Positions 1 through 64,000 of a stretch of DNA of 64,000 nt are shown here, piece after piece. The translations under genes were made by a program, and so were the position numbers. The number at the start of each line of letters is the position of its first letter. Positions within the stretch are counted from its first letter, which is position 1. The DNA comes from a virus. Its lineage: Duplodnaviria > Heunggongvirae > Uroviricota > Caudoviricetes. The notes beneath the pieces are model-generated. The model had not been told where the DNA came from. It did not search any database and saw nothing but the letters and a program-made list of their open reading frames with translations. The stretch lies in IMG/VR virus record IMGVR_UViG_3300014024_000069, positions 59,159-123,158 of that record, one strand, 5' to 3'.

Positions 1-1048
1 ATAACCGACCAGGCACGCCCACCACACGGGCGGCACCGCAAAACAACCACCCCGAGCACCCAACACGAATGCGCTGAAATGGCATGGCACCCCCGCCGGA
101 ACCCATCACGTAAACAGGCCCCACCTGCAGGGCATGAACCCCGCAATCACCACACACGGCAATTCCTTCAAGACGCACCACCAGAGCATCCAGACGAAAC
201 ACAAAAAGAACCACCCCCGCCAGGGCGCGCCGGGACTGCAGAGACAATAGACGCGACACAGCGCCCCGGTATTGCGGTGAAAACGCATCCGCACCGATAA
301 ACAGGGTTGCCGCTCACCCCGCCACATGCTGGCGCCGCGTAAGAACCAGGCACAACAGAAGCGGCAAAGCTCCCCTGTGCCGCTCACACGCACCTTTACC
401 GGCATGCCCCTTTTTGCCAACTACCGCAGCAAAACCGACTATCCCGCACCTCCCCGCCATCCACAGCTACAGACACCATACCCGGCGCGCCACGGTTTGG
501 ACTTCCCGCAAGTACTGCCCCTCTTCACTCCACCACACGCAGAAAGCACACATGGTGGGCATTCATGGCGGCTTGCCTACCTTCTGCTTTTTACACGTGG
601 CCACGGTGGGGAAGGTTATCAACGTGCCGCCAACCACCCCAAAACAAACAGCATCCTACCGCCCCCGCCCTTCCTTCTTTCCGCCGTTGATTCATTCCAC
701 AAACCCCGATTTGCCAAACCAATAGACAAAGTGTATTATGGAAATATCACACTAGCTTTTATGTGATCAACAACCCCTCTGGTGAACAGCCCCACCAGGG
801 GGTCTTTTCGTGTAGCACCAACCAGAACCCGAAAGCATACTGTCAACCCCACGAAACCCTGCAGGGAAGCCTTTTCGACAACCCATTAGGACACGCGGCG
901 CAGGCATGCCCCCGTATCGCAGCATAAGAGCCTCAAGGTACCCCACCCCCACACCACACACGACACCCGCCGCTTCTTGTGCCCACGCACCACCCAATAA
1001 GGAACAAAGGAAGCGCACTATTCTTCTCCGCGACACGCAGACAAAAAA

Positions 1049-1070
1049 GGGGTGAGGGGGCGAAAGCCCC
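1049..1070 (+). repeat. GGGGTGAGGGGGCG-AAA-GCCCC hairpin motif, copy 1 of 5 (others at 2991..3013, 4616..4640, 5523..5544, 5627..5648)
   Basis: Each copy has GGGG(T/C)(G/A)(A/C)GGGGCG followed by a GNRA-like tetraloop (GAAA, GCTA, GACA, GCAA) and GCCCC. Three copies are preceded by CAAAA(A)G. Confidence 0.7.
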
Positions 1071-4000
1071 ATATGGTCGCACACACCAACACTTATCGAC
1101 GAACCCGACATGCCCCCCAGATCGCAGGTAAAACAAGAAGAACCCGCACTGAGGAAACAAAACGAACCCCGTCGCGCCCATCACGCCACCAGCCGCCGAT
1201 AACCGAACCATGCAGCGCCGGGCACCATACAGCCCACCGTCTCCCACGGTTACTGGGTCTTCCTTCCTTCACACGCCTGTCGTATGTGAAAAATGCCACA
1301 GCACGGACTGTGAGAAATGACGGGCACCGCCGACCACAGCAAAGCCACGACACCCCAACCTTTCCCAATACGTGAATACTGCAGCGACCCCCGACCCTCT
1401 TTTAGTTTTCCCGACGAAATCCCGTTAAGCGCAAGCGCCTGACTTCCCGACGACCCCGGCGCGCACGGACATCACCCGCACCAGCACACACCACACAGAT
1501 GAGACCATCGCCGTCAATGATTCAGGTAGGGCGACCAACCAGCAAAACACTATCGGCATGTGCGCCGCAGCCCCCCTATGCGCCTATGCGGGCACACCCC
1601 TGTGGGCTAGAGAATATTTTTGCAGAACCTGTGCACAAATTCTCTTTTTGCGAACAGACCCGAAAGCCGTCACCGCGCATTAACGCCGTAACCCCACCCC
1701 TACGAAACAGGGTGGAAAAAGCGGCGAGACACAGCCACCCATAACGTGACCATGCCCGCCGCCTCCCATACAGCCCAGATCCCTAATGTCCTCCCATTAT
1801 GGAACTCAATTAGTCAGGCCACACAAGTCTTACTTTTTCATGACCTTCTCACTAAGGAAACGAGCCTCATCCTCAGGGACAGTCAACACATCCCGCGCCG
1901 CGTCCCTATGTTTTTCATACTCACTCCACGTGAGCATTGAAGACACGCACAGGGATGCGGTACCCGCAAACCCTAGTACAACAATAGTAATCACCATTGC
2001 TGTTGCTGCACCGCCGTTAAGTAAGAAAAATAAGCCTGCCCCCGCAATAAGCGCACAAAGATTGCACTTAATCTCCGAGGAAATGTAAGAAAACTTCTTA
2101 TCCCGAGCAATCGCCTTATGCTTGTCGGCAAGCGCAAGGCGTGCGTCAATATCTTTGTGATTTTTAAATTCGTTCATGTTTATCCTACCTACATATCCTA
2201 ACTGGAACGCTCTCCACGCTAGGGGTGATTTATTTCCTTTTATTTAACAAAAACTCCACCGCGTACGGGAATGCCTTCCTCGCGGTACGCCCGCCATTTA
2301 CTGCGGGCCTGATTCCTACTTAAGCGACCACCACCGCCAAGCAACCGCTTCGTCGTCAATCCTGCTTGCCTCTTTATATGAGGAGGAAAGCAAAATCTCC
2401 TCAGACGCTTTGCTATGCATCCTTTTCGTGAGGTACTTCCCAGTAGCGAAAATGGTGAAGCAGCTACCAATCAGAACAGCAACGACACCCAAAGCCACCA
2501 CACTTAAATACTCGTCTTTCCATGCTCGGTAAGCAATGTTTTCACCAAACGAAATGATGAAAGCGCCTAACAAATACAGCATGACGGCACCTTTGCCGCG
2601 CAGACAAGCCAAACGCTCATGCTTTTCTGCGAGCCGCATAATTCTGCTTTCGTCCATTTCCTCCACAGTAGGAGATGAGTAGGAGTGCACAACGATGGGA
2701 AGATGAGATGTGGTGAATTGGTTGTAGTAGTTCATGCCTTAAATTATATATTTCCCCACAAGCCACCTCAACTAAATACCCCCACTGTTCACCCCTCTAT
2801 AGTGGAAGCGTCAACAAGGGATAGGCACACCGCCCACGCGCATTCTCCCCACCCCAACAAGCGACCACGCAAACCAACACTATTCACCAAACCAACCCCG
2901 CACTCACCATGAAAAACCATAAAGAAAAACAGGCAGACACCCCACAAGAAACCCCACCCCGTCACAAGACCACACAAACGCAAAAAAGAAGAGGGGCGAG
3001 GGGCGACATCCCCAGGAAGCAGGGAGCCAGGGGCAGAAGACAAAACACCGCCGTAAACCCCATGCCTCGCCGGGCCTGCAGTACACACCACATCCAGCGA
3101 ACAGATCCCCCCCCACCGCATCGTCACGAACCCCAGTATGCCGCCCGCCTTTGCGAAAACGCCGGTGTCGCACAAAGCAAGAAACCCAAACCACACCCAC
3201 AGGGGCACGCAGGTTCTCATGACAAAAATACCGACCCACTACCACACCGGCACCTGCCTGACGAGAAACAGTAACTGTACTCGCGCGGCCAACTATACGC
3301 GCCACCCGCATCAGTCTGCGAAATACGGCACCAACGAGAAGAAACACCAAAAACCCGTCTTGACTTCACGATATCGCCCTACCTCATCACAACCCGGCGC
3401 GCCAGGCCATGCATAGGAGCAATCGCCGTGGACAGGAAGCGACACACGGGCACATCACGCGCCAAAGGTACTTATCGACGCTCCCGCTAATCAGCGCCTG
3501 ATACTACTTCCCCGAAACCCCTCAACCGTGAATCATGCTGGAAACCCCATCAGGCATGTCTGCTTGTCCCCTACCCCGTTCACGTACCCCACAACGACAC
3601 GACCTCATCCATCCTGCGCGTGGTGTGCTGGTGACGTATGACGTAAATACGAGGGCATTCCCCTTTTTGCCGCAGGGTACCAGGAACCCCAGTCAGATAA
3701 AACCCTAAAGGAAACACCACATGGGGCACACGCCACCGCAGTATCATCAGAGGGGTGCCACTTAGGGGGCGCCTGTTCTCTCACGCGGTCAAGGTGCGAG
3801 AACCGCAAAAGAAAGTCGAATACACGTGGTTCCGCGCCAATAGTAGTGGATCTAATCTCCGCCCCCGCAGCTACTTGCCCCCTTCCGCTTGCCGCCGCGC
3901 CAGCAGATTCCACCCCCGCCTACGAACTAGCGCTTCCCTGGACAGGGCCTACATTCCTCCTTGCCCGCGTCTACCCATGCCTCACCGGCAAACGTGAACC

Positions 4001-7000
4001 ACAACAGCACCCCCCAACCCAGCGAACCCGCATAGCGACACCAACGCCGAGTGCAACACAATCACCCCACGCACCTCATCAAAAAGAAAAAGCCGCCGCA
4101 AGCCAGACACACCCCCGACGCGGCAGCCTCACACAAGCAACCTCTTCTAGATTTTCCCCACTAGCTCTCGCTCATCAATATAGTCAAGCCCATCCAGAAA
4201 CTCCCCCACGGTACGCGCAGCATCACCAGACGGTCCCCGCCACCGCTTATCGACGCTCCCGCGAAAAGGTGACCACACGCCGCAACCGCACACCTCCAAC
4301 AATGAAGCTCCAACACCACCGGCACACCCAGAGCATAATCCCGAGAACCCCACATTTCACATGTAGGACTAATCCGATTTCACGCCCTGCCTTCGTACCA
4401 GAAGAACCAGGAAACGACGAACACCACCACATACAAATGAAAAACAATGAGAAAAATCACACAACAACCCACACAGGAAAAGCGCTCCACCAAATTGTTA
4501 ACCCATCCCGCATCGCTCAGCTGTGTCGCCGCATGAACCACCACGGCAACCCAAAGAATACAAAGGAGACTTAAGAGAACACCAACACCACGGGGGCGGC
4601 GCCGTCACCATTTCAGGGGGGTGAGGGGCGCTAGCCCCCCAGCAAGAAACACCAGCGCCCCCAGTCCCGCCCCAACCACTAGCTGTCAACCAAGGAAAGC
4701 GCCCCACCTCCACAGCCCCTTGCCGCCGAGGGCAAAATCCACCCACGATGATTGCCGCAAGAACCCGCGCCGGGCACGTACGAAACCAGCGCAACCACAC
4801 TAGCGTGAGAGATTTTTGAGTGCACTGAACCCACGCCGACGTCAAAGCCACCCAAACACCCCGTCATATGACACACGGGCTTTCCTCAACACCAGCAACA
4901 AGGTTGCTGGCATAGCTGCGTTAGATAACCGCCGCGCATCACAGGGAGGCACCAGAGATCCCGCTAGACCCCAGATGTATGAACAGGGGCAAGGATTGAT
5001 GCGGAACACAGCCCCGTGACATCAGCGCCAACCCCGCCACCCATCATCCGAGAACAGTCTCCCACTTCACCACGCCAGTACCGTGTTGGCAGTGCCCTGA
5101 ACCACACGCACGCCAACGCCCCAACAAGACTCCCAATGGAGAAAAACACGATGCCCGTACAGCAACCCAGGGCACAACAACACCACCCGCCCACTACAAA
5201 TCCACACAAATCACCGCGCAGAAATGAAACCCAAAAAGAACACAACCGCAAGAAACCCCATATAGAACCCCAATCAACCACCGCTGGCACCCATGAGCGC
5301 CACAGAGACACAAAACACACGGGGGCGCGGCACAAACACCAGAACCAGGTAGGCGTTGGCGCGCAGGCAAAGACAAAAGGAAGAGAAACGATGCGGGCAA
5401 GGCGGGCGGGGCGCTCACTTGTTCCCGGCGCGACCCGTGCTGCTTATCGACGAGAACAGAAGAACCCCATGTGCCGCTGAACATCAACCGCCACTAGTGG
5501 GCACCCTTGGACTGCTTCAACTGGGGTGAGGGGCGACAGCCCCCTTATCTCCAACGCACACAAACCGGCATCCTCAGCACGGACCATACCCCCACGGGCG
5601 CGCCGCCGCCCGCCGACCAAAAGCAAGGGGGCACGGGGCGCAAGCCCCGCACAAGCACAACGCGACCAAACCAACCAAAACACAACACCCCCTTGGACGA
5701 ACACACCTAGCCCCACCCTCCCCAGCACACCCACTCCCCGCACATCACCACACAACCCCAAAAAACCACCCTCACAGCTCTTCTCCCTACACAACAACAC
5801 TCCCATAAGGAAAACCCCACGGGACACCCCAAAAGAACCGCCACAAGCCCCCAGGCCCAGGCATTCACCCGCCATGAGCCACCACAGCCCAAACCCACAG
5901 TGACACACAGACAAACCCGCCACAAAAGGGGGACAGTAACCCCCGCACAGAAACCCAAAGGAATCCCCAATAGTCACCCCACCTGCCGTACCCACACCCC
6001 CAGCCACAAACCACCCCGCACTAAAACTGTATGCAACCACCCCAAGCACCGCACCGAAACCCCCGCACAGCAACCACCACCCCACCCCTACTCGTGCTCA
6101 ACAACCGTAACCACCAGGAGGAAACCCTAATAGTGAAAACCAACAGTAACCCCCACAAAACCCAACCCCGCACAGAAACCCACAGACAATAGTAAACAAT
6201 CCCAACAACCCCCCCACTCAATGAGGACACACCCTCAAACCACCCCTATCAACACCAGCCACGGCACACCCTCACCCCAAACACCCAGTAACCAGCCCAC
6301 ATCCCTACACCACCCCCATAGCACCACAGAACAAGGCCCGGCGCGACAACACCAGCAATACCACCCACAGGCATAATCCCTGTTAGAAAAACCCAATTAG
6401 AACAACCTACGGACACCCCCTTTACCCTGCCCCTCACTCCCCTACATCAGGACACACCACAAGACCCTCAGCACAGGCACCCCTCAGTCACAGACAAAAC
6501 ACCACCAAGAAAAATCCCTACTAGGACATCTTCTAGAAAAACCAAAAGAAACCCCCTACACCCCTTCATCCCTCCCCACCAAAGAACAACCCAAAAAGAA
6601 ACACACAAAGAAAACACCCCCAGAAACAACAAAAAGACCAAAACCCCCAACAACCACACACACAAACCAACAAACAACTCGCAGGCACCCCACCCACCAA
6701 GCCCCACCATACACACAAGCCGAGGGGGAGAGCAGCAAAGCAAACTCCCCCACGAGGGTGACAAGACGAAGCCTACAAGCAAATTTGCACAGCAAAAAGC
6801 GAAGAAGACAAGACGCAGACACCTAGACAAAACACAGACAACGAACCAACAACACCCCAAAGGGCGTGGCAGTTGGGAGAGCATCTGAGTTTTGACTACT
6901 TGCGTGAATGGTGGGGCGCAACCACGTGACCACACCAGCGCCCCGACCCGAAAACAGAATATATGCACCATAATGCATGTATTGTGTTTGAGGGGAGGGG

Positions 7001-7120
7001 TTGTGGTTGTGTCCGATTTTTACTGTTTTTTGTTTGGAATCCCACATATGTCTAATCAGGGCACTGTTCTAAGATTGCACCCGGACTGCAAAAATATTAG
7101 GTGGAAACCCTTGAATTAAG

Positions 7121-7159
7121 GGTGTTTTCCCGTGTTTCTGGAGACTGGACTATCACTTA
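7121..7159. repeat. Left arm of a 38/39-bp inverted repeat (partner at 7443..7481) flanking a ~280-bp AC-rich segment
   Basis: ggtgttttcccgtgtttctggagactggactatcactta is the reverse complement of taagtgatagtccagtctccagaaacacggggaaacact (1 indel). Confidence 0.85.
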
Positions 7160-7442
7160 ACGGGAAAACCGTCGCAAAAACATCAAACAATTAACGATGC
7201 GTACACCCGTGAAACACACACCCCGCACACAAAAACCAACAACTCTGCGCAACAAAACCACACAAACAAAAACCAAAACACAAAAGTGAGCGCAGCAATG
7301 CGACAGATCAAGGCGATCACTCATACGACAGCGGCCGACACCCAAACAGGCAAAGACCTCTATTCGTTAGTGTCAGAAACGCAAAACCAGCGGCACAACA
7401 ACCCCAAGCCACACAGCAACAAAACCCCAGGTCGCAAAAAAT

Positions 7443-7481
7443 AAGTGATAGTCCAGTCTCCAGAAACACGGGGAAACACTT
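7443..7481. repeat. Right arm of the inverted repeat
   Basis: See the left arm. Confidence 0.85.
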
Positions 7482-8293
7482 CTCAACCACACCCCACGGC
7501 AGCACCACCAACAAGCGAGGGCATCATCACCAAAAGACCAACCCTTACGCAAGAACAAAACCCAAAGACACACAGCAACACGCCCCACATCTTGATAAGG
7601 CGACGGACGTCAGAAAACACATGCTCCGTATCCGATGGATACAACCGCACGCCTATTGCGACCCCCAAAAAGATAACCCCCTACAGTTATCCGAACACCC
7701 CTGACGAGCAGAACATAGTACGCGGACCTCGAACCAGAACCCCACGCAAAACCATCACGTGCCCAGCGCGCCGGGCACTCACAGGCAAGAGAACGACCGC
7801 ACGTCAACTATGCGAACTGTCCTTATACGCAACAGACCACACAACGACACCGAAACCACAAATGCAACATACCCCCATGAAAGGCCGATCACGCCACACC
7901 CACAATAGGCGTACCCGCTCGCCAGCACGTGCGTGCATAATGAAACCCCCACCTGCTCCACATAAAGTAAAACAAGCGGGGGTGATTCACTCCACTCAGA
8001 AAAAGATGGGTTCCTAAAACCCAAAACAAAGAATAACACACAGTAAGCAAGAAAGCGAAACGACACACAAGCACTAATCCAAACGCCCGTGCCACCCCAC
8101 TACAAGTCAAGACCCCAACAGGAGCTAATAGCCCACCCTCTTACTTGCTCCCACAAGGGATCATTGGAAATACACCCCTCAGAAACTCCGCCAGCATTTC
8201 ACCTAGATAACCCACCCCAACCACACACCACCCCGCCGCAAGTTTTCAAAGACGACACCCCATGTGGTACACTATGACCATGCACATGCGCAT

Positions 8294-8378
8294 GGAAGTG
8301 TGGCAGAGCGGACTATTGCACCTGTCTTGAAAACAGGAGTGTCGAGAGGCACCGTGGGTTCAAATCCCACCACTTCCG
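8294..8378 (+). tRNA. tRNA-Ser (anticodon TGA), type II with long variable arm; no encoded CCA
   Basis: Cloverleaf read directly: acceptor GGAAGTG/CACTTCC, D-stem GCA/TGC, anticodon stem CCTGT/ACAGG with loop CTTGAAA, long variable arm AGTGTCGAGAGGCACC, T-arm GTGGG-TTCAAAT-CCCAC, discriminator G. Confidence 0.8.
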
Positions 8379-8636
8379 CAAAACAACCACCATCACCCCT
8401 TGCAGGGAACACTGATGGTGGTTTTCCTTATGAACACACCCACAATGCAACCCTTGCGAGCATCCTTGCCTCCAACACTATTCCTAAACATGGGCTGGTT
8501 CAAGAAGACCAGCCACACCCCCACCCACACTCTGGTTGCCCTGGTTGTCTCCGCCACGAAACCCGCACAAGAAAACCCTGCGACACACCCCGCATGTGTT
8601 TTGACCAGCGCCCCGAAACGCAATAAAATACACTAC

Positions 8637-8900
8637 ATGGAAAAACAACTAGAACAACCCTCCGAACAACTGCGCGACGTGGCATCCAGCAACCACAACT
8701 ATGTTGTGTCGCTGCACCAACAGCTTGTCGAGCACCGCAAGCAACACGGCCCGTCGATGGAGGAAATGGAAGAGCGCACAGGATGGAGCGTCGAAAAGCT
8801 GGAAAACTTTGAACGCTACGACGCTAACCCCACCCTCAACGATATTGCGCGGTACGCCACCGCCCTAGAGGTGCGCATCCAAGACATACACAAACCGTAG
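8637..8900 (+). CDS. XRE-family (Cro/C1-type) helix-turn-helix transcriptional regulator, ~87 aa
   Basis: C-terminal part of the 8400..8900 ORF from the internal ATG: LVEHRKQHGPSMEEMEERTGWSVEKLENFERYDANPTLNDIARYATALEV is a canonical XRE HTH. The upstream part of that ORF is P/T-rich compositional read-through. Confidence 0.6.
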   Translation: MEKQLEQPSEQLRDVASSNHNYVVSLHQQLVEHRKQHGPSMEEMEERTGWSVEKLENFERYDANPTLNDIARYATALEVRIQDIHKP

Positions 8901-9079
8901 TCAACGCGGACAGCAATGAATCAATATTCCTCACACAACAACACGGCTAGTGCGCTTACTTAACCGCCAAACCCTTTTTCATGAAGCCCGCCCTGACAAC
9001 ACAGAGCACAAAAACTTAACACTCGCTTAGACACACGTAAACAGCTACAAGACAAAAACCGGCAAAGGAGAAACAAAAC

Positions 9080-12000
9080 ATGTCACATGAAACAATTGAA
9101 CAACTCATCAAGACCGACAAGATTCACCCACCAAAAAGAATCAAGCACCCCGATCATGTACATGACTTCCCCGCAATATGGGGGATGCTCACCAGGAACG
9201 TTGCCGACAACAGGAAAGAGTCAACAGTCAACCACCTAGTGGCACTCACTAGCTGGCTATCAGAAATTGAGGTGGCAAAAACAAAAGCCACCACACCAAA
9301 CACCATCACCAAAACAGAAACGAAAGCAGGCAAGCCCCACACCGCACAGGAGGCATGGGGCGCTGAAACCGAAATTAAGCTAAGCAACGAGGAAGCCCTA
9401 GACAAAGACACCTACCTTCTCACCACCAAAGGATGGGTGAAAATCACCGACATTACCCACAACAGTGAAATTGCCCAATACCACCCTGGCACCCAAACAA
9501 TCAGCTTCACCAAACCACAACAAGTAACCCAGTTTGAGGCTGAATACCGATACAAATTCACCAACACGCAAACCGGTGTGGTGCAAATCGTGTCACCCAA
9601 CCACCGCATGTACTTTGAACGCCTAAACCCCGACACCGGCATGTGGGAAGACCGAGTATGTCTTGCCCACGCATACGAGTCGGAGGTCAAGAAAGGCGAA
9701 ACACGTCTCCGTGTTGCCGCACCCACCCGCATCACCAGAAGGCGCATGACAGACGCGGAAAAACTCGCACTCGTCATGCAGCTACTCCCCATCCATTACA
9801 GTGATGGTGAATACACCATTGAATGCGGATTCGGAAACGTCGAAACCGTCCAAGAATACGCCCGCGCCGCCGGAGTGACCGTCAAATCCACCACCAACTA
9901 CAACGACGACCGCTACAGCGTCACCCTCGCACCCAGCCGTGAAATCAGCAAACAGCTACACCCCGTGTTCCGGGGATACCGGCAAGAAAACGGCAACCAC
10001 TACGCACACGACTACATGAACGTAGTACTATCCGTTTCCGACATCTCCTGCCTACCAGGGCACCACTACCGCATAAACGTGCCCCTCGCCAAAACCATCC
10101 AAGAGGCAGCGTTCGCCGCCGGGTACAAAACAACCCGCACCGGCAACACTATTGACATTTCCATCACAAGCGCCACCACGCCCGCCAGCACCGATCTTGT
10201 GGTAGAGAAACTAGACGGTGAAACAACCTACTGCGTCACCGTCCCCACAACATTCATCGTCACCAAACACCAGCAATCAACAACCCCCGTCATCACAGGC
10301 AACTGCCTTACCCGTGAACACGTCGCAGACAGTCTTGACGCATCCCACAACCCAGGGTGGGGCGACAGCGGCGAAATCATGAACGAACTAGCCCACGAAA
10401 TCAACTGCTGCCTACCCGACAACCTGGAAAACCAACTAGACGGCATCGTCAGCGGTGTTTTAAGCCACGTTATTTACGAACCACACATGGCGAACATCAC
10501 CTACGACCCCTCTGTTCATGACACGCAATCAATAAGGTCACTGCACTATGGGCGCATGGTGAATAAAACCAAACCAAACAGTAACCAGTGCATCTGGGGA
10601 AACACCCTCATCCTCACAAACAAAGGCTACATCCGCGCCAACGAAATCAACAACGATAACAGCATTGAAATAGCGTGCTACAACCCAAACACACAACAAA
10701 TCACCCACGACTCAGTGTTCAGCATCATTGGTGGCAGCACCCTGCCCGCAGGCATGGTCAACACCATCAAAACAAGCCCACAACAACTATTCCACGTAGC
10801 AACAACCCACGGACCCCGCAACCTCACCGCACTGGAAATCTCACAAGAAAAAACCACCTTCTGGAACCACGCACCCAGCATCCTGGAAAACAAACCCTTC
10901 AAAACCTCCAACGAAGGAACCAGCATGCCCCACTACGCAACCGGGCTTCTGGTGACACTACTCAACGAAGCCGGATTCCCCACCGAAGAGAAACCAGAAA
11001 AAGAAAACCACATCAAATACAACACCTTCCGCATGCCAGACGAACTCGCGGAAGAAATCATCAAAGGAAAATACTCAAAAACCCTCAAACAAGCACGCAT
11101 CAACGAATACCGATACCTCGTCATTGATGCCGAAAAACTCCCCACCATCAACATCCACGCAATCGCCGCAAACCTTAACGAAAAACAACTAGAAAAACTC
11201 TACGACTTTGCGGTAACAATCACCCAAAAAATCTACGGGGCAAACGCACTCACCCACTCCGAAACCCTGAAACAACTCAAACAAGCAGTAAAGGAAAAAA
11301 CACTCACACAACCAGAAACACAATACACAGAAGAAGACGCAAAAATACTTGCCGTATACAGTGAGGAATACGGTGAGAAATTCTGGCTGGAACAACCCGA
11401 ACACACCCGCAGCATGTGCAGCATCATGACACCAACCGGCTACTACATCGCCCGGTCACGAAACGAACAAAAATCAACCCCCGTCATCATGCGCTGCGAC
11501 AACGCCAACCAAGAATACGACGACACCATCAAACAACTACGACAAGCCCTCACCCCCGAACAGAAAAGCGACTTCATCAAAGCCGTGAACAACCTCGCCC
11601 AACACCACATCAACATCACCCCCTGCCTCTACCCCGGAAAAGGAAAGAATTTCATAAAACTAACCCAAACAACTATCATTGAACAAGTACACAGCCTCGC
11701 AACCTGCGTGGGCGCACCAATCCACACACTCCAAATACCAACACAAAAGAAAGGAGAAATCATGACAACCAAACAAGACAAAAACCTGCCCTACAGGGCA
11801 ATCAACCTGGGTGACGACAGACACTACCTCACATACAGCACCTCCCCGCAAACCACTGTGGAGCTACTGAGGGTCAACACGCCTGACAAGAAAACCAATA
11901 AGACAAAATACGCCAAACGCGCTGCCCTACTCGCAGCCCCTGCAGTTGGAACCTTCTCAGGACTAATCCTCCACTCCGCCGTAGGAATCCCACTCAGCGC

Positions 12001-12394
12001 GGTATCAATCCTTGCGATCATCGCAATGATCGCGTGCATGGTGCTGAAAAAAGACGACACCGTGGAAGTAGTGCAACAAGCACTCGGTGCCGCACCCGTC
12101 AGCCTGAACACCGTGAACACCCTGGCGCGGGTGAAGAACTCACGATCACAACGTGAAAAAGAAGTACTACAAAACCGCAGGGGCACCATCATTGATGCGT
12201 TCACCAACGACCGCATCATGGAGGAAGACATGACCCGTCTCCTTGATGAGATGATTCACCGCGTCAACAACGAACTGGAAAGCCTTAGCGATGAACGCAA
12301 AGCAGAATCCAAGACAATAGCCGACGCATACTTGGATGCAGACGCGGCTATCTACAGCGGATCCGAACCGATCATCCCAGAACTGGAACTGTAA
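9080..12394 (+). CDS. Large modular membrane protein, paralog 1 of 3 (1104 aa): conserved N-terminal domain, two Hint-like modules, TM helices, conserved C-terminal domain
   Basis: SD AAAGGAG upstream of the ATG. N-terminus LVALTSWLSEIEVAKTK is shared with the two downstream paralogs. Hint-block-A-like motifs are YLLTTKGWVKITDI and CIWGNTLILTNKGYIRANEI..IACYNP; a block-B-like motif is VATTHGP. Shared mid-motifs: TPTGYYIAR, ITPCLYPGKGKNFIK, CVGAPIHTLQIP. Hydrophobic helices lie around aa 950-1000. The C-terminus RRGTIIDAFTNDRIMEEDMTRLLDE...SKTIADAYLDAD is shared with the paralogs. Confidence 0.8.
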   Translation: MSHETIEQLIKTDKIHPPKRIKHPDHVHDFPAIWGMLTRNVADNRKESTVNHLVALTSWLSEIEVAKTKATTPNTITKTETKAGKPHTAQEAWGAETEIKLSNEEALDKDTYLLTTKGWVKITDITHNSEIAQYHPGTQTISFTKPQQVTQFEAEYRYKFTNTQTGVVQIVSPNHRMYFERLNPDTGMWEDRVCLAHAYESEVKKGETRLRVAAPTRITRRRMTDAEKLALVMQLLPIHYSDGEYTIECGFGNVETVQEYARAAGVTVKSTTNYNDDRYSVTLAPSREISKQLHPVFRGYRQENGNHYAHDYMNVVLSVSDISCLPGHHYRINVPLAKTIQEAAFAAGYKTTRTGNTIDISITSATTPASTDLVVEKLDGETTYCVTVPTTFIVTKHQQSTTPVITGNCLTREHVADSLDASHNPGWGDSGEIMNELAHEINCCLPDNLENQLDGIVSGVLSHVIYEPHMANITYDPSVHDTQSIRSLHYGRMVNKTKPNSNQCIWGNTLILTNKGYIRANEINNDNSIEIACYNPNTQQITHDSVFSIIGGSTLPAGMVNTIKTSPQQLFHVATTHGPRNLTALEISQEKTTFWNHAPSILENKPFKTSNEGTSMPHYATGLLVTLLNEAGFPTEEKPEKENHIKYNTFRMPDELAEEIIKGKYSKTLKQARINEYRYLVIDAEKLPTINIHAIAANLNEKQLEKLYDFAVTITQKIYGANALTHSETLKQLKQAVKEKTLTQPETQYTEEDAKILAVYSEEYGEKFWLEQPEHTRSMCSIMTPTGYYIARSRNEQKSTPVIMRCDNANQEYDDTIKQLRQALTPEQKSDFIKAVNNLAQHHINITPCLYPGKGKNFIKLTQTTIIEQVHSLATCVGAPIHTLQIPTQKKGEIMTTKQDKNLPYRAINLGDDRHYLTYSTSPQTTVELLRVNTPDKKTNKTKYAKRAALLAAPAVGTFSGLILHSAVGIPLSAVSILAIIAMIACMVLKKDDTVEVVQQALGAAPVSLNTVNTLARVKNSRSQREKEVLQNRRGTIIDAFTNDRIMEEDMTRLLDEMIHRVNNELESLSDERKAESKTIADAYLDADAAIYSGSEPIIPELEL

Positions 12395-12450
12395 AAACCG
12401 CCAATCCCGCACCCCCTCTATACCACCAACAACACGAAAGGAAGCACAAC

Positions 12451-14455
12451 ATGTCATATGAAACAATCAGGGAACTAGCAACCGTCAAAGAAACCACCGA
12501 AATACGCAAAATGCAACTAAGTCACTGGTGTAGGAGATTCTTTGACGGTGAGGAATACTACAAATTCTGGGAACTGCTCATCAAGCAACTAGGCAGCAAC
12601 AGCAGGAGCAATGAAACCGACCCAGATCTCGCAAACCTCGTGAACTTCCTATCGGATATTGAGCACGCTAAGCGTAAAACACACGAGCTAATCCCCGCCG
12701 CAAAAGAAAGGGATGCATCATACTTCCCGTCATGGATTACGACAAAAGAAAGAATCTCAATCATAAAGGAGATGATGAAAAATGAAGAATTTATCAATGC
12801 TCCACAAAAATCACTGAACAGAAAAGAAGAAGCAGCTCTAGATAATCCAGAGCTGCAAGAACTAGAACGCAATCCTCAATGGAGCGACATTAATGATCTC
12901 ATCACAGAACTTGCAGAAGAAACAAAGAAGCACCTTTTTGGAACATCGGATTACAAGCTTCATGATGTTGTAGGTGAAGTCTTGTCAAGACTCATCTACA
13001 CCCCACACGCACAAGCCCTCTCCCAAACAAACACTAAGTTGTCTGGAATCATCCAGAAAACCAACAGCACCCCTGGAGGAGGCATTGGCTACAACGCTGA
13101 ACTGCTCACCAACAAAGGCTACATCAGAATCACTGAGCTATATCGCAATCAAGATGCCGAAGTAGAAATTGCGTGCTACTGCCCAGAAACAAAAGAAACA
13201 CTCTACTATCCACAATCAGAAGTGATCATCAAAAAGTCATCTGGGGACACAGACGCATCGGTGAACGGCATTAAGGTAAATAGCAAACAACGAATACACA
13301 CAAAAACGAAAAAATGGAAACGCGATGTCAGCATAGAGCACGCTAAGAAACTCAACGTCTCAGAGGACACGAAAACAAGCACGTCGCCCTACTGGGGAGA
13401 AAGAGACATAATTTTCAAAATCCTCAGCCCAACAGGGTACTGCATCGCAAAGAAAGCTTCACTCGACGAAGAGGAATCCGTCACCCTGTGCTGCAAACCC
13501 GTGGAGGAGGAAACCGAAGAATTACTACTAAACGGCTTCAGGTACAGCAGAGAACGCGAAAAAGATGGGCGACATTGCCCTACGACTAGCACAAGCGCAC
13601 GTAGATGCCCTGCAGTCCATCTACGACGACCCTCACATCATCAGGGAAGTGGCGCAAAACATCAGAGAGCAACTAAGCTACATCAATACATGCTGGGAAG
13701 CGCCTCACCGCAAACTCAAACTACCCAAAAAACCCACCATCTACACCAAAACCCTAAAGAAAGGAAAGAAAAAAGAAATGGCTTCCTCAAAAGTAACCCG
13801 TGAGGGAGGAATCAAACTAGATGACACACACGCACTTGAATTTCAAGAAATCAAAGGAAACAAGTACTATGTCATGCTCCGCGAGTACGAAAAATGGGAA
13901 AGCGACGAAAAAGAAAACCGTGCAGTCAGTCTAATCGACCGGTCAATAAAAGCACTCAAAGGGACAATAGAATTGGCAGCCTCCATGCTCGTGATCCTTT
14001 GGATCTTCAACCTATTCTCCGTACCAGCATTGTTCATGCACCTAACACAGGCAATTATGCTCACCACGCTCCTCGTTGCTGTACCTGCCATCTTCATCAA
14101 AAGCTACTCCAAAGAAGAACAATGCATCAACTGGTCTACGATACTAGATGAAAATTTGGGGCGTGTAGCAGCTACCATCCCAGTAAACAAGGAAACCTTT
14201 GATTCGTTGTACGAAATCTACCAGTACGACAACAAGGAAAACCTGGGATACCTACAGGGCAAAAACAGCATTATCATTGATGTCTTCACAAACGAAAAGG
14301 TCACCGATAAAGACTGTACACGTTTCATTCAAGAAACCGCCAAACGGGCAAAGCAGGAAATGATAGCAGTGAAAACTGAACGCAATGAGGTATCAAAAAC
14401 CATTGTTGACGCATACCTTACGGAATCATACAGCGAATCCACGCTGAACGACTAG
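12451..14455 (+). pseudogene. Paralog 2 of the modular membrane-protein family, disrupted by a +1 frameshift near 13540-13565 (ORFs 12451..13803 and 13565..14455)
   Basis: ORF A carries the conserved N-terminus (LANLVNFLSDIEHAKRKTHE), the Hint-like module (ELLTNKGYIRITEL..EIACYCP) and SPTGYCIAKK, then degenerates into arbitrary sequence. ORF B in the +1 frame carries the family motifs INTCWEAPHRKLKLP (cf. CVGAPIHTLQIP and CLGAPLRDFKITP), the TM helices and the conserved C-terminus GKNSIIIDVFTNEKVTDKDCTRF...SKTIVDAYLTESYS. The first ATG-initiated ORF in the B frame begins at 13565; the frame itself is open from ~13527. Confidence 0.65.
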
Positions 14456-14580
14456 TAAAGCACAAAGCAAAGCGCCCATTCTTCACCCGCAAACATGGGC
14501 AAGATGGGCGCTTTGCTTAAACAACAACATCTCTCCCCAACTAACCTCACCTCCACTACTGCTGACTGCTAGGACACGCA

Positions 14581-17040
14581 ATGTACAAAACAATAAAACA
14601 ACTAGTAGCAAACAAAAGACCCAAAAGAAACCTCACCAAGTTTGAGGACGGACGAGAGTTCTACGCATTCTGGGAGAACCTTTCAGAAAACCTTAACGAG
14701 TCGAAAATATCAAAAGAAAAACAAAATGAACTCATCTCGCTTGTCAGCTGGATGTCTGAAATTGAAGTAGCAAAACGCGACACCCACGAGGTTGAAGACG
14801 CCAATGAACCCGTATTCGGTGAACGACTCATGTTTAACGCCCACACCGATGAAACCAGCCAAGACAGGTACGTAATTGACATAGTTCAACGGTCACCCCA
14901 CGTGGAGGGTCACCGTAAATGGAAAGCAGGAAGAGAGCACGTAAATAAACTCACCAGCGCACTTTCCGTCCATCGCGGCGTGTCAGAAAAATACATTCAT
15001 TCCATCACTGGTGAGATCATCAGCCGGGTCATATACAGCCCTCATACAGAGGCGAAAATAGGATACGACACCGCAGGGATATACCGTGTACGTCAACCCA
15101 TCAACAAAGAATACGGAGGAAGCGTCGGGAACAACACCAGCATTCTCACCAACGGTGGATACATCAATATTGAACAACTACGCAAAGCAAAACAATCAAA
15201 GGAATCATCCAGGTCCATCAAGGTTGCCTGCTATAACCCAGTGTCGAAAGACATAGAGTACGTTGAGCTGTCAAAAATAGACATCAAGGAAGACAACCAC
15301 AACGTTCCAATAGCGCGCGCCAACAATGTTGAATCCAGCGATACCCAACTAGTACACGTTGATACAAAGCAGGGTCCACTGAACTTAACCGTCAGTGAAA
15401 TCATGCACGTTGAGAAATTTGACCCCACCTGCTTCACGAACCCCGCCAATGAAGCGTTGACGAAGACTCTCAACGACATCAATCACAATGCCAGCAATGG
15501 GAATCTCGGAACATTCAATACATCAGTGCTTTTATCCATGCTCGAAGAAGCAGGAGTACCCAATCATAGTGGAAGGTTCAGAGTTTCCGACTATCCAAAC
15601 CTCACGGACAAAATCAAGAAGTTGGACAAACAGGGTTACCTAAATCATGTCAGCGTTTCTAGAAACGGAGAAGAGGTCATCCTTGACGAAGAAGGATTCC
15701 AGGAGAGCCTTAAAAGCGAAAACAGGATCTTGGACACGGATGAATTGCTTGACCTTTACGCATTCTCTGGCGATGTTCATGAAATCCTTAACGAGAAGAA
15801 TGATTTCATCTCACAAACGTACAACGAACTGGAACGAAAAGTTAAGGAACTCGCGCAGCAAAATAGTCTAACCACACCAGAAAGCAAAGTAATCTCAACC
15901 TGGCACATGGCAATCAGCAAATATCCAGCTGGGAAGGGGAAGAAGTTTCTTCAAAGTCAAAAAATGTTCCACATCAAAACGCCAACAGGGTATGTTGTGG
16001 CGAAAAGGAACCAGTCACCAGTAATCTTGTGTGGAAAGTCAATAAACCACGATACACAGTATATTCACACCATTGGGGATAGAGAGTTTCAAGCAAACAA
16101 CTGCATAGCTGACGCGGTAAACGAACTTGCCCTGTACCACATCAAAATACTGCCGACCATATACAAGCATGAAGACAAAAATTTCATCAAACAGATGGAA
16201 TACTCAATCGTCAAGCAGGCGCACCACATATGCTCATGTCTCGGTGCTCCTCTACGCGACTTCAAGATAACACCACTCGTACAAGAAGAGGGAAACAGCG
16301 TACATCAACAAGAAGTGCAAGACATGGCACCAGGCACACTGCCACCACCAACCAACAAGAAAGAAGAGGTAAAAACAATGAGTGACGACGACAAGAACTT
16401 GATAGACAAAATTAGAATGAGCACAATAGACATACTACTTGACGAAAAATATCGTCTCGACATCCGTCTTGGGCCTAACAGATCAATTTTTGTTGAAATA
16501 GACAGAAACTATGTCAAAGAAAATAAAGAACAAGATCGCAGACTTGAGCAAAAGTACTACTTCACGTTACCCCTAGTTGCCATTTTAATGGCTTCTTCTA
16601 TATTGGTTTATAGAATAGTAGGCAAGATTAGCTACATCAGTGAAGAAATCGCAGGACTACTGTCATCTATGTTGATATTCATCAGCTTAAGTCTAGTCTT
16701 ATCACTTCTCCACCAATGGGCGACAACTGTAAAAAGAGAAGTAGAGGAAATCGCCAAGGTGTCTGTTGATACTAACACCGCAAATATTCTAATAAAGTCT
16801 ATCGAGTCACGCTACACCGAAGACACAGATCTACTTAGAAAAAGAAGCGGCATCATCGTAGATGCGCTCACCAACAATGAACTCACCTCTGACGACAAAA
16901 CTAGGTTCATGAGTGAGCTTGCTCAACGAATTAGCAGCGAAATGGAAAGTGAGAATAAGGAGCGGGAAGAAAAATCAAAAGCTATACTATCGTCATACCT
17001 TGAATCAGACTCAATCGTCTACGGAACAGGCAAGGAATAG
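14581..17040 (+). CDS. Large modular membrane protein, paralog 3 of 3 (819 aa), Hint-like module with Ser at the block-A position-1 equivalent
   Basis: N-terminus LISLVSWMSEIEVAKRDTHE; Hint-like module SVGNNTSILTNGGYINIEQL...IKVACYNP; KTPTGYVVAKR; ILPTIYKHEDKNFIKQ; CLGAPLRDFKITP; three hydrophobic helices; C-terminus KRSGIIVDALTNNELTSDDKTRFMSE...SKAILSSYLESDS. Confidence 0.8.
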   Translation: MYKTIKQLVANKRPKRNLTKFEDGREFYAFWENLSENLNESKISKEKQNELISLVSWMSEIEVAKRDTHEVEDANEPVFGERLMFNAHTDETSQDRYVIDIVQRSPHVEGHRKWKAGREHVNKLTSALSVHRGVSEKYIHSITGEIISRVIYSPHTEAKIGYDTAGIYRVRQPINKEYGGSVGNNTSILTNGGYINIEQLRKAKQSKESSRSIKVACYNPVSKDIEYVELSKIDIKEDNHNVPIARANNVESSDTQLVHVDTKQGPLNLTVSEIMHVEKFDPTCFTNPANEALTKTLNDINHNASNGNLGTFNTSVLLSMLEEAGVPNHSGRFRVSDYPNLTDKIKKLDKQGYLNHVSVSRNGEEVILDEEGFQESLKSENRILDTDELLDLYAFSGDVHEILNEKNDFISQTYNELERKVKELAQQNSLTTPESKVISTWHMAISKYPAGKGKKFLQSQKMFHIKTPTGYVVAKRNQSPVILCGKSINHDTQYIHTIGDREFQANNCIADAVNELALYHIKILPTIYKHEDKNFIKQMEYSIVKQAHHICSCLGAPLRDFKITPLVQEEGNSVHQQEVQDMAPGTLPPPTNKKEEVKTMSDDDKNLIDKIRMSTIDILLDEKYRLDIRLGPNRSIFVEIDRNYVKENKEQDRRLEQKYYFTLPLVAILMASSILVYRIVGKISYISEEIAGLLSSMLIFISLSLVLSLLHQWATTVKREVEEIAKVSVDTNTANILIKSIESRYTEDTDLLRKRSGIIVDALTNNELTSDDKTRFMSELAQRISSEMESENKEREEKSKAILSSYLESDSIVYGTGKE

Positions 17041-17046
17041 ACAACA

Positions 17047-17718
17047 TTGACTGCGAAAAACAGCAAAGAAAAAACCGCCATAGACTTAGGCGACGGCAGG
17101 AGACTGGAACTATACAGAGACTATGGCAGAGATCCCAAACACCATCCCGTATCTGAAATCACGCTAGTAAAAGAACCACCAGAGAGCAAGGACACCAAAA
17201 AGATTGTCAATACAGCGCTTTTATCTGCACTGAGCGCGGTAATCGCACTGGTGTCACTCGTATTGTCTTTCGTCATGTATGGCAACATGTGGGGCTGGTT
17301 AGTGCTCATATTGGTTACCGTAGCATCTGCAGGGCTTGCCATTAGAAACCTCATCTCTACATTGCGGTTGATTCAGTTCAACTATCGAGAAAAGGAAGAG
17401 GGGAGGATTGACATTTACCATATGAACGAGCGGTACCTTGATGAAATTGAACGTCTCCAGGCAATCAACATCATCATGCCTGACCTTATAAAGATGCAGT
17501 CTAAACAGATCATTGAAAAGCTCGCAGACGGCAAACAGGACTACCAGTTGAAAAGACACCAACTACGGCGAATCATCGAGGATATGGAAAAAGATGCGGC
17601 TGAAACCTACAATCCCAATCCTGACAACAAAAAGAGCATTTTCATGCAAAAAAATGACACGGAAGAAACTGTCAATGTAGGTGATGTGTCGTCAAACGAA
17701 ACTCAAAACCAACAGTAG
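17047..17718 (+). CDS. Hypothetical membrane protein (223 aa, TTG start), two TM helices followed by a charged coiled-coil-like tail
   Basis: ORF directly follows paralog 3, with AGGAA 8 nt upstream of TTG. Hydrophobic stretch ALLSALSAVIALVSLVLSFVMYGNMWGWLVLILVTVASAGLAI. Confidence 0.5.
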   Translation: MTAKNSKEKTAIDLGDGRRLELYRDYGRDPKHHPVSEITLVKEPPESKDTKKIVNTALLSALSAVIALVSLVLSFVMYGNMWGWLVLILVTVASAGLAIRNLISTLRLIQFNYREKEEGRIDIYHMNERYLDEIERLQAINIIMPDLIKMQSKQIIEKLADGKQDYQLKRHQLRRIIEDMEKDAAETYNPNPDNKKSIFMQKNDTEETVNVGDVSSNETQNQQ

Positions 17719-17732
17719 ACCAGAATCAATAC

Positions 17733-17763
17733 CCCCAGAGTTTTTACCCTCTGGGGTTTTATT
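17733..17763 (+). terminator. Rho-independent terminator after the paralog operon
   Basis: CCCCAGAG-tttttacc-CTCTGGGG hairpin followed by TTTTATT. Confidence 0.65.
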
Positions 17764-17810
17764 CTCTTCTGAGATAATCAATGCTGTAAACGAGATCAGG
17801 AGGGGCTATA

Positions 17811-18323
17811 ATGTACGTTATGGATAACGACCAACACAGCAGGGCTGTTGTCAAGGAAATCAGCAAAAACTGGTATAGACTACTTCCACAATCAAGCGCA
17901 GGCGACTATCAATCATGGTTACTCAGGGAGGGCGATGATGCAGAAAAACACACCACACTGAATAAAAAAGTCACCCTTCTTGATGTCGAGAACCAGGAAG
18001 ACAAAAACCAGATAAGGTCACTGGAAAATGGGGGAACTTTCACAATAAAAGATGAGCTACTTGAATACTATTTGCGAAAACTGGGTGTGAAGAAAACACC
18101 CGAGTTAAAGAACGGTATCGTTAAGCTAACAGTATCCCCTGATGTTTCTCAACAGGGTAGACTTACTGGATCTACTGCCGTCTTGGTCCGTAAGCTAAGC
18201 TCTTCTCTTCACCTGCAGATTGCCCCGGAAACCGGCATTGATGGAAAGCTTGCGCGCGTTGTTCTGCACGCCCGCATGGTTGATGTAGACACTAAGAAAG
18301 CGGTTTTTGCTGTTCTGGAATAA
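17811..18323 (+). CDS. Hypothetical protein (170 aa)
   Basis: ORF with coding-strand A+C bias; no recognisable motif. Confidence 0.45.
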   Translation: MYVMDNDQHSRAVVKEISKNWYRLLPQSSAGDYQSWLLREGDDAEKHTTLNKKVTLLDVENQEDKNQIRSLENGGTFTIKDELLEYYLRKLGVKKTPELKNGIVKLTVSPDVSQQGRLTGSTAVLVRKLSSSLHLQIAPETGIDGKLARVVLHARMVDVDTKKAVFAVLE

Positions 18324-18541
18324 CCTCAGTGCAGGCAGCCACCCCATCCTAGCCTTTTGCCCTTGCCTATTACCGCGAGCGGGGCGCGGGTCTATTACGC
18401 AACAAGAACCCCCTTGTTGGTAGCCATCGTGGCGACTATCAGCAAGGGGGTTGAACCAATTCCCATCCTCTACATTACACTCAATGGCAAGGAATAAGCA
18501 AACCTTACGGGCGCGCGCCCAATCGCGGGACGCAGTGAGGG

Positions 18542-19222
18542 CTAATATTCCTCAAGCTCGCTTAGGTCAATGGAATTTCCACTTCTCAGCGTTTTAAGTG
18601 TGTCCCTGATCTCCATCTTGTTTTGGCGGCGCCGACTCCGGTTAACCGTCTTTGGTTCTGGTTGCTCACGGTAGAAATGCGCGACAGATCGCCAACCACC
18701 AGTGAGCATACGGAAAAGCATGAGACGGTGCGCGTCGTGCTTGAACACCATCGCGTCAAGTGGGGCAACCCTACGACGGGGCGGAAGCTCGAAAATATGA
18801 GCAATAAAATCCCTGTGGCTGCCCGTGATAGGTGAAATCCACATCAGGTAACGCTTATTGTCACGCCGATAAACTTTGGTGCGCGGTAACGCAATGCCTT
18901 GATGCATAAAGTCACGCAGAGCAGTATCTCTGCTATTGGCGCTGCTGGAATTTTGGCTAGACTGCTTGTTTAGGATGTACTCAGCTATGGATTGCTCCAA
19001 GTGGTCAAAATTATGTTCAAACCACTTCACATCCAGGCGCTCCGAACTGTCCTTTAGTGTACCCATGACAATTCCAGCTGAACTGTTCACCCATACAGCG
19101 TCAGTGTGAGCAAGGCCCAACGGTCTAGCGTCACGAGGAGGGGAATAGGCAGGCGGGTAACCTTCCCCCGTGATGAGCCTATATGCTACATATTTGGGGA
19201 TATTTTTGTATGTTCTAGACAA
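18542..19222 (-). CDS. Hypothetical protein (226 aa)
   Basis: Long ORF on the minus strand with composition typical of coding sequence here; no motif recognised. Confidence 0.5.
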   Translation of the reverse strand: MSRTYKNIPKYVAYRLITGEGYPPAYSPPRDARPLGLAHTDAVWVNSSAGIVMGTLKDSSERLDVKWFEHNFDHLEQSIAEYILNKQSSQNSSSANSRDTALRDFMHQGIALPRTKVYRRDNKRYLMWISPITGSHRDFIAHIFELPPRRRVAPLDAMVFKHDAHRLMLFRMLTGGWRSVAHFYREQPEPKTVNRSRRRQNKMEIRDTLKTLRSGNSIDLSELEEY

Positions 19223-19273
19223 CTTTCCTTCTTCCCTTTAGTGGTTATAACCATCTATCCTGATCGTATCAGA

Positions 19274-19549
19274 TCACAGATATGCGTTGATCATGTACAT
19301 CAGGAACGAGAAGGAAATGATCGCAATGATAACCTCGCTGGCAATCACAATTGCTGCCATGTAGACAATATCACTAAGCGAGAGAGGATGCGCCACCGGC
19401 GTTTCCTTAATGTCAGGGACTGATGGTTTCACCACTTTTGCCGTGATGTCTTTCACGTTCGCAGGGTGATGTTCCACTTTTGTTTTTACGATTTGTTCCA
19501 TTGCTTTATTGTCGCACTCAGGGTAGCTCTCGCGCAAACTAACGAGCAA
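19274..19549 (-). CDS. Small protein with a C-terminal TM helix (91 aa)
   Basis: ORF; C-terminal hydrophobic segment AAIVIASEVIIAIISFSFLMYMI. Confidence 0.35.
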   Translation of the reverse strand: MLVSLRESYPECDNKAMEQIVKTKVEHHPANVKDITAKVVKPSVPDIKETPVAHPLSLSDIVYMAAIVIASEVIIAIISFSFLMYMINAYL

Positions 19550-19655
19550 TGGCGTAAAGAAGCAGAACAGGGAAATGTCAATGCCGCACAGTAGTTAGGC
19601 ATTGAAAAACCGCACCTTCCCTAATGTTAAGGGTTGGGTGTGGTTTTTGTTTAAG

Positions 19656-19737
19656 TGCGCCTGGGGAGAGTCGAACTCCCATGCCCGTAGGCGCTGGAAC
19701 CTAAATCCAGTGCGTATACCAGTTCCGCCACAGGCGC
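19656..19737 (-). tRNA. tRNA-Leu (anticodon TAG), type II
   Basis: Reverse complement: GCGCCTG-TG-GCG-GAACTGGTATA-CGC-A-CTGGA-TTTAGGT-TCCAG-(13-nt variable arm)-GGGAG-TTCGACT-CTCCC-CAGGCGC-A. Confidence 0.8.
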
Positions 19738-19792
19738 ATTAGTGAGAGCAGGAAATGACGAACGTGTGCTAAAAGCACTTCCTGCCCTCAAG

Positions 19793-19865
19793 CTCCGCTG
19801 GGTGGACTCGAACCACCAGCCGCCCGGTTAACAGCCGAGTGCTCTGCCAATTGAGCTACAGCGGA
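19793..19865 (-). tRNA. tRNA-Asn (anticodon GTT)
   Basis: RC: TCCGCTG-TAGCTCAATTGGCAGAGCA-CTCGG-CTGTTAA-CCGGG-...GTGGTTCGAGTCCAC-CAGCGGA-G. Begins 1 nt after the CCA of tRNA-Trp. Confidence 0.8.
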
Positions 19866-19866
19866 A

Positions 19867-19942
19867 TGGAGCGAGCAACGGGATTTGAACCCGTACTTAC
19901 TGCTTGGAAGGCAGTTATGCTAGCCGTTAACATTATGCTCGC
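19867..19942 (-). tRNA. tRNA-Trp (anticodon CCA), CCA encoded
   Basis: RC: GCGAGCA-TA-ATGT-TAACGGCTAG-CATA-A-CTGCC-TTCCAAG-GCAGT-AAGT-ACGGG-TTCAAAT-CCCGT-TGCTCGC-T-CCA. Confidence 0.8.
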
Positions 19943-19966
19943 AAAAAGGGAATCTCTTCCCTTTAG

Positions 19967-20042
19967 TCGGGGTGACGGGATTTGAACCTGCGATCTCCTG
20001 TTCCCAAAACAGGCGCTTTAGCCCAAGCTAAGCTACACCCCG
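19967..20042 (-). tRNA. tRNA-Pro (anticodon TGG)
   Basis: RC: CGGGGTG-TA-GCTT..AAGC-G-CCTGT-TTTGGGA-ACAGG-AGATC-GCAGG-TTCAAAT-CCCGT-CACCCCG-A. One A:C mismatch in the T-stem. Confidence 0.65.
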
Positions 20043-20117
20043 CAAGGTGAACGCTACTCATGATGGACATTGAATGTTTTGCAGTTGGTTGTGTGGACCC
20101 CAGCACAAGTATCGTCG

Positions 20118-20189
20118 CTGACCTACTAGGACTCGAACCTAGAAAGCTGGCACCAAAAACCAGCGTGTTGCCAATTACACCATAGGTCA
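20118..20189 (-). tRNA. tRNA-Gln (anticodon TTG)
   Basis: RC: TGACCTA-TG-GTGT-AATTGGCA-ACAC-G-CTGGT-TTTTGGT-GCCAG-CTTT-CTAGG-TTCGAGT-CCTAG-TAGGTCA-G. Acceptor stem perfectly paired. Confidence 0.8.
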
Positions 20190-20389
20190 AAATAGTGGAA
20201 GGCGTGAACAAGTTGGCGAAAAAGGGGTGTGTTCCATTTCTTACCATAAAAAGAGATAACCCTTTTTCAGTCGGCTCACGCCTTCCTTGACTAGTACTAT
20301 AACACATGTGCCGTTTTTATACAAAACGGCAGGCAGATGTGTGTTTTTGTCACATTTTGGAATGCTTATTGTGATGATAATATGGAGTC

Positions 20390-20902
20390 ATGAAAGCTAT
20401 GGTTACCGGTCACCGCCCACAGGGACTCAATCAAGCACAGCGGATCTACATCAAGGCAGTTCTTCCTGCAATAGTGGAGGAGCTAGTGAAGGACTACAGA
20501 GTGGGCACCCTACTTTCCGGCATGGCGCAAGGAGTTGACTTGATTTGGGCTGGGATTGCTCGGCAGTCCAGTCTGCAACTAGAGGCTTATATCCCCTTCC
20601 CTGACCAAACCAAAGGCTGGGATACCGAATGGGTGAACTACCGGGAAGGGCTAATGGACTACGCCTCATTTATTCACCAGGCATCCAACAGCTATGCGAC
20701 GTGGGCGTTCCACAAACGCAACGATATGATGCTAGATGACTGCGATGTGGTTGTTGCTGTTTGGGATCCACGGCGACGCGGGGGCGGAACGGCAAGCGTT
20801 GTGGGGAAAGCACGTGAACGCGGCAAGCCACTGGTTGTCGTGGACCTTGAAAAGTGGAGCATTAGTGACAACTTTTCTACCCACCCTATTTTGGGTACAT
20901 AG
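20390..20902 (+). CDS. SLOG-superfamily protein (DUF1273/YoqJ-like, 170 aa)
   Basis: MKAMVTGHRPQGL..., SGMAQGVDLIWAG..., CDVVVAVWD: a Rossmann-like pattern typical of YoqJ/DUF1273. GGAG lies upstream of the ATG. Confidence 0.5.
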   Translation: MKAMVTGHRPQGLNQAQRIYIKAVLPAIVEELVKDYRVGTLLSGMAQGVDLIWAGIARQSSLQLEAYIPFPDQTKGWDTEWVNYREGLMDYASFIHQASNSYATWAFHKRNDMMLDDCDVVVAVWDPRRRGGGTASVVGKARERGKPLVVVDLEKWSISDNFSTHPILGT

Positions 20903-21011
20903 CTCACACATCAAATACCTGTTGCGCGCATGTGTCGCATGCATAGTAAAAGCCCCTAGTGCGCACTTCCTTAAAGGCATTCTACAGGGGCGCAACAGGA
21001 GCTATGTGGGG

Positions 21012-21590
21012 TTAGGTCTGTGCCGTGAAGTGTGTTTTCTCCAGCATCAACATGAAAACCAGAATCTCACGAATTGCGAACTCCGTCAGTCGCGGAGTCG
21101 CAACATGAAAAACTTCCTCCCCGCCAGGTGACCTGAGCGTAATCACTGCAGTTCCCGACATCAGACGCACCCTGCCCTTATAACCCCTGCTAGTAGTGAA
21201 GGTAACCCAATCTTTACCAGTCTCCTCATGGGCAACCAAATCCGCTACCCCAGCGATCCTTTCACCAGCAATAAGGTCACTGACATGGTGAACCTTCCGG
21301 TCAAAGCGTGGACTTAGCGGCATGAGCGCTAATGTGCCTTTCCTAAACATGCAGAGAAGTGACTCAATATCGCTGCCATTTAGTCCGTTGGCGATATATT
21401 CCACCATTGGTTGTGTTTGCTTGTCGCTAGAGGTCTCCAAAATGCGGAAAGTGTCTTCACCTGTGGCTTTGATGACTATAGAGCGGTCGCCTTTTTGGTT
21501 GTGTACGGTCAATGTTCCGTCTTTCATCTCAGTCTTTAAAGCGGACAGGTTGCAGATGAACTGGATCTCAGGCAGTCCGAAAAGTGCCAT
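21012..21590 (-). CDS. Hypothetical protein (192 aa)
   Basis: ORF with AAGGAG SD 7 nt upstream of the ATG (on the minus strand). Confidence 0.55.
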   Translation of the reverse strand: MALFGLPEIQFICNLSALKTEMKDGTLTVHNQKGDRSIVIKATGEDTFRILETSSDKQTQPMVEYIANGLNGSDIESLLCMFRKGTLALMPLSPRFDRKVHHVSDLIAGERIAGVADLVAHEETGKDWVTFTTSRGYKGRVRLMSGTAVITLRSPGGEEVFHVATPRLTEFAIREILVFMLMLEKTHFTAQT

Positions 21591-22092
21591 TAATATCTCC
21601 TTTTTGGTAGATGATCTTACGTTTTACCATATAAATCCTACTACCCGCGTGCTGTCATCTACAAAATGATCGCCCCTCCGCCCCCGTATGAGACGCACGC
21701 TTGACCGACGTTGAGAGTATCCCTGCCCGAAAACATTTATGCCTAGCGACATAATCTCACACACCCCTCACCCGGCGCGCCATCGCTTTGAATCCTGGCG
21801 GCTAGCCTTATGGCTATTCCAATGTGTTTAGCTTTTTGGTTCGTGCTGGTTGTGTGGGTGCGGGCGTGTTTTGCTCGTTCTGATACATGATGGTGGGGTG
21901 TTACGCTAGTGGCTACCCCTTTTTGTGGGTGGTGGGGGTTGTTGGGGGTGTTTTGGTGTTTTACGTGGGGTTTTATTGTCCCTTTTGTGTTTGTTTGTTC
22001 TGGTTTTTGTGAGTGAATGTTGTTTTATTGTTGACTGTTATGATTATATGGTGTCACAATAGGATTAAGTTAGTTAAATATTCGATAAGAAA

Positions 22093-22755
22093 GTGAGTAA
22101 AGCAATGGGCATGAAATGGTATGGAAAAGCGGGTGCCTCTATGGGGACTGCTTCTTTTCAGAGTAAATACGCTGATACTTCTCAGTCGGGTAGGGCTGGT
22201 GAGGTTCGCCTTGAATCTCTGCTGAAAAGGATTACTGATGGGGAAACTATCGGTTTCTCTTCTGTGCGTACTCCTAAGCAGGGTTACAACACAGACGTTG
22301 ACTTTGTTCTGGTTAAAGGTAACCGCGTGTTGCTGATTGACTCTAAGCTTTACAAGCAGGGTGGGTTTTGGTTTTCCTTTGGTGGGAAACTGTTTAGGAA
22401 CTTCATCCCAGCTCATCGTGACAAGGCGGGCAATCATAAAGCTATGTCGCGCAACATGAGCATGGCTCGTGATGCATTTAGGGAGAAACTGGGGAACGAT
22501 TTTGTTGTTGAAGCGATTACTGTTTTCGTCCGTAGTGACGACAACAAGCCGCACGCTAATACGTGGTTTACACGTTTCCCCGGTGGCATTAGAACCCTGA
22601 ATGAGGCTTCTCTTGGTGGCTTTGTTCATAGGTTCTTCCGTGGTGCCAGGAATGACCGAAGGACAGCTCAGGCTGAATCCTTTGTGGCTTCCATTACCCC
22701 CAGTGGGAATAGGAACTCTGAGTATCGGCGTAATCGCCGCCCCGCTGGCGTGTGA
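22093..22755 (+). CDS. NERD-domain (nuclease-related) protein (GTG start; alternative ATG at 22105)
   Basis: ...NTDVDFVLVKGNRVLLIDSKLYKQGG... resembles the NERD core (D/E-x-D...K). Confidence 0.45.
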   Translation: MSKAMGMKWYGKAGASMGTASFQSKYADTSQSGRAGEVRLESLLKRITDGETIGFSSVRTPKQGYNTDVDFVLVKGNRVLLIDSKLYKQGGFWFSFGGKLFRNFIPAHRDKAGNHKAMSRNMSMARDAFREKLGNDFVVEAITVFVRSDDNKPHANTWFTRFPGGIRTLNEASLGGFVHRFFRGARNDRRTAQAESFVASITPSGNRNSEYRRNRRPAGV

Positions 22756-22916
22756 GATGAGGTATGCCCCATGTAGGCGCACTCCTTTCCCGGCGCGCTG
22801 ATGTTTAGAGCAATAAAAGGAGACAGGTTTTATACTTGCCTCCCTTTTCCTTGTGTGTAGATGAGTTGACTCTAGATGCTTTTGCGTGGGTGCCGCTGCA
22901 CTATGGTGACAATGCC

Positions 22917-23357
22917 TTACTGCTGTCCTACCGGCTGGAGTATGAGCGTGAGCTGTTGCCCTTGATCGGGTGTGGTGGTGCTCGTGTTGTCGGGTTTAGG
23001 GTAGCTTCCTTCTTGGCGGTAGTCTTCTTCATCTAGTTCCCATTCTTCCCCGTTGCTGTCTAAGACGATGGTTTGTAGGCATGAGATGCATCTGGTGAGG
23101 GATAGTAGGACTATTTGTTTGTCTAATTGGTGTTTCTTTTTTGTGGTGATGTCTGTCAGTGTGGTGACGGCGTGTGTTTGACCGCAGATACTTAAGGGCC
23201 TGATGTTTGCTCCGCATTCGCATTCTATGCCTGTGTTTCGGTATAGTCCGCTGCCTATGTTTCCGCACATGAAGGGTGTCTTTTCCCATTCTCCCCACAC
23301 GATGGGCTGACCATCCCATTTTTGGGGTAGGCGGGTTAGTTTTTCCATGTACTTCAT
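22917..23357 (-). CDS. Cys-rich hypothetical protein (146 aa), possible zinc ribbon
   Basis: Cys clusters CGN..CEC and C..C; ATGA start/stop overlap with the upstream ImmA-like gene, suggesting an operon. Confidence 0.45.
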   Translation of the reverse strand: MKYMEKLTRLPQKWDGQPIVWGEWEKTPFMCGNIGSGLYRNTGIECECGANIRPLSICGQTHAVTTLTDITTKKKHQLDKQIVLLSLTRCISCLQTIVLDSNGEEWELDEEDYRQEGSYPKPDNTSTTTPDQGQQLTLILQPVGQQ

Positions 23358-23896
23358 TATTGTTCTTCCTCTTCTGTACGGTTCTTGTGCTTTTCGATGC
23401 GGGCTAGGCGTTTGCGAACGGTGAATATGGATGTATCAAACATGCATGCTGCCATGAGGTGTGAGTTAGTGTTGTTTATGACTTCCATGAGTGGTTTTTC
23501 TGGCATGAGTAGGGCACCAGCGAACTCGTCTGCGAAAAACTCGCAGAGGTCATAGTCGTTGTTTCGCTTCTCCAGGAAGGAGAATGAGTGTTTCTCTGCA
23601 ATGCTAATTCTCTCAATGAGATGCCCAATTGAGTGCGCGAGGAGGAATCTTTGCCGTGAGCGCGGTTCACGTGCGTTGATGTAGATTTCAGGTGGGGTGC
23701 AGGTGTCTTTATCCACCAGAGCAGATACGTCTGGACTCAGTTCGGGGGTGATGAGGATGGTTGCCTCGAATCTGTTCTCGGCAAGTTCAGCGAGTTTGCC
23801 TAGACCGTGGTCTTTGGCGGGGTTGAAGAACTGTCCTAGTTCTTCCGCGTGGTGGCGGGCGGCTTGCCATAGGAGCATCAGTGTGTCTTTCTGCAT
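23357..23896 (-). CDS. ImmA/IrrE-family (DUF955) metallopeptidase-like protein with a variant zinc motif HSIGH
   Basis: LLAHSIGHLIE sits at the HExxH position with Glu replaced by Ser; the downstream family signature is DEFAGALLMPEKPL. Confidence 0.55.
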   Translation of the reverse strand: MQKDTLMLLWQAARHHAEELGQFFNPAKDHGLGKLAELAENRFEATILITPELSPDVSALVDKDTCTPPEIYINAREPRSRQRFLLAHSIGHLIERISIAEKHSFSFLEKRNNDYDLCEFFADEFAGALLMPEKPLMEVINNTNSHLMAACMFDTSIFTVRKRLARIEKHKNRTEEEEQ

Positions 23897-24499
23897 GTTG
23901 TTCTTTTTGCTCCTGGATTGTAGGTTTTTTCCTGCTGATTTTCACCTTGGATTACACCCTGCGGTGGGATTGAGTCTTAAACATGGTGATTTCTTGTCCC
24001 CCAGATCATCTGCTATGTATTGAAAATAAAAGTAAACCTCCCCGGCGCGCCTGTGGGTAAGCAGCGACGATCCCACCGTTGGTGGGGCTGTGCGGCACCG
24101 TAAGCAATCCGACGCTACACTTGGGGATAGGGAGGTGCGGGGTGGAATGCGGGTGCGTGGAATGGGGGCATGTTGAGCAGAGGATGCTTATTGGAGTTCG
24201 GGTGACGCTCGCCCCGCACCTGTTCCGTAGAACTTTACCCTGCGTGCCGGGTGCTGGCGCACATACGCACATACCAAAGCCCCAGGCGCATTGGCTGTTG
24301 CTTGTGCAGTGGGGCCTAGAGGCGGGTCTGGGGCGTTCCTTGTGGATTATACCATATGCCTTTTCTTTCTGCGTTTGTGCTGGTGAGAGGTGTCGGGGAG
24401 GTTTTGTTTTGTTGTTGGGGGTAGTATTCTTATTTGGTGAGGAATATCTCACTGACTTTTAGTTTTTGAGTGAAACATTAAGGAGAGTTGGTTTAGTTT

Positions 24500-27400
24500 A
24501 TGGTTCAGCAAAATACCGGCACCCAGGCTGTTCGGAGACCAGATTTCACTGATGACGCAAACAAGTGTATTGCGGCTACGAAAACTTGGTGCAACCAAAA
24601 GAAATGCCTTGTCAGTAGTGCGGCTTTGCTGGCGGGTATTATTACTCACGGCAGGGACGCTCAGGAGTTTATTCGGCGCGTCGGGTGTAGTGAGCCGCAG
24701 GATCTGATTAGGGACGCGGAGACTATCGCTAGGGGGTCGCAGTACCAGAATAGGTCTGTTAGGGGTGATCAGCCGTACACAAATGAGCTGAAAACAGTGG
24801 TGCAGGCCATTATGCAGAGTGAACCTCCTATTGCTGTTATATCTAAGGAGCATTTGCTTCTTGCGATGACGATTCCTGCTGGTGACACGCAGCGGCTTTT
24901 ACACAATCATGGGGTGACAAGGGACAGCATTCTGGAACACATGGTGGCTTCCTCAAAGTCCCCTAAGTCCAATTCCCTGAACCCGTTTCCTCATCTTTCC
25001 CAGTTTGGGGAAGACCTCACTAAAAAAGCACATGATGGTGACATTGACCCCATCATAGGGCGCGACACGGAAACCCGGCGCGTCATGGAGCTTTTGACCC
25101 GCAGGACGAAAAACAACCCGATTATCATTGGTGAGCCTGGCACTGGTAAGGCGCAGCCGTTGTCGTGTTTGGTGCGTACTGTTGGTGGGTGGAAGCCTAT
25201 GGGGGATGTTGTGGTGGGTGATCGTGTGGTGACTCCGCGTGGTGTCACGGCGGGGGTTGTGGGTGTGTTTCCGCAGGGGGTTACTGATGTGTTTTCTGTG
25301 GTGTTGGAGGATGGGCGTTTGACGTTTGCCTCTGGGGACCATTTGTGGCGCGCCCGCATCGATGGTGGGGGGTGGGAAGTTGTCAGGACTTCCGACATGT
25401 TGGCGGCGCTGCGTGACGGCAAGCAAGTATGGTTGCCAAACATCACCGTATTCGGGGAGGAACCATCAGACAACCACCAGGGGGACTATGAGTTTTTTGA
25501 CGCGGTGAATAATCAACGCGGCATGGTGATGACGCTGCGTAGACTGCTGCGGCATGTGAAGTGGGAACCTGCGGTAAGCGGCGAGCATATTGGGGCGACT
25601 GCCGATGAGGAGGGCAGTGAACCCAGCGCGCCGGGGAATGTGGCTGGCGTCGAAGATTCTAGTGATGCGGGTGGTGGTTGCTACGGTGCCGCGCGCAATG
25701 ACATCGGCGGTGATTCTGATGTTGATGACATCTTTACAGGTGGTGGCGCGGGCACGCCAGCGGGCCTGAGCGACGACACCACGACAGCGACAGAGGCAGG
25801 TGCGGCAGAAGCTGAGATAGTGGGTTACCGCGTTGTGGGCGCGGGCAGTTGGGGTGATGTCGTTCCTAACCCTGATCAACTAGTCAGGAACCTCCGTTCT
25901 GTGGGCCTGTTGGTGCATGAGGATACGCGCATTAGTGGTTCGTGGGCAGCCTACATTGCCCGGCACAGTGACGTGTGTGAGAAGGGGGATGCGCGGCACG
26001 CGATCCGTGTCATTGGTGTAGACCAAACCCAGGATGAGGTCACGCAGTGCATCAAACTGGACGATGAGGAGGAACTGTACATCACAGATGACTGGATTGT
26101 AACCCACAACACATCTGTGGTGGAGGGTTTGGCGCGGCGCATCGACGCGGGAGACTGCCCAGAGCAACTGAAAGACAAACGCATCTTCACCCTTGATTTG
26201 GCGGCATTATCGGCGGGGGCGGTTCATGCTGGCGAGTATGAAGAGCGGGTGAAAAACGTTCTCAGCGACATTAAGCGCGCTGGTGGCCAAATCATCACCT
26301 TCATTGACGAAATCCACATGATTGCAGACAGCGGAAACGGTGCCATGAACCTTGCCAATATCATGAAACCCATGCTGTCGCGCGGTGAGATGAAACTAAT
26401 TGGGGCGACAACCAACGCGGAATACCGCACCTACATTGAAAAAGACCCCGCCCTGAACCGTCGTTTTCAGGCCGTTAAAGTATCAGAACCCACCGTGCAG
26501 GAAGCCATCGCCATTCTCCGGGGTGTGAAAGAAAAATACGAGGCCCACCACGGCATTAAATACCAAGACGCGGCCTTGGTTGCCTGCGTTGAACTATCTG
26601 ACCGGTACATTTCAGGCCGGTTCCTCCCCGATAAAGCCATTGACCTGATGGATGAATCAGCGGCGATGCTGCGCATGATGACAGACTCCAGGCCCGTGGA
26701 ACTCGGGGTGCTGGAGCAGGAAGTACTCGGACTGGAAATCGAAAAGCAGTCCCTGATGACCGAAACCAGCCGCCCAGGGTCGCAAAACCGGTTGAACACG
26801 GTGGAGAGGGAACTCGCGGAAAAGCAAGAAGCCCTGCGTGGGATGAAGGCAGCCTACGAAAATCAGCGGGAAGGCATTGAGCGTGGGCGTGGACTCAGGC
26901 AAGAAATCGCTAAGCTGCAGCAAGACTACGAACTCGCCTCAAAAGAAGGCCGCATCGGTGAAGCGTCCACTTTGATGTACACCACCATCCCCGCGAAACA
27001 AGCAGAGCTGGAACGCATTGAAAACGAATCCACCCGCAACGGCAGCAGCTCCGGCATCGTCGCAGGTGAAGTCACCCCCGACACCGTGGCCAAGGTTGTA
27101 AGCTCCTGGACTGGGATACCAGCGGCGAAAATGAACGAATCCGAAACAGAACGCATCCTCACAATGGGCGACAAACTCTCATCCCGTGTTGTAGGGCAAC
27201 CAGAAGCCGTGGAAGCCTTAGTGAACGCCATCAAGAAAAACCGCGCGGGATTCAGCAACGAAAACCGACCAGTAGGCTCCTTCCTCTTTGCAGGCCCATC
27301 AGGAACAGGGAAAGCCCAACCCCTAGACGCACTCATCAAAACCCCCTCCACAAAAAACAACCCCAGCGGATGGTGCCGAATGGGCGACATAAAAGTAGGC

Positions 27401-29305
27401 GACTGGGTAAGCACCCCCGACGGCGGCGCGGCAATAGTTGATGGAGTATTCCCGCAAGGAAAACGCCCCACCTACACCATCACCACCACCGACGGGCGGA
27501 AAACAGAAGCCTCCGACAACCACCTGTGGGCAGTCTATATGGAACACCCACAGAACATCACCATTAGCGGCACAGCCCGGCGCGGCACCACGGCACAGGC
27601 ACAAAGGCATGCCGCAGGCATAGAGTCCACAGATGGTGGAAACAGTGGACACAATGAAGCCGCTGGCGTTCCAGGTACCACTTCCATCGGCAATACGGGC
27701 GCGCCAGGTGCCACTCACGGCGGTGTCACTGTATGCAGAGAGGGCGTTGCAGGTGCGGGGCGCTGGCATGTCAGTGCCACCCCACGCCACATGGACACTC
27801 CCGCTGGTGGTGGCATGGCGAAACTCGCTACCACCACACAAATACAAGAATGGCTTGATAGTGGGTGCCGCGTATGGGTAGACAACATCACCCCAGTGCT
27901 TAGCCACGACGAGGAAACCATTCGGCGTATACCAGAAGAGTTCATTCACCGTGAGGTAACCAAGCTTGAACGTTTACGCAACGATCTCGCATGGTCGGGT
28001 ATCACATGGGTGCGCAGTGACACCGAGCCTGGGGTTTTCCGCGCCACCAACTGGGGGAAGAAAACTGAAAGGAATTTCCATCTAGGACATCTGACGGAAC
28101 GCCTACGCAGTGTTGGTATCCAACTGTTCCCCAACGGGGACATGAAAGGCGGATGGGTGGAGTTCGTCATTGGTAACTATGGCACCTTGACGTTTAACAC
28201 AGCGGACGGTGACGCGGCAGCACGGGTGGAAATCAGTGTGGTGAAACCAGTTGGGGTGAAGGAAGTGCAGTGTATCCACATTGCGCATCCACGACACCTA
28301 TACATCACCGATGACCATATTGTGACACATAACACTGAGATTTCTAAGGCGTTGGCGGAGTTTCTGTATGACTCTGATAACGCACTTATCTCCTACAGCA
28401 TGGAGGAATACTCAGACTCATCCTCGGTCAACAAGCTCATGGGCGCCCCCGCCGGGTATGTAGGCTACGACGATGAACCCGCGTTGGAGCGAGTGCGCCG
28501 CAACCCATCAGCGGTGGTGCTGTTTGACGAGATGGAAAAAGCCAACGATTCCGTAATCACTGCCCTGCTGTCGGTTCTGGAGGAAGGTCACGTCACTTTG
28601 CAGAACGGCAAGGAAGTTGACTTCACGAACGCTATCATCATCTTCACCTCAAACATCGGCGCCGGCGGGACACGTGAACAAATCATGGAAGCCCTTAAGC
28701 GGAGACTACGCGCAGAGTTCATCAACCGTATCGATGCGGTGATACCGTTCAACTACCTAGACCAGGACGCTTTGGAGACCATTACGGAAATCCAGCTGGC
28801 AAGACTGCAAAAAACCGTGGGGCGCAGAGACATCACCCTCAAAATCACCGACACGGCCAAAGAGTTCATCGCGCTTACCTGCTCACTAGAACGCGCCTAC
28901 GGCGCCCGCCCAGTACGACGCATGTTCGAGGGATACATCTCGGAAATCCTTGCCGACAAACTCCTTCACGGCGAGTTCACCGACGGCGACACCATTATCA
29001 TCGACACCAACGACGGCAGCACCGAACTCACCATCACTAAAGACACAGCTGCATACCCCGACATGTGGGGGTTAGGGAGTGCAGGTGACGCAAGCACCGG
29101 CGGCAGCGACGCTGACGGTGACGGGAACAGTGAAGAAGTTGATGGCAGTATCTTTGACGAACCAGAAGACAATGGGCAGGCTTTTAATCTGGAAGATATA
29201 AATATAAACGGAACGGGGCTTACTGGCACCGCATCCATAAACGCACTATTCGACGGCATGGACGCAGGGGAAGGCACTCCTGCAAACGAAAGCAGCCCCT
29301 TCTAA
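24500..29305 (+). CDS. ClpB-like Hsp100 AAA+ chaperone (Clp_N, D1, ~135-aa coiled-coil M-domain, D2) interrupted by two inteins; ~900-aa mature extein plus a low-complexity acidic tail
   Basis: SD AAGGAGA upstream. D1: GRDTETRRVMELLTRRTKNNPIIIGEPGTGK|intein|TSVVEGLARRI...ITFIDEIHMI (Walker B)...GATT. D2: FAGPSGTGK|intein|TEISKALAEFLY...VVLFDEMEKA. The spliced junctions restore canonical GxxGxGKT P-loops. Confidence 0.9.
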   Translation: MVQQNTGTQAVRRPDFTDDANKCIAATKTWCNQKKCLVSSAALLAGIITHGRDAQEFIRRVGCSEPQDLIRDAETIARGSQYQNRSVRGDQPYTNELKTVVQAIMQSEPPIAVISKEHLLLAMTIPAGDTQRLLHNHGVTRDSILEHMVASSKSPKSNSLNPFPHLSQFGEDLTKKAHDGDIDPIIGRDTETRRVMELLTRRTKNNPIIIGEPGTGKAQPLSCLVRTVGGWKPMGDVVVGDRVVTPRGVTAGVVGVFPQGVTDVFSVVLEDGRLTFASGDHLWRARIDGGGWEVVRTSDMLAALRDGKQVWLPNITVFGEEPSDNHQGDYEFFDAVNNQRGMVMTLRRLLRHVKWEPAVSGEHIGATADEEGSEPSAPGNVAGVEDSSDAGGGCYGAARNDIGGDSDVDDIFTGGGAGTPAGLSDDTTTATEAGAAEAEIVGYRVVGAGSWGDVVPNPDQLVRNLRSVGLLVHEDTRISGSWAAYIARHSDVCEKGDARHAIRVIGVDQTQDEVTQCIKLDDEEELYITDDWIVTHNTSVVEGLARRIDAGDCPEQLKDKRIFTLDLAALSAGAVHAGEYEERVKNVLSDIKRAGGQIITFIDEIHMIADSGNGAMNLANIMKPMLSRGEMKLIGATTNAEYRTYIEKDPALNRRFQAVKVSEPTVQEAIAILRGVKEKYEAHHGIKYQDAALVACVELSDRYISGRFLPDKAIDLMDESAAMLRMMTDSRPVELGVLEQEVLGLEIEKQSLMTETSRPGSQNRLNTVERELAEKQEALRGMKAAYENQREGIERGRGLRQEIAKLQQDYELASKEGRIGEASTLMYTTIPAKQAELERIENESTRNGSSSGIVAGEVTPDTVAKVVSSWTGIPAAKMNESETERILTMGDKLSSRVVGQPEAVEALVNAIKKNRAGFSNENRPVGSFLFAGPSGTGKAQPLDALIKTPSTKNNPSGWCRMGDIKVGDWVSTPDGGAAIVDGVFPQGKRPTYTITTTDGRKTEASDNHLWAVYMEHPQNITISGTARRGTTAQAQRHAAGIESTDGGNSGHNEAAGVPGTTSIGNTGAPGATHGGVTVCREGVAGAGRWHVSATPRHMDTPAGGGMAKLATTTQIQEWLDSGCRVWVDNITPVLSHDEETIRRIPEEFIHREVTKLERLRNDLAWSGITWVRSDTEPGVFRATNWGKKTERNFHLGHLTERLRSVGIQLFPNGDMKGGWVEFVIGNYGTLTFNTADGDAAARVEISVVKPVGVKEVQCIHIAHPRHLYITDDHIVTHNTEISKALAEFLYDSDNALISYSMEEYSDSSSVNKLMGAPAGYVGYDDEPALERVRRNPSAVVLFDEMEKANDSVITALLSVLEEGHVTLQNGKEVDFTNAIIIFTSNIGAGGTREQIMEALKRRLRAEFINRIDAVIPFNYLDQDALETITEIQLARLQKTVGRRDITLKITDTAKEFIALTCSLERAYGARPVRRMFEGYISEILADKLLHGEFTDGDTIIIDTNDGSTELTITKDTAAYPDMWGLGSAGDASTGGSDADGDGNSEEVDGSIFDEPEDNGQAFNLEDININGTGLTGTASINALFDGMDAGEGTPANESSPF
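25151..26110 (+). other. Intein 1 (320 aa) in ClpB-like D1 Walker A, class 3 (Trp-Cys-Thr) type
   Basis: Starts AQPLSCLVRTVGGW immediately after GEPGTGK. Block-B-like motif SGDHLW, block-F Cys in QCIKLDDEEELYITDDWIVTHN, terminal HN, and +1 Thr. No LAGLIDADG-type endonuclease motif; contains a low-complexity D/G-rich linker. Confidence 0.75.
27314..28333 (+). other. Intein 2 (340 aa) in ClpB-like D2 Walker A, class 3 type, paralogous to intein 1
   Basis: Starts AQPLDALIKTP after GPSGTGK. Motifs SDNHLW and QCIHIAHPRHLYITDDHIVTHN; +1 Thr. N- and C-terminal blocks resemble intein 1. Confidence 0.75.
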
Positions 29306-29457
29306 CCAAAAGGCGGGAGCGTTATCCGCGCCCCCGCGCACATCACCACCACTCTTCTCTTGCCGATCTGCATTCTCACCCCGGCCTACAGGCGGTACGA
29401 CGAAAAGATTTTACGGGTATCATTCAGTGCCGAAATCCACTATGGAAAAACGATGAA

Positions 29458-29736
29458 CTAAGCGAAAATAGCAATCGTTAGCAGTATTATCGCCAAGGCA
29501 GCAACAAGGAAGAAAAACGTACTACCGTCTAAAAGAGGAATATTGGGATTATACTCTAGGCGTGGACCCAACCATCTTCCATCGGGAGCGCTCCTGTCTT
29601 CCCTTGCCATCCCACATCTCTTAAGGTTGTCGTTTATTCTGTCGCTTGTTTCAAGCCCGCTCTCAATCAACCATAAAAGCTCATCAACGGTGGGGATTTT
29701 TTCTTTATTCTTTTTTGCTCTTGCGATTTTCCTCAT
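29458..29736 (-). CDS. Small protein with a C-terminal TM helix (92 aa)
   Basis: ORF; C-terminus FFFLVAALAIILLTIAIFA. Confidence 0.3.
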   Translation of the reverse strand: MRKIARAKKNKEKIPTVDELLWLIESGLETSDRINDNLKRCGMAREDRSAPDGRWLGPRLEYNPNIPLLDGSTFFFLVAALAIILLTIAIFA

Positions 29737-29822
29737 GCCCTGATATTACAACCACAGTAACCCTGACCACAAAAAGAAGATAGATGCATCCACACCCCCT
29801 GTGTTGGCGTGCACTAGATAAA

Positions 29823-29875
29823 GCAAAACCACCATAGCCTTGGATTTCTTTTACCCAAATCATGGTGGTTTTGTG
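29823..29875 (-). terminator. Hairpin terminator downstream of tRNA-Leu(CAA) on the minus strand
   Basis: AAAACCACCAT...ATGGTGGTTTT inverted repeat (12-bp stem) followed on the minus strand by a T-rich run (TTTTGCTTT). Confidence 0.5.
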
Positions 29876-29876
29876 G

Positions 29877-29960
29877 TACCCCTGGCGGGACTCGAACCCG
29901 CATTCCACGAAGGGAGCCTAATTTTGAGTTAGGAGCGTCTGCCGATTTCGCCACAGGGGC
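29877..29960 (-). tRNA. tRNA-Leu (anticodon CAA), type II
   Basis: RC: GCCCCTG-TG-GCG-AAATCGGCAGA-CGC-T-CCTAA-CTCAAAA-TTAGG-(15-nt variable arm)-GCGGG-TTCGAGT-CCCGC-CAGGGGT-A. Confidence 0.8.
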
Positions 29961-30070
29961 ATTGATCACCAACAAAAAGTGATGGACCTGTTGATAGCTA
30001 TCAACCATAGCACATGAAACATAAACAAGCAACACCCCCTTTTTTACCTGTGATCAGCAAAAGGCAGAGG

Positions 30071-30688
30071 CTATTGCAAAGCGTACTCTATCAAATCAAT
30101 ACTGGTGACCTCAACATCAAGAACATCCACTTTCTCATAATGCATTCTCTTTATATACTGAGCAAGTTCTTCTTTGCTTACTTCCTTTTCTTTATTAATT
30201 GTACCCTTTTCAATATCAAAATAGTACATTGCCGCAGGTATATCTAGCTCAAAGACTGATCTTTGAAAATCCTCCTCATCGCTAACAAAAAGAGTCTTTG
30301 AGGGAACACCCTTAAAGACTTGATCGCTGTATTTCCATTTGATTTTCGCATCAATTTCAGCGGCTCCTTTAATGAAGTCAACCTGAAAATCAGTGATTTC
30401 GCTAATTTTTGGGGATTTGGAAACTGTTTTATATTCAGCTTCCAATCTACCGGGAATTATATGAATGCCAGGCTCTAAGAACCCTCCGCCATTTTCTTTA
30501 CCAAACTCACGAAAAACTCCCACTTCACCAGACGGAACAAAAACCATTCTTATAGGAAGGGGTAAAACAAGAGACACCAGAGCAGTCATTGTTGCTACAA
30601 CAATCAAGACTGTTGCAGTGTAAAATAAAAACCACCACATCTTTCCATGTTCAGGGGGTCTCTTTTCTTCTATTACAGCGACAAGCAT
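30071..30688 (-). CDS. Membrane protein with a putative divergent SPFH-like domain (205 aa)
   Basis: N-terminal TM helix, then VPSGEVGVFREFGKENGGGFLEPGIHIIPGRLEAEY, which resembles the start of SPFH/Band-7 domains. Confidence 0.4.
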   Translation of the reverse strand: MLVAVIEEKRPPEHGKMWWFLFYTATVLIVVATMTALVSLVLPLPIRMVFVPSGEVGVFREFGKENGGGFLEPGIHIIPGRLEAEYKTVSKSPKISEITDFQVDFIKGAAEIDAKIKWKYSDQVFKGVPSKTLFVSDEEDFQRSVFELDIPAAMYYFDIEKGTINKEKEVSKEELAQYIKRMHYEKVDVLDVEVTSIDLIEYALQ

Positions 30689-30795
30689 GACTTAACTATA
30701 TCTTCTAAATCTAATAATTGTCAAGACAAATAGACGTAAAAACTGCCCGCCATGATTGGTGCAGCCCTGGTGGGCAGTTAAAACCAGTATCTTGA

Positions 30796-31401
30796 CTAGC
30801 AGTTCGGAGTGTCAGGATTGGGGTGCCCTCCATTCTTTGACTCCACGCTGATGATTTTAATCTCAATTACTTCTATAAACCCATCCTTGTTCAGGTCGCT
30901 CTTTATCTTTTGAGACAACTTGTCTTTGTCAACGGGATTATCTTCACCTGCCAGTTTTTCTTCCTTATCAAAAGAACAAAGGGAAGATTTTATTTTCTTT
31001 TTAAATTCACCTTTTTGTTTCTGTATCATTTCCCCAAATGGAACCAAATATTCAGATTTATTTAAATCTTTAAAACGCCATGTAATCTCTGCCTCAATAG
31101 TAACATTTCTTTGATTGTTATAATTCTCTTCAAGATCTACCCAAACCTTTACCGAGCTAGTCTGCGATGACATAGGGATTATGTCATAAAACTCTCTACT
31201 TTTGTCAAGAACATGAAAACCAGCTCCTGAAACTCTGTCTTCTCCACCAAGAACATATACGACAGCATTTGTATTAAATGGTACAAAAATAATCGTTTTG
31301 TCAAAAGCCGCGAGAAGTATAAGAAATATAACTGGTGTTAATAAAACGATAAAAATAGACGCAACAATGCGTCCTTCTTTGCACCTGTTGTTATTTCGCA
31401 T
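30796..31401 (-). CDS. Membrane protein (201 aa), N-terminal TM helix, possible SPFH-like domain
   Basis: IVASIFIVLLTPVIFLILLAAF TM helix, followed by VYVLGGEDRVSGAGFHVLD. Confidence 0.35.
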   Translation of the reverse strand: MRNNNRCKEGRIVASIFIVLLTPVIFLILLAAFDKTIIFVPFNTNAVVYVLGGEDRVSGAGFHVLDKSREFYDIIPMSSQTSSVKVWVDLEENYNNQRNVTIEAEITWRFKDLNKSEYLVPFGEMIQKQKGEFKKKIKSSLCSFDKEEKLAGEDNPVDKDKLSQKIKSDLNKDGFIEVIEIKIISVESKNGGHPNPDTPNC

Positions 31402-31543
31402 GATCTTAGCCTAGTGTACTGGAGTAACTTTCAGCAAACTAGGCTACCCCCTCCCACCCTGTCAAGCCTGCCCTCGACAAGAAAAATGCCGCCCAATCGA
31501 ACTAGAGTCCAACAGGGCGGGGTGCTTCTTGTGGAACTGTCAG

Positions 31544-32314
31544 TTACCGCTGCACGGTAGGCAGAGCACCTGTGCCAGGGAAGCAATCAAGCGGAGACTG
31601 ATTATTGCGGTCTGCAATGTCAAGACACTTGGACACCAACACCTCAGTAGTGATGCCTTCTGCAAGCTTACGGTTCGCCTCAGACTCAGCAGCAGCGGTC
31701 TTTTGGCGCTGCTCTGCGGTGCGGGTGCGGGCGATTTCTGCCTGCAGCTCGTCCAGTTTGTTCTGCGTAGCCTCATCAAAATCAACAATAGGGATGACAA
31801 CAGAATGAATCTCCACCTTGTCGCCAACCCGCTGACGCATCAGCTCTAGTGTTCTCTGCGCCAATTCTCCCAGATCGTTTCCTTCACGGTTGACGGAATC
31901 GGGTGAGAGTGGGTTGTATCCCGCCATGACCTCGTTGATGGCGCTGCGGAACTCGCGATCAACGAGGTTTTGTCGGATGCCGTCGAAATCCTTGTAATCA
32001 AGGAACAGCTGCTCGGCGCTGTCCAGCTTGATCTGCCAACGCACGCTGGCATCAGCTTTTGCTTTGCTGTTGTTTCCTAATCGGACCTCCACGGCGCGAT
32101 CACCCACGTAGCTATCATTCTGAATAGTTCCGTCCATATCAACAACAGACGCAAACGGTTTCGTTAGGTGCAAACCTGGGGAAAGCACACGACCGGTGCG
32201 CCCAAAATACACCTCCACCCCAACGTTGCGTGGTGGAACAATCGTGGTGCTGAAAATCAGCAGGATAAACAGGACAAAGATCACGATTCCTGATAGCACA
32301 GCGACTTTTCTCAT
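31544..32314 (-). CDS. SPFH/Band-7 (prohibitin/HflK-like) membrane protein (~256 aa from the internal ATG)
   Basis: SD AAGGAGA 9 nt upstream of the ATG at 32314. TM helix, then IVPPRNVGVEVYFGRTGRVLSPGLHLTKPFASVVDMD, followed by a coiled-coil LDELQAEIARTRTAEQRQKTAAAESEANRKLAEG typical of SPFH proteins. Confidence 0.65.
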   Translation of the reverse strand: MRKVAVLSGIVIFVLFILLIFSTTIVPPRNVGVEVYFGRTGRVLSPGLHLTKPFASVVDMDGTIQNDSYVGDRAVEVRLGNNSKAKADASVRWQIKLDSAEQLFLDYKDFDGIRQNLVDREFRSAINEVMAGYNPLSPDSVNREGNDLGELAQRTLELMRQRVGDKVEIHSVVIPIVDFDEATQNKLDELQAEIARTRTAEQRQKTAAAESEANRKLAEGITTEVLVSKCLDIADRNNQSPLDCFPGTGALPTVQR

Positions 32315-32448
32315 ATGTGTATTCTCCTTAATGGGTTTCTCACGGTTTCTCTTTTGGGGCGCGGGCACATGGTTGCAGGTGGGCGCTTGGAACAGAAGAC
32401 GGCACGTGTTCCCCTCACTTGCGGGGCCTACGCCCCCCACTGATGGGT

Positions 32449-32880
32449 TTATTGTTTACCCACTACAGGGCTTTGCCTGTAGTTCTCCTCAAAGAATTGG
32501 ATCAGCGTATGCCCTAGTTCTGTGTCATCGTATTTCCCTCTCACAATGATGTTTTCCGCGTCTTCTCGGATTTCCTTGAAGATACTAAGGGACTCAGGGT
32601 CACCTTCCCTCATTGCGGCGCTAGCGACCACAAACGGGAACTCCGTCTCGTCTTCTGGTGAATCCTGGCGTAGAAAAGACTCCACATCTTCCGCAACATG
32701 GCGGTACTGCTCACCTAGCGCCCTCACTGCCATGTCAACGATACGTCCGCGTAAGGCTTCTGCGCGCGCAGCATCCATCTTCTTTATGGGTACAGTAAAC
32801 ATACACTCATCATAATGGTGTTGCACCATACACCCCAAATCGGGTGTACCCCAATCCCGCTTAACTATGGGAATGCACAC
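32449..32880 (-). CDS. Hypothetical protein (143 aa)
   Basis: ORF only. Confidence 0.4.
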   Translation of the reverse strand: MCIPIVKRDWGTPDLGCMVQHHYDECMFTVPIKKMDAARAEALRGRIVDMAVRALGEQYRHVAEDVESFLRQDSPEDETEFPFVVASAAMREGDPESLSIFKEIREDAENIIVRGKYDDTELGHTLIQFFEENYRQSPVVGKQ

Positions 32881-33064
32881 TGTTCTTCTGGGGTAAGCCT
32901 GTATTCATTTGAGAATCGTGTGCTATATTTCATCTTGAATCCAGTTCGCATCTGGTTTCACTTGAAGGCGCTCTTCCCCTTCAAGACACTTAGGGCCACG
33001 CACCCCAGATGGGCAATCAAAACCATCTGGGGTGCGTGCGTGTTTACGGTGAAACGCTTTCCCA

Positions 33065-33346
33065 TTAGGAGAACATCTGGGCGGATATATCAGCGTTTTG
33101 TTCGTCGTATTTTTCTTGCTGCACTAACCAAAAATCAGCAGTCAACCCAGTGGTATACTCTAGGTTTTCCGCCAGTTCACTGGTGATTGGTTCATCACCA
33201 TTGATAACAGCATCAAGGTCACTTGACGGCATCCCCAATTGTTTCGCAAGGCTTTTCTTTGTGATTTTTGGGTTGTTTTCCAACCATTCACTGATGTAGT
33301 TACCCGGCGGAAGAATGTGCGGTGTTCTTGTGAGATGCGCTGTCAT
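33065..33346 (-). CDS. HigA-like XRE HTH protein (antitoxin-type DNA-binding protein, 93 aa)
   Basis: PGNYISEWLENNPKITKKSLAKQLGMPSSDLDAVINGDEPITSELAENLEYTTGLTADFWLVQQEKYD matches the HigA/VapI HTH pattern (..LA..lG.s....iinG...it...A..L....g....fWlnlQ..yd). Two strong hairpins downstream. Confidence 0.65.
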   Translation of the reverse strand: MTAHLTRTPHILPPGNYISEWLENNPKITKKSLAKQLGMPSSDLDAVINGDEPITSELAENLEYTTGLTADFWLVQQEKYDEQNADISAQMFS

Positions 33347-33542
33347 TGTTGCGTGCTTTCTGTGCTTACATTGTGTTTTATTTCATAAATGACATTTCAC
33401 CCCAGCGAGTCAGGCAAAGAGAGGACTCGCATCCATCCCAGCCCCGTGCTGGGTGCTCTATTGTTTTTGCCTTTTGAACTATGGGGTGAAACATCATGTG
33501 GTGATTTTAACACGCATCACGCCCACAAATACCCCCAATTGA

Positions 33543-33620
33543 TGGTGCCCTTGGCAGGATTTGAACCTGCAACCTTTTCCGTATCAGAGAAACGCTCTCA
33601 CCAGATTGAGCCACAAGGGC
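33543..33620 (-). tRNA. tRNA-Ile (anticodon GAT), CCA encoded
   Basis: RC: GCCCTTG-TG-GCTC-AATCTGGTGA-GAGC-G-TTTCT-CTGATAC-GGAAA-AGGTT-GCAGG-TTCAAAT-CCTGC-CAAGGGC-A-CCA. Confidence 0.8.
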
Positions 33621-33622
33621 TT

Positions 33623-33699
33623 TGGTACCGGAAGCGGGACTTGAACCCGCATCGCCAGTCTTATGAGGACTGTGCTCTACCGAATTAAGCTATTCCGGC
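33623..33699 (-). tRNA. tRNA-Met (anticodon CAT; elongator-type, or a tRNA-Ile2 candidate), CCA encoded
   Basis: RC: GCCGGAA-TA-GCTT-AATTCGGTA-GAGC-A-CAGTC-CTCATAA-GACTG-GCGAT-GCGGG-TTCAAGT-CCCGC-TTCCGGT-A-CCA. No initiator features (no three GC pairs in the anticodon stem; 1-72 is G:U). Confidence 0.7.
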
Positions 33700-33706
33700 A
33701 TGACCG

Positions 33707-33780
33707 TGCCCCAGGCGCGACTCGAACGCGCATCCTCCAATTACGGCTAACGGGGTAGAAGCCCGCACCGATACAAGGGC
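33707..33780 (-). tRNA. Atypical tRNA-like gene, 74 nt, with a good T-arm and acceptor but ambiguous D/anticodon arms (candidate anticodon TCT or CCG)
   Basis: RC: GCCCTTG...GCGCG-TTCGAGT-CGCGC-CTGGGGC-A; the acceptor pairs at 6 of 7 positions. The best internal anticodon-like hairpin is GCGGG-CTTCTAC-CCCGT (TCT), but it leaves no canonical D-arm. An alternative hairpin is CCGTT-AGCCGTA-ATTGG (CCG). Confidence 0.35.
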
Positions 33781-33833
33781 ATTAGTAGCCACTTACCCCA
33801 CGACAAGTAGAATGCCGCATGGGTTGTGTCTAG

Positions 33834-33905
33834 TGCCCCTACCAGGACTCGAACCTGGACCTCCACTTTAGGAGAGTGATGCTCTATCCATTGAGCTACA
33901 GAGGC
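33834..33905 (-). tRNA. tRNA-Arg (anticodon CCT)
   Basis: RC: GCCTCTG-TA-GCTC-AATGGATA-GAGC-A-TCACT-CTCCTAA-AGTGG-AGGTC-CAGG..-TTCGAGT-CCTGG-TAGGGGC-A. Confidence 0.75.
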
Positions 33906-33933
33906 AATATTTCATGGTGAATTTCACCACTAG

Positions 33934-34005
33934 CACTCCCAACGGGATTTGAACCCGTGCTATAACCTTGAAAGGGTTACGTGCTGACCATTACACTATG
34001 GGAGC
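33934..34005 (-). tRNA. tRNA-Glu (anticodon TTC)
   Basis: RC: GCTCCCA-TA-GTGT-AATGGTCA-GCAC-G-TAACC-CTTTCAA-GGTTA-TAGC-ACGGG-TTCAAAT-CCCGT-TGGGAGT-G. Confidence 0.75.
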
Positions 34006-34133
34006 TTAAGATTCCAGCAGAGTTTTCCTAGCTGGAATCCAGATTTATAAAACAAGTAGTACAAACGAGTATTTACTACTGGCTTGCAATTAGAGACTAT
34101 ACACACTTTTTTCCGTAACGGCAAAAGCAAAGC

Positions 34134-35039
34134 TTAACGCCGGTTTTGACGAGGACTAACAGGCATGCCTGCGCCTTTTGCGGCACCAATAATTTTCCTC
34201 TCCGTTGTCTTCATTCCCGTTTCGGTGATCTCCATCAAGCCGTGGACGCGCCAAGGGATAAGCTTTTTGCTGCGGAGCGCACTCCATGTACTACGCAGCA
34301 CCTCAGTATCAGATTGATGCTCAAGCGACCGTTTGCCTGGGCTTGCCGCCCGCGCCACACAGGACACAAGAAGAAACTCTTCCAGATTGCCTACCTTTGT
34401 TGTTGCGAACCCCGTGATGTTAAGACGTGTCCTGCCGTCGGATAGTTGCGCCACAGGGTCACCGTTTTTGTCCATGAACGGCACCTGGATTGACTCGGGG
34501 AAACACATCACGTCGTACTTTTTGAAAAACGCCTCTTCTTCCTCTGACGGTGACAGCATTTCAGGAGCGTACCGCGCGCACACGAAATCCTTCACCGACG
34601 GCGACATGAGAAAACCCGACTCCGCTGACTCCTGACTAAACGCGCGCAACGAATCCAACCACCCCAAATCTAAGGCTTCACCGCGCTCCGCAAAACGTGA
34701 ACTTGCGCTTTCCCAGAAACTTGCGTGTGACAAAAACGACACCTCATACAACAGGTAATCGCGCTGGGTGCGTAAGGAGTTCAGGCTGAAATACAGTTCC
34801 TCTAGGTGTTTATCGCACTTGATTTTAAGTTCAGTGTCCTTGTCCCCTATTTTGTTGATGCGTGCTTTTTGCTCTTTGATCCTGTTTGCGGTCGCGTTTA
34901 CCAGATTGTTGATGTCCTGGAACTCGAAGAACTTATCAAAACTCAGTCTTGTGCGCTCTTTTTCGCTGAGACTGTAAGCTTTGTCTTTAACTCCGAAAAT
35001 ATTTTTCGTGATGTTGATCTCATCTATGAGGTTGTTCAT
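34134..35039 (-). CDS. Hypothetical protein (301 aa)
   Basis: Long ORF; no motif recognised. Confidence 0.5.
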   Translation of the reverse strand: MNNLIDEINITKNIFGVKDKAYSLSEKERTRLSFDKFFEFQDINNLVNATANRIKEQKARINKIGDKDTELKIKCDKHLEELYFSLNSLRTQRDYLLYEVSFLSHASFWESASSRFAERGEALDLGWLDSLRAFSQESAESGFLMSPSVKDFVCARYAPEMLSPSEEEEAFFKKYDVMCFPESIQVPFMDKNGDPVAQLSDGRTRLNITGFATTKVGNLEEFLLVSCVARAASPGKRSLEHQSDTEVLRSTWSALRSKKLIPWRVHGLMEITETGMKTTERKIIGAAKGAGMPVSPRQNRR

Positions 35040-35314
35040 GCCTATTCTCTCTCCTTAGAAGACAATGTCCACCGATAAAACCCATGCAGGGACGGCGCTG
35101 GAAGTCTAATCATACGTCCAACCCTAAGAAAATATCCACACCACCCCACCGGCACAGCAGTGCCCTTGTGCATCAGGAGAGCTGGACCGAAGAAGCTCTG
35201 CTGATGTCTAGGACTAGGCTCCACCCGGCGCGCCGCGCAGGCACTGCTTGCAGTTCGTCAACATGGAGGGGCGACCACTCCCGCGCCATTGACTGCGGTG
35301 CGAGGGTGGGGGGG

Positions 35315-36004
35315 TTATCCCAATGGGCGTTCAGATTGCCCTGACACCCAATCAGTGACCTCTCTGAATACCTCATTGACGAACCCTTGTTGGATTTGCT
35401 TTTCACCTGAGTAGTTGCTTGTTCCTGTGGCGCCGTCGAACGTTTCAACACCCCAGCTTTTCACGTATTTTTCCCATCGATGGTAGGAGTCTTCCCCAAA
35501 ACCTTCTGTGGATTCTTCTGAGCGTCCGTATAGGTAGATGCGTAGTTGCTGGTCTGGTTTGTGTTTGCGGTACAGGATTGCGGTGTCGATGTAGTCGCCG
35601 TTGTATTTGGTGCTGTTGGGGGTTTCACCCATGTTTCGTTCGTAGCAGGCCCGAGGGTATGCGACGTCTATTCCGGGTAGGAAGTTGAATGATTCCCCAA
35701 AATCACGGGCGTTGAGCACGGTGAGGATGTTTTCTTCTGGGAATGACACACTGTCGCCCGCGACGTGTACGGGTTTGTTGTTGAGGATGTTTCTGCGTTC
35801 AGTAATTTTCGCCGTGAGCCACTGCAAGTACTCTTTATGTTGCTCTTCTGGTGTTTTCTGCGCGAATGTTTGCCTCACGCTAGGGGCGCGTAGAACACCA
35901 CTAGCGGATGCTGGGCTACGCCCCATAGCTCTTGTGTTGAGGCGACCGAAAATGTACCTTTGCCGCTCCGTTCCTGGCCCGCCCTGAGCCATGCCGTTGT
36001 TCAT
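35315..36004 (-). CDS. Hypothetical protein (229 aa) carrying an N-terminal leader MNNGMAQGGPGTERQRYIFGRLNT shared with the ArdC-like protein
   Basis: ORF; the first ~22 aa are near-identical in pattern to the N-terminus of the 57402..58661 protein. The rest is unrelated and not recognised. Confidence 0.55.
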   Translation of the reverse strand: MNNGMAQGGPGTERQRYIFGRLNTRAMGRSPASASGVLRAPSVRQTFAQKTPEEQHKEYLQWLTAKITERRNILNNKPVHVAGDSVSFPEENILTVLNARDFGESFNFLPGIDVAYPRACYERNMGETPNSTKYNGDYIDTAILYRKHKPDQQLRIYLYGRSEESTEGFGEDSYHRWEKYVKSWGVETFDGATGTSNYSGEKQIQQGFVNEVFREVTDWVSGQSERPLG

Positions 36005-36132
36005 ATTATTGTCCTACCGCCTGTTGTTTTCTTTGTCCTAGTTTTTGTTTAAAACACGCACTCCTCCCCGCCCGGCGCGCCCGCAGTTTTTATTGCGGGC
36101 GCGTTTTCTTGCTGGGTGGGTGGTGTTTGCTT

Positions 36133-36837
36133 TTACTGTATCCCGTTTGGTGTTCTGCAGCCTTTATCTTGCGGGATGGCTGAGGTTATTTTCCATCCGT
36201 TTTCGGTTTCTTGCGCGAGCACGATCCAGGATGATGAACCGTTCACAGTGTCGGCGGCAGCGTGATAGTCAACGTAACGGACTTGCTGTTCGTTTTGCTT
36301 CATGCACAGCACCATTGCCTCCTCGCGGGCGCCGGCGTCACGGTGCGAGGGGTAGGGGTATTTGTCTGCGTCGAAGACGGTGACGGAACTGAGAATGTCG
36401 GGTTTGCCCATGAAAATCCCAGTTGAGTTTCTTCCGGTTTTCAGCATGCCGCTGACTGCGGGGGTGTATATGTCGGATTTGCGGTCGTCTTTGATGAGTC
36501 GGGTGTCTCCTTGCACGTCCGCTAACCCACCGAGTTTGACGTTTTCCCAGGTTTGCCGGTAGAGGGCGGTGGCCGCGTCCACTGCGTCGTGGGCGTAGGT
36601 GGTGTCGCTTGTTTTGTCGTTGGTGATGTCAACGTTTGCCATTGGTGCGGTGTCTGGGGTGGTGTATGCGTCCACGGTAGGTGTGTTATGCCAGTAGAGC
36701 TGTGTGACAATGCCGAAGGCGGCGACCACGGCTACCGCGCCGCTGATGATGGTTGTGGTGCGGTATTTGCGTTTAGCGTTGTCGTTTTCCCAGGTGTGTG
36801 TGCTTGTGGCGGCGAGGGTGGTGTTATTTCCGGGCAT
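36133..36837 (-). CDS. Membrane-anchored (N-terminal TM) extracytoplasmic protein (234 aa)
   Basis: TTTIISGAVAVVAAFGIVTQLYW TM helix near the N-terminus; Thr/Asp-rich ectodomain. Confidence 0.5.
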   Translation of the reverse strand: MPGNNTTLAATSTHTWENDNAKRKYRTTTIISGAVAVVAAFGIVTQLYWHNTPTVDAYTTPDTAPMANVDITNDKTSDTTYAHDAVDAATALYRQTWENVKLGGLADVQGDTRLIKDDRKSDIYTPAVSGMLKTGRNSTGIFMGKPDILSSVTVFDADKYPYPSHRDAGAREEAMVLCMKQNEQQVRYVDYHAAADTVNGSSSWIVLAQETENGWKITSAIPQDKGCRTPNGIQ

Positions 36838-37450
36838 CGTCGATTTCCTTTGCCTTTTTCTTTGTCATGACGGTGTACATTTGGTGGACTCGCCATACTT
36901 TGTCGTCGCCGCGAACAAGGATAGTGATGACATCATCCTCAAAAGGTTCACTATCGGCGGTGGTTTTGAGGCGCATTTTCGCCATGACAAACCGCACAGG
37001 GCGGTTGTCGTCGCTTTTCATCCCCAGCATTTTACTGTTGTCGAAGTGAGTGCCAAGGATTGAGTCTTGCTCATCGTCAACATAGCCGTGATTGCCGTTT
37101 TTAGTGTATTCAAACAGTTCCTTACGTGAAAGAACCTCCACCGGCATGAAATCCTGCGTCGTACCCGTGGACGGCAGAACATTGGGGCGCGGCAGTCCCG
37201 TGTAATTCCCGTCAGCCTCCGCAGCGTATTTCAACACCGCCAGAGCGTTACCCTGCGCTATATCCTCCATGCGTTCCACATCAGAAGGTGGGGGCTGTTT
37301 ATCAACAATGCTGCGGGAATATGACACATACGTGTCAAGCACATCCCCTTTTCTACTTTCCTTCACCCATATGCCAATACACCCAATGGTGAGGCAGATA
37401 GCCAAAATAGCGGTCACTGCGGCGATGATTTTGTACTTCTTGTCCCCCAT
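36824..37450 (-). CDS. Membrane-anchored or lipoprotein-like protein (208 aa)
   Basis: MGDKKYKIIAAVTAILAICLTIGCIGIWV: signal-anchor with Cys. Confidence 0.5.
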   Translation of the reverse strand: MGDKKYKIIAAVTAILAICLTIGCIGIWVKESRKGDVLDTYVSYSRSIVDKQPPPSDVERMEDIAQGNALAVLKYAAEADGNYTGLPRPNVLPSTGTTQDFMPVEVLSRKELFEYTKNGNHGYVDDEQDSILGTHFDNSKMLGMKSDDNRPVRFVMAKMRLKTTADSEPFEDDVITILVRGDDKVWRVHQMYTVMTKKKAKEIDDARK

Positions 37451-37452
37451 GA

Positions 37453-38394
37453 TTACTGTGCCGCCTCTGGTGCGTTGGTGTACAAGTCACTAAGCTTCCA
37501 CCCGCCATTGGCTTTATGCCACGTGGTGAACACATCCAGCCTTGTTGGTTCAGCAATCACATTGCCTGCAGCATCAAAGAAACCAATCTCCATATGGTAG
37601 GAACGCCCTGTTTTATTCCCAGTGTCATTCCACCCAGTGGCAGTTCCCTGAATGCTTTCCTCCAACAGTGTGACCTTTGTGTAAGCGTCTTTTTCCATCA
37701 ACTGTTCCCATCCTGCCGTGGGGTTAGGGTCAGCTGCGCATACGCTCTTAAGGCGACGCGCCAACGGGGCTTCAATCCACTGTGACTGATACCCAGCAAT
37801 AGCACACGTCATGTGCGGGTAATCCTGCACCCTGAAAGTGTACATGTTACTAATCATGTCTTTAGCCCGCTGCGACAATGCCTTGTCAGTACGCTCATTA
37901 GCAAGCTTCTTCCAATCCTCAGCAGGCTTACCCCCCACGTAATTATTACGCTCAACAGGGTTTTTAAACACATCACCCCACAAGGTAAGCCCAGACTCAT
38001 CAGAATGATTCCCACGGTAACGTTGGTACACAGTCTCCCCATCAGGATTCACCAACTGAGCCTTATTCTCACCAGGAAGCGGCGCACGAGTCTTATCATT
38101 CTTCTTACTGGGCGCTGAACTAGTTGTCGGGGCGGAAGACACAGACCCCTCACCCGTGGTACCACCATCCCCATCAGAACGCCCCCCGCCACGATACTGC
38201 TCACCCAACACCGTGGAAGAACCACCACCTCCATCCTGCTTGCCACTATTACGGTTCATCAACACAAAAACCGCCCCCGCAACAGCAACCACAACAACCG
38301 CAATAATCACCGCAGCCTTAACAAGCGTCCTACGCTCCTCAGCCGTATACGAACGCCTCTTCTTTTTCTTATTCCGACCATCATCAACAGCCAA
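37453..38394 (-). CDS. Membrane-anchored extracytoplasmic protein (313 aa) with a Gly/Ser/Thr-rich linker
   Basis: Basic N-terminus, TM helix AAVIIAVVVVAVAGAVFVLM, then a G/S-rich low-complexity linker and a C-terminal globular domain. Confidence 0.5.
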   Translation of the reverse strand: MAVDDGRNKKKKRRSYTAEERRTLVKAAVIIAVVVVAVAGAVFVLMNRNSGKQDGGGGSSTVLGEQYRGGGRSDGDGGTTGEGSVSSAPTTSSAPSKKNDKTRAPLPGENKAQLVNPDGETVYQRYRGNHSDESGLTLWGDVFKNPVERNNYVGGKPAEDWKKLANERTDKALSQRAKDMISNMYTFRVQDYPHMTCAIAGYQSQWIEAPLARRLKSVCAADPNPTAGWEQLMEKDAYTKVTLLEESIQGTATGWNDTGNKTGRSYHMEIGFFDAAGNVIAEPTRLDVFTTWHKANGGWKLSDLYTNAPEAAQ

Positions 38395-38539
38395 AACAAA
38401 ACCCTTTCACAAAAACAATAGAACCAAAAAATTACTACCACCCATTATATGAGTCTTCACCAAACACAATCAACGAACAGCAACACCACCAAAACAACCC
38501 CTCAAGCAGAAGCAAAATAATCACCCACAAAAACACCCA

Positions 38540-38583
38540 AACCCGGCGCGCCTGCGTTTTTGTTTATGGTGGCGCGCCGGGTT
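38540..38583. terminator. GC-rich palindromic hairpin (AACCCGGCGCGCC...GGCGCGCCGGGTT) flanked by an A-run on one side and a T-run on the other; likely terminator for the upstream large gene
   Basis: 13-bp perfect stem with a T-rich loop; on the minus strand it is followed by TGGGTGTTTTTGTGGG. Confidence 0.6.
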
Positions 38584-38610
38584 GTTTCCCTGTTTTTTAT
38601 GGTGTTGGGG

Positions 38611-41600
38611 TTACCATTTGCGGTTGCCTTTCCACATTGCTTCTATTGTGGGGTCTAGGCGTTGTCCGCTGGGGATTGGGTTGCCGAGTTCTTGTGGGTG
38701 TTTTGCGTTGAGTGGGCGGAATAAGTAGGGGCCTACGTTGGGGCGTAGGACGCTGGTGTTTACGCTCACTTGGTCGGGTTGTGGGGCATCGTCGGTAGAT
38801 GATTCTGCTATCTTCCCGTTACCTACATACATCCATGTGTGATGTCCATCATAGGAGCCTAGATCTGCTTCATTGACAAATAGGTCTCCTGGTTTGAGGT
38901 CTTCTATTTTAATATTTGAGGATGTTTGCGGGGTTGCGAGGGTAATGTTTTGTTTTCCCTGCATATTAGTGACAAGCTGGCTTGTGACAAAGGGAGATGC
39001 GTTGACATCGCCAAACCAGATCCCAGCTCCGTTCCAATATGCCCATGACACGAAACTTGAACAGTCGGTGTAAGTAGGTCGTGGGTTAGTCAACGTGGTA
39101 CGCAAACTGCTCATACTGTAGTAGGTTTTAAGTCCCTGGAACTGGCCTGTTTCGTTGGCGTAGTCGGTGGCGATTTTCACGACACGCCCGCTGAGGGTGT
39201 TTTCGTTAACGTCCATTTGACCGCCCTCGCCCTTGCTGCTGAGTGAGGATGCGTCGCATTCCGCGCCGACCTCGGCAAAGATGGTGGGCGACGTGTCGGT
39301 GGACAGTGCGTCTGCTTTAAGGTCGCGGGATAGGCGCACCTCGATTTGGCGTGCCGCGTCCCAGTATTTGTCAACGAGTCCCATTTCCACGCCGGTGCTT
39401 GTTCCTGCTTGTCCTTCACCGAGCACGGATCCTTGGACGCGGGAGGCTGCTGTGTTCCATTCTCCTTGTGAGCTGGCGGGGGTGAGTCCTTGTGATTTTC
39501 CTTTGAGCCGGTCGAAGAAGAGCTGCGCCGCGAATCCGGGGTCCATTGCGCGTTCCCACACGGCCCATGTTTGCTGTTCGGCGCGGCTGCCGTCGGGGTT
39601 GAGCTGTACCTGCTGTTGATAAATACCAACGGAGTTCAGGTCGGAGTCGCTGTCGATTTCACGCCTCGGATCGTCCATTGATTTCGCCATGTATTCGGAT
39701 CCGCCGGGAATGATGGAACCGCTACCACCTAGCGGTGAGGCTACACCGTTGGTGGGTGATTTGCCGCGCCACGGCCTGCCGCCGTAGTTGCCGTAGTTAG
39801 TGAAACGGGTCTCATTGAAACTGATTTTCAGTGCGGACAGCACTGCTCGTTTGTCGAACCCCATTTTCTGCCCCACGGCAATGATGGTGCGGATATTGTT
39901 GATTTGGTTGGCAGTGAACATGCCGTCACCCTCGGTGACTTTATGCGGGTCAGAGACACTGTTCCCACCACCACCTGATTGTTGCTGGTGCTGGGCGGGT
40001 GCTTGCGCACGTCCCCCGCCAGCGTTGCCTCCACTGTTGCTTCTCCCCCCACCGTTGTTGTGACCACCATTTTGGCGCGCCGCTGCCGGTGCGCTGACAC
40101 CCCCGCCGCCTGCAGGTGCTGCGGCTGCGGCTTGCCCTGGGTTTAACTTGGTGGACTTATCCAAATAGGGTTGCGGGTTGGTGCTACTTGCGGCACCACC
40201 TTTCCAGCCCCCAGGGTGGATTTCAAAGTGCAGGTGCGGGCCTGATGATTGACCCTCGCTGCCTTGTTTAGCGATGACTTGACCTGCTTTAACCTTGTCG
40301 CCTGCCTTAACCCGGAAGGTACTGATGTGCATGTGCCCGTACACGTGGTCAATTACTTGCCCGTTGATGTTGGATTCAATGACAATCCAGTATCCGAAAC
40401 CGCTGGCGGCGCCGGCTTGTTTCACGGTGCCGTCTGCCCATGCGAGGATTTCATCACTTCCACCAGCTGCGGTGGCAATGTCCATGCCGTAGTGGTTTTC
40501 GCGCCCTGGTCCACGGTAAGGGCTGGTCACAACTGCCCCGTTGTACATGGGGTAGATGAGTTTACCCTCGAAGTTGCCGCCCGCGCCTGCGCGGCAACCG
40601 GATCCGTCATTATCGACGTTGGGCAGCCCGTCCGCCACGGCACTGCGGGCACCTTCCAGGTAGTTTTGGTATTTGCCTGAGCTGTAGCCCTTGAAGCCTG
40701 CCCACCCGTCACGGTCTTTGGCGACCTTGGCCACGCGCACATTGTTCCATGCGTTTTCTAGTTTCTCTGACCATTGGTCCGCCTCGCCACCGTATTTGGT
40801 GTCTTTATTAATACCGAACAAGCCCTTGTGCTTCCCGGAAGACCACCCAGGATCCCCGCCTGAGATTGACAGAGCGACAGCGGCCGAGTGAATGGAATCC
40901 TCGTCGTTGAAACCGGCTTTCCTGGCGATGGCAACCAGCTCACCAACGGTGTACTTTTTGCCTTCTTTTGGCGGTCCAATAGCATCACCACATGTGGTTC
41001 CTGATTCGCTATCAGCATAAGAGTCGCTGCCAGCCTCATTGTCGTAGCGTTGGCACAGGTCATTGTCGGAAGGGTCGTCGTTTTTCATGATGGACGTGCC
41101 GCTGATGCTGCCAATCCCCGCTGCCATTGCGATGAGAATCACAATAAGAAGAATGGAGCCTGCCGCCACCAAGGCTGTGCCCACGCCACCAACGTTGCCG
41201 AGTCCAGGGATGTTAGACATGCCCATTTGCGGGGGTTTGCGTGGCGGCATGCTGCCGCCCATCTTGTCGTCATCGTCTTTGTTGCGTTTCGGTTTGTCAC
41301 GCATCTGGTCGCCGGTGACATCATCTTCTAGGTTGGATTGTGGACCGGCACCCACTTCCCTGCCAGCGAGTCCGCCCCTGTTGGTTCTGGGCACACCGAA
41401 CAGGTCTTTAGGTGTGGCAGCATCCCCACCAACACCCTCTGCGTCTGGGGTGTTTTTCTTACCCGCAAGGTGCCCTTGTTTGTTGGCGGCGTTGGTGCTT
41501 AATGCCTCTGGATCCGCGTTTTTATCAGGATTACCGAACGGATTCTTCCCATTCGGCTTCCCTAGTGGAGTGCCAAAAGGATTGTTCTTACCATTGGTGT

Positions 41601-42501
41601 TGGCGGCACCGGTTGGTTGCGCTCCACCATTGCTGAACAGTCCACCATCCCCGAAACCGCCGAGCTTGTCTATGTCGCTGGGGTCGGTGGGCAATTCCTC
41701 CAGGATTGGTTCATCATTCCCGCCATCGCCACCGCTGGCGGATTTGCCTGCTGGGGTTCCCGCGCCGCCTGCCGCACCATCAGGGGTTCTTTCAGCACCC
41801 CCTGGCGGCTGTTCCCCCTGCCCAGTGCGGCGTGGTTCCCCGCTGTTGTCGCGGGGTGTGGCATTGTCTGTGGGGCTGCTGGTGTCTTTTTCTGTGCCGC
41901 TGAGGCTCGCGGCGTTCGCATCGGTGGGGCGGGACTCGTCGCGGGGTGTTGTAGTATCCCAGGGGTTGTTTCTATTCGTGTCCTTGCCTGGTGTTCCGAA
42001 TAGGTTGGCTGCGTTTTTCTCGCCGGCGCCGTTTCCGTCGTCGCGGTTGTTGCCTAGCCCGAAGGGATCCTGCGGGTCATCACTATTTCCCGATTCGTCG
42101 CTGTATCGATTATTGGGGTAGTCTTCTGCACTGTTGGCGGGTTCCCCATCGCGGGGTTTTTCGTTGATGTCGTTGAACTGTACGTCATCGCCGTCTGGGT
42201 TGCGGGTGATACGGGGTTGTGCGCTGCGGTCGCCTGATGCGCGATGAACGAATCTCGCTTCCTCCTCAGGCATATCCACAAGGTGGGAGTAGTCGTTGTA
42301 TACCCCATCGTTCATTGTGAGGGGTGAGGGGTTGTTTCCCGCTCCGATTCCATCGGCAAGGTTACTTGCCTCCTGGTCGGTGAGGTTTTGTCCTTCTAAT
42401 TGTTCCCCTAGTTCGCGGGCTGTGCGCTCGTTGTCGCGTTCCAGCGATGAGCGGATTTCCTCATTGATGTTGTCGTCATTTGGTGTGTTTTTTTGTGCCA
42501 T
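38611..42501 (-). CDS. 1296-aa membrane-anchored multi-domain peptidoglycan hydrolase: ~450-aa G/P/N/D-rich low-complexity N-terminal region, one TM helix, lysozyme/transglycosylase-like module, M23 (LytM) peptidase, and a C-terminal NlpC/P60 cysteine peptidase
   Basis: TM helix ALVAAGSILLIVILIAMAAGIG. The M23 signature is HYGMDIATAAG...DHVYGHMHIS...GPHLHFEIHPGG. The NlpC/P60 module is TYTDCSSFVSWAYWNGAGIW...GDLFVNEADLGSYDGHHTWMYVGNGKIAESS (Cys...His...His). The SLT-like segment is ...VALSISGGDPGWSSGKHKGLFGIN.... Confidence 0.8.
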   Translation of the reverse strand: MAQKNTPNDDNINEEIRSSLERDNERTARELGEQLEGQNLTDQEASNLADGIGAGNNPSPLTMNDGVYNDYSHLVDMPEEEARFVHRASGDRSAQPRITRNPDGDDVQFNDINEKPRDGEPANSAEDYPNNRYSDESGNSDDPQDPFGLGNNRDDGNGAGEKNAANLFGTPGKDTNRNNPWDTTTPRDESRPTDANAASLSGTEKDTSSPTDNATPRDNSGEPRRTGQGEQPPGGAERTPDGAAGGAGTPAGKSASGGDGGNDEPILEELPTDPSDIDKLGGFGDGGLFSNGGAQPTGAANTNGKNNPFGTPLGKPNGKNPFGNPDKNADPEALSTNAANKQGHLAGKKNTPDAEGVGGDAATPKDLFGVPRTNRGGLAGREVGAGPQSNLEDDVTGDQMRDKPKRNKDDDDKMGGSMPPRKPPQMGMSNIPGLGNVGGVGTALVAAGSILLIVILIAMAAGIGSISGTSIMKNDDPSDNDLCQRYDNEAGSDSYADSESGTTCGDAIGPPKEGKKYTVGELVAIARKAGFNDEDSIHSAAVALSISGGDPGWSSGKHKGLFGINKDTKYGGEADQWSEKLENAWNNVRVAKVAKDRDGWAGFKGYSSGKYQNYLEGARSAVADGLPNVDNDGSGCRAGAGGNFEGKLIYPMYNGAVVTSPYRGPGRENHYGMDIATAAGGSDEILAWADGTVKQAGAASGFGYWIVIESNINGQVIDHVYGHMHISTFRVKAGDKVKAGQVIAKQGSEGQSSGPHLHFEIHPGGWKGGAASSTNPQPYLDKSTKLNPGQAAAAAPAGGGGVSAPAAARQNGGHNNGGGRSNSGGNAGGGRAQAPAQHQQQSGGGGNSVSDPHKVTEGDGMFTANQINNIRTIIAVGQKMGFDKRAVLSALKISFNETRFTNYGNYGGRPWRGKSPTNGVASPLGGSGSIIPGGSEYMAKSMDDPRREIDSDSDLNSVGIYQQQVQLNPDGSRAEQQTWAVWERAMDPGFAAQLFFDRLKGKSQGLTPASSQGEWNTAASRVQGSVLGEGQAGTSTGVEMGLVDKYWDAARQIEVRLSRDLKADALSTDTSPTIFAEVGAECDASSLSSKGEGGQMDVNENTLSGRVVKIATDYANETGQFQGLKTYYSMSSLRTTLTNPRPTYTDCSSFVSWAYWNGAGIWFGDVNASPFVTSQLVTNMQGKQNITLATPQTSSNIKIEDLKPGDLFVNEADLGSYDGHHTWMYVGNGKIAESSTDDAPQPDQVSVNTSVLRPNVGPYLFRPLNAKHPQELGNPIPSGQRLDPTIEAMWKGNRKW

Positions 42502-42857
42502 ATTATTCGTGTCAACCCCGCTGTGGTTGTGGTTAAAGTTTTGCTACGCGATTTGTGAATTATACCGCACCAGTGGTTTCGGAAGTTTCGTTTTGGTGAC
42601 ACAGCAACGGAAACAGAGAATAAGGCAAGGGCAACCAAACAGGAAATCTCTATGTAGCACAGGATGAGCAGTAGGCAAGGGTCCAGTCACCGTGGCAATT
42701 GAACAGTTCTTATAGTGGTTTGTCGCCGCCATATTCCCGAACAAAGAGGACATGAGAAAACCCGCGCTGGACACAGTTACCAAACGCGGGTTACGCTCAT
42801 TGCCTATACACACCTTTACCCCCCTAGAATACAAGAGGGGGTAAGAAGAGGCATAGG

Positions 42858-43889
42858 CTACTTTTTCTTCTTCCTCCGCCTGCGGCGTGGCTTATTGCTC
42901 AGGTAAGCGTTACTAATGACCTTGAAACTTGGCCTACTCAGGAAGTAGGGCGCTTTTCCTTCCTTGTGGTGGAACACTACACCTTCTGCCAACATATCAG
43001 GTTTGACAATAGATTTCATGCCGTCTACCTGCGCAACCAGCTCAGAGGCAGTTTCCGGCAGGGCGAAATCCTCAATGACTGGGACACTGAGTTCATTCAT
43101 CCAGTTTTCCCATTGGTCGCGGGGAACGGGTCGCCCAGTATTGAACACGCCGAACAGGAAGAATCGCTTCTCGTCTAGTCCAAGCTTGTTGCTCTGAACT
43201 TTAGGTCCAGCAACTTCACCTTGGATAGACCACCCTTGTGGAAGGTGCTCCAGCAGGAAGTCAGCATCAAGCACATCATTAAAGTGTGATGTTTCGGGTT
43301 TAAGTTCGGCTTGCCTACCGTAGACACGGAGGGTGCCGCCGTCGTTGACTACGGTCATTGAGTCGCCGTCAACCTTTTCGGTGGCAATCCACGGTTCAGC
43401 TTTGATTTGGTCGTAGAACTTTGCTAGATTCTGCACGCGCTCAGCGTCTGAGCGGATGGCGAAACGGTCATTCCACTCACCCACAACATCGTTGGAGACG
43501 GGCGTTTCAGGCTCGTATTTGGTGATGCCTAGTGTCTCCGACACGTCAACATCGTTGGGCACCCCGTCTAGTTCGGGGAACAATGCCAACGGGAAAAGCA
43601 CACCCTGACTCAGGTTGCCGCGCAAGCGAATGGTCTTAATGACCAGTCGATTTACGCCATCACCAAAGTCTTTTGCCTCGTGCGTCGGTAACCCAAAGCG
43701 TTCATCATTAACGGGGATGGCAGCGTCAATTTCAGCAAACACCGCGCGGTCGCCCTTATGAAAAACGCCTTTGCGCGTGACTACTTCCCATGCGCCGACG
43801 ATGGAGATTTCCAGGGCATCGGCATTTTCCGCTGGTCGAACATCATCAACATTGACGATTCGGACTAGCTTGCGAATATCTTCACTCAT
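42858..43889 (-). CDS. ATP-dependent RNA ligase, Rnl5/DraRnl-type (N-terminal OB-like domain plus nucleotidyltransferase), ~343 aa from the ATG at 43889
   Basis: Strong SD AAGGAGGA 6 nt before the ATG. The N-terminus VRIVNVDDVRPAENADALEISIVGAWEVVTRKGVFHKGDRAVFAEIDAAIP matches the DraRnl/NgrRnl N-domain pattern (..hPnADrLel....g.qvVv.kG.f..GD.vvy...dsvlP). Motif I is ATEKVDGDS (KxDG). Confidence 0.65.
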   Translation of the reverse strand: MSEDIRKLVRIVNVDDVRPAENADALEISIVGAWEVVTRKGVFHKGDRAVFAEIDAAIPVNDERFGLPTHEAKDFGDGVNRLVIKTIRLRGNLSQGVLFPLALFPELDGVPNDVDVSETLGITKYEPETPVSNDVVGEWNDRFAIRSDAERVQNLAKFYDQIKAEPWIATEKVDGDSMTVVNDGGTLRVYGRQAELKPETSHFNDVLDADFLLEHLPQGWSIQGEVAGPKVQSNKLGLDEKRFFLFGVFNTGRPVPRDQWENWMNELSVPVIEDFALPETASELVAQVDGMKSIVKPDMLAEGVVFHHKEGKAPYFLSRPSFKVISNAYLSNKPRRRRRKKKK

Positions 43890-44075
43890 ACATCCTCCTT
43901 TATGTTTTCTTATAGCTTCATCAGTAATTATAGCGGTGTTGTGGACTGCCAGGCAACTTTGGGGGTATTGGGTTCTACCCACTTCCTTCACGATAATCAC
44001 CAGTTTGTGGGGAAGTTGGGGAATGAGGGGCGCAGGGCGTACCGCACTCTGCACCCACAATCCTTACTGGGTAAG

Positions 44076-45509
44076 TCACATCATTTCCAACAGGTGCTTG
44101 ATTCTTTCCCGAATGTATCCGTTCACAAAATCAGGAAGCAGGCTTTGACCTGCGCGCCAGTTGTCGGTTTCCTGCTGTTTTGCCGCAATGATGTAAGCTT
44201 GCGTCATGCAAATCATGGTCGTTTGCAGAAGGTTGTCGTTGGGGGCGGTACAACAGAAAGCAAACAACGAAAGATAGGCCGCATCGTCGAAAACGTCATT
44301 GTCGTACACAAGCCTGAGCAGCCCATCCGCCATGCTTTTTTCGCGGTCAGCGGTGAATGTCTTCCTGTCGTGGATGTGCAGTTCTGTTCCGAGGCGACTT
44401 TTCAGTGTCTCCTCGTTCCATTCCCAACCAACCCTGCGCTCGCGGACAATCTGCATGACCTGCCCTGGGTTCACTTCATCCTCCATCTCTGTTGCGATGC
44501 GCCTCACACTTTGCTCGTATGCTTGCCCCATAAGGGAAACCCCAGCCTTTGTGAGGTAATGAATACGCAGATCAGCGGGTGAGTTAGCGAAAGCTTCCCT
44601 GATGGTGGGGACCACCTTGAAAAAGTTGTCGGTGGAACGGGGGGTGCTTTGAAGCTGCTCCCACGGTATCAGGTCGTCTGGCGACCATTCCTGGGTGATG
44701 GACCTGAATAGGTTTTCCTCATTCTCGGTAACGAATTTTTCCGCAAACTGTCGGGTATAGTCATCTGGTTTTTTCAAAGGGTTGCCAAACCCTGTTTTAA
44801 ACGCTCCTAGCCATCTTTCTGGATCTGGGCACCACGACAAATGCCCACAACGGTTAATCAAAGCCTCCGACAACGGAATGGTGGTAGCAACCGTGTTCGG
44901 GGGGTTAGCGGCACAAACAACCGTTGTGTAATCCGAAATATCAACACCACCATAGTTCTGGTGGGTCATAAGACCAAGCAGCGCGTTCTGCTGCGCGGGC
45001 GAACATGTCGTCAACTCGTCCAAAAACAGGATAGTCAGCCCATCAAAGTTGTTGAAATACTGAATCACCTCATCAACCACGTTAGGGACAGCACGTTCAG
45101 TAATATATTTCTGTGTAGCGTGATCCTGAACAACCGTCACCAAACCGTGAAACGCCGTGGGATCCTCCGTTGACGGCTGAACCGTAATAACCCTATAAGG
45201 CACCCCCGCCTCATCAACCTCACGGTTCATGGCCTGAATTGTGCGGGTTTTAGCGGCACCCACTGGACCCCACGCAATGGGGATAATCCCAGACCCCATG
45301 TAAATCCGCATCATGTCTTGGGCAAGATCTAGGTCTTTTAAATCCGAAAGACTTTCCAAATGAGGGCCTATAAGCTTATCTACTTTCGACAATGGCTTAA
45401 ACGTGGTTTTGGGGATGAGGTCATCGCCGGTTTTAACACGATCATGAGGTTGTGTACCCCTTTTATCGTGCATCTCTTGAAGAGGTCTTTCAAGTTTTAG
45501 TTGCGCCAT
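44076..45509 (-). CDS. AAA+ ATPase, AAA_5/MoxR-like (477 aa)
   Basis: Walker A GPVGAAKT, Walker B ILFLDELT, sensor-1 region VVCAANP. Confidence 0.65.
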   Translation of the reverse strand: MAQLKLERPLQEMHDKRGTQPHDRVKTGDDLIPKTTFKPLSKVDKLIGPHLESLSDLKDLDLAQDMMRIYMGSGIIPIAWGPVGAAKTRTIQAMNREVDEAGVPYRVITVQPSTEDPTAFHGLVTVVQDHATQKYITERAVPNVVDEVIQYFNNFDGLTILFLDELTTCSPAQQNALLGLMTHQNYGGVDISDYTTVVCAANPPNTVATTIPLSEALINRCGHLSWCPDPERWLGAFKTGFGNPLKKPDDYTRQFAEKFVTENEENLFRSITQEWSPDDLIPWEQLQSTPRSTDNFFKVVPTIREAFANSPADLRIHYLTKAGVSLMGQAYEQSVRRIATEMEDEVNPGQVMQIVRERRVGWEWNEETLKSRLGTELHIHDRKTFTADREKSMADGLLRLVYDNDVFDDAAYLSLFAFCCTAPNDNLLQTTMICMTQAYIIAAKQQETDNWRAGQSLLPDFVNGYIRERIKHLLEMM

Positions 45510-45676
45510 TTTTCCCCTTTTTTGTCAAGTCAGTGAAACGAAAAGTCCACGACAAACATAGCAAAACACCCGCCAGTTTTAATCAAAACAGCAGGTGAAA
45601 GCCAAAAAGCAGAAACGCGACCACACGCAACTAAGCATCATGCGGAAGATAATGCGAGTGAGGTGACACTCGGGGT

Positions 45677-45922
45677 TTAAAACAGCATAGCTTTCTGAAC
45701 GAACGTCCCCTCATTGGGTTCATTCAGTAGGAAATTAATACGCTCAATCTCCCCCACAAGTTCAAGCTCAGCGGGGCCTAACCAGCCCCTCTCCTTCATG
45801 TCCCACACCGTAACGCTCATTGAATCAACCCCCACGGCTGAACGGATCTCCGCCTCTGACTGGGCGCGCCTGTCAAGCAGCATGGTTCGTGACGGACGGT
45901 TGATTTTAATCCCATTGACCAA
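45677..45922 (-). CDS. Small hypothetical protein (81 aa)
   Basis: ORF only. Confidence 0.3.
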   Translation of the reverse strand: MVNGIKINRPSRTMLLDRRAQSEAEIRSAVGVDSMSVTVWDMKERGWLGPAELELVGEIERINFLLNEPNEGTFVQKAMLF

Positions 45923-46085
45923 GTGAAACTACCCCTTTTTGCGATTGTTTGCTTTATTTTCCCAGTAAACAAGAACAACGATACCGAAAGCACTACCCAC
46001 CGGTCAACCCCCTAGACATAAGGAAACCCCAACCGGTCATCATAACCAGGCTGGGGCAGTGAGGTTCAACTTTTAGAGTGAAACC

Positions 46086-46700
46086 CTAAAGCATTCCCTC
46101 GAACATTTTACGCAACTTGGACAAGTCGCTACTTGCCTCCAGGCAGAGTTCCTTACCCAAGAGCGTTCCAAAAAGCATCTTTGCTTCAATAACCGCGAGT
46201 CGATCAACGACATCACGAATTGTCTCGTTGGAGATTACGCGACCATCAAAACCATCCTCATGAAGATCCTCATCATCCTCTAGTTCGTCTTCATCGTTTT
46301 GGTCATCGCCGCAGCACTTGCCGCTGTGGGTAAAGGGCTGCTTGCTGGTGTTTTCCTCAAAAAATCCGAAAGCCTTCTCATTTTCCTTGAGGTATTCCAT
46401 CAGCTCTTCCGGCATGGGCAGGTTGAGGTTCAGTCCAAAAATCACAGAATCCGCATCAGTTTCGTCTTCCTCTGGCTGTTCTGCAGTGTTTAGAGGCTCA
46501 TTTTCTTTTACTTTGAGACCAATGGGGCGGAGTCCATGCTTTTCTTTCAGATGATGGACAAGATCATCAAAGCTTTCATCCCCCTTGCCTTCATTGAAAC
46601 GCTTGGTGCGATCCTTTTTGTTTTCTTCCACTGCGTTTGATAGAGCCTTTGTCACAATGCTAAAAACTTCAAACAGATTGAACTCATTATTTTTGTTCAT
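46086..46700 (-). CDS. Acidic hypothetical protein (~204 aa from the ATG at 46700)
   Basis: ORF with AAGGG before the internal ATG; highly acidic (DDEDELEDDEDLHEDG). Confidence 0.45.
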   Translation of the reverse strand: MNKNNEFNLFEVFSIVTKALSNAVEENKKDRTKRFNEGKGDESFDDLVHHLKEKHGLRPIGLKVKENEPLNTAEQPEEDETDADSVIFGLNLNLPMPEELMEYLKENEKAFGFFEENTSKQPFTHSGKCCGDDQNDEDELEDDEDLHEDGFDGRVISNETIRDVVDRLAVIEAKMLFGTLLGKELCLEASSDLSKLRKMFEGML

Positions 46701-46704
46701 ATTC

Positions 46705-47499
46705 CTACCCTTTGTAGTCGTCAAGAATTTCCATTTTGGAAACCCTCACCTTTTCCTGCTCAACATCACCGATGCGTGAAATAACATCCTCTGGGGCAAA
46801 TGCGACTTTCACGATGCGCCCGTAAGGGTGAACGCTAGAGAAACGTTGAGCATAAAGAAGTGTACCAACATGCAGCCCAATAGAGCAAGCCGTTGAGCTG
46901 TGGTCTGTCACTTCAACTGGGAACTCAATAATGTTTCCTGGTTTGTTGCTGAGCTGAGAGTTCATGGGAATACCATTAACCACCCCATATCCAGAGTGCC
47001 AGCTAAGGTACTCTGGTCCAAAAACTGCACGATAACCGAGTATCCGACCATCATTGAGGATTCCCAGCTCAGGGTTGACGCTCACCCACCTGGACAAAGC
47101 CTTATGGGTATAGGGGCGAGGGTTTGCCATGACACGCTTGACAAACCTCATGACACGCGGCATATCTTTTTCACTGCGAATGCTTGACAATATGGATGCC
47201 GAGCCTGCTGGGAAAGTGAAGCCTTCCCGCGTGGAGACGCTGCCGTCTTTATTAAGGGTTAGCCCATACTTATCGCGGATGGACTGCATGCGCGCCTTCG
47301 CGTCTGACTTACTACGCCCCTTCTCATCAACTACGGACTTGATTGCATCAAAACTATTTGACGGGTTTCCCACAAGCTCCATTAGCTCAGGAATAATCTC
47401 GTCATCAGAGCAGCTTATAGAACGTCCCGTCATTACATCAGTGATAAACAACGTGTCTACACCTGTTGTTGTGTTTCGTGTTTTCCTATAGAAAATCAT
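46705..47499 (-). CDS. Hypothetical protein (264 aa)
   Basis: AAAGGAACATG start context; no motif recognised. Confidence 0.5.
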   Translation of the reverse strand: MIFYRKTRNTTTGVDTLFITDVMTGRSISCSDDEIIPELMELVGNPSNSFDAIKSVVDEKGRSKSDAKARMQSIRDKYGLTLNKDGSVSTREGFTFPAGSASILSSIRSEKDMPRVMRFVKRVMANPRPYTHKALSRWVSVNPELGILNDGRILGYRAVFGPEYLSWHSGYGVVNGIPMNSQLSNKPGNIIEFPVEVTDHSSTACSIGLHVGTLLYAQRFSSVHPYGRIVKVAFAPEDVISRIGDVEQEKVRVSKMEILDDYKG

Positions 47500-47532
47500 G
47501 TTCCTTTGGTCCTTACTGGTAGTTTAGTTTTC

Positions 47533-49908
47533 TTATGATGTCATTTCAACGATCATAAATGCTTTATCCAGAAGCTGCCTTACAGTCATGCCTTCATTTA
47601 CCTTCACTGCCATGATGGCATTTTTAAACCTTTTGACAACATCAAAATCATCAATTTCTCGCCACGGGTCAGGCACTGACTTTGCCACCATATAGCGAAT
47701 CTCAATGGGATTCATCTGGTCGGTCTCCATCTGCGCAAAGAATAGAGCCGACTCGACACTGGTAAGCTTGGAGTCCTCAATCTCGCTGAAATCCTCAACT
47801 GGTTTACTGATCTCCATCTCCTTGAGTCTTTGACCTATGCGCCTGATAATGCTTGCCGCAGATGAGTCAATATTGTTGAGGAGGAAGTCAGAAATGCTTA
47901 CCCCTTGCGAGTTTTTGAACTGTGAGAATCTATAATTCTTTGAATAAATCCTCTCTGGAACATCAATAAGGAAGTAGAACACTTCACTACTAATATTGAT
48001 TTTGTTGGAAAGCATCTCTTGCACGGTGACCATTTCCACGATTTCGTTGGTCATATCGTAATTAAATGAATCGGCATCTCGTGTCCAGAAACCGCTGGAG
48101 TTAACACCGATCTGCTTTAGCCTTGACTGGGTGTCTCGTGACATGCATTCATCATTTGTAACGAAAACAATCCCCATATCACGCATTAACCTCAGCAGTT
48201 TCGGGTCAAGCTTTTTTGCCTCTTCTTCTTTATTGTCATAGAAGCAAGATTCCTGCGCCAACGCAAATATTTTCTCGACTCCAGATTTCTTAAGCTCTGC
48301 AATAGCATCACGAGGGTTACCTTCCATCACTTGGTAAGTGGATTTGCCCTCATCGTCAACGGTGAAAATACCCAAAGGGACAATGTTCTTTTTGATTGCT
48401 CCACCGTTCTTCTCGTCAAGAATCTTCTTACCCATACGTGCAGCACGCCCACGGATAGTGCTAGCCCTGACCAGTTTTATCCCCAGTAGCTCTTTCAACG
48501 CCTGCTGTGGTGTTTCCATGCCGAAATCACTAGGGATAGAATCAAGAATATCGGCGCAACTAAGGTCAACATATCCACTGACACCCAATTCGGTTGCAGC
48601 CTCGTCTTTATTTCCCTTCCAGAACTCCCAAATCCGATCTGACTCAAAATAACCGTCAATAAGGATGGTGAAGAAGTCATTATTGTAGGATTTGAGAACG
48701 CCAGCTTTCGTAGGGCAAGAAAGTGTTGTGTTGAAAATATCCATTGATTTCATGCCCGGTTTCAGGACGATACCAAATGGCTTGTGAGGAATGAAGAAAC
48801 CTCGTGTGTCCTTATGCTTGTCAATGAAACGTAGAATGGACTTGAAGTTTTTCACCCACTCTTCCTTGTTTTGTGAATTGCGGGCCTTCCATTCAAGACA
48901 CTGCGCTTTCTTTATGTTTGAACCGTCAAAAGATTCAAAGATCAGTTTGTCAAGCTCCGTACTGACTTTCAACGATTCACGGTTTGGGTTAATAAATCTA
49001 CGATCTAGGTCAAGCCTAACTACAGGCTTCCCTTTTACGTGTTTGACAATATGTTCTGGTCCTTCATATCCAACATGGTTGAATACCTTATCCCAGAATT
49101 TCCCGCCAGTCACCCGATGGAAATAAGGCACGTTACCTCGACTTAAAACAACAACATCCGCGTTATCCATGTCGCTATCGTCTACGTCAATGCGCTGTGC
49201 AACCCCAGCAGGGATGCTACCCACATTATGAACACCGACCTGGTATTCTTCACCATTGACAACAAGCTTCACTTTTGATGGGTCTGCGTAGTCAAGGAAC
49301 ATCTTCCCGATGTTCGCCTTGATGTACCTCATGTTGTTTCCGTCAACATGGACGGTGACGGTGGTGCCAGAGGGCTTGCCGGTTTTTTCTGCGTGAACGT
49401 TCACGTCATACGACATGTCGTTTTCAGAGATGATCACAGTGGTGGTCATACCGTCTTTGGTGGTGGTCTCCCATGCCGCATTGGGAGAGATGGATAGCAG
49501 GGATTTGCTGCCGATGCCGAACCCGCCCACATGCTGGTCGTCCTGGTCTTTCGTGGAGAATCCAAGCCCAATGAACTTGGTGCGAACGAAATCCTCCGTC
49601 ATGCCGTTGCCGTGGTCAATAACTTTGATCAGTCCCCCATCCTCAACATGAGTGTCGTCGCTGATCTTGCCGAAAACCACATGCCCATCGGATATTTCCT
49701 TGTAGTCCAAGTGAATTTCTACAGGCTTGTCCACGCCCGCTTCCTCATGGGCTTCCATGCCGTTAATGGCGACCTCACGAATAGGCGTTGTGGGCATCTT
49801 GTACTGGTCCAACAGTAGAGACGCAACCTTGAAAGCGTCCTCCGCGCGGATGACTAGCTGCGAGTCAGCTGGGGTGCCGATGGATTCGTTGCCTTTTGAG
49901 AACTTCAC
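47533..49908 (-). CDS. GHKL-superfamily (Bergerat-fold, Hsp90/MORC-like) ATPase, 791 aa, GTG start
   Basis: N-terminal ...VIDHGNGMTEDFVRTKFIGLGFSTKDQDDQHVGGFGIGSKSLLSIS (DxGxG and GxFGxGxxS boxes). Strong SD AAGGAAAGGA upstream of the GTG. Confidence 0.65.
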   Translation of the reverse strand: MKFSKGNESIGTPADSQLVIRAEDAFKVASLLLDQYKMPTTPIREVAINGMEAHEEAGVDKPVEIHLDYKEISDGHVVFGKISDDTHVEDGGLIKVIDHGNGMTEDFVRTKFIGLGFSTKDQDDQHVGGFGIGSKSLLSISPNAAWETTTKDGMTTTVIISENDMSYDVNVHAEKTGKPSGTTVTVHVDGNNMRYIKANIGKMFLDYADPSKVKLVVNGEEYQVGVHNVGSIPAGVAQRIDVDDSDMDNADVVVLSRGNVPYFHRVTGGKFWDKVFNHVGYEGPEHIVKHVKGKPVVRLDLDRRFINPNRESLKVSTELDKLIFESFDGSNIKKAQCLEWKARNSQNKEEWVKNFKSILRFIDKHKDTRGFFIPHKPFGIVLKPGMKSMDIFNTTLSCPTKAGVLKSYNNDFFTILIDGYFESDRIWEFWKGNKDEAATELGVSGYVDLSCADILDSIPSDFGMETPQQALKELLGIKLVRASTIRGRAARMGKKILDEKNGGAIKKNIVPLGIFTVDDEGKSTYQVMEGNPRDAIAELKKSGVEKIFALAQESCFYDNKEEEAKKLDPKLLRLMRDMGIVFVTNDECMSRDTQSRLKQIGVNSSGFWTRDADSFNYDMTNEIVEMVTVQEMLSNKINISSEVFYFLIDVPERIYSKNYRFSQFKNSQGVSISDFLLNNIDSSAASIIRRIGQRLKEMEISKPVEDFSEIEDSKLTSVESALFFAQMETDQMNPIEIRYMVAKSVPDPWREIDDFDVVKRFKNAIMAVKVNEGMTVRQLLDKAFMIVEMTS

Positions 49909-50000
49909 TGAGTGTTTTCCTTTCCTTATGGTGGGTGTCTAGGGGGCGATAATGTAGGGAATCTTAGGGGGTGCTAAAACTGATCAGTATTGAGGTTTGC

Positions 50001-50501
50001 TTATTGTGTGAGGGCAGCGAGCTTCTTGTTCAGTCTCCGTTGCAGTGCTTCCCACTTACTGACCACAGGCTCAGGCTCGTACAGTAGCTTCATCCCAGCC
50101 TCAATGGGTGTCCTGTCGGCTTTTCTGCGGTTGCAGGCACCACAACACGTAATCAAGTTATCCCACGTGTTGCGCCCTCCCTTGGAGCGGGGAATGATGT
50201 GGTCCACGGTATCTCCGTGCTTCCCACAGTAGGCGCATGTGTAGAAGTCACGCTCGCGGATACGTTGAAACGAAACCGTGGCAGCATCACGGACATCATC
50301 AGAGTAGTGCGGAATATTGATGTACCCGCAGTCAGTGAGCATTAGCAGCTCATGAACATCAACCGTTGTTTTGGGCGCTTGCACCGTTTTCACGACATCA
50401 CCCAGCGGTACTGCCTTCTGGGCGACAATAAGGGAAGCTGCCCTTTGCCATGATATGTAACAAAGGGCCTGAAAGCTGCTGTTAAGCAGCAAAACTTTCA
50501 T
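50001..50501 (-). CDS. HNH endonuclease (166 aa)
   Basis: YTCAYCGKHGDTVDHIIPRSKGGRNTWDNLITCCGACNRRKADR: canonical HNH with a Cys4 zinc site. Confidence 0.85.
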   Translation of the reverse strand: MKVLLLNSSFQALCYISWQRAASLIVAQKAVPLGDVVKTVQAPKTTVDVHELLMLTDCGYINIPHYSDDVRDAATVSFQRIRERDFYTCAYCGKHGDTVDHIIPRSKGGRNTWDNLITCCGACNRRKADRTPIEAGMKLLYEPEPVVSKWEALQRRLNKKLAALTQ

Positions 50502-50550
50502 CCCGCGATCCTTCCTCTGATGAGCTGAATGGTACCCAGTTAGTAAACCG

Positions 50551-50605
50551 CAGGCACATCAAAAACCGCAACGTGCGGGGGTAACGATACCACCCCCGCA
50601 CGTTG
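50551..50605. terminator. Bidirectional rho-independent terminator between nrdE and the HNH gene
   Basis: AAAAACCGCAACGTGCGGGGG-taacgatacca-CCCCCGCACGTTGCGGTTTTT: 18-bp perfect stem with an A-run before and a T-run after. Confidence 0.8.
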
Positions 50606-50687
50606 CGGTTTTTAGCAATTACTCTCAGCCTGATAGTCCCTTAGTCAAGCTGCGAGACTTGACTAAACATGGACTAAACACTGCAGT

Positions 50688-52907
50688 CTAGATTTGGCAA
50701 CTAACACAGCCTTCAACCTCTGTACCCTCCAATGCTGACTGCCTGATGCGCATGTAGTACATGGACTTCACAAACCCTGACTTCCATGAAGTCTCAGGAT
50801 CAAATAGCGCCAGATTGCCTTTGTCATTCTTCTCACGCCCGCGTGACCATGCATAAATGTGAGCCTTGTTCACATCCCTAGTTGTACTGTCGCTAGGCAG
50901 GAACAGCGTCAAACTCATCCCCTGGTCCACGTGCTTGCCTGCCACGGCGTAGGTGTCAATCAGCGCCTTGTAACCCGTCTCATAGGCATCCCGATAGAAG
51001 CTCATATTGTCGTTCGTCATGCCCGGCGCGGGGTAGTAGACGCGGCCTACTTTGCCTTCTTTACGGATTTCGATGCGGGCGGGGATGGGGTGGAGGCTGC
51101 TGGTTGCTGAGTTGATGTAGCTGATGCTGCCGTTGGGGGCTACTGCCATGAGGTAGGCGTTGTAGAGTCCGTGTTGTTGGATTTTTTGGTCGAGTTGTTC
51201 CCAGTCTTGTTGGGTTGGGCACCATTGGTTGTGTTTGGTGAATAGTTCTCGGATGGTGGGGGTTTGTGGGGTGGTGCGCCAAATACCGTTGACGTAGTGT
51301 GTGAGGGCTTTGGATGCGCCGGTGTGGTCTTGTTGGGCGTAGTCGGATTTGTGGAAGTCGTGGAATGTTTGTCCTTGTTGTTGGGCGATGCGGCAGGGTT
51401 CGTTGAGTGCGTGGTAGCGCATGGTGGCGAAAAAGACGTTGGTGAAGTCTAGGGCTTCGTCGGATCCGTAGGGGATTTGTTGTTCTCCCAGGAATCCGTG
51501 GAGGTTCATTGCGCCGATGCCGATGCTGTGGGTTTTTTCGTTGCCGTTTTTGATGGTGGGGACGGCGGCGATGTCGGTGGTGTCGCTGACTGCGGTGAGT
51601 GCTTGGACGGCGCGTTCAACGGTGTTTTTGATGCTGCCGGTGGTCATGGTTTTGGCGATGTTGATGGATGCGAGGTTGCAGGAGATGTCTCGTCCGATGG
51701 TTTCGCGTTCGCCGGTGTGTTGGTTGTAGATGCTGGGGGTGTTGATTTGCATGATTTCTGAGCAGAGGTTGCTCATGCTGATGCGCCCGTCAATGGGGTT
51801 GTGTTCGTTGACGGTTTTCTCGAAAATGAGGTAGGGGTATCCTGACTCGAATTGGATTTCAGCGATGGTTTGGAATAGTACGCGGGCGTTGACTTTGTAC
51901 TTTTTGATTCGGTCGTCTTCCACCATGTTTTCGTATTCGTCGTCAATGGAAATATCCGACATGGGTTTGCCGTAGACACGCTGTACATCGTAGGGGGAGA
52001 AAAGGTACATGTCGCTGTTGCTGCGCGCCAATTCAAAGGCTTTATCTGTCACCATGATGCCCATTGACAGGGTTTTGATGCGTACTTTTTCGTCGGCGTT
52101 TTCGCGTTTTGTGTCCAGCATTTTCATGATGTCGGGGTGGTGGCAGGACAGGTACACCGCACCTGCGCCTTGGCGTGCCCCTAGCTGGTTGGCGTATGAG
52201 AAGGAATCCTCCAGGAGTTTCATGACGGGGATGATGCCTGATGATTGGTTTTCCACCCCTTTGATCGGGGCGCCGGCTTCCCGGAGGTTGGTGAGGCAGA
52301 TGCCGACACCCCCACCGATTTTCGACAGCTCTAGAGAAGACTTGATGGCATCCCCGATGGAGTGCATGCTGTCTTCTACCCGGATGAGGAAGCAGGATAC
52401 GTGTTCGCCGCGTCGGACTTTACCGGCGTTGAGGAATGTGGGTGTTGCGGGTTGCAGCCGGTTAGTCATCATTTCCTCAATGAACTGTTCGGCTTTGTTT
52501 TTGTCTCCGCGCGCTAGGTAGAGGGCGCACATGACTACGCGGTCTTCGTAGCGTTCCAGGTAGCGGTCGCCGCTGGCGTTCCTCAGTGCGTACTGTTGGT
52601 AGAACTTATAGGCCCCCATGAACGTGGGGAACCGGTATTTAAACGAGTAGGCATATTTGAACAGGTTTTTGATGTCTGCTTTGTCGTACTGTCCGAGAAT
52701 GTTTCCGTCGTAGTAGTTGTTGTCAACCAGGTAATCAAGTTTTTCCTCCAGTGTGTGGAAGAACACGGTGTTTTGGTTGACGTGTTGTAGAAAGTATTGG
52801 TTTGCGGCTTCCCGGTCTTTGTCGAACTGGATTTTCCCGTTTTCATCCAGCAGGTTCAGTTCGGCGTTGAGGGACAGGTAGTTCTCCTCAGATACTGTGT
52901 TTCCCAT
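50688..52907 (-). CDS. nrdE: Ribonucleotide reductase class Ib alpha subunit NrdE (~739 aa from the ATG at 52907)
   Basis: SD AGGAGA 9 nt upstream of [14 protein letters not shown]. Class I RNR signatures are NLCSEI and [10 protein letters not shown], with a C-terminal Tyr-containing tail; N-terminal region typical of NrdE. Confidence 0.9.
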
Positions 52908-53195
52908 GTGATATTCGTCTCCTAAGTTGCGTGGGATATAGAACAAGAAAAAATTGGCACCCCGGCGTGGGCGTGCACTTCCTTATTTGCCTTGTTGCGG
53001 ATTGCTCTGTGTTGTGCCCGCCGAGGTGAAAGGGGTTAAGTTGCAAGCGCTGCTTATGTAGGGGCGCTAGAGCTTAGCTTACAGGGTTGTGTACAGGCGC
53101 TGGGGTACTGCAGTGGTGTTGTGTGCCGCCCTCCCATTTTGGGGGTTGCTGAGGGCGGCACATGAATCCATTCTATGCGGTTTTCTGGCGGGTGC

Positions 53196-53441
53196 TTATA
53201 CCGATGCGGGGGTGAGGCTGTCTGCCAGCTCTTTGAGCTTATCGACGCGGAAACCGCACCACTTCTCCCCCGAGTCTGTCACAACAATGGGCATGGAGAT
53301 GAATCCTGTTGACAGGGCCTCTTGGCGGCGTTCCTCATCGTTCTCAATGTTGTATTCAACATACTGAATGCCATGTTTTTTTAGGGTCTTTTTGGTCATT
53401 TTGCAGGGCATGCAGCCGCTTGTTGTATACACAGTGGTCAT
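53196..53441 (-). CDS. nrdH: NrdH glutaredoxin-like redoxin (81 aa)
   Basis: CMPC active site and WCGFRVD (cf. the WSGFRPD motif of NrdH). Confidence 0.85.
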   Translation of the reverse strand: MTTVYTTSGCMPCKMTKKTLKKHGIQYVEYNIENDEERRQEALSTGFISMPIVVTDSGEKWCGFRVDKLKELADSLTPASV

Positions 53442-53590
53442 TGGTGTTTTCCTCTTTCAATTAGGTACCATTGGGTTTTACTTCACACGCCATGCGTGAG
53501 GGCGATAGCATCTAACCTAGCACGATGTGTGAGACCATAAGACAGTACCCACCCCATGAGGGTGAGCAATATTTGAACAGTAGGTAATCA

Positions 53591-55411
53591 TTGAAAAAAA
53601 CAGGGAAAATCGCAGGTAAACTCAAAAAAACGGTGACGATAATCACAATGCTGGGGCTGACCGCAGGCACCCTCGGAGCAGGGGGATTCACCTACCTCTA
53701 CGCCACCGCAGACATACCGCACCGCGCCGGGACGCATACGATGTCGGAAATTCATTTTGTCACTTCTGATGGTGTGAATGTTGCGACGGTGCAGCCACCA
53801 GATGGGGAGAAGCAAGGCACGTCGCCTGCCGCTATTTCGCAGTATATGAAGAACGCCATTGTTGCTTCTGAGGATGGTGGGTTTTGGGAGCATTCGGGGA
53901 TAAATCCTAAGCGTATTGCGGCGGCCACGGTTCAGCATGCTTTGGGTCGTAGTGGTGGTGGCGCATCTACGATTACTCAGCAGTTGGTGAAAAACACCAT
54001 TGTGGGTGATGAACATTCGCTTGATCGTAAGGTTCGTGAGGCTGCCTATGCGTTAAAGGTTACGAACACGAAAACTAAGGATGAGGTGCTGAGTGATTAT
54101 CTGTCCATTGTGTATTTCGGACGTGGCGCGTATGGAGTTGAGGATGCGGCACGGAAGTTCTTTGGGGTCAGCGCGCTTGATTTAAATCCCGCCCAGTCGG
54201 CGCTTTTAGCGGGTATGGTACAGTCCCCCTCGGCGTTGGACCCTGATGTCAATCCAGAGGGCGCTAGGGAGCGTTTTAACTACGTTGTGGACCGCATGAA
54301 GCACGATGGGTATATTCCGCAGGGCGCACAAGTGGAGTTCCCGGAGCTAGTGTCGCCGCCTCCGCCTAAAGTCACTGTTGGTGTGGACGGGGATTATGGG
54401 CATGCGGTAAGCATGGCGTTTGCCGAGTTGGAATCAATGGGCATTGATCGCACCACTTTGCACAATGTGGGTGCCACGGTGACGTTGACTGTCAACGATG
54501 CGAAACAGCGTGCCGTACAGAACATTGTGCGCAGTCACATTGGTGGGGATTTGCGGGCTGCTGTGGTGTCGATGGACTCTGCTAACGGTGGTGTCGTTGC
54601 CATGTATTCGGGTGAAGACGGTTTGGGATTCAACTACGCTACCGCAGGGCAGATGACTGGTTCCACGGCTAAGGTTTTTGCGCTTACTGCCGCTATGGAG
54701 CGCGGTATACCCGCGTCAAAGACGTACTCGTCTGCGCCCTACAATGAGGGCGGCGTGAGCGTCACAAATTCCTCTGTTGCGTCCTGCACGGCATGTAGTA
54801 TCACCCAATCCACGGTGGAGTCGTTGAACACCTCGTATTTGCGTATTCAGAATGATATTGGTGGTGCTACGGAAACCCAGAACATGGCGTGGCGTTTGGG
54901 TGTGCCTCGTGAAATAAACGGTGAGGCAAGCCTCGGCGGCGACCAGCCCTACGACGGAATTGTGCTAGGGCAGTACCTCACCGCACCCATTGACATGGCG
55001 AACGCTTACGGCACTATCGCCTCTGGTGGTAAACGTCACCAAGCCCACATCGTTGCGGGCGTGAACACCATGAAGAAAAGCACACTGTACGAGTTCCACG
55101 GCAAAGAAGACCCCGTAATCAGTGAACAAACCGCAGCGCAAGTTAGTAACGTGCTCTCTGGGGTTGCTGACTACAGTAATCATAATCAACTCGCCGGTGG
55201 CGGCGGGAAAATGAAAACAGGGACAGTCCAGCTAGGTTCAACAGGGGAAAACCGTGATGCGTGGACAGTGGGTTTCGTTGATGGTGGGCTATCCACAGCC
55301 GTGTGGGTTGGCAGCGACAATGGTGTGCCTTTGTACTACGGAGGTGGGAAAATGTGGGGTGCCACATTGCCCGCAACTATGTGGAGGCAAACCATGAATG
55401 CCATTCGCTGA
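53591..55411 (+). CDS. Bifunctional class A penicillin-binding protein (GT51 transglycosylase plus transpeptidase), 606 aa, TTG start
   Basis: N-terminal TM helix. GT51 motifs: EDGGFWEHSG, GGGASTITQQ, RKVREAA. Transpeptidase motifs: STAKVF (SxxK) and KMKTGT (KTG). Confidence 0.8.
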   Translation: MKKTGKIAGKLKKTVTIITMLGLTAGTLGAGGFTYLYATADIPHRAGTHTMSEIHFVTSDGVNVATVQPPDGEKQGTSPAAISQYMKNAIVASEDGGFWEHSGINPKRIAAATVQHALGRSGGGASTITQQLVKNTIVGDEHSLDRKVREAAYALKVTNTKTKDEVLSDYLSIVYFGRGAYGVEDAARKFFGVSALDLNPAQSALLAGMVQSPSALDPDVNPEGARERFNYVVDRMKHDGYIPQGAQVEFPELVSPPPPKVTVGVDGDYGHAVSMAFAELESMGIDRTTLHNVGATVTLTVNDAKQRAVQNIVRSHIGGDLRAAVVSMDSANGGVVAMYSGEDGLGFNYATAGQMTGSTAKVFALTAAMERGIPASKTYSSAPYNEGGVSVTNSSVASCTACSITQSTVESLNTSYLRIQNDIGGATETQNMAWRLGVPREINGEASLGGDQPYDGIVLGQYLTAPIDMANAYGTIASGGKRHQAHIVAGVNTMKKSTLYEFHGKEDPVISEQTAAQVSNVLSGVADYSNHNQLAGGGGKMKTGTVQLGSTGENRDAWTVGFVDGGLSTAVWVGSDNGVPLYYGGGKMWGATLPATMWRQTMNAIR

Positions 55412-55510
55412 CCAATCTCTGGCCGGGTAGATGTTGCGCTTTCTGGCTGGCGTATGTATTCTTTGTTTTGTCCAAAACAATCACAACCAGAAGAAAGACA
55501 AAAGAATACA

Positions 55511-55809
55511 TGGCTAAAACTTCATTTGACTCCTTGGTCGTAAAAGCCCCTGTGGTCGTAAAAAAGAAGGGGTCTGAGTCGGAAATTTGGTTCGACGAAC
55601 TCAACCGAGAAACACGCGATGTCGTGGCGCAAGCACTCATGGACAGGTCGAAAAGCGGTTCATGGATTTTTGAGCGTTTGAAAAACCCACAAACAAGCGA
55701 ATCACGCGCCTACCCGCTACGCTTCTCCGCTTTTAAAGAGTTCAGGAAGCGGTTCCAAGAGAAGTACAAAACACTGCAGAGCTTCCGCAAAGCAGAGAAG
55801 GGTGCATAG
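55511..55809 (+). CDS. Small basic hypothetical protein (~99 aa from the ATG at 55511)
   Basis: The part of ORF 55303..55809 that follows the PBP stop: MAKTSFDSLVVKAPVVVKKKG.... Confidence 0.4.
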
Positions 55810-55811
55810 AA

Positions 55812-57050
55812 ATGGCAACATCCTTCGACCATCTCCTGGAACTCAACGACAAAGTTACCCCAAAGGGTTATCACCCAGGGCGCTTTGTGGAAAGCAAAGA
55901 CGGAGCAACCGGTTCATGGTGCCCCGACAAACCACTTCCCAAACAGCCCAGCGACGATGACATCCGACGTGCTGTGGAGGTATCCGGCTTTGATCCCAAT
56001 GAGTGGACTATTGCGAATGACCGTATGTCGATCTCAACCTGCGCGGCAATTGGAGCTGATGGAACACCAGACCCCACCCTGCGATGGTACAAGATCAACC
56101 TTGTACGCAAAACAAAAGACTTCATTGAAGAAGCCGATGAACTTCTACTGGAACTGATTAAAAACAGGTCAGGCAAGAAGAAAAAAGACAAGTCCAAGCA
56201 GAAAAAAGTGAAAGTCCCCTATCGCTTGCTGTTCATCACAGACCAGCATTTAGGCAAATCCGAGCGGGACGGCGGGGGAAGCAAGATTCTCACCCAGCGC
56301 TGGATTGACGGCGTAGAAGAAGCCCTTTCCGATGGACCCTTCAAGGAAGTACACATCGCAATGGGCGGGGATACCATTGAAGGGTATGTGTCGCAAAACG
56401 GCAAGAACATTGCCACCACAGACATGACCCTACAGGAATCCATGCGCCTGGCACAGGGACTCCTGTTGGACACCATCATGAAAGCACATGCGGTGTGCGA
56501 GAAAGTATCAGTATCAGTGGTTCCCGGAAACCACGGGGAAACCACCCGTGTTCAAGGCCGCCCCATGCGCGACAGCTACGATATTATGATCGTCGCCAAC
56601 GTTCAAGACACCATTGATTTCCACAACAAGAACAACCCTGATGACCGCATCAATGTGGAGTTCTACTACCCGAAAGAAAACCGTGTTGACGTGTCGTTTA
56701 CCTTTGGTAAATCCAACATCACTCTTGTTCACGGTCACACATTCGGCAGCGGCGGGCAAGAAAAAGGTGCCTATGATTGGTGGACCAAGCAAATCGTGGG
56801 TGGTCAGCCTTCATCAGCGTCACATATTCTGCTTGCTGGGCATTTCCATAACTGGCGGACATTCAACATGTCAACAGATCGTCAAGTTGTGTTCGGTGCC
56901 GCCCTTGAAACCTACTCTGCGTGGTTTGAGCATAAAGGTAACCCGCGAACACAAAGCGGAATCATGAAGCTTGATATTGGCTACCAGCGTTTCTACGGGA
57001 TTGGGTTGTGCCCATCCCCACCAGAGGAAAAAGAGCTTCTAGGTCTATAA
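55812..57050 (+). CDS. Calcineurin-like metallophosphoesterase (412 aa)
   Basis: Motifs ITDQHLG (DxH), GGDTIEG (GDxxD), GNHGE (GNH[DE]) and GHFHNW (GHxH). Confidence 0.65.
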   Translation: MATSFDHLLELNDKVTPKGYHPGRFVESKDGATGSWCPDKPLPKQPSDDDIRRAVEVSGFDPNEWTIANDRMSISTCAAIGADGTPDPTLRWYKINLVRKTKDFIEEADELLLELIKNRSGKKKKDKSKQKKVKVPYRLLFITDQHLGKSERDGGGSKILTQRWIDGVEEALSDGPFKEVHIAMGGDTIEGYVSQNGKNIATTDMTLQESMRLAQGLLLDTIMKAHAVCEKVSVSVVPGNHGETTRVQGRPMRDSYDIMIVANVQDTIDFHNKNNPDDRINVEFYYPKENRVDVSFTFGKSNITLVHGHTFGSGGQEKGAYDWWTKQIVGGQPSSASHILLAGHFHNWRTFNMSTDRQVVFGAALETYSAWFEHKGNPRTQSGIMKLDIGYQRFYGIGLCPSPPEEKELLGL

Positions 57051-57072
57051 CCCCTCATTAAGGAAAAGGTCT

Positions 57073-57291
57073 GTGAATACTGGTGATGATAATATAATGC
57101 CCAGTATTTACAGGCCATCTTTTACAAGGACAACAAAAATGATGAGCGAATCAGAAAAACTCGTTGATGACATTGACATCAACGACGTAAGACACTTTGC
57201 TGAACTTCCCGACGACACCATTATCACCGTTGAGGAAAACGGCGAATGGGTAGAAACCACCGTCGGGGAACTAAGAGCAGAGGAGCAGTAA
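57073..57291 (+). CDS. Small hypothetical protein (72 aa)
   Basis: ORF only. Confidence 0.3.
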   Translation: MNTGDDNIMPSIYRPSFTRTTKMMSESEKLVDDIDINDVRHFAELPDDTIITVEENGEWVETTVGELRAEEQ

Positions 57292-57401
57292 AGCACCATC
57301 CGCCCCGCGACCGTCGGTAGACGGTGGGGCGGTAACGAAAGCACCCCTTTTTTACGTCAGTGAAAAACTGCGTGTGGGGGTGCTTTTCTTTAGGTTAATC
57401 C

Positions 57402-58661
57402 CTATTCAGCTTTCTTTCTCCTGGTTGTGCGTTTTGTTGCCTTCTTTGTCGTGCGTTTGCGGGGTTTCCGCTTAGTTGTGGTTTTACCTGCGGCTTTCTT
57501 TTCTGCGTAAGCTTTACTGGACCGCTCTGACACGGCTTTCGCCTGGTCTATCTGATTCTCACCATTGACAATATCCTCCAGCGTTGAAAAGTACTTCTGC
57601 ATACCTTTCTGAACGCCACCCATAGCGTCTTTGATTTTCTGCTCATCGCCCCCAGTCCAACTAGCAAGGTAAGCCTGCGATGACTTTGAGGTATTCCCCT
57701 CACCATAGGCCCTCAAAATGCCGTAAGCAACCGTCTCCGCCTCCGCTTCTGCCTGTTCTCGTGTGAACTTTCGGTCTGGGTTTCGGGCGATGTGTCCACA
57801 CATGATGTGCCCCATTTCATGCGCAAGCGTCTCAGCTGTCTGCATTCCCTCCAATTCTTCACGTAGAACAATATAAGGCTTGCCGTCTTCCCCTAGTGTT
57901 GCGTATCCTTGTGGCGATCCGATTTCGCTTTGCGGCAATCGCTTAATCTCAATATCCATTTTCTTGGCGACAGCTTCCAAATCCTGAATCATGGAGTCAT
58001 TTGTTTTAGCCTTTGCCATGATTTCTTGTTGCTTTTGGAAATAGTTGTTCAGGGGACTTTGGGGTAGGCTTTTCACCGATTCGTCTAGGTCTTCATTTGA
58101 GAAAACACTATATTCCTTGAACGCTGTGTAATGGGTTTCTTTTTTATCCTTATCTTCCTGTTTGTCATCACTGCCGTTTTCGCTTCCGTTGTTATCGTCT
58201 TCTTTCTTCTTTTTCTTGACAAGGATTGGGCGCAGAATCTTTGCCGCCTTAGCGCCTTTACGCACCTGATAGCCGTCTTCTGCCCATTGCTTATAGGTTC
58301 GGAATGTATGCCCAGTCGGTTTCTGCAACATGAGCAAAATAGTGTTGTTGAACGAATAACTATAGCGACTACGCAGGAAATCCAGGTACTCATCCAATCC
58401 TTCCTGACTTTCCATGATGTTCCGCATGCCGTCACTTAGCTCAGACAGCATCGCTTCCGTAACATCCTTGCCATGCAAACCGGCAAACGACACGCGACCC
58501 TCACTGGTGGTGGCAGCGGAAAGAGTCGCCCCGATAGAGGGAGCTAGGCTCGCCGCCCCCGCTGCGGCGGCCGCTGGGGGTTCGTAGTTCGTGTTTTCCC
58601 TTCCGAAAATCATTCTCTGATGCTCTGAACCTGGTCCGCCATGAGCCATTCCTTTAACCAT
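57402..58661 (-). CDS. ArdC-like protein (ssDNA-binding ArdC-N domain plus C-terminal HExxH metalloprotease) with a 60-aa N-terminal extension carrying the shared leader
   Basis: Strong SD GAGGAA 6 nt before ATG MVKGMAHGGPGSEHQRMIFGRENT. The ArdC-N pattern is SFNNTILLMLQKPTGHTFRTYKQWAEDGYQVRKGAKAAKIL. The metalloprotease motif is LAHEMGHIMCGH. An internal poly-Lys/acidic linker is present. Confidence 0.7.
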   Translation of the reverse strand: MVKGMAHGGPGSEHQRMIFGRENTNYEPPAAAAAGAASLAPSIGATLSAATTSEGRVSFAGLHGKDVTEAMLSELSDGMRNIMESQEGLDEYLDFLRSRYSYSFNNTILLMLQKPTGHTFRTYKQWAEDGYQVRKGAKAAKILRPILVKKKKKEDDNNGSENGSDDKQEDKDKKETHYTAFKEYSVFSNEDLDESVKSLPQSPLNNYFQKQQEIMAKAKTNDSMIQDLEAVAKKMDIEIKRLPQSEIGSPQGYATLGEDGKPYIVLREELEGMQTAETLAHEMGHIMCGHIARNPDRKFTREQAEAEAETVAYGILRAYGEGNTSKSSQAYLASWTGGDEQKIKDAMGGVQKGMQKYFSTLEDIVNGENQIDQAKAVSERSSKAYAEKKAAGKTTTKRKPRKRTTKKATKRTTRRKKAE

Positions 58662-59013
58662 GATTATTCCTCAAATATCCATTCGGTATCTAATGTGAGT
58701 TCTTGCCATTCATTAAGATACCCCACGGGATGGAATACACAATCAACCCCAGCTCAACCAACGCACCAAAAGCATTAACACCCCCATACCCGGCGCGGCG
58801 ATTTTGTTTGTGGAGCGCAGCGCGGTTGAGAAGATTTTCTTGTCCCTCTTTTCCTCCCTCTACCCCTCCATCGGTAGGTCACTAATGGATACATGTTCAG
58901 GGTTGTTGTGCTTTGTGAACACATATAGGAAAACCCCGCATGGTTTTCTTCATGCAGGGTTAATGCGCAGGCTATGAGCGGCGGAGTTGGCTCCTTGCCG
59001 CCCTTGACGGTGC

Positions 59014-59742
59014 TTATTCGGATTTCACTTGTTCGGAGGTGAATTGCTCGAAGTAGTACTTTCCGTCTTGCCCTTTGGCGATGGTGTAGCGCTGGTCGTA
59101 GACCACGGGGCTTGTTCCAGGCAGTTGTAGGTAGAGCCGCACCTCGTAGTCTTTCCCGATGACCACGGGGGTGATTTCCAAGTTGTAGCGGGTGCCTTCT
59201 GGTACCTCGTCGATGTGCTTTTGGATGTAGTCTTTGTCGTACTCTAGGTTGTTCGGGTTGTAGTACTTGATGGCTTTTTCGCCGCTGCGTTCGACGTAGT
59301 ATGCGTAGTTGAATCCGAGAATGACGCTGGTGCCGTTGTCGCGGTTGCCTTTTTGGGAGCCTGAGTGTTTGACACCAACTGACTCTGCGACGGTTACGCC
59401 GTCGGTGTCGGGGTCTTGGTTGTTGTTGCCTCCGTAGTCGAAGTTTTCGCTTGTGGTGGGTTGTTCGGCGGTGGTGTTTTGGTTGTTGTCGCCTCCTCTA
59501 AAGAAGGCGTACCAGATTCCGCCTGCGGCGGCGAGGGCAACAATGACCATGACCGCGATGGGGGCGGCGAGGCTGCGTTTACCATCGTCATCATCTTCTT
59601 CATCGTCGTAGTCGTCGGTGAGGGTGAGGTTGTCTAGGTCGTCGTCATCGTCGCCGTAGTCAAAGTCGTCTTCATCATCGTAGCCGCTGTAGCTGCCTGT
59701 GATGTTTTCGTCCTCGTCGTTGTTTTTGCCGAACAGCGCCAT
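59014..59742 (-). CDS. Membrane protein (~242 aa from the ATG at 59742): acidic N-terminus, one TM helix, extracytoplasmic beta-rich domain
   Basis: SD AAGGAGGA 9 nt upstream of the internal ATG. Poly-D/E stretch; TM helix APIAVMVIVALAAAGGIWYAFF. Confidence 0.5.
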   Translation of the reverse strand: MALFGKNNDEDENITGSYSGYDDEDDFDYGDDDDDLDNLTLTDDYDDEEDDDDGKRSLAAPIAVMVIVALAAAGGIWYAFFRGGDNNQNTTAEQPTTSENFDYGGNNNQDPDTDGVTVAESVGVKHSGSQKGNRDNGTSVILGFNYAYYVERSGEKAIKYYNPNNLEYDKDYIQKHIDEVPEGTRYNLEITPVVIGKDYEVRLYLQLPGTSPVVYDQRYTIAKGQDGKYYFEQFTSEQVKSE

Positions 59743-59814
59743 TCGTGCTGTCCTCCTTTGTTGGTTTGTTGGGTTTGTATATTGTGTTTGTTTTACCACA
59801 TGTGGGGTGTGGTT

Positions 59815-61425
59815 TTATTTGTCGTTGAAGGTGTATCCACCGCCACCTGGAGTGTATGCGCCTTTGACTTTTTCCAGTTGTTTAACGATTTCCTCGACGA
59901 CAAGCTGTGTCTTTTTGTTTTTGTTTGCTTTGTCGTCGGGATGAATGTTCAGTCGGGAGAGGATGCTATTAAGGCGTGTCTCCTGGTCTTTGCCGTTTGC
60001 CGATGCCAGCACATCTACGATGAGGCTCAGTGCGTCTTTTTCGTGGGGTGTGGCGTAGTCAAAGTTACTGTTGTCGGTGGTTTTCTTGTCTTTGAGTGCA
60101 TCGCGGACAAGTTTGCGGACCTCGGAGGTTTTCACGCCACCGTCTTTGTCTTTCTCTAGCCCTTTGAATGCGTCGAAAAGTCGTTGACTGTAGTCGCGCA
60201 TGGCATCAATTTTGTTCATGTTTCCGGTGCCGTCGAAGCGTTGCGGTTTCAGCGATGGGGTGCCGTCGAAGCGTTGCGTGTCGCCGTCGTCTTTGGTGGC
60301 GTGGTGCCCGTTGTTGGCGATGACTCGTGACGCTGTTTCACCCTTGTTGTCCACCAATGTATTGATGTAGTCAAGTTTGGTTTTCTCATCGTAGGGCTGT
60401 TTCATGACTATGCGGATTTCGTCTAGCAAGTCAATGGTTGACGATGGGTGTTTTTCCACAATGGTTTTCATTGTGTTTTCCACGTCGCTGATGCCGGTGT
60501 CCTTATTTTTGAGGGTGTCGGCAAGCGCTTTACGGGCCTCGTTGTCGATGTCCTCGACGGACTGTTTCGGACTGTCGGTGCTGGCGGGTTTGTCCTGTTC
60601 CACGATGGTAACTGTTGGTTCCTCTGGTTTTGGTTGCTGGACCACAGTAACAGGGGTGGATGGTTTCTCAGTGACCGTGATGGTTTGCTGAGGTTGTTCC
60701 ACTGGTTTCGCTTCTACTGTTTGTTGTGGTTGCTCAGCTGGTTTGGGTGCTGGTTGTGCCTCCACTTTTGGTTGCTCTTGCTGCGGCACAGGAACGGGCG
60801 CTGCCGGGGCAGAAGCAGGGGCAGCTTGCGGCTGAATCGGTGGTTCAGGATTCGGGGCCGGTGTCGGTGCGGGAGAAGGGGCAGGCGCGGCAGCAGGAGC
60901 AGCGCCCGGTACCGGCGCCGGTGGTTGCGGTTGCACAGGGGCGGGCGCGGGGGCGGCTTGCGGCTGAATCGGTGCTTGTCCCTGTGCCTGTGGAGCGTCG
61001 CCGCCTTCCCTGTCTTCACATGCCAAACCATCCCCATCAGGATCTAGTGTGATTCGGTAACCAGGCTGATCTTTACCCAATGGCGCTTTGCCTTGGTTTT
61101 TCACTTCCGCGCAGTTGGCAAAGTACACGTCTTGAGGCGGCAGGTCTTGGAGCAGCGTCGGGGCATGCGGCGATAGGGCGCTATCACGTTTGGCATCACC
61201 TGGTAGCGGCTCCCCTTTTTTCAGCAGGTCTAGTTCTTCTTTGGTGGGCAGTGGGTTAATCGGCGGTGGGGTGCGGTTCTTGCCTTTTGTTAATTCACGC
61301 ACCTGCTCCACCGTCGGCAGCGGGTTCACCGGTGGTGGGGTAGCTGCCACTGCGGTTGATTGCCCTATGACGGTACCGGCGGCAAGTGCCGCCAACACTA
61401 CGGTTTTCTTACTGATAATCCTCAC
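59815..61425 (-). CDS. Secreted Pro-rich protein with an Excalibur-type calcium-binding motif (536 aa, GTG start)
   Basis: Signal peptide MRIISKKTVVLAALAAGTVIGQSTAVAA; repeated PPPxNPLPT motifs; DPDGDGLACE (Excalibur DxDxDGxxCE); long PAPAP/QPQ low-complexity linker. Confidence 0.6.
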   Translation of the reverse strand: MRIISKKTVVLAALAAGTVIGQSTAVAATPPPVNPLPTVEQVRELTKGKNRTPPPINPLPTKEELDLLKKGEPLPGDAKRDSALSPHAPTLLQDLPPQDVYFANCAEVKNQGKAPLGKDQPGYRITLDPDGDGLACEDREGGDAPQAQGQAPIQPQAAPAPAPVQPQPPAPVPGAAPAAAPAPSPAPTPAPNPEPPIQPQAAPASAPAAPVPVPQQEQPKVEAQPAPKPAEQPQQTVEAKPVEQPQQTITVTEKPSTPVTVVQQPKPEEPTVTIVEQDKPASTDSPKQSVEDIDNEARKALADTLKNKDTGISDVENTMKTIVEKHPSSTIDLLDEIRIVMKQPYDEKTKLDYINTLVDNKGETASRVIANNGHHATKDDGDTQRFDGTPSLKPQRFDGTGNMNKIDAMRDYSQRLFDAFKGLEKDKDGGVKTSEVRKLVRDALKDKKTTDNSNFDYATPHEKDALSLIVDVLASANGKDQETRLNSILSRLNIHPDDKANKNKKTQLVVEEIVKQLEKVKGAYTPGGGGYTFNDK

Positions 61426-61522
61426 TGGTTTTCCTTATTTTTTGTTAAGCATGTTAGCTTACCCATTTTACCACGGTCACCAGTGAGGAAACTCCCCCGA
61501 AACCCCCGAACCAGCGCAACCC

Positions 61523-62200
61523 CTACTTCCCGCACTGGACTTTAGGCGAGTTCCCCTCAGACGTTTCCTGCGTCTCCACACGCCCATCACGATAGATAGT
61601 GCAGGTAATCTTACCTGTTCCCGATGCCGCCACACCAACAATGGGTTTCACGTCAGCTTTCATGCCAACTTCCTTCTTCCAGGGAAACTTGATGTCTTCC
61701 TGGGAAAGCGGCTTGCCTTCACCATCAAGCCACGACGCGGACGCAGCCTTAATGTCACCCTCTTTGGTGATTTCATATCCGACGACGGACCCGCCATCTG
61801 GCACGGCAACTTGTTTCACCTCTGGTGGTTCAGCAATGGTGTCTCCCTGCGTTGCCGACGAGATGACTTGCTCACCAGCCTGTACTTTTTCGCTGGTTGT
61901 TCCGCTCGGGATGCTTTCATGGTTTACCCCACCCAGATAGTATCCACCCATGAATACGGACACAATTCCCACAACACCTGCAGCGAATTTCCAGGCGAAA
62001 CCCACGATGCCTTTTGTTGTGGGGTCTAGTTTGTTGGGGTCAGGTTTCGGCAACTCTACAGGATCGTCGATAAGGTCAATCGACGGAGGGTATTCCCCCA
62101 TTCCGCCACCGGCGTTCCGGTTGTAGGCTTTCTGCCGAGCAATACGATCAGCAGTGTCATCGTATTCCTCGTACCCTTCCCCGTTTTGGTATCGAGCCAT
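61523..62200 (-). CDS. Membrane protein (225 aa) with a single TM helix and a small extracytoplasmic C-terminal domain (MmpS-like?)
   Basis: SD GGAGG upstream of the ATG. TM helix IVGFAWKFAAGVVGIVSVFMGGYYLGG. C-terminus ...GKITCTIYRDGRVETQ...VQCGK with paired Cys. Confidence 0.5.
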   Translation of the reverse strand: MARYQNGEGYEEYDDTADRIARQKAYNRNAGGGMGEYPPSIDLIDDPVELPKPDPNKLDPTTKGIVGFAWKFAAGVVGIVSVFMGGYYLGGVNHESIPSGTTSEKVQAGEQVISSATQGDTIAEPPEVKQVAVPDGGSVVGYEITKEGDIKAASASWLDGEGKPLSQEDIKFPWKKEVGMKADVKPIVGVAASGTGKITCTIYRDGRVETQETSEGNSPKVQCGK

Positions 62201-62435
62201 CTACAACCTCCCCTCAGAATCCACCAAAAGCTGCGCACATTGCTGCTGTCAAAGCAGCGGATTGTGAGGCTTGAACAGCGGATTGTTCTTCTCGCCGTTG
62301 TCGCCTTCTGCGGCGTTCGTCTTCATCACGCCACTCTGCGGCACGCCGACGATCTGCATCATGATTAGCGCATTTCCTGCCACTTTTCCTACACATTCTT
62401 CTACTCCTTTTAGGTGGTTTTGATCTTTTTAGTGT

Positions 62436-63836
62436 TTAGACCCTCATTGACAGAGTTGCCTGTATTGAGTATAGCAGCTGCTCTTCTGGTTGTGAAGCAG
62501 AACGCCCTGATGCCACAACGTTCAATGGGGTTATCATATCCATCACTAAGCGATCCACGGCGGCGATATTGTTGTGGATGTGGTCAAGGCATTTGCGGGC
62601 AATATTCGCGGCGAACGCCACTACACAATGATTCATCTTCTCATTGGCGGGCGACATTTTCTGCGACTGCGACAACAGATCACGGTGCTGTGACCGCAGT
62701 CCAAAAATCGTCGCCTCAACAAGGTTCAACTCTTCCGAATCGGTGACCCCACCCCAGTAAGTAAACCACTCCGACCCCAGTGTTCCAAATAACGCCATGC
62801 GCTGTGATGAATCCAGGGACCATGCGCACTGCACAATACTGTGCACCTGGTCGCTGTAGGGCGTGTCGTTGGTCGTAGAGTCGTTTTTTTTACCGAGCTT
62901 TAACCCTTTGTTTGACATTCGAGACTCTAGCACGGGGACAGACATGCCTGTATTGTTCGCTGCAGCTGTCAACAATGATGTGCGAGCGTCGATAAGCGTC
63001 AAAGACTGGTACGACATGGTAAGCCACGTCATAAACTGGTTTTCTGGCATGGATTGGTACGCCAATGCCACCAAACCTGCGATCAAATCACCTGCGGATC
63101 CAACAATACGACGAAACCCCTCTGTGTCGCTTTTGGCGGCATCCCACGGGTCCAGCCCACCGCCCATAACGCATAGTCTTGTTCTGGGAACATAGTTGGC
63201 AACCCACGCTGCCTTCAACGCGGCATCCCGCCCCGCGCTGTCGCCGTCGAACAGCACTGTTAGCTCCTCTACACCGCGAACCAGAAACTCATGGTCCCGA
63301 CCAAACGCAGTGCCACACACAGCAACCCCCACCGTGTCAGGCCCCAGCGCTGACGACACGGCAATGGCATCTAGGTTACCTTCACACACCACCACCTGGC
63401 GCGCTCCTTTGAGTTGATGTGCACCGTAAAGGCTGGTTGATTTGTCGAATATGGTGGTTGCGCGGGTGTTGATGTATTTGCTGTCGGGGTTGGTGCAGTT
63501 GATGTTTGGGATTGCGCGGGCGGAGAAGGATTGTACTTGTTTGTTGTGGTTGATGATGGGGAAGAGGATTCTTCCGCGCATGGGGACGTAGAGTTCGTTG
63601 TTGTTTTTGGATTTGTTGGCCATGCCTGTGGCGATGGCGATGGTGGGGTTGTTATCGCAGGCTTGCATGACTATTTCGAGCGCTTGTTTGGGGTTGGGTG
63701 GCATGAGTCCTAGTCCCCATGTGCGCATTTCTTGGTAGGTCATGCCGCGTTGCCATAAGTAGTCGAGTGCTGCTGCTGAGTGGGGGTCTTGCTCCGACAT
63801 GAGGTAGGTGTGGCAGGGTTTTGCGATTGCGCGCAT
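62436..63836 (-). CDS. DnaG-type DNA primase (TOPRIM catalytic core), 466 aa; the gene may extend beyond the window end (N-terminal zinc-binding domain not seen)
   Basis: RNA-polymerase-like core ...ELYVPMRGRILFPI... followed by the TOPRIM signature VVVCEGNLDAIAVS...VLFDGDSAGRDAALKAA (E...DxD). Confidence 0.7.
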   Translation of the reverse strand: MRAIAKPCHTYLMSEQDPHSAAALDYLWQRGMTYQEMRTWGLGLMPPNPKQALEIVMQACDNNPTIAIATGMANKSKNNNELYVPMRGRILFPIINHNKQVQSFSARAIPNINCTNPDSKYINTRATTIFDKSTSLYGAHQLKGARQVVVCEGNLDAIAVSSALGPDTVGVAVCGTAFGRDHEFLVRGVEELTVLFDGDSAGRDAALKAAWVANYVPRTRLCVMGGGLDPWDAAKSDTEGFRRIVGSAGDLIAGLVALAYQSMPENQFMTWLTMSYQSLTLIDARTSLLTAAANNTGMSVPVLESRMSNKGLKLGKKNDSTTNDTPYSDQVHSIVQCAWSLDSSQRMALFGTLGSEWFTYWGGVTDSEELNLVEATIFGLRSQHRDLLSQSQKMSPANEKMNHCVVAFAANIARKCLDHIHNNIAAVDRLVMDMITPLNVVASGRSASQPEEQLLYSIQATLSMRV

Positions 63837-64000
63837 TGCCTGGTAGAGGGTTTGTTTTTTGATGCCGTTGTTTTGCGCCAGTAGCTCATCGGGGATGGTG
63901 ATGTTGTGGGCGTGTGCTAGGTCTTCTGCTGCATCAAGGGGGTTGTCTATTTGGTTGAGGATTTGGTGCAGGGTGATGATGTCGCCGTGCTCTTGCCCGT

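Follow-up and report, generated by a model that had tools for sequence, protein, structure and literature searches.

A strain-variable, A+C-rich and almost gene-free tract in a phage-like genome, read tentatively as a regulatory or non-coding-RNA island

Features of the locus

The stretch of DNA analysed (64 000 nt, referred to as the window) belongs to an uncultivated phage-like genome of ~321 kb and opens within an A+C-rich stretch of ~8.4 kb that is almost gene-free. The genome was described as a huge phage or phage-like megaplasmid. The features at the left end of the window are as follows.

1–8290, no strand assigned: non-coding A+C-rich tract
8294–8379, plus strand: tRNA-Ser(TGA), followed by a terminator hairpin at 8385–8425
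8637–8900, plus strand: 87-aa Xre/RstR-like helix-turn-helix (HTH) gene
9080–12394, plus strand: 1104-aa gene with an NrdF-like N-terminal piece and two intein-like segments

The tract reaches 147 nt upstream of the window, where the stop of a 103-aa ORF was taken as its limit. ORF-free gaps in the rest of the window are all shorter than 0.8 kb. The initial annotation was right to call such a block unusual among phages and plasmids. The strong A+C strand bias described there was confirmed by plus-strand base fractions of A 0.31, C 0.36, G 0.19 and T 0.14, with a GC skew of −0.22 to −0.44 and an AT skew of +0.15 to +0.59; its further claim of an A+C-rich coding strand throughout the remainder of the window held for some genes (4-fold-site A+C 0.72–0.83) but not for others (0.24–0.66). 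Tract length differed between strains (5.4 kb in the shortest, 11.5 kb or more in the longest), the left part (1–4240) being strain-variable and the right-hand core (4240–8290) being retained in every strain examined. The same tract was recovered in seven other assemblies reaching it, from different samples and assemblers (four of the seven are contigs of 321.2–321.8 kb), and a Logan contig differed from 7443 onwards by 1 nt in 14 952. Because no independent assembly extending to this position lacked the tract, an assembly artefact, which the initial annotation had named as a possible refutation, was rejected.

At the 3′ edge of the tract the annotated tRNA-Ser was found as expected. A promoter-like site at 8601–8629 ends 7 nt upstream of the ATG of the HTH gene, whose profile match lies far under the family cut-off (30.8 versus 80 bits). 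The C-terminal stretch of the 1104-aa protein looked transmembrane by eye.

Coding potential

No ORF in 1–8290 exceeds 242 aa, as annotated before. Among the 74 ORFs of at least 50 aa in 1–9100, only two small ones on the minus strand were gene-like when compared with seven related genomes; the others were frameshifted or stopped in relatives or showed no excess of position-3 changes, and a few short ORFs within near-invariant sequence remained open but gave no consistent signal of coding. A coding signature was found in none of the SD-led ORFs of 20–49 aa in the tract, and neither Pfam or PHROG matches nor protein remnants (tblastx) were detected there. The two genes and their associated signals are listed here.

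2771–2743, minus strand: promoter-like site TTGAGG-17-TATAAT, preceding the 2316–2735 gene
2316–2735, minus strand: gene for a predicted membrane protein of 139 aa, intact in the related genome L010
1830–2177, minus strand: gene for a predicted membrane protein of 115 aa, intact in the three relatives carrying it
1655–1800, minus strand: three-way junction with a long GC-rich hairpin and a U-run (dG −73, z −7.1)

Differences among relatives in 1830–2177 fall chiefly at codon position 3. The 2316–2735 ORF shows length-changing gaps and no in-frame stop in L004, and is probably a real small membrane-protein gene, less firmly so than its neighbour. The 1655–1800 structure is, by its predicted fold, the terminator of the small minus-strand operon. 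Judged from the genomes compared, the tract does not code for protein, save for this two-gene operon. The initial description of a block without credible ORFs was thus accurate for most of its length but overlooked the two membrane-protein genes, which were also the only sequences with conserved coding potential across relatives; the plus-strand polarity without coding signal noted at the same time is supported, by comparison rather than by ORF length.

Recoded stop codons are known in huge phages, and the gene caller placed several ORFs in the tract. Cryptic protein coding through stop reassignment, frameshifting or many tiny genes is nevertheless, together with an assembly artefact, by far the least credible account: TAA, TAG and TGA are each present in all six frames, and frequent in every one, and simple stop-codon recoding is therefore not in operation; the ORFs are not conserved, and no suppressor was found among the 11 tRNAs.

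Strain divergence, module junctions and composition

The tract makes up the non-coding portion of a hypervariable, strand-skewed domain of ~13 kb (about −150 to 12 660), which takes in the HTH gene, continues through the intein-bearing 1104-aa gene and has a sharp edge at about 12 660. Strains that are 99.1–99.7% identical in 12451–18323 differ by ~5% in the 1104-aa gene and by 9–28% in the tract. Divergence within the domain is star-like and reticulate, the reticulate signal being open to inflation by mixed-strain metagenome assembly, which can yield a mosaic consensus. The 1104-aa protein is strongly constrained, but its gene has diverged by ~16% at 4-fold sites in strains that are 99.5% identical elsewhere. 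Identity at the 4-fold sites of this gene was 0.80–0.85 and that of tract blocks 75–86%, with many indels whose length is not a multiple of three; most of the tract is about as divergent as the synonymous sites of the neighbouring gene. This applies to the left half as well, which shows more A/C-to-G/T changes than changes in the opposite direction, differs from strain to strain and is open to loss or replacement. By contrast, identity was 97–100%, even in the two distant strains, for 6680–7036, 708–812 and the arms of an inverted repeat.

Two families of short plus-strand motifs recur in the tract.

1049–1070, plus strand: GNNA-loop hairpin copy 1, GGGGTGA-GGGGGC-GAAA-GCCCC
2993–3013, 4618–4638, 5523–5543 and 5628–5648, plus strand: GNNA-loop hairpin copies 2–5
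1092–1101, 3471–3480, 4246–4255 and 5443–5452, plus strand: S motif CTTATCGACG, a 10-nt direct repeat
1443–1452, direct like the CTTATCGACG copies: degenerate S motif CTTCCCGACG

The hairpins follow the pattern GGGG-YRM-GGGGC-GNNA-GCCCC and were counted five times, all on the plus strand, against a chance expectation of 0. They had been annotated as five GNRA tetraloops; the number stands, but strict GNRA loops are only two (GAAA, GCAA), all five being GNNA. Every copy in every strain has the same first (G) and last (A) loop base, variation being limited to the two middle positions, and the copy at 2993 has a mismatched stem in this strain. For the 11-mer CCCGGCGCGCC, three exact copies (about eight sites with one mismatch) were found in place of the four reported, and the motif is no less characteristic of intergenic DNA elsewhere in the window. 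The direct repeats reported around 5.9–6.3 kb correspond to a 23-nt repeat present three times (5933–5955, 6053–6075 and 6158–6180); no tandem array was detectable in the tract.

In the alignments, blocks are joined differently between strains exactly at CTTATCGACG, and all S sites, including the degenerate CTTCCCGACG, lie at homology breakpoints. The segment missing from L003 is exactly the one bounded by the 1092 site and the degenerate 1443 site. At the 4246 site the left flank is not the same in all strains, and at the 5443 site a different hairpin replaces the right flank in L004 and L006. No promoter geometry was recognisable at the S motif, and the distance between it and the hairpins is not constant.

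Deep star-like allelic divergence with a sharp edge in otherwise 99.5% identical genomes would fit an immunity- or incompatibility-type region under frequency-dependent selection, in which diversification of the HTH repressor gene, together with that of its operators or antisense RNAs, would make related elements hetero-immune and the tract would be the operator or RNA part. The Xre/RstR-like gene inside the domain, the conserved inverted-repeat arms and the palindromic-core motif GGCGCGCC, enriched in intergenic DNA and the tract (21 versus 1.85 expected), also speak for this account, but it is considered improbable: the HTH match is sub-threshold, the HTH gene region is itself only moderately variable (76–96% identity per 200-nt window), 5–11 kb far exceeds any known operator region, and divergence of the 1104-aa gene is mainly synonymous, unlike diversifying selection on protein specificity. 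In the immunity region of CTX-phi (rstR / ig-2), a small HTH repressor gene likewise adjoins non-coding DNA whose divergence between related elements greatly exceeds that of the remaining genome; the present region is longer by an order of magnitude and runs through a large conserved protein gene.

For the composition, polarised singleton changes were counted, giving 150 A/C-to-G/T against 78 G/T-to-A/C (p = 2e-6) and, likewise, 40 against 16 at the 4-fold sites of the adjacent gene. The ratio of A↔C to all other transversions was ~2:1 in the tract, 3:1 in the gene and ~1:1 in the flank. Per-site rates are near-symmetric and predict an A+C fraction of ~0.53 (observed 0.68–0.73); the recent substitution spectrum is nearly strand-symmetric and is therefore not the producer of the skew. 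The A+C fraction of the core (0.73 here, up to 0.81 in relatives) lies above the overall value of every window gene (maximum 0.67) and was therefore not inherited from coding DNA. On the best reading the composition is held rather than made by current mutational input, and is conserved more than the sequence; the A/C-to-G/T excess can also be explained by plain decay of the skew.

Such relaxation of an inherited skew, at 2:1, would also suit functionless DNA, that is, decayed genes and debris of recombination which a genome of this great size would tolerate, with a few real signals embedded (the small operon, sRNA, tRNA and terminators). This is doubtful, about as much so as an immunity region. 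Synonymous-level divergence with out-of-frame indels, the absence or replacement of half of the tract in some strains, fold scores equal to those of shuffled sequence and the lack of internal paralogy beyond short motifs agree with it, whereas a core kept in every strain despite ~15–20% synonymous-level divergence, several near-invariant islands, undetectable protein remnants and 85–91% identity in 5700–6680 do not. A decayed gene array, as initially proposed, is possible for the dispensable left half, but the A+C of the core is too high for it.

Control at the DNA level (a replication origin, a strand-displacement or R-loop zone, or a first-entering or packaging genome end) is unlikely, if less so than the two preceding accounts; a strand left unpaired much of the time would here account for both the strand skew and the local excess of variation, by analogy with the mitochondrial control region. 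The skewed and hypervariable domains nearly coincide and span coding and non-coding DNA, which points to a regional process acting on DNA, and G-quadruplex motifs are confined to the G-rich strand of the tract (4 versus 0 on that strand elsewhere). Further points of agreement are the conserved blocks amid variable sequence, the long hairpins, the inverted-repeat pair, the adjoining tRNA gene and the polar S motif at recombination junctions. Set against these are the strand symmetry of recent substitutions, the circular permutation of the contigs, a cumulative skew without sign change at the tract, DnaA-box matches numbering 1 for the tract and 3 for the whole window (6.9 expected) and the absence of regularly spaced iterons and of an AT-rich unwinding element from the tract. 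The replication, partition or packaging region suggested in the initial annotation consequently found no positive support in a DnaA-box cluster, skew switch or regular iterons.

Conserved elements and known systems

Conserved or structured elements were delimited as follows.

711–739, plus strand: sigma70-like promoter TTGCCA-17-TATTAT, within a conserved island (689–824)
742–806, plus strand: sRNA-like unit of ~65 nt (dG −23.1, z −3.5)
5700–6680, plus strand: C/A-rich stretch of ~1 kb, almost structure-free as RNA
6680–7036, plus strand: near-invariant structured element of 357 nt (z −8.4 on plus, −5.9 on minus)
7100–7131, plus strand: second small hairpin with a U-rich 3′ side (GUUUUCC)
7122–7479, no strand assigned: 358-bp element bounded by 38-bp inverted repeats
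7945–7983, minus strand: 17-bp hairpin with G-U pairs (z −5.6), which because of these pairs is stable only on this strand

A sliding fold scan gave z near 0 over most of the block on both strands, with structured islands only at 6680–7036 and, on the minus strand, at 1655–1800 and 7940–7990; in the same scan, 5700–6650 had hardly any structure as plus-strand RNA. The long structured RNA envisaged earlier was not borne out, most of the block folding no better than shuffled sequence; a non-coding-RNA locus is retained in a weaker form, as a promoter with a terminated sRNA-like unit and a near-invariant element with its terminator. The sRNA-like unit consists of a small hairpin followed by a GC-rich hairpin and UCUUUU (intrinsic terminator) and is ~99% conserved in three aligned relatives (L010, L009, L003), in which its flanks vary. 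The ~65-nt terminated unit in 711–806 is predicted to be served by a separate sigma70-type promoter, the only canonical plus-strand one found in the A/C-rich DNA, with the terminator directly after it. Promoter-like sites fall together with conserved islands.

In the 357-nt element, a domain at 6701–6917 is closed by a 19-bp long-range helix, and the 3′ part forms an imperfect hairpin of ~30 pairs (about 6925–7015, dG −49.6) with a U-rich run, which as modelled is a strong plus-strand terminator. Variable positions in the RNA-like domain are few and lie mostly in a bulge or loops, and two strains carry a 21–25-nt self-complementary insertion within a hairpin loop. Compensatory covariation was seen at no base pair, the islands being too conserved to vary, and the candidate RNA units matched no Rfam family. 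The U-rich 3′ side of the 7100–7131 hairpin runs straight into the left inverted-repeat arm, which itself begins U-rich. The annotated 38-nt inverted-repeat pair was confirmed at 7122–7159 / 7442–7479 (97% complementary); its arms are better conserved than the 282-bp interior, changes in them affect the same two positions but do not correlate cleanly, and the orientation is identical in 8/8 genomes. Fold energy in 5700–6680 lay between 0 and −26 kcal/mol per 150 nt, with most values at −5 to −13; its identity between strains given above, which leaves aside the near-identical L008 pair, exceeds the 4-fold-site level, and it contains a 155-nt conserved block at 6033–6187. The core combines a cluster of short polar motifs, this unfoldable stretch, the 357-nt and 358-bp elements and tRNA-Ser with its own terminator hairpin.

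Fast change, a kept A+C make-up and near-invariant RNA-like elements together argue that the tract is probably a regulatory or non-coding-RNA island, with a putative function, rather than junk. More specifically, it is tentatively taken, at somewhat less than even confidence, to be a hyperplastic island of this kind and not a single element. Transcription of the tract, its direction and the RNA ends are inferred from sequence signals. Conserved islands would be plus-strand RNA genes or RNA 3′ domains with transcription signals, and the 10-nt repeat would mark junctions between modules, where recombination, either site-directed or through short homology, may shuffle blocks in the manner of the promoter/stem-loop cassettes of T4-type hyperplastic regions. 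Selection on an unpaired transcript or unpaired DNA strand would keep the plus strand A+C-rich, while the sequence itself would be replaced over time through recombination with diverged relatives.

The animal mitochondrial control region (D-loop) is a non-coding, hypervariable region of ~1 kb adjoining a tRNA gene. The tract resembles it as a hypervariable non-coding stretch with short conserved blocks next to a tRNA gene and in its strand asymmetry, the A+C-rich strand being the sense strand, but is 5–11 kb long, and its recent substitutions lack the deamination asymmetry that explains the mitochondrial skew; the control region has an origin function, a promoter pair and a displacement loop, and the likeness of the tract to it lies in sequence features. 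T4 species 1 and 2 RNAs are small stable RNAs in phage tRNA regions; like these and phage sRNA genes, the candidate terminated RNA units lie by a tRNA gene in a large phage, although T4 tRNA regions are densely packed (1–2 kb) and the tract is mostly without detectable structure or signal. The nut / boxA-boxB sites for antitermination in lambdoid phages and rRNA operons likewise repeat a 5-bp GC stem with a GNRA-like loop and a short linear motif, and the setting is similar (a long untranslated, C-rich, G-poor and Rho-prone stretch), but in the tract the order and spacing of hairpin and linear motif vary (22 to about 480 nt), and neither a boxA sequence match nor an N-like or Q-like protein was found.

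Hyperplastic regions of T4-type phages contain PeSL (promoter-early stem-loop) cassettes, in which a strong sigma70-like promoter and a terminator stem-loop flank small ORFs (PMC2839356, PMC4122927). The junction motif CTTATCGACG, by comparison, has no recognisable promoter and is adjoined by a hairpin at one or two of its five sites, the shuffled blocks of the tract carry no ORFs, and the region is strongly strand-skewed. As in the T4-type regions, however, conserved genes flank a strain-variable stretch in which short regulatory-type motifs, stem-loops included, are conserved and recur in one orientation, and the insertions, deletions and replacements of close relatives have their junctions at these motifs.

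Recovery, extent and coding potential of the tract

The window lies within a metagenome contig of 321,838 bp, and its first nucleotide is nucleotide 922 of locus L001. Three other contigs of 321.2–321.8 kb, from other samples, begin at differing points of the same sequence, which indicates that the element is complete, measures about 321 kb and is circular or circularly permuted. The region was also recovered on shorter contigs, including a 234-kb IMG/VR viral contig, and the genome was treated as that of a huge phage or phage-like megaplasmid. Outside the A+C-rich tract the window encodes NrdE, NrdH, a DnaG-type primase, an SbcD-like exonuclease, an RNA ligase, a RIIA-like ATPase, a 1296-aa lysin-type protein (M23 and NlpC/P60), ArdC, a PBP1-type protein and a ClpB-like protein (24500–29305; 1601 aa, about twice the usual length, with a long N-terminal extension and a gap of about 520 aa between the AAA modules), as well as ten tRNAs besides the tRNA-Ser at the tract's 3′ edge, which was confirmed at 8294–8379. 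No close relative and no similar DNA was found in the phage and plasmid collections searched. In the search for a host, genome contigs queried with the PBP and with the 1104-aa protein encoded to the right of the tract gave no matches, and comparisons of NrdE and primase were uninformative.

The tract was present at the same place in all seven other assemblies reaching the region, and a Logan contig of another run, which spans window 7443 onwards, differed at 1 nt in 14,952, so that the assembly artefact considered in the initial annotation is excluded. Position 1 of this Logan contig (L002) is window 7443, exactly the right arm of a 38-bp inverted repeat; this start was assumed to reflect a repeat longer than the assembler's word size and not an inversion. 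The tract starts 147 nt upstream of the window, after a 103-aa ORF, and is therefore 8.44 kb long in this strain. Its length was 5.4 kb in the related contig L006, 8.4 kb in the window strain and L008, 11.5 kb in an IMG/VR strain (L003 extended with L025) and 9.2 kb or more in both L004 and L010. Only window 4240–8290, referred to here as the core, was common to all strains examined. At the left end of the tract, L006 (640–3853) and the L003/L025 extension carry minus-strand ORFs of 302–308 aa and 660–692 aa (about 0.6 GC, a middle part rich in Gly/Ala/Ser, no family matches), and the window strain has other DNA there. Phage genomes are normally packed with genes, and a non-coding stretch of 5–11 kb in every strain of an element of about 321 kb is thus unusual; no ORF-free gap in the rest of the window exceeded 0.8 kb, in keeping with the initial grading of the tract as very unusual.

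The longest ORF in 1–8290 was 242 aa, the limit first reported. All three stop codons were common in all six frames of the tract (TAA, TAG and TGA each 22–57 times per plus-strand frame in 1–12,500), and stop-codon recoding was rejected since no stop type was absent or rare in any frame. Coding potential was assessed by comparing the window with six distinct relatives for the 74 ORFs of at least 50 aa in 1–9100. The 1104-aa gene served as positive control (codon positions 1 and 2 0.97–0.98 identical, 4-fold sites 0.80–0.85; 196 of 302 singleton changes at codon position 3). Conserved coding potential, which the initial annotation had named as evidence against its reading, was found at one locus and in part at a second: of the 74, only the ORF at 1830–2177 was intact in all relatives that carry it and had its changes mainly at third codon positions, and the ORF at 2316–2735 showed this signature partially. 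Their features are as follows.

1830–2177, minus strand: small gene; product looks like a membrane protein
2316–2735, minus strand: small gene; product looks like a membrane protein
2771–2743, minus strand: promoter-like site of these genes, from the sequence
1655–1800, minus strand: very stable predicted terminator structure of these genes (fold z −7.1)

All remaining ORFs had frameshifts or stops in relatives, or a ratio of changes at positions 1 and 2 to those at position 3 near or above 1. In near-invariant sequence a few short ORFs stayed open, and their translations and ratios gave no consistent coding signal; of the ORFs of 20–49 aa in the tract that are led by a Shine–Dalgarno sequence, none had a coding signature. 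Pfam, PHROGs, NCBIfam and PADLOC searches with the ORFs of the tract, the strain-specific ORFs of the relatives and the neighbouring genes returned nothing that explains the tract, and a tblastx comparison of the tract with the L006-specific genes and with the remainder of the window gave compositional noise only, with no protein remnants. The block is non-coding except for about 1 kb holding the two minus-strand genes, and cryptic coding is excluded.

Composition and variability of the domain

C and A make up 36% and 31% of the plus strand of the tract, G and T 19% and 14%; GC skew reaches −0.44 and AT skew +0.59. At 4-fold sites an A+C bias of the coding strand was seen in only a subset of genes; regardless of orientation, genes fell into two classes, with coding-strand A+C of 0.72–0.83 and 0.24–0.66. 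The high class comprises the following genes.

9080–12394, plus strand: intein-bearing 1104-aa gene
23357–23896, minus strand: CapP/ImmA-like M78 peptidase gene (PADLOC capP, E 1.9e-13)
36133–36837: gene of the high class
50688–52946: nrdE
59014–59799: gene of the high class

Because genes of either orientation are affected, the bias is not a replication-strand effect. Overall A+C of the core reached 0.73 in this strain and 0.79–0.81 in relatives, that of every window gene was at most 0.67, and that of the left half (1–4240) was 0.59–0.64. Decay of former coding DNA therefore cannot explain the core, and the decayed gene array proposed in the initial annotation could fit the left half only.

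Singleton changes, polarised by majority rule, ran against the skew in every lineage (A/C-to-G/T 150 vs 78 in reverse, p = 2e-6), and the same asymmetry was found at 4-fold sites of the 1104-aa gene (40 vs 16). From the almost symmetric per-site rates in the tract an A+C of about 0.53 is expected at equilibrium, vs the observed 0.68–0.73. A↔C transversions were about 2–3 times as frequent as all other transversions in the tract and the 1104-aa gene, and about equal in the flank. The composition would thus be held by selection (or conversion bias), or an inherited skew is slowly decaying. It is rather improbable, on our estimate, that the composition itself is the element, with selection keeping a multi-kilobase A/C strand that is unable to self-pair while its sequence is ever replaced at a recombination hot spot. 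Such a strand might be a long Rho-prone transcript acting as a protein-binding ‘sponge’ or spacer, or it might correspond, in a phage, to the control region of mitochondria and stay single-stranded or R-looped; if true, either form would have no described precedent among phage genome elements. No relevant report on strand-biased non-coding regions of this kind in jumbo phages emerged from a literature search.

The skew and the hypervariability are common to the tract and the adjacent 1104-aa gene, and together with substitutions that oppose the skew they make two questions testable, namely whether composition is a selected trait and what drives hypervariability in huge phages. The domain extends from about −150 to 12,660. 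Its right edge is sharp, lying about 200 nt into the gene that follows, and the strong C>G skew ends nearby, at about 11,900–12,000. In the genes at 12451–18323 the window strain, L008, L010 and L004 were 99.1–99.7% identical and variation was tree-like; within the domain any strain pair was 92–95% identical in the 1104-aa gene, irrespective of relatedness elsewhere. Differences in that gene (about 5%) were mostly synonymous and both star-like and reticulate, with 175 informative sites distributed over all partitions and 55% of site pairs failing the four-gamete test. In the tract all strain pairs differed by 9–31%, the near-identical window strain and L008 excepted; L008 equals the window from −900 to about 5700 and is divergent after, which places one recombination junction inside the tract. 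The pattern fits a recombination hot spot importing short patches from diverged relatives, and consensus mosaics from mixed-strain assemblies could add to its reticulate part. The substitution spectrum of the tract was mixed and resembled that of the 1104-aa gene. There, 77 of the 302 singleton changes were from A and all four bases changed, so that a target of a diversity-generating retroelement was rejected, and a deaminase-type signature was absent. For a locus of this variability an immunity-type region can be considered, which we hold to be quite unlikely.

The 1104-aa ORF itself is chimeric: residues ~33–100 resemble the N-terminal part of intein-bearing ribonucleotide reductase small subunits (NrdF-like), intein-like segments lie at residues ~101–413 and ~504–890, and transmembrane-like segments were judged by eye in the C-terminal part, which is encoded where the strong skew ends. 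Its family is tiny and under strong purifying selection; the cluster to which the protein belongs has 84 member sequences. Between tRNA-Ser and this gene, 8601–8900 holds an 87-aa Xre/RstR-like HTH gene whose sigma70-like promoter ends 7 nt before the ATG, which suggests a leaderless mRNA.

Conserved islands and predicted structures

Aligned blocks of the tract were mostly 75–86% identical with many indels, about the level of 4-fold sites in the 1104-aa gene. Against this background stood islands that were 95–100% identical even in two distant strains. The islands identified in the strain alignment are listed here.

689–824: conserved island
2709–3500: several short conserved blocks within this range
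5403–5448, 5499–5544 and 5613–5654: conserved islands
6033–6187: conserved island
6680–7036: conserved island
7066–7188 and 7409–7490: conserved islands

With a non-coding tract that recurs in every strain, carries conserved islands with predicted structures and signals, and lies in a hypervariable, strand-skewed domain, the best-supported reading, which we hold tentatively and at somewhat less than even odds, is a hyperplastic regulatory or non-coding-RNA island; we infer from these features that it would be transcribed and act as RNA. Tolerated junk with embedded signals is given a small chance only. The islands provide three candidate new non-coding RNAs or DNA elements, i.e. a unit resembling a small RNA (sRNA), a 357-nt structured element and a 358-bp element bounded by inverted repeats.

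The first, at 711–806 on the plus strand, consists of a TTGCCA-17-TATTAT promoter followed by a segment of about 65 nt that contains two hairpins and UCUUUU, and is about 99% conserved in the three relatives aligned. As judged from sequence, it is laid out like a classic small RNA gene, with every feature expected of a putative intrinsically terminated sRNA gene present.

In the second (6680–7036) a 19-bp long-range helix (6701–6719 with 6899–6917) is predicted to close a multi-branch domain, 3′ of which lie an imperfect hairpin of about 30 pairs (−49.6 kcal/mol) and a U-rich run; the whole element had a fold z of −8.4 on the plus and −5.9 on the minus strand. Among eight nearly identical sequences none of the 108 predicted pairs was changed on both sides, because variation among them is too low. 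Within the RNA-like domain the few variable positions lie mainly in loops or a bulge, a handful of pairs in the terminator stem are broken among strains, and two strains carry a self-complementary insertion of 21–25 nt positioned in a hairpin loop. The z-score, the variable positions in bulge and loops and the loop insertion make the element a candidate structured non-coding RNA.

The third (7122–7479) has 38-bp inverted repeats around a 282-bp interior, which is more variable than the arms. This geometry fits an inverton, and the orientation was the same in all eight assembled genomes, with the inverted form in none. Both arms are polymorphic at the same two positions, with no clean covariation. 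Two smaller structures were predicted by folding.

7100–7131, plus strand: second small hairpin, its 3′ side and the following sequence U-rich
directly after tRNA-Ser (8294–8379), plus strand: terminator hairpin

The repeated motifs named in the initial annotation exist in the tract far above chance. Five GGGGC-GNNA-GCCCC hairpins, each with GGGG-YRM 5′ of the stem, all occupy syntenic positions on the plus strand; the first and last of the four loop bases never vary, and the two between them do. IMG/VR searches with the hairpin motif, the extended junction motif and the 357-nt island recovered the same phage lineage and chance matches only. An identical GGGGTAAGGGGCGAAAGCCCCGAACC hairpin, in almost identical flanking sequence, occurs in three AT-rich IMG/VR phage contigs (L020, L021 and L026; GC 0.33–0.37) and is unrelated to the window element; no Rfam family matched it or the other phage contigs with the same hairpin motif.

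A single structured RNA was rejected for the tract as a whole. Nearly all 150-nt sliding fold windows had z between −2 and +2 on both strands, near the shuffled level, and 5700–6650 as plus-strand RNA had almost zero folding energy, so that the earlier suggestion of one long structured RNA was dropped. Rfam 15, at the gathering threshold and at E ≤5, matched only tRNA-Ser in 1–9100. Self-comparison did not exceed block-shuffled controls, short motifs excepted, which disposes of a diverged tandem array, and CRISPR-type regularly spaced repeats were absent from the tract. Avoidance of palindromes is not specific to the tract, as 6-bp palindromes are under-represented genome-wide (about half the expected number in coding regions; the tract is less depleted, 38 vs 55 expected).

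Junction motif

The 10-nt motif CTTATCGACG occurs four times in the tract (1092, 3471, 4246 and 5443) with one degenerate copy at 1443. Relatives retain every one of these copies, which are all direct. In three independent junctions homology between strains ends precisely at CTTATCGACG: in L003 the sequence left of the 1092 site continues into that right of the 1443 site; what lies to the left of the 4246 site is one sequence in the window strain and another in L003, L006 and L010; and in L004 and L006 a different, non-homologous hairpin follows the 5443 site. The tract clearly exemplifies the shuffling of modules at a 10-nt motif. Other indels, e.g. one of about 590 nt at 5030, are not bounded by CTTATCGACG.

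Among described systems, the PeSL cassettes of T4-type hyperplastic regions behave most similarly (PMC2839356; PMC4122927). As there, recombination junctions between close relatives fall at a repeated cassette. Unlike the PeSL cassette, which has a strong sigma70-like promoter and a terminator stem-loop, the junction motif lacks such a layout: neither consistent −35/−10 geometry nor a recognisable promoter was found around it, and only two of the five sites have a GNNA hairpin within 100 nt. Unlike the small ORFs flanked by PeSL cassettes, the blocks between the motif's sites hold no conserved ORF. One of the three defining PeSL features is thus shared and two are not.

An integron cassette array was rejected, as no integrase was present among the neighbouring ORFs examined and the motif is a non-palindromic direct repeat. 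A DNA-level control region is a reading we consider unlikely; a replication origin was not recognised, as there is no DnaA-box or iteron cluster and no AT-rich unwinding element, and the motif copies are 350–2400 nt apart. The skew plots proposed in the initial annotation for an origin or terminus revealed no switch at the tract.

Outside this lineage, matches to the extended motif in IMG/VR were at chance level. Within the window, one CTTATCGACG copy lies antisense inside the NrdH-like glutaredoxin gene upstream of nrdE (53196–53441, minus strand). Intergenic DNA of this genome generally carries a GC-rich motif with core GGCGCGCC, which often forms half of a terminator stem; three motifs of this type lie inside the ClpB-like ORF. 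CCCGGCGCGCC is about ten-fold over-represented in the window and concentrated in intergenic DNA (e.g. 21771, 24041, 35224, 36071 and 38542/38571), where it sometimes occurs as inverted pairs forming bidirectional terminator-like hairpins.

Follow-up and report, generated by a model that had tools for sequence, protein, structure and literature searches.

A short GC-rich box recurs in the non-coding DNA of an uncultured jumbo phage and reads in a fixed direction toward the gene downstream of it. We tentatively propose that a protein encoded by the phage binds this box in one polarity, and that the site, operator- or stoperator-like, is placed at the upstream border of transcription units. In the 64-kb window, i.e. 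the whole stretch of 64,000 nucleotides that was analysed, the box MCCCGGCGCGCC has 17 matches with no more than one mismatch where 0.49 are expected, and none of 100 shuffles reaches 17, so the recurring motif noticed in a preliminary description of this DNA is real. A site at which a viral protein docks to control genes is the most likely explanation because the box is enriched in non-coding DNA and points toward the gene; that a protein binds, which protein it is and the sign of its effect are what we infer. If the box is indeed a polar control site, it would define a regulon in a widespread uncultured phage of the human mouth, including an ArdC-like anti-restriction protein, a CapP/IrrE-type protease and accessory genes, and it would give a handle for finding the regulator of the box.

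The window comes from a ~321-kb (in round figures ~320-kb) phage that is common in human oral metagenomes, is probably lytic and probably has a Corynebacterium-like host. For the identification of the host, the phage NrdE has no more than 60% identity to that of Corynebacterium phoceense, and the PBP gene of the phage has no close match. No close relatives of the phage sequence were found among GenBank phages and plasmids. The phage also encodes a Vsr-like gene.

Sequence, abundance and anatomy of the box

Read on the sense strand of the genes, the box takes the form GGCGCGCCGGG(T). Its palindromic core of G and C, GGCGCGCC, has 14 matches against 0.94 expected, and CCCGGCGCG is the commonest 9-mer outside the non-coding tract described below. 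The G+C content of the box is 92–100%, in a background that ranges over 42–58% and is not uniformly 45–50% as given earlier. At least 15 copies lie in the 64-kb window, with further copies in its flanks. All exact copies are non-coding, as are nine of nine CCGGCGCGCC 10-mers, and the box is not equally frequent inside coding regions: between positions 8101 and 64000 its density at ≤1 mismatch is 0.95/kb in non-coding and 0.08/kb in coding DNA. Four near-copies lie within a ClpB/intein gene, in the low-complexity intein linkers, where 0.07 are expected.

The box is an isolated asymmetric element of 11–12 nt. The information profile of 23 non-redundant box sites shows nothing conserved outside the box and no second block at a fixed spacing. 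A search for longer repeat cassettes around the boxes gave a weak extended consensus, AAAC-N3-box-NN-GG, in 5–7 copies, and on the opposite strand N3-GTTT(T) follows several of the boxes. The flanks have no shared homology, so the copies are not duplicated cassettes. When the boxes were folded together with ±45 nt on both strands, structure appeared only at 36070 and at 38541/38571, and the motif with 30 nt showed no hairpin potential beyond chance when compared with shuffles (mean z 0.02). Singlets, which do not fold, are far more numerous than doublets. Such an isolated asymmetric box, with neither a second block nor a hairpin, fits a protein site. The Rfam 15 covariance models detected tRNAs only, and none of their hits is at the boxes, in the tract or in long intergenic regions.

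The motif had also been described as a conserved site, which the strain comparison does not support. Differences between strains amount to 6.4% in the boxes and 6.1% in their flanks (P=0.79), i.e. there is no extra conservation, and boxes are lineage-specific and are gained and lost between strains. No box was found in the diverged relatives L014 and L016, nor in the diverged relative L009, which has an unrelated hairpin repeat instead. We rejected the boxes as breakpoints of recombination between strains, as there is one such case, a hypervariable segment of strain L008 that ends exactly at the 58788 box, and the other breakpoints in the tract are not at boxes. The apparent conserved block past this box in L008 is the background identity of a mosaic genome.

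Boxes in gene-sparse DNA and upstream of genes

Boxes are concentrated, in both orientations, in a gene-sparse region of more than 20 kb, which includes ~8–11 kb of non-coding DNA with up to 80% A+C on one strand. The strand-skewed tract at positions 1–8100 belongs to this region (A+C up to 80% on the plus strand, the minus strand being G+T-rich). It has ~9 boxes and just two genes, both small and leftward (1830–2177 and 2316–2735), and it reaches further left in other strains. Sequence of the same type lies upstream of two other genes, where the G+T-rich strand is the sense strand. These strand compositions speak only indirectly for the leftward transcription of the tract that the preliminary description hinted at. 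Substitutions have no 3-periodicity in the tract or in the box-containing called ORFs, so neither was taken to hide a coding sequence. Because the tract is DNA without coding signature, the distances that had been quoted from its boxes to the starts of spurious ORFs carry no meaning. These many kilobases of strand-skewed non-coding phage DNA, marked out by boxes, deserve a study of their own.

An exact copy lies on the minus strand of the tract at 480–491 (ACCCGGCGCGCC on the plus strand, GGCGCGCCGGGT on the minus strand); it is retained in strains L010 and L011 and has a C variant in L006, and an inverted plus-strand copy with one mismatch at 224–235 (GGCGCGCCGGGA on the plus strand) is convergent with it. 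The other minus-strand copies are a weak one with one mismatch at 1454–1465 (CCCCGGCGCGCA), which is absent from the IMG/VR relative, an exact one at 3392–3407, which is a perfect 16-bp palindrome in that relative (ACCCGGCGCGCCGGGT), a degenerate one with two mismatches at 5423–5434 (TCCCGGCGCGAC), nearer to the consensus in the relative (TCCCGGCGCGCC), and a degenerate one at 6336–6347 (GCCCGGCGCGAC) within the most A+C-rich stretch of the tract. At the right border of the tract stands a degenerate double palindromic box (7761–7776, GCCCAGCGCGCCGGGC) with the perfect form ACCCGGCGCGCCGGGC in strains L011 and L025.

Beyond the tract, minus-strand boxes are found upstream of six leftward genes, at distances close to those claimed earlier. 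The exact box at 21770–21781, in a divergent intergenic region, is 180 nt upstream of the start of a 192-aa gene (21590) and adjoins a turning point of the keto-skew at 21782. The C variant at 24040–24051 (CCCCGGCGCGCC), also in a divergent region, is 144 nt upstream of the start of a protease gene (23896), and the exact box at 35223–35234 is 184 nt upstream of that of a 301-aa gene (35039). Two copies have one mismatch: the one at 36070–36081 (GCCCGGCGCGCC) is 66 nt upstream of the start of a 229-aa gene (36004) and overlaps the 3' arm of a hairpin at 36074–36105, and the one at 58788–58799 (ACCCGGCGCGGC) is 127 nt upstream of the start of the ArdC-like gene (58661), with a 3-nt deletion in strain L012 and two changes in L008. 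At 38541–38582 two exact boxes (38541–38552 and 38571–38582) stand back to back with an 18-nt spacer, 147 nt upstream of the start of a 313-aa gene (38394). This pair, which is conserved in L002, folds into a bidirectional terminator-like hairpin with a 12-bp stem, 30 nt past the stop of a 1296-aa gene. Two further copies are degenerate, a minus-strand one with two mismatches in a convergent intergenic region (22788–22799, TCCCGGCGCGCT), directly after a bidirectional terminator hairpin (~22816–22849), and a 16-bp palindromic one (24237–24252, ACCCTGCGTGCCGGGT) 248 nt upstream of the rightward ClpB gene. The coordinates in the preliminary description hold to within 1–2 nt, but the copies at 5423 and 22788 are weaker than it implied, having two mismatches each, and its list lacked those at 6336, 7761–7776 and 24237–24252 as well as the four near-copies in the ClpB/intein gene.

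The sense strand of the gene reads GGCGCGCCGGGT at nine of the nine box sites that lie no more than 300 nt upstream of convincing genes, where the direction of transcription is taken from gene orientation only. These nine include two rightward genes outside the window (in L024, box 2087 to gene 2274 and box 9706 to gene 9998), and the divergent intergenic regions with a box are those at 21770, 24040 and L024 2087. The box has a direction and is found 5' of genes; it is not a fragment of a terminator.

A promoter-proximal operator or activator site had been suggested. The direction of the box, its place 5' of genes and its orientation agree with this suggestion, but σA-like promoters lie between box and gene at five sites, 68–197 nt gene-ward of the box. 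The promoter before the 313-aa gene (38444–38473, minus strand) has the σA/σ70-like form TTGATT-18-TATAAT with its −35 element 68 nt from the box; those before the 301-aa gene (TGGATA-18-TATGAT, 35109–35138, minus strand) and the protease gene (GTGAAA-17-TACAAT, 23917–23945, minus strand) have theirs at 85 and 95 nt. The full set of distances from box to −35 (68, 85, 95, 129 and 197 nt) has no fixed spacing and no helical phasing, and −10-like hexamers occur at variable offsets from the boxes. Since no box overlaps a predicted promoter, no true operator is seen. Separate Shine-Dalgarno sequences are present, and the boxes lie 66–300 nt upstream of the starts.

Three simple assignments were rejected on these grounds. 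The box is not a σ70/σA-type promoter with −35 and −10 hexamers 16–19 bp apart, as no position outside it is conserved and separate σA-like promoters lie gene-ward; nor is it a fixed-position activator box of the MotA type, as its spacing to promoter elements is not constant; nor an intrinsic terminator or REP-like palindrome, as only 36070 and the 38541/38571 pair fold. At 22788, 36070, 38541 and 58788 the upstream gene has its terminator immediately ahead of the box. Most intergenic regions are without a box and have their own promoters and their own terminators, which are unrelated hairpins, and no intergenic box was found in 20 kb of tightly packed genes in the right flank.

A proposed polar protein site and its alternatives

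We speculate that a sequence-specific DNA-binding protein encoded by the phage recognises GGCGCGCCGGG(T) in a fixed polarity. The candidate factor is an RstR/XRE-type HTH protein (8415–8900, plus strand), whose conserved part is the C-terminal ~102 aa and whose homologues are all at least 76% identical and all within the same phage group. Some transcription units would be bordered on their upstream side by a box, which lies past any terminator that the preceding gene has, with an ordinary σA-type promoter following 70–200 bp later; the bound protein would act directionally on RNA polymerase moving toward the downstream gene. Through such an operator- or stoperator-like gate the units would form a separately controlled class, to which the ArdC-like protein, the CapP/IrrE-like protease and small accessory genes might belong. 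Back-to-back boxes also form a terminator hairpin, and the boxes of the gene-sparse region punctuate non-coding DNA.

The stoperator-like reading is supported by the enrichment, anatomy, polarity and position of the box, by its restriction to some of the intergenic regions and by its turnover between strains. It is also supported by the gene content, as the phage has genes for an XRE-type HTH protein and for ImmA/CapP-type proteases, and the first gene downstream of the 24040 box is a CapP/ImmA/IrrE-type M78 metalloprotease (23357–23896, minus strand). Proteases of this type usually partner XRE-type repressors. Against this reading, the boxes are no better conserved than their flanks, many of them lie in gene-free DNA in both orientations, and near-copies occur inside the ClpB/intein gene. 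In the divergent regions, moreover, no co-directional upstream transcription would be expected to need blocking, and an immunity-repressor system is not expected in a phage that is probably lytic.

The main rival, possible but in our judgement somewhat unlikely, is that the box makes up the core of a promoter specific to the phage. It would be recognised by a phage-encoded σ-like factor, by a polymerase or by the host enzyme in modified form, and transcripts would begin just gene-ward of it. The box would then be a second promoter upstream of the σA-type one, giving G/U-rich leaders of 65–300 nt and, in the gene-sparse region, long non-coding RNAs; phages often have tandem promoters of different temporal classes. 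The polarity toward the downstream gene in every context, including the divergent regions and the two rightward genes, is consistent with a promoter, and both the palindromic double boxes at unit borders and the back-to-back pairs (38541/38571, L010rc 5835/6146 and L024 9249/9706) resemble divergent promoters. The keto-skew turns no more than 12 nt from the box at 21770, 38541 and 58788, and the contrast in composition between the left and right sides of boxes is far above the null; such a switch at the box is expected if transcription-coupled asymmetry starts there. However, the box has a very high G+C content, and neither a −10-like block nor an AT-rich melting element stands at a fixed spacing from it; the promoters known for phage polymerases are longer or AT-rich. 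Some copies aim into the 3' ends of genes (38571) or at each other (224/480). The ~110 kb examined showed neither an RNA polymerase gene nor a σ gene, and here too the lack of conservation above the flanks counts against a promoter.

It is unlikely that the box is a protein-independent transcription boundary, i.e. a pause or termination point of a terminator that is bidirectional, of the Rho type or assisted by a hairpin, with nascent RNA that is C-rich and G-poor (rut-like) from either direction ahead of the GC-rich box. The C−G value in the 80 nt of RNA before the box is +0.07 in sense and +0.11 in antisense, against 0±0.11, and C exceeds G on both approaches at 4 of 15 sites compared with 2% of random positions, but this signature is missing at most sites. 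Hairpin terminators often precede or overlap the box (36070, 38541/71 and 22788), and several copies are followed by the N3-GTTT(T) of the opposite strand; single boxes, however, form no hairpin, and other intergenic regions are terminated by unrelated hairpins. In divergent regions a box has nothing upstream that it could terminate, and a strict 11-nt sequence with a polarity relative to the gene is unexpected for Rho terminators.

We see little likelihood that the boxes are the start signals of a phage-specific mode of transcription, which would produce long G/U-rich Rho-resistant non-coding RNAs from the gene-sparse region of more than 20 kb and would also drive a set of accessory and anti-defence genes. 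If this were true, a jumbo phage genome would have a large dedicated compartment for non-coding RNA production, marked by a GC-rich single-box promoter unlike any known promoter.

Another hypothesis, which we find doubtful, could be that the box has no regulatory role and is a selfish or drive-generated short repeat accumulating in unconstrained sequence, whether REP/REPIN-like, left behind by a mobile element or produced by biased repair. It would agree with the conservation no better than that of the flanks, the gain and loss between strains, the highest abundance in gene-sparse non-coding DNA, the near-copies in the low-complexity linkers of ClpB (4 against 0.07 expected), the doublets and 16-bp palindromes, and the presence of a Vsr-like gene. 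It leaves the gene-relative polarity at nine of nine sites unexplained, though, and does not sit well with flanks that share no homology or with non-folding singlets far outnumbering doublets; no transposase or RAYT-like gene was seen among the selected proteins of the ~110 kb that were scanned against family libraries.

Consensus site-specific single-strand interruptions are found in T5-like and some Pseudomonas phages. A site of DNA metabolism (a strand-specific nick or loading site, an origin or priming signal, or a recombination hotspot), where polarity would matter through strand choice, could draw on the asymmetric sequence with its strict strand polarity, on the local keto-skew switch (A+C-rich then G+T-rich per strand), signed as at a bidirectional origin, and on the L008 segment end at 58788, but is very improbable, as the polarity tracks the neighbouring gene and not the genome (the two rightward genes have the box inverted), and the other strain breakpoints of the tract are not at boxes.

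Comparison with known systems

The box shares with REP/REPIN elements and bidirectional terminators its GC-richness, its intergenic location and occasional inverted doublets folding into terminator-like hairpins after stops, seen here at 38541/38571 and 36074–36105. Unlike REP/REPIN elements and intrinsic terminators, it is mostly a non-folding singlet whose polarity tracks the downstream gene. The OB sites of plasmid RK2, distance-independent operators for ParB/KorB-type regulators, are likewise about a dozen short GC-containing copies spread over a replicon, and the promoters that they control lie tens to hundreds of bp away, at no constant distance; they are fully palindromic and independent of orientation, and no ParB/KorB-like gene was seen in the phage sequence examined. 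Activator boxes of middle or late phage promoters, such as the T4 MotA box, and single-element late promoters (T4 gp55, TATAAATA) are AT-rich and have a fixed position relative to the −10 element or start site. In common with the box, such elements are phage-specific short words, polar to the gene, that mark a temporal class, whereas the box has no fixed −10 spacing and is 92–100% G+C.

The start-associated sequences (SAS) of Cluster K mycobacteriophages are asymmetric repeats on the 13-bp scale, in one orientation upstream of some non-structural genes, with a function that is unproven (PMC3203893). Asymmetric one-orientation repeats upstream of a subset of genes are thus common to SAS/ESAS and the box, and ESAS add inverted repeats (PMC3203893). 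Between SAS and the start codon there are 3–7 bp, and the Shine-Dalgarno core is part of the repeat; the box is 66–300 nt upstream of starts and cannot pair with the ribosome-binding region.

The best functional analogy is with the stoperators and operators of Cluster A mycobacteriophages (L5, Bxb1), bound by a monomeric two-domain immunity repressor of the gp71 type that the phage encodes. Stoperators are asymmetric 13-bp sites that number 20–30 per genome, follow the direction of transcription and are for the most part not associated with promoters (PMC6550527, PMC9283540). The comparison with stoperators drawn in the preliminary description is a good one in box length, asymmetry, copy number and polarity: both are short sites (12–14 bp) without overall dyad symmetry, have many non-coding copies per genome, mostly outside promoters, correlate in orientation with transcription, are lineage-specific and vary among relatives (PMC9283540, PMC6550527). 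The sequence of the box is unrelated, with its palindromic GC core GGCGCGCC, and the two differ in location. Stoperators pepper short intergenic gaps and gene ends, some of them inside promoters, whereas boxes are absent from promoters and from the gaps of packed operons; they occupy gene-free DNA and long intergenic regions, where σA-like promoters follow 68–197 nt gene-ward. The carrier differs as well, being a ~321-kb, probably lytic jumbo phage in which a gp71-like repressor was not identified. The box may be a known type of signal in a new guise, and its putative role, if true, would extend the stoperator principle from small temperate mycobacteriophages to a jumbo phage, with a different geometry in which the site lies far upstream of ordinary promoters.

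The box in the window

The box, a GC-rich intergenic motif of 11-12 nt, is real, statistically robust and polar. Allowing at most one mismatch, MCCCGGCGCGCC occurs 17 times in the window against 0.49 expected, and the core GGCGCGCC 14 times against 0.94. The motif forms the top direct-repeat family of the window, and outside the tract, the strand-skewed region at 1-8100, no 9-mer is more frequent than CCCGGCGCG. All nine CCGGCGCGCC 10-mers are non-coding, seven of them in one orientation. The preliminary description had offered frequency in coding DNA as a test of its proposal; at 8101-64000 we found 0.95 boxes per kb (<=1 mismatch) in non-coding versus 0.08 in coding DNA. The four coding near-copies all lie inside the gene of a ClpB-like AAA+ ATPase with two intein insertions (24500-29305; 4 observed versus 0.07 expected), mostly in low-complexity intein linkers. 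The observation made at first holds, but the listed copies at 5423 and 22788 have two mismatches; the copies upstream of six leftward start codons are correctly placed, at 66-184 nt. Degenerate extra copies lie at 6336, 7761-7776 and 24237-24252.

In an alignment of 23 non-redundant sites from several strains, the information is restricted to 11-12 positions, reading GGCGCGCCGGG(T) along the downstream gene's sense strand, with no second conserved block between -40 and +70 of the box. One subclass has a weak longer consensus, AAAC-N3-box-NN-GG. Single copies form no hairpins, structure being confined to 36070, where the box overlaps a hairpin at 36074-36105, and to the back-to-back pair 38541/38571, which makes a 12-bp stem. 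The hairpin potential of the box with its downstream flank equals that of shuffles (mean z 0.02), and no Rfam family matched.

Orientation and surroundings

Gene-relative and genome-relative orientation are confounded inside the window, since all of its gene-proximal boxes precede leftward genes. To separate the two, we examined the flanks in other contigs, L010/L011, L018 and L024 on the left and L012 and L019-L021 on the right. The inverted box was found upstream of two convincing rightward genes (L024, 2087 before 2274 and 9706 before 9998), and there was one additional leftward case (reverse complement of L018, 6110 before 5817). At nine of nine sites lying no more than 300 nt upstream of a convincing gene, the sense strand reads GGCGCGCCGGGT (binomial P≈0.002). 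The polarity is not followed by the 38571 hairpin partner, by the palindromic double boxes or by L024 8048, which is 395 nt upstream of a gene. Of the nine sites, four lie in divergent contexts, which argues for a function on the 5' side rather than at the 3' end. On the right flank, where leftward genes are tightly packed over about 20 kb, no intergenic box was found. The left side is gene-sparse and has many boxes in both orientations; some form back-to-back pairs separated by 311 and 457 nt, and others are 16-bp palindromic double boxes at the borders of units.

The usual order in gene direction is the previous stop codon with a terminator hairpin where present, the box, a σA/σ70-like promoter, and then the ribosome-binding site and start codon. 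Promoter detection predicted σA-like promoters between box and gene at five sites: 38473-38444 (TTGATT-18-TATAAT), 35138-35109 and 23945-23917 on the minus strand, and L024 2216-2245 and 9903-9931 (the latter TTGACA-17-TAATAT). The box had been proposed to be promoter-proximal; the predicted -35 elements instead start 68, 85, 95, 129 and 197 nt gene-ward of it, with no helical phasing. Box-free intergenic regions are equipped with separate, diverse terminators and with promoters of the TTGACA/TATAAT type, so the box is an extra element in a subset of units, neither the general promoter nor part of a general terminator.

Substitutions between the window and an IMG/VR strain are strongly 3-periodic in every gene from 9080 on and show no 3-periodicity in 1-8100, except weakly at a 139-aa gene. 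Except for two small leftward genes (1830-2177 and 2316-2735, minus strand) with a promoter at 2771-2743 (minus strand), the tract is thus genuinely non-coding; a called 304-aa ORF holding two boxes has no coding signature. The tract evolves at about the synonymous rate and reaches 80% A+C on the plus strand (at 5600-6800). The gene-sparse region around it is 25 kb long or more and extends beyond the window's left end in L010/L011, L007, L018 and L024. It is unusual for a phage genome to carry kilobases of non-coding, extremely skewed DNA. Tract-type sequence recurs inverted to the right of the 21770 and 24040 boxes, in intergenic 21800-22100 and 24100-24450 (e.g. GGGGGTTGTTGGGGGTGTTT versus 6194-6213), where the strand rich in G+T serves as sense strand for the neighbouring rightward genes (NERD-like, ClpB). 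By comparison with these segments, the 'sense' of the tract would be leftward, an analogy that speaks indirectly for the leftward transcription suggested in the preliminary description, though it is not itself evidence that the tract is transcribed.

The tract also contains a near-perfect (97%) 38-nt inverted repeat at 7122-7159 and 7442-7479, which flanks 282 nt, is kept in other strains (L004 and L025), and may represent either a small mobile element or a structured RNA. A hairpin GGGGYGAGGGGCGNNAGCCCC with a GNNA tetraloop recurs at 1049, 2993, 4618, 5523 and 5628, and a second word, CTTATCGACG, at 1092, 3471, 4246 and 5443. Paralogous large proteins of 1104, 450, 225, 819 and 223 aa, encoded at 9080-17718 (plus strand) with the sense strand A+C-rich as in the tract, share N-termini, Hint-like 'LLTNKGYI' segments and C-terminal membrane/coiled-coil parts, with no Pfam matches.

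The phage and its strains

Exact-protein look-ups located the window at ~146.8-210.8 kb of ENA ERZ27279280 contig k119_70253 (321,838 bp) and also on a Logan contig of 66.8 kb. Window proteins recur on more than 20 contigs, several of them 298-322 kb long, that come from many samples, and three IMG/VR contigs match, including IMGVR_UViG_7000000510_000049 (234 kb). The phage carrying the box is uncultured but common. Its gene content, with rIIA/rIIB, class I RNR and glutaredoxin, DnaG, HNH endonuclease, RNA ligase, the ClpB-like ATPase with two inteins, PBP, a giant M23/NlpC hydrolase, an ArdC-like protein and 11 tRNAs, indicates that the window is part of a jumbo phage. There are no close relatives among GenBank phages or plasmids, large actinophages being the most distant detectable similarity. 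NrdE shares 60% identity with its Corynebacterium phoceense counterpart; this, along with GTG/TTG starts and linkers rich in Pro and Ala, is a weak hint of a Corynebacterium-like host.

Between strains 83-99% identical, the 12-mer differs at 6.4% of positions versus 6.1% for its flanks (P=0.79). The 1454 copy is lost in a relative, the 21770 copy has two changes between strains, the 58788 copy is shortened by a 3-nt deletion in L012 and changed at two positions in L008 (Logan SRR799626_24587), and the 5423 and 7761 copies are nearer consensus in other strains. The box is absent from diverged relatives found through rIIA (34-42% identity).

Strains are mosaic: at 44660-59973, rIIA, rIIB and a 204-aa gene are just 76-80% identical between the window and L008, and the adjoining genes 93-97%. 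A hypervariable segment (58800-59013, 64% identity to L008) stops exactly at the 58788 box. A distant rIIA-bearing locus of 22.7 kb (L009; NCBI GCA_003555765.1, QWCJ01000184.1) contains several rIIA paralogues and a TnpB/Cas12f-like gene, and an unrelated hairpin repeat (GAGGAGGTTGCGCGGATTTCAAGG…) occurs 14 times in its intergenic DNA. About 2.9 kb past the window's right end (L012 7032-7805) lies a Vsr-like (very-short-patch repair endonuclease) gene with a weak Pfam hit; biased repair might in principle influence how often GC-rich words occur. Window-wide, GATGGTGGG, which resembles GNTGGTGG Chi-like words, occurs nine times on the plus strand (21889, 25361, 39280, 44601, 51252, 51552, 53873, 55280, 63639) versus twice on the minus strand, in genes of both orientations, a weak enrichment (Markov expectation 6.1) with a notable strand bias.

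Possible function and known systems

Our analysis tentatively favors, as the best-supported reading, that the box would be a polar protein-binding control site at the upstream border of selected transcription units. A candidate factor, judging from its sequence, is the RstR/XRE-type HTH protein encoded at the tract's right edge (8415-8900, plus strand), whose homologues are limited to this phage group. The first gene after the 24040 box encodes a CapP/ImmA/IrrE-type metalloprotease (23357-23896, minus strand; capP E=1.9e-13), and the ArdC-like protein has an M78 domain too. Such proteases typically work with XRE-type repressors, as in ImmR/ImmA, DdrO/IrrE and CapH/CapP. The stand-alone protease and the HTH protein, encoded 15 kb apart, could form a protease-repressor switch. 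A 229-aa protein (35315-36004, minus strand) and the ArdC-N/M78 protein (57402-58661, minus strand), otherwise unrelated, have their first 24 residues in common (71% identity, E=3e-8, M..GMA.GGPG.E.QR.IFGR.NT), possibly as a signal for targeting or packaging; a box precedes both genes.

It is possible, though doubtful, that the box is itself a phage-specific upstream promoter. The divergent contexts and back-to-back pairs would suit it, as would the switch of strand composition at several boxes (cumulative keto-skew turning within 12 nt of 21770, 38541 and 58788; mean left/right A+C contrast 0.21, null sd 0.086), but the box is single and GC-rich. A Rho-type or structural boundary is unlikely. 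The RNA before the box has on average more C than G from either approach direction, and on both sides at 4 of 15 sites, a signature that is not universal and is compatible with a transcription start at the box, a Rho-type boundary, or neither. Over-representation with turnover between strains fits redundant binding sites and, equally, a functionless drive-generated repeat, which the polarity rule disfavors and we consider improbable. A site of DNA metabolism is the least probable reading.

As a polar control site, the box would find its nearest functional counterpart in the stoperator/operator sites of Cluster A mycobacteriophages, asymmetric 13-14-bp sites present at 20-30 per genome, oriented with transcription and mostly outside promoters (PMC6550527, PMC9283540). 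The likeness drawn in the preliminary description extends to asymmetry and orientation, but not to membership in that system, which is ruled out: the box sequence is unrelated, it has no known cognate repressor, and it does not share the position of stoperators, which are found in short intra-operon gaps or within promoters. SAS elements, defined by their distance of 3-7 bp from the start codon (PMC3203893), are likewise excluded, the box lying outside this distance. The box is a new form of a known kind of phage signal.

Follow-up and report, generated by a model that had tools for sequence, protein, structure and literature searches.

Five strand-specific hairpin elements with G-N-N-A loops in an AC-rich non-coding tract of a phage-like element

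An uncultured, ~320-kb phage-like element carries exactly five copies of a short G-rich hairpin element, G4-8 / N3 / GGGGC-GNNA-GCCCC, all on the + strand between positions 1046 and 5652 of the window, the 64-kb stretch of its DNA that we analysed. Judged by sequence comparison, the five elements are a genuine, selected, strand-specific family of signals, for which we propose a cis-acting function. We tentatively read them as RNA modules in which a 16S-complementary purine half and an exonuclease-blocking hairpin would together form decay barriers in an untranslated, AC-rich transcript.

Five copies of one element in an AC-rich tract

Chance would give 0.05-0.08 matches to this family in the window, against the five observed. 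The pattern GGGGCNNNNGCCCC finds four exact copies at 1057-5648 (0.08 expected), and GGGGNNNGGGGN{3,8}CCCC matches exactly the five copies (0.05 expected), while none of 100 shuffled sequences gave five matches. One further GGGGCNNNNGCCCC site, at 32423, is unrelated to the family. We trained a covariance model on 30 distinct instances and ran it over both strands of the window with filters off; it returned five matches of 31-38 bits, all on the + strand (1046-1074, 2990-3017, 4615-4642, 5520-5547 and 5625-5652); the next best scored 11.6 bits, and the motif was found nowhere in the window outside the AC-rich tract. The initial annotation had claimed five copies, and each is present where it was placed. 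They are dispersed over 4.6 kb at spacings of about 0.1 to 1.9 kb, and since their flanks do not align with one another, the repeat unit is the 22-nt core. Rfam contains no matching family, and no host-genome copies of the element were found.

Copy 1 (GGGGTGAGGGGGCGAAAGCCCC, 1049..1070) has the loop GAAA, with A6 just before it at 1043-1048; it was found in 7 genomes, with GAAA in every one, and in L009 it has G>A at the first stem base. Copy 2 (GGGGCGAGGGGCGACATCCCC, 2993..3013; loop GACA) is preceded by the purine tract AAAAAAGAAGA. Its stem is broken in this window at the loop-closing pair (G>T; GGGGC...TCCCC), is unbroken (GGGGCGACAGCCCC) in L002, L009 and L062, and carries single, different lesions in L063 and L066. 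Copy 3 (GGGGGGTGAGGGGCGCTAGCCCCCC, 4616..4640) has the loop GCTA (GTTA in L005). Copy 4 (GGGGTGAGGGGCGACAGCCCCC, 5523..5544; loop GACA, GATA in L009) is intact in all 8 genomes, where variation is limited to the third position of the linker and that of the loop. Copy 5 (GGGGGCACGGGGCGCAAGCCCC, 5627..5648; loop GCAA, GCAC in L002) has a stem extendable to 6 bp (CGGGGC/GCCCCG) and a single stem lesion, in L066. A looser sixth hairpin (GGGGGACAGTAACCCCC, 5928..5944), also on the + strand, lies between CACAAAA and GCACAG, the latter corresponding to GCACAA after copy 5. It has no second G-tract and fell below the reporting cut-off of the covariance-model search (E-value 10). The A-rich lead-in noted earlier before three copies is there for copies 1, 2 and 5, as well as for the sixth hairpin, and is missing from copies 3 and 4.

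The tract that holds every copy (1..8250, + strand; A.33, C.36, G.19, T.12) continues in relatives for ~1.3 kb on the left, beyond the window start, and is roughly 10 kb long. Two small membrane-protein genes lie inside it on the minus strand (1830-2177 and 2316-2735), and an XRE-type HTH gene (8400-8900, likely start 8638) adjoins the non-coding region. Indel and codon-phase tests show that the tract is non-coding: between 4780 and 7500, each genome pair differs by 35-49 indels, of which only some 10% have lengths divisible by 3, and the substitutions have no 3-base periodicity. None of the five copies has a conserved ORF behind it. Derived singletons run away from A+C (C>T 80 versus T>C 29; A>G 62 versus G>A 29), and the AC-richness of the tract looks selected. 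Genes with a strong bias, whichever strand they lie on, favour A and C in the third codon positions of their sense strand (C.48 and A.31 in ORF 9080; C.52 in NrdE, a minus-strand gene), so the tract is probably 'sense' on the + strand. GGGGTGA is over-represented on both strands of the whole window (30 versus 10.8 expected).

The copies sit at corresponding positions in 7 further distinct genomes of relatives, on contigs of up to ~321 kb, and across the 8 genomes the 22-nt core is 94% identical (0.94) against 59% (0.59) for the flanks. That relatives keep the copies almost unchanged argues that they are functional. Absence of the motif elsewhere, together with a lack of conservation, had been named beforehand as evidence against a function; the motif is indeed absent from the rest of the window and was not found in a related 234-kb contig, yet it is strongly conserved in related elements. 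It is hardly credible that the copies are relics without present function, left by a decayed tandem array or by old terminators and conserved by short divergence time alone, given that core and flank identities diverge so far within the same genomes. Copy 3 keeps its core (0.94) within almost unalignable flanks (merely 0.50 among relatives), and the 30 instances contain 0 indels against about 40 per genome pair in 2.7 kb of tract. In keeping with relics, copy 2 has three different lesions across genomes and copy 5 has one, and CCCCGCACA, which follows copy 5 and the sixth hairpin, recurs without a G-rich arm at about 5747, 6060 and 6165, a 105-120-nt spacing that suggests decayed units. The copies show no link to homology breakpoints (7 observed versus 7.5 expected).

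Loop and stem rules and the strand that is read

The loop rule of the family is G-N-N-A, not GNRA. The initial annotation had described GNRA-type loops throughout, but only two of the five (GAAA and GCAA) fit, the other three having a pyrimidine at loop position 3, and the opposite strand reads TNNC (TTTC, TGTC, TAGC, TGTC and TTGC) rather than NTTC. Loop base 1 is G in 30/30 distinct instances and loop base 4 is A in 29/30, with variable middle bases; the linker is 3 nt in all 30, and orthologs change it by T>C, G>A and A>T/C. The 5-bp GC stem ascribed to every copy holds in four and is broken in copy 2 of this window. Stem sequence is essentially fixed and the same in all five paralogs, and the covariance analysis in homologues that had been suggested for an RNA helix revealed no covariation, with compensatory changes in 0 of 150 pair cells. 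RNAalifold favours neither strand, and within 81 nt of context the folding energies do not stand out (z from -1.6 to +1.0). The asymmetry of the loop (G...A) makes sense only if a hairpin is read on the + strand, and the conservation of these two loop bases suggests that this strand functions in single-stranded form. The + strand function proposed earlier is supported in part: the family is selected and strand-specific and has conserved loop ends, while its RNA helix lacks covariation and is strand-neutral in RNAalifold.

Conservation of sequence rather than structure, with an identical stem in five paralogs and no compensatory change, would also suit double-stranded DNA sites that form no hairpin and bind an element-encoded protein (for partition, repression in a stoperator-like manner, or replication). 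Such a protein would bind two direct GGGG blocks and one inverted block, the three lying at offsets 0, 7 and 17. The fixed orientation and the spread of copies over 4.6 kb of non-coding DNA adjoining the XRE-type HTH gene are in line with this, and mycobacteriophage stoperators are a precedent for oriented multi-copy sites. We nevertheless consider it unlikely. A dimer-type palindrome needs no G...A break, and the invariant loop G and A are just what a hairpin loop requires; moreover, each half-site is very short, the sites could be linked to no candidate binding protein, and the covariance-model search placed no copy close to a promoter or gene start in the rest of the 64-kb window.

The motif is no canonical terminator on either strand. 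Leftward (minus-strand) terminators or pause sites, with GGGGC-NNNN-GCCCC followed by NNN-CCCC and a U-run, had been offered before as a weak alternative, in agreement with the terminator scan, which reported none of the five copies and gave minus-strand matches not above shuffles (37 versus 30.1); we regard them as very improbable. The CCCC block does lead into a T-rich run in copy 1 (T6-T9 in every relative) and in copies 2 and 5, but the U-run begins 7-8 nt past the stem, beyond a C-rich spacer whose RNA would hybridise strongly to the DNA, and copies 3 and 4 lack the T-run that the initial annotation had placed 8 nt from the stem. Intrinsic termination requires a U-tract directly after the stem, and the canonical terminators of the window (775-802, +; 12856-12832, -) have adjacent T-runs. 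The sixth hairpin is terminator-like, with TTTTGTGG straight after its stem on the minus strand, and was flagged as such by the scan; canonical terminators of other viral contigs contain the same words, for example GGGGGGAGGGGCGAAAGCCCCTCCCCCCTTTTTTTT. Two G>A changes in L009 would leave G-U wobbles in minus-strand RNA only, whereas a G-T wobble in copy 2 of L066 suits the + strand. Terminators, furthermore, require neither identical stems nor fixed loop ends.

Two possible readings: a decay barrier in RNA or a hairpin in single-stranded DNA

As an RNA module, each element would have three parts: a purine lead-in (4-8 G, preceded by an A-rich tract in copies 1, 2 and 5 and followed by U-G-N in copies 1-4), the fixed 5-bp helix GGGGC/GCCCC, and a G-N-N-A loop closed by C:G. 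We infer transcription of the tract and its rightward (+ strand) direction, an encounter of ribosomes or nucleases with the sites in this untranslated transcript, and RNA rather than DNA as the active form. Nearly devoid of G and U, the tract RNA would be unstructured and open to nucleases, and the GC hairpins, as its sole stable helices, would stop 3'-to-5' exonucleases and fix 3' ends following Rho-type termination or cleavage. The purine lead-in, complementary to the 16S rRNA 3' end, could retain a 30S subunit that initiates no conserved gene, and the retained subunit would block 5'-to-3' decay as do the STAB-SD and polypurine 5' stabilisers known from Gram-positive bacteria and phage SP82 (both named in the reference list of PMC3997798).

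We favour this RNA module on account of selection, loop asymmetry, the probable 'sense' composition of the tract and its apparently selected AC-richness, anti-Shine-Dalgarno pairing, the absence of a conserved ORF behind the copies, and these precedents. The purine half pairs with GAUCACCUCCUUUCU (anti-Shine-Dalgarno) at -9.7 to -15.9 kcal/mol, equalling or exceeding nearly all real ribosome-binding sites of the window (about 0 to -11.7 kcal/mol in nearly all; one at -15.8), and the ribosome-binding site of ORF 44076-45509(-), caaaaaaGGGGaaaaATG, has the same words as the copy 1 lead-in. However, GGGGTGA is over-represented throughout the window and G-runs pair with the anti-Shine-Dalgarno by default, so the likeness may be incidental. 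An invariant, non-covarying stem among paralogs would be unusual if an RNA helix alone were needed; copy 5 has no UGA, and the ortholog linker changes would weaken anti-Shine-Dalgarno pairing. The non-GNRA loops (GACA, GCTA, GACA) and the unremarkable 81-nt folding energies also count against the RNA module, and STAB-SD elements work near the 5' end, not every 1-2 kb.

A single-stranded DNA signal is a strong, if less probable, alternative. Here the core would fold as the hyper-stable d(GCGNNAGC) mini-hairpin, extended to 5 bp, on a + strand unpaired by replication, a transcription bubble or supercoil-driven extrusion, and would be read by an element-encoded primase, polymerase or NusG-type antiterminator. 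The 5' G-tract could fold back via the 3-nt linker on the G:C helix as a class I purine-motif intrastrand triplex or, alternatively, be an adjacent recognition or initiation site; comparable cases are the phage G4 and RSF1010 ssi sites, N4 virion-RNAP promoters and the RfaH ops hairpin. Consistently, GCGNNAGC occurs on the + strand only, in 27/30 distinct instances and 4/5 copies of this window, and the loops observed (GAAA, GACA, GATA, GCTA, GTTA, GCAA) match or nearly match those that the DNA mini-hairpin was shown to accept. As reported, d(GCGAAAGC) melts at 76.5 C versus 39 C for RNA, GACA and GCAA loops melt at 72 C, GTTA is accepted and GAAB is weaker, and the motif occurs in the G4, St-1 and alpha3 origins, RSF1010 ssiA and N4 promoters (PMC13037366). 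The RfaH ops non-template-strand DNA hairpin, GCGGTAGC, is a further parallel (PMC5995543), and the order of the three blocks with the 3-nt linker is that of the BoxC/PIT/TMECO triplex layout, purine-motif triplexes being unable to form in RNA (PMC4666352). An invariant stem with a variable loop middle would, from general structural knowledge, fit B-form DNA stem read-out better than A-form RNA, and the window encodes its own DnaG-like primase.

On the other hand, a single-stranded DNA signal leaves the conserved linker T-G and the A-rich lead-in unexplained, only 4 G.G:C triads are possible against at least 6 required by the ITxF search, and TMECO triplexes escaped detection both in double-stranded DNA and in vivo (PMC4666352). 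About 50 ORFs scanned with Pfam include no RNAP, NusG-like or RepB'-like gene, and a nearest-neighbour DNA model favours the + strand by only 0.3-0.6 kcal/mol. The loop has 4 nt here versus 3 nt in N4, and a start in the template G-run, following the N4 geometry, would yield an RNA beginning with C, which is unusual. If mutational, the composition bias would point to greater exposure of the minus strand than of the + strand.

Comparison with known systems

GC-rich intrinsic terminators with C(GAAA)G loops use the same words, GAAA being the loop in 40 of roughly 125 loose-pattern matches in other viral contigs. In canonical terminators, a C-tract downstream of the hairpin serves as pairing partner of the first G-tract, and the T-run comes at once, whereas the family here has no 3' arm or T-run on the + strand and a 7-8-nt spacer on the minus strand.

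The d(GCGNNAGC) / d(GCGNAGC) mini-hairpin (Hirao; reviewed in PMC13037366) lies in the core of every intact copy, on one strand only, with the same G...A loop closed by C:G and loop variants among or close to the stable ones. Its sites in G4/St-1/alpha3 complementary-strand origins, RSF1010 ssiA and N4 early promoters are likewise strand-specific and in non-coding phage or plasmid DNA. Our family differs in its 5-bp G:C stem with a second G-tract 3 nt upstream, in its five dispersed copies (the known sites are one origin or three terminal promoters) and in that no cognate primase or RNAP was found for it; its DNA form is putative. BoxC / PIT / TMECO elements (E. coli and >260 bacterial genomes; PMC4666352) also have three G/C blocks on one strand, a 3-nt linker between two G-rich blocks and the word GGGTGAGGG(G), and are intergenic, multi-copy and conserved. 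TMECO, however, is class II (C-block first) with 9-nt blocks, while the family here is class I (G-tract first) with 4-5-nt blocks, has a GNNA loop, and is limited to one tract of one element, unlinked to homology breakpoints.

RfaH ops (PMC5995543) and lambda nut boxA-boxB likewise join a short linear element to a small hairpin with a C:G-closed G...A loop. This likeness would imply single-stranded read-out that helps RNAP through long Rho-prone regions, and the tract here is C-rich and G-poor like rut sites. In contrast, ops is recognised via loop bases G5 and T6, both not conserved here, the family has no boxA consensus, no NusG paralog or N-like gene was found in the window, and the genes downstream of the tract have their own promoter-like sites (8265 and 8601).

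STAB-SD (cryIIIA) and the SP82 stabiliser are single elements near the 5' end, whereas five copies lie inside a 10-kb tract here and their ribosome binding and RNA ends are putative. Like the present family, these two elements have no conserved ORF behind the purine tract, and together with protective stem-loops they share with it an SD-like purine tract adjoined by a stable hairpin in an untranslated region.

Five hairpin elements in one tract

Five hairpins proposed by the initial annotation are all present where it placed them, on the + strand at 1049..1070, 2993..3013, 4616..4640, 5523..5544 and 5627..5648 (copies 1–5), within an AC-rich tract spanning window positions 1..8250. The word GGGGCNNNNGCCCC has four exact copies in the tract versus 0.08 expected, and the three-block pattern GGGGNNNGGGGN{3,8}CCCC retrieved exactly the five copies versus 0.05 expected; the mirror (class II) arrangement of this pattern gave no match. 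A covariance model built from 30 distinct instances and run unfiltered on both window strands returned five matches of 31–38 bits, all on the + strand, the next best scoring 11.6 bits. The five copies have flanks unrelated to one another. A looser sixth hairpin lies at 5928–5944.

The consensus reads G4-8, T-G-N, GGGGC, G-N-N-A and GCCCC(C0-2), with an A-rich tract in front in copies 1, 2 and 5, and with C-A-C or A-A-C in place of the T-G-N linker in copy 5; a + strand DNA oligonucleotide representing it would be d(AAGGGGTGAGGGGCGAAAGCCCCAT). The loops had been labeled GNRA, a name that suits only two of the five in the window (GAAA, GACA, GCTA, GACA and GCAA), and across the 30 instances GACA, GATA, GCTA and GTTA predominate. 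Copy 2 has lost the loop-closing pair in the window, where it reads GCGACATC, but it is GCGACAGC in the related metagenome contigs L002, L009 and L062.

We compared eight distinct genomes (the window, L002, L005, L008, L009, L062, L063 and L066; L006 is identical to L002, and L007 nearly identical to the window), among which the copies are positional orthologs. Core identity is 0.94 versus 0.59 in the ±60-nt flanks, none of the 30 instances contains an indel, and the positions that vary are the third base of the linker and the middle two of the loop, along with 5' G-run length. Little changes in the helix: of 150 cells, 97.3% are paired, one holds a G-U (G-T) wobble and four are broken (three of these lesions in lineages of copy 2, the fourth in copy 5), and no change is compensatory. 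That the copies are functionless relics is scarcely credible.

The family was found neither in the rest of the 64-kb window nor outside the tract in a 234-kb IMG/VR contig. Across 185,579 species genomes scanned, 51 single matches turned up, scattered over unrelated, mostly GC-rich genomes; these look like chance, and no genome carried two copies, ruling out host REP-like dispersed palindromes. The copies are a lineage-specific, selected and + strand-specific family of cis-elements confined to one non-coding tract, a finding more robust than the initial annotation could know, and the motif is a specific marker for the lineage, with covariance scores of 31–38 bits against noise of at most 12.

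The tract and the element that carries it

The + strand composition of the tract from 1 to ~8250 is A.33, C.36, G.19 and T.12, and its ORFs are low-complexity junk translations, except for two small minus-strand membrane-protein genes. Comparison of 4780–7500 with four relatives showed 35–49 indels per pair, only ~10% of them multiples of three, and substitutions without 3-base periodicity; the adjoining real ORF shows a third-position excess. Because indel lengths are mostly not multiples of three and substitutions are aperiodic, the tract is, on this comparative evidence, non-coding, and indel lengths, substitution phase and frameshifted ORFs together ruled out a coding role for the tract or for the ORFs behind the copies. 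Derived singletons run away from A+C (C>T 80 versus T>C 29, A>G 62 versus G>A 29, C>A 67 versus A>C 29), and for this reason the A+C composition looks selected, not mutational. Where genes on either strand are strongly biased, third positions on the sense strand of the gene itself are rich in A+C, so we took + to be the probable sense strand for the tract. Codons ending in A or C on the sense strand are used to an extreme degree by a subset of genes on both strands; third codon positions are C.52 and T.09 in NrdE, and C.58 and T.06 in ORF 59014–59799. The tract is 60–85% conserved among relatives and is bordered by leftward genes at its left and by tRNA-Ser and rightward genes at its right; in L001/L003 it reaches ~1.3 kb further leftward, to ~10 kb in total.

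Several further features lie inside the tract. The two small paralogous membrane-protein genes, at 1830–2177(-) and 2316–2735(-), have lower GC and opposite skew and their own TATAAT promoter (2771–2743); neither protein matched Pfam or PHROG. A third paralog is present in L001/L002, and because copy number differs in this way among relatives, the genes look like inserted morons. A second oriented motif, CTTATCGACG, occurs at 1092–1101, 3471–3480, 4246–4255 and 5443–5452, with a variant TTATCAACG at 617–625; these 4–5 copies are all on the + strand and kept in relatives, and seven of nine positions agree with the DnaA-box consensus TTATNCACA. Homology breakpoints cluster at 4240, and upstream of the copy at 5443 lies a hairpin whose G-U pairs are possible on the + strand only. 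At 711–810(+), a canonical terminator (CCCTCTGGTGAACAGCCCCACCAGGGGG TCTTTTCG) lies ~35 nt past a sigma-70-like promoter (TTGCCA-17-TATTAT), marking a candidate ~60-nt small RNA with two predicted hairpins that is conserved in L001. A 351-nt block at 6682–7032 is 97% conserved across relatives and contains G-rich hairpins at 6723–6750 and 6913–6944, as well as, at 6990, a strong SD-like site (GAGGGGAGGGG) with GTG and a possible + strand ORF of ~36 aa behind it; the start of a 74-aa minus-strand ORF (6823–7047) is not conserved. Adjoining this block is a 38-nt inverted repeat (7122–7159 / 7442–7479), 97% complementary, with arms 282 nt apart. Finally, CCCCGCACA(G/A) recurs at ~5643, 5747, 5940, 6060 and 6165, spaced 105–120 nt within 5643–6180, possibly as a decayed tandem array; it sits immediately 3' of copy 5 and of the sixth hairpin.

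The carrier is a large uncultured element whose relatives are metagenome contigs of up to 321,202–321,857 bp and the 234-kb IMG/VR contig. Multiple metagenome assemblies contain the ~321-kb element, one or more of them from the human microbiome, and samples carrying it include ERZ27320012, ERZ27319263, ERR9968790 and HMP 7000000510; GenBank phages and PLSDB plasmids gave no near DNA match to the window. The window encodes 11 tRNAs, in clusters at 19655–20189 and 33543–34005 and singly at 8294 and 29874, of which the tRNA-Ser at 8294 comes with an extended -10 site of its own, TGGTACACT (8265). Among its other genes are those for a class Ib ribonucleotide reductase, a ClpB-like 1601-aa ORF, a bifunctional PBP, an RNA ligase, an HNH nuclease and SPFH proteins, together with a 1296-aa hydrolase with SLT, M23 and NlpC/P60 domains (38611–42501(-)), an ArdC-N/M78 protein (57402–58661(-)) and a DnaG-like primase (62436–63836(-)); no structural phage gene was recognised within the window. 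The hydrolase resembles Gram-positive conjugation hydrolases such as PrgK. Together with the ArdC-N/M78 protein and the primase it suggests conjugative-plasmid traits, the IMG/VR listing of the element is viral, and the element may be a huge phage or a conjugative megaplasmid. The oral 'Inocle' elements were ruled out as its identity because their GC is 24–32% versus about 50% here. Beside the tract, two paralogous large ORFs at 9080–12394(+) (1104 aa) and 14581–17040(+) (819 aa) share N- and C-termini, have predicted C-terminal membrane segments and match neither Pfam nor PHROG, and some segments of the 1104-aa ORF appear Hint/intein-like by eye. A wider protein database search with the 1104-aa ORF found only its own 90%-identity cluster and two weak partial matches, its sole distant matches being proteins with an RNR small-subunit domain.

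Strand and rejected identities

Within the loop, the first G is invariant and the last A nearly so, while the middle bases vary. A C:G-closed hairpin loop on the + strand requires just this G...A asymmetry, which is meaningless for the minus strand (TNNC) and for a duplex site with symmetry; a protein site in duplex DNA is an improbable explanation of the copies. RNAalifold and folding energies did not separate the strands. Around copies 4–5, RNAalifold gave -56.8 (+) versus -59.6 (minus), with covariation terms of 0.11 and 0.47, and a larger conserved RNA structure there was rejected because the strands were not discriminated; folding z-scores in 81-nt context ranged from -1.6 to +1.0 and were not distinctive.

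An intrinsic terminator on the + strand was ruled out: such a terminator has a U-tract within 0–2 nt of the hairpin, and no T-run follows any copy, the 3' flanks being ATATGG, AGGAAG, CCAGCA, CTTATC and GCACAA; a terminator scan reported none. The initial annotation had also offered weak leftward terminators as an alternative. On the minus strand a T-run does follow copies 1, 2 and 5, but it begins 7–8 nt past the stem, behind a C-rich spacer, and is absent in copies 3 and 4; the scan reported none of the five, and only the looser hairpin at 5928–5944 has a U-tract within 0–2 nt. We regard leftward weak terminators or pauses as very improbable. Canonical terminators in other viral contigs use the same words, but in these the first G-tract finds its partner in a C-tract past the hairpin, with a T-run immediately after, whereas the hairpin family has no C-tract arm behind the hairpin.

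Other identities were likewise rejected. A known RNA family was ruled out, since Rfam gave no tract match at gathering score or at E up to 5, apart from tRNA-Ser and noise. Breakpoints near the hairpins numbered 7 versus 7.5 expected, ruling out a recombination or mosaic-boundary role, and G-quadruplex or i-motif sequences were not enriched (4 motifs versus 2.1 expected). A promoter common to the copies was ruled out by the lack of any shared upstream sequence and by the near absence of extended -10 sites from the tract; the extended -10 motif (TGNTANNNT) is also depleted window-wide (56 versus 91 expected). A CRISPR-repeat mimic, a nut site, an integron attC and an oriT were dropped on grounds of arm order, size, copy number or a missing consensus. 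Mechanisms we did not consider keep a small share of the probability.

DNA and RNA readings compared with known systems

A single-stranded DNA signal, in which the core would be a mini-hairpin DNA motif, is a possible but doubtful explanation. The word GCGNNAGC lies on one strand in four of the five window copies and in 27 of 30 instances, and is over-represented window-wide (45 versus 26). As DNA, this mini-hairpin melts at 76.5 C versus 39 C for RNA, tolerates loops like those of the copies, has a stability not captured by standard models, and marks the G4, St-1 and alpha3 origins, RSF1010 ssiA and N4 promoters (PMC13037366); a nearest-neighbour DNA model favoured the + strand by only 0.3–0.6 kcal/mol. 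Moreover, block order and the 3-nt linker give all five copies the layout of a class I purine-motif intrastrand triplex, a class that cannot form in RNA (PMC4666352). We consider it unlikely that a hyper-stable hairpin capped by d(C-GNNA-G), its G-tract folded back to make a miniature class I purine-motif triplex, serves as a single-stranded DNA signal with a dedicated reader factor. Such a structure would form on the + strand in transcription, replication or supercoil-driven extrusion, and its reader might be a primase, a hairpin-dependent RNA polymerase or a NusG-type antiterminator, the last of which would let RNAP cross the 10-kb Rho-prone tract. Against a DNA role, the blocks are just 4–5 nt, the conserved T-G and A-tract are unexplained, the loop has 4 nt versus 3 nt in N4, and no cognate enzyme was found in the window.

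The RfaH ops hairpin GCGGTAGC (PMC5995543) is of the same type as the hairpin core; however, ops needs conserved loop G5 and T6 in a C3:G8-closed hairpin of non-template DNA, plus a NusG paralog, whereas the middle loop bases of the copies vary (AA, AC, AT, CT, TT, CA), and no NGN/KOW protein was found in the window. The N4 virion-RNAP promoter (PMC4496689) has a 5–7-bp stem and a 3-nt loop with a central purine on the template strand, with conservation from -17 to +1; the copies have a 5-bp stem but a 4-nt loop, and because their conserved 5' element is a G-run, N4 geometry would force a C start. N4 further has a giant T7-like virion RNAP gene, and its promoters sit at the genome end injected first; the window ORFs yielded no RNAP domain, and ~50–60 kb or more separate the tract from the ends of ~321-kb contigs. 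The class I layout is the mirror of BoxC/PIT/TMECO repeats (PMC4666352), and the ITxF motif has blocks of at least 6 nt (9 nt in TMECO) versus 4–5 nt here, although the 5' G-run alone reaches 6–8 nt in some copies. Acting as DNA, the elements would be a new entry among the few known hairpin-DNA signals and would provide a first function for the widespread intrastrand-triplex repeats; as a single-stranded DNA signal they would form a new hairpin-DNA control system distinct from the paradigms of N4, G4, RSF1010 and ops, and the first selected, functional use of an intrastrand-triplex-type repeat.

Our best guess, a tentative one, is that the elements are an RNA module joining an anti-SD-complementary purine half to a protective hairpin. 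With a canonical anti-SD assumed for the host, the purine half (A-tract, G-run and UGA) would pair with the 3' end of 16S rRNA at -9.7 to -15.9 kcal/mol; for the real ribosome-binding sites of the element, almost all values lie between ~0 and -11.7, with one at -15.8, and one such site, caaaaaaGGGGaaaaATG, has the same words as the lead-in of copy 1. No conserved ORF was found behind the copies: the seven genomes all retain an ATG two bases past copy 1, but the ORFs there are 15–103 aa and frameshifted. This RNA reading is weakened by the over-representation of GGGGTGA across the whole window (30 versus 10.8), by the missing UGA in copy 5 and by invariant stems without covariation. The RNA and DNA readings make sharply different predictions that are cheap to test, and the family offers a clean, testable handle on an odd, apparently selected, non-coding and A+C-rich tract of ~10 kb in a ~321-kb element. 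If RNA-acting, the elements would reveal what punctuates and protects a long transcript that is poor in G/U and free of ribosomes, and the module would suit such a transcript, exposed as it would be to Rho and nucleases. It resembles STAB-SD and the SP82 polypurine stabiliser with a protective hairpin added. Such stabilisers lie at the 5' ends of the RNAs they stabilise and bind 30S subunits; like them, the copies are strongly complementary to the 16S 3' end and have no functional ORF behind them.
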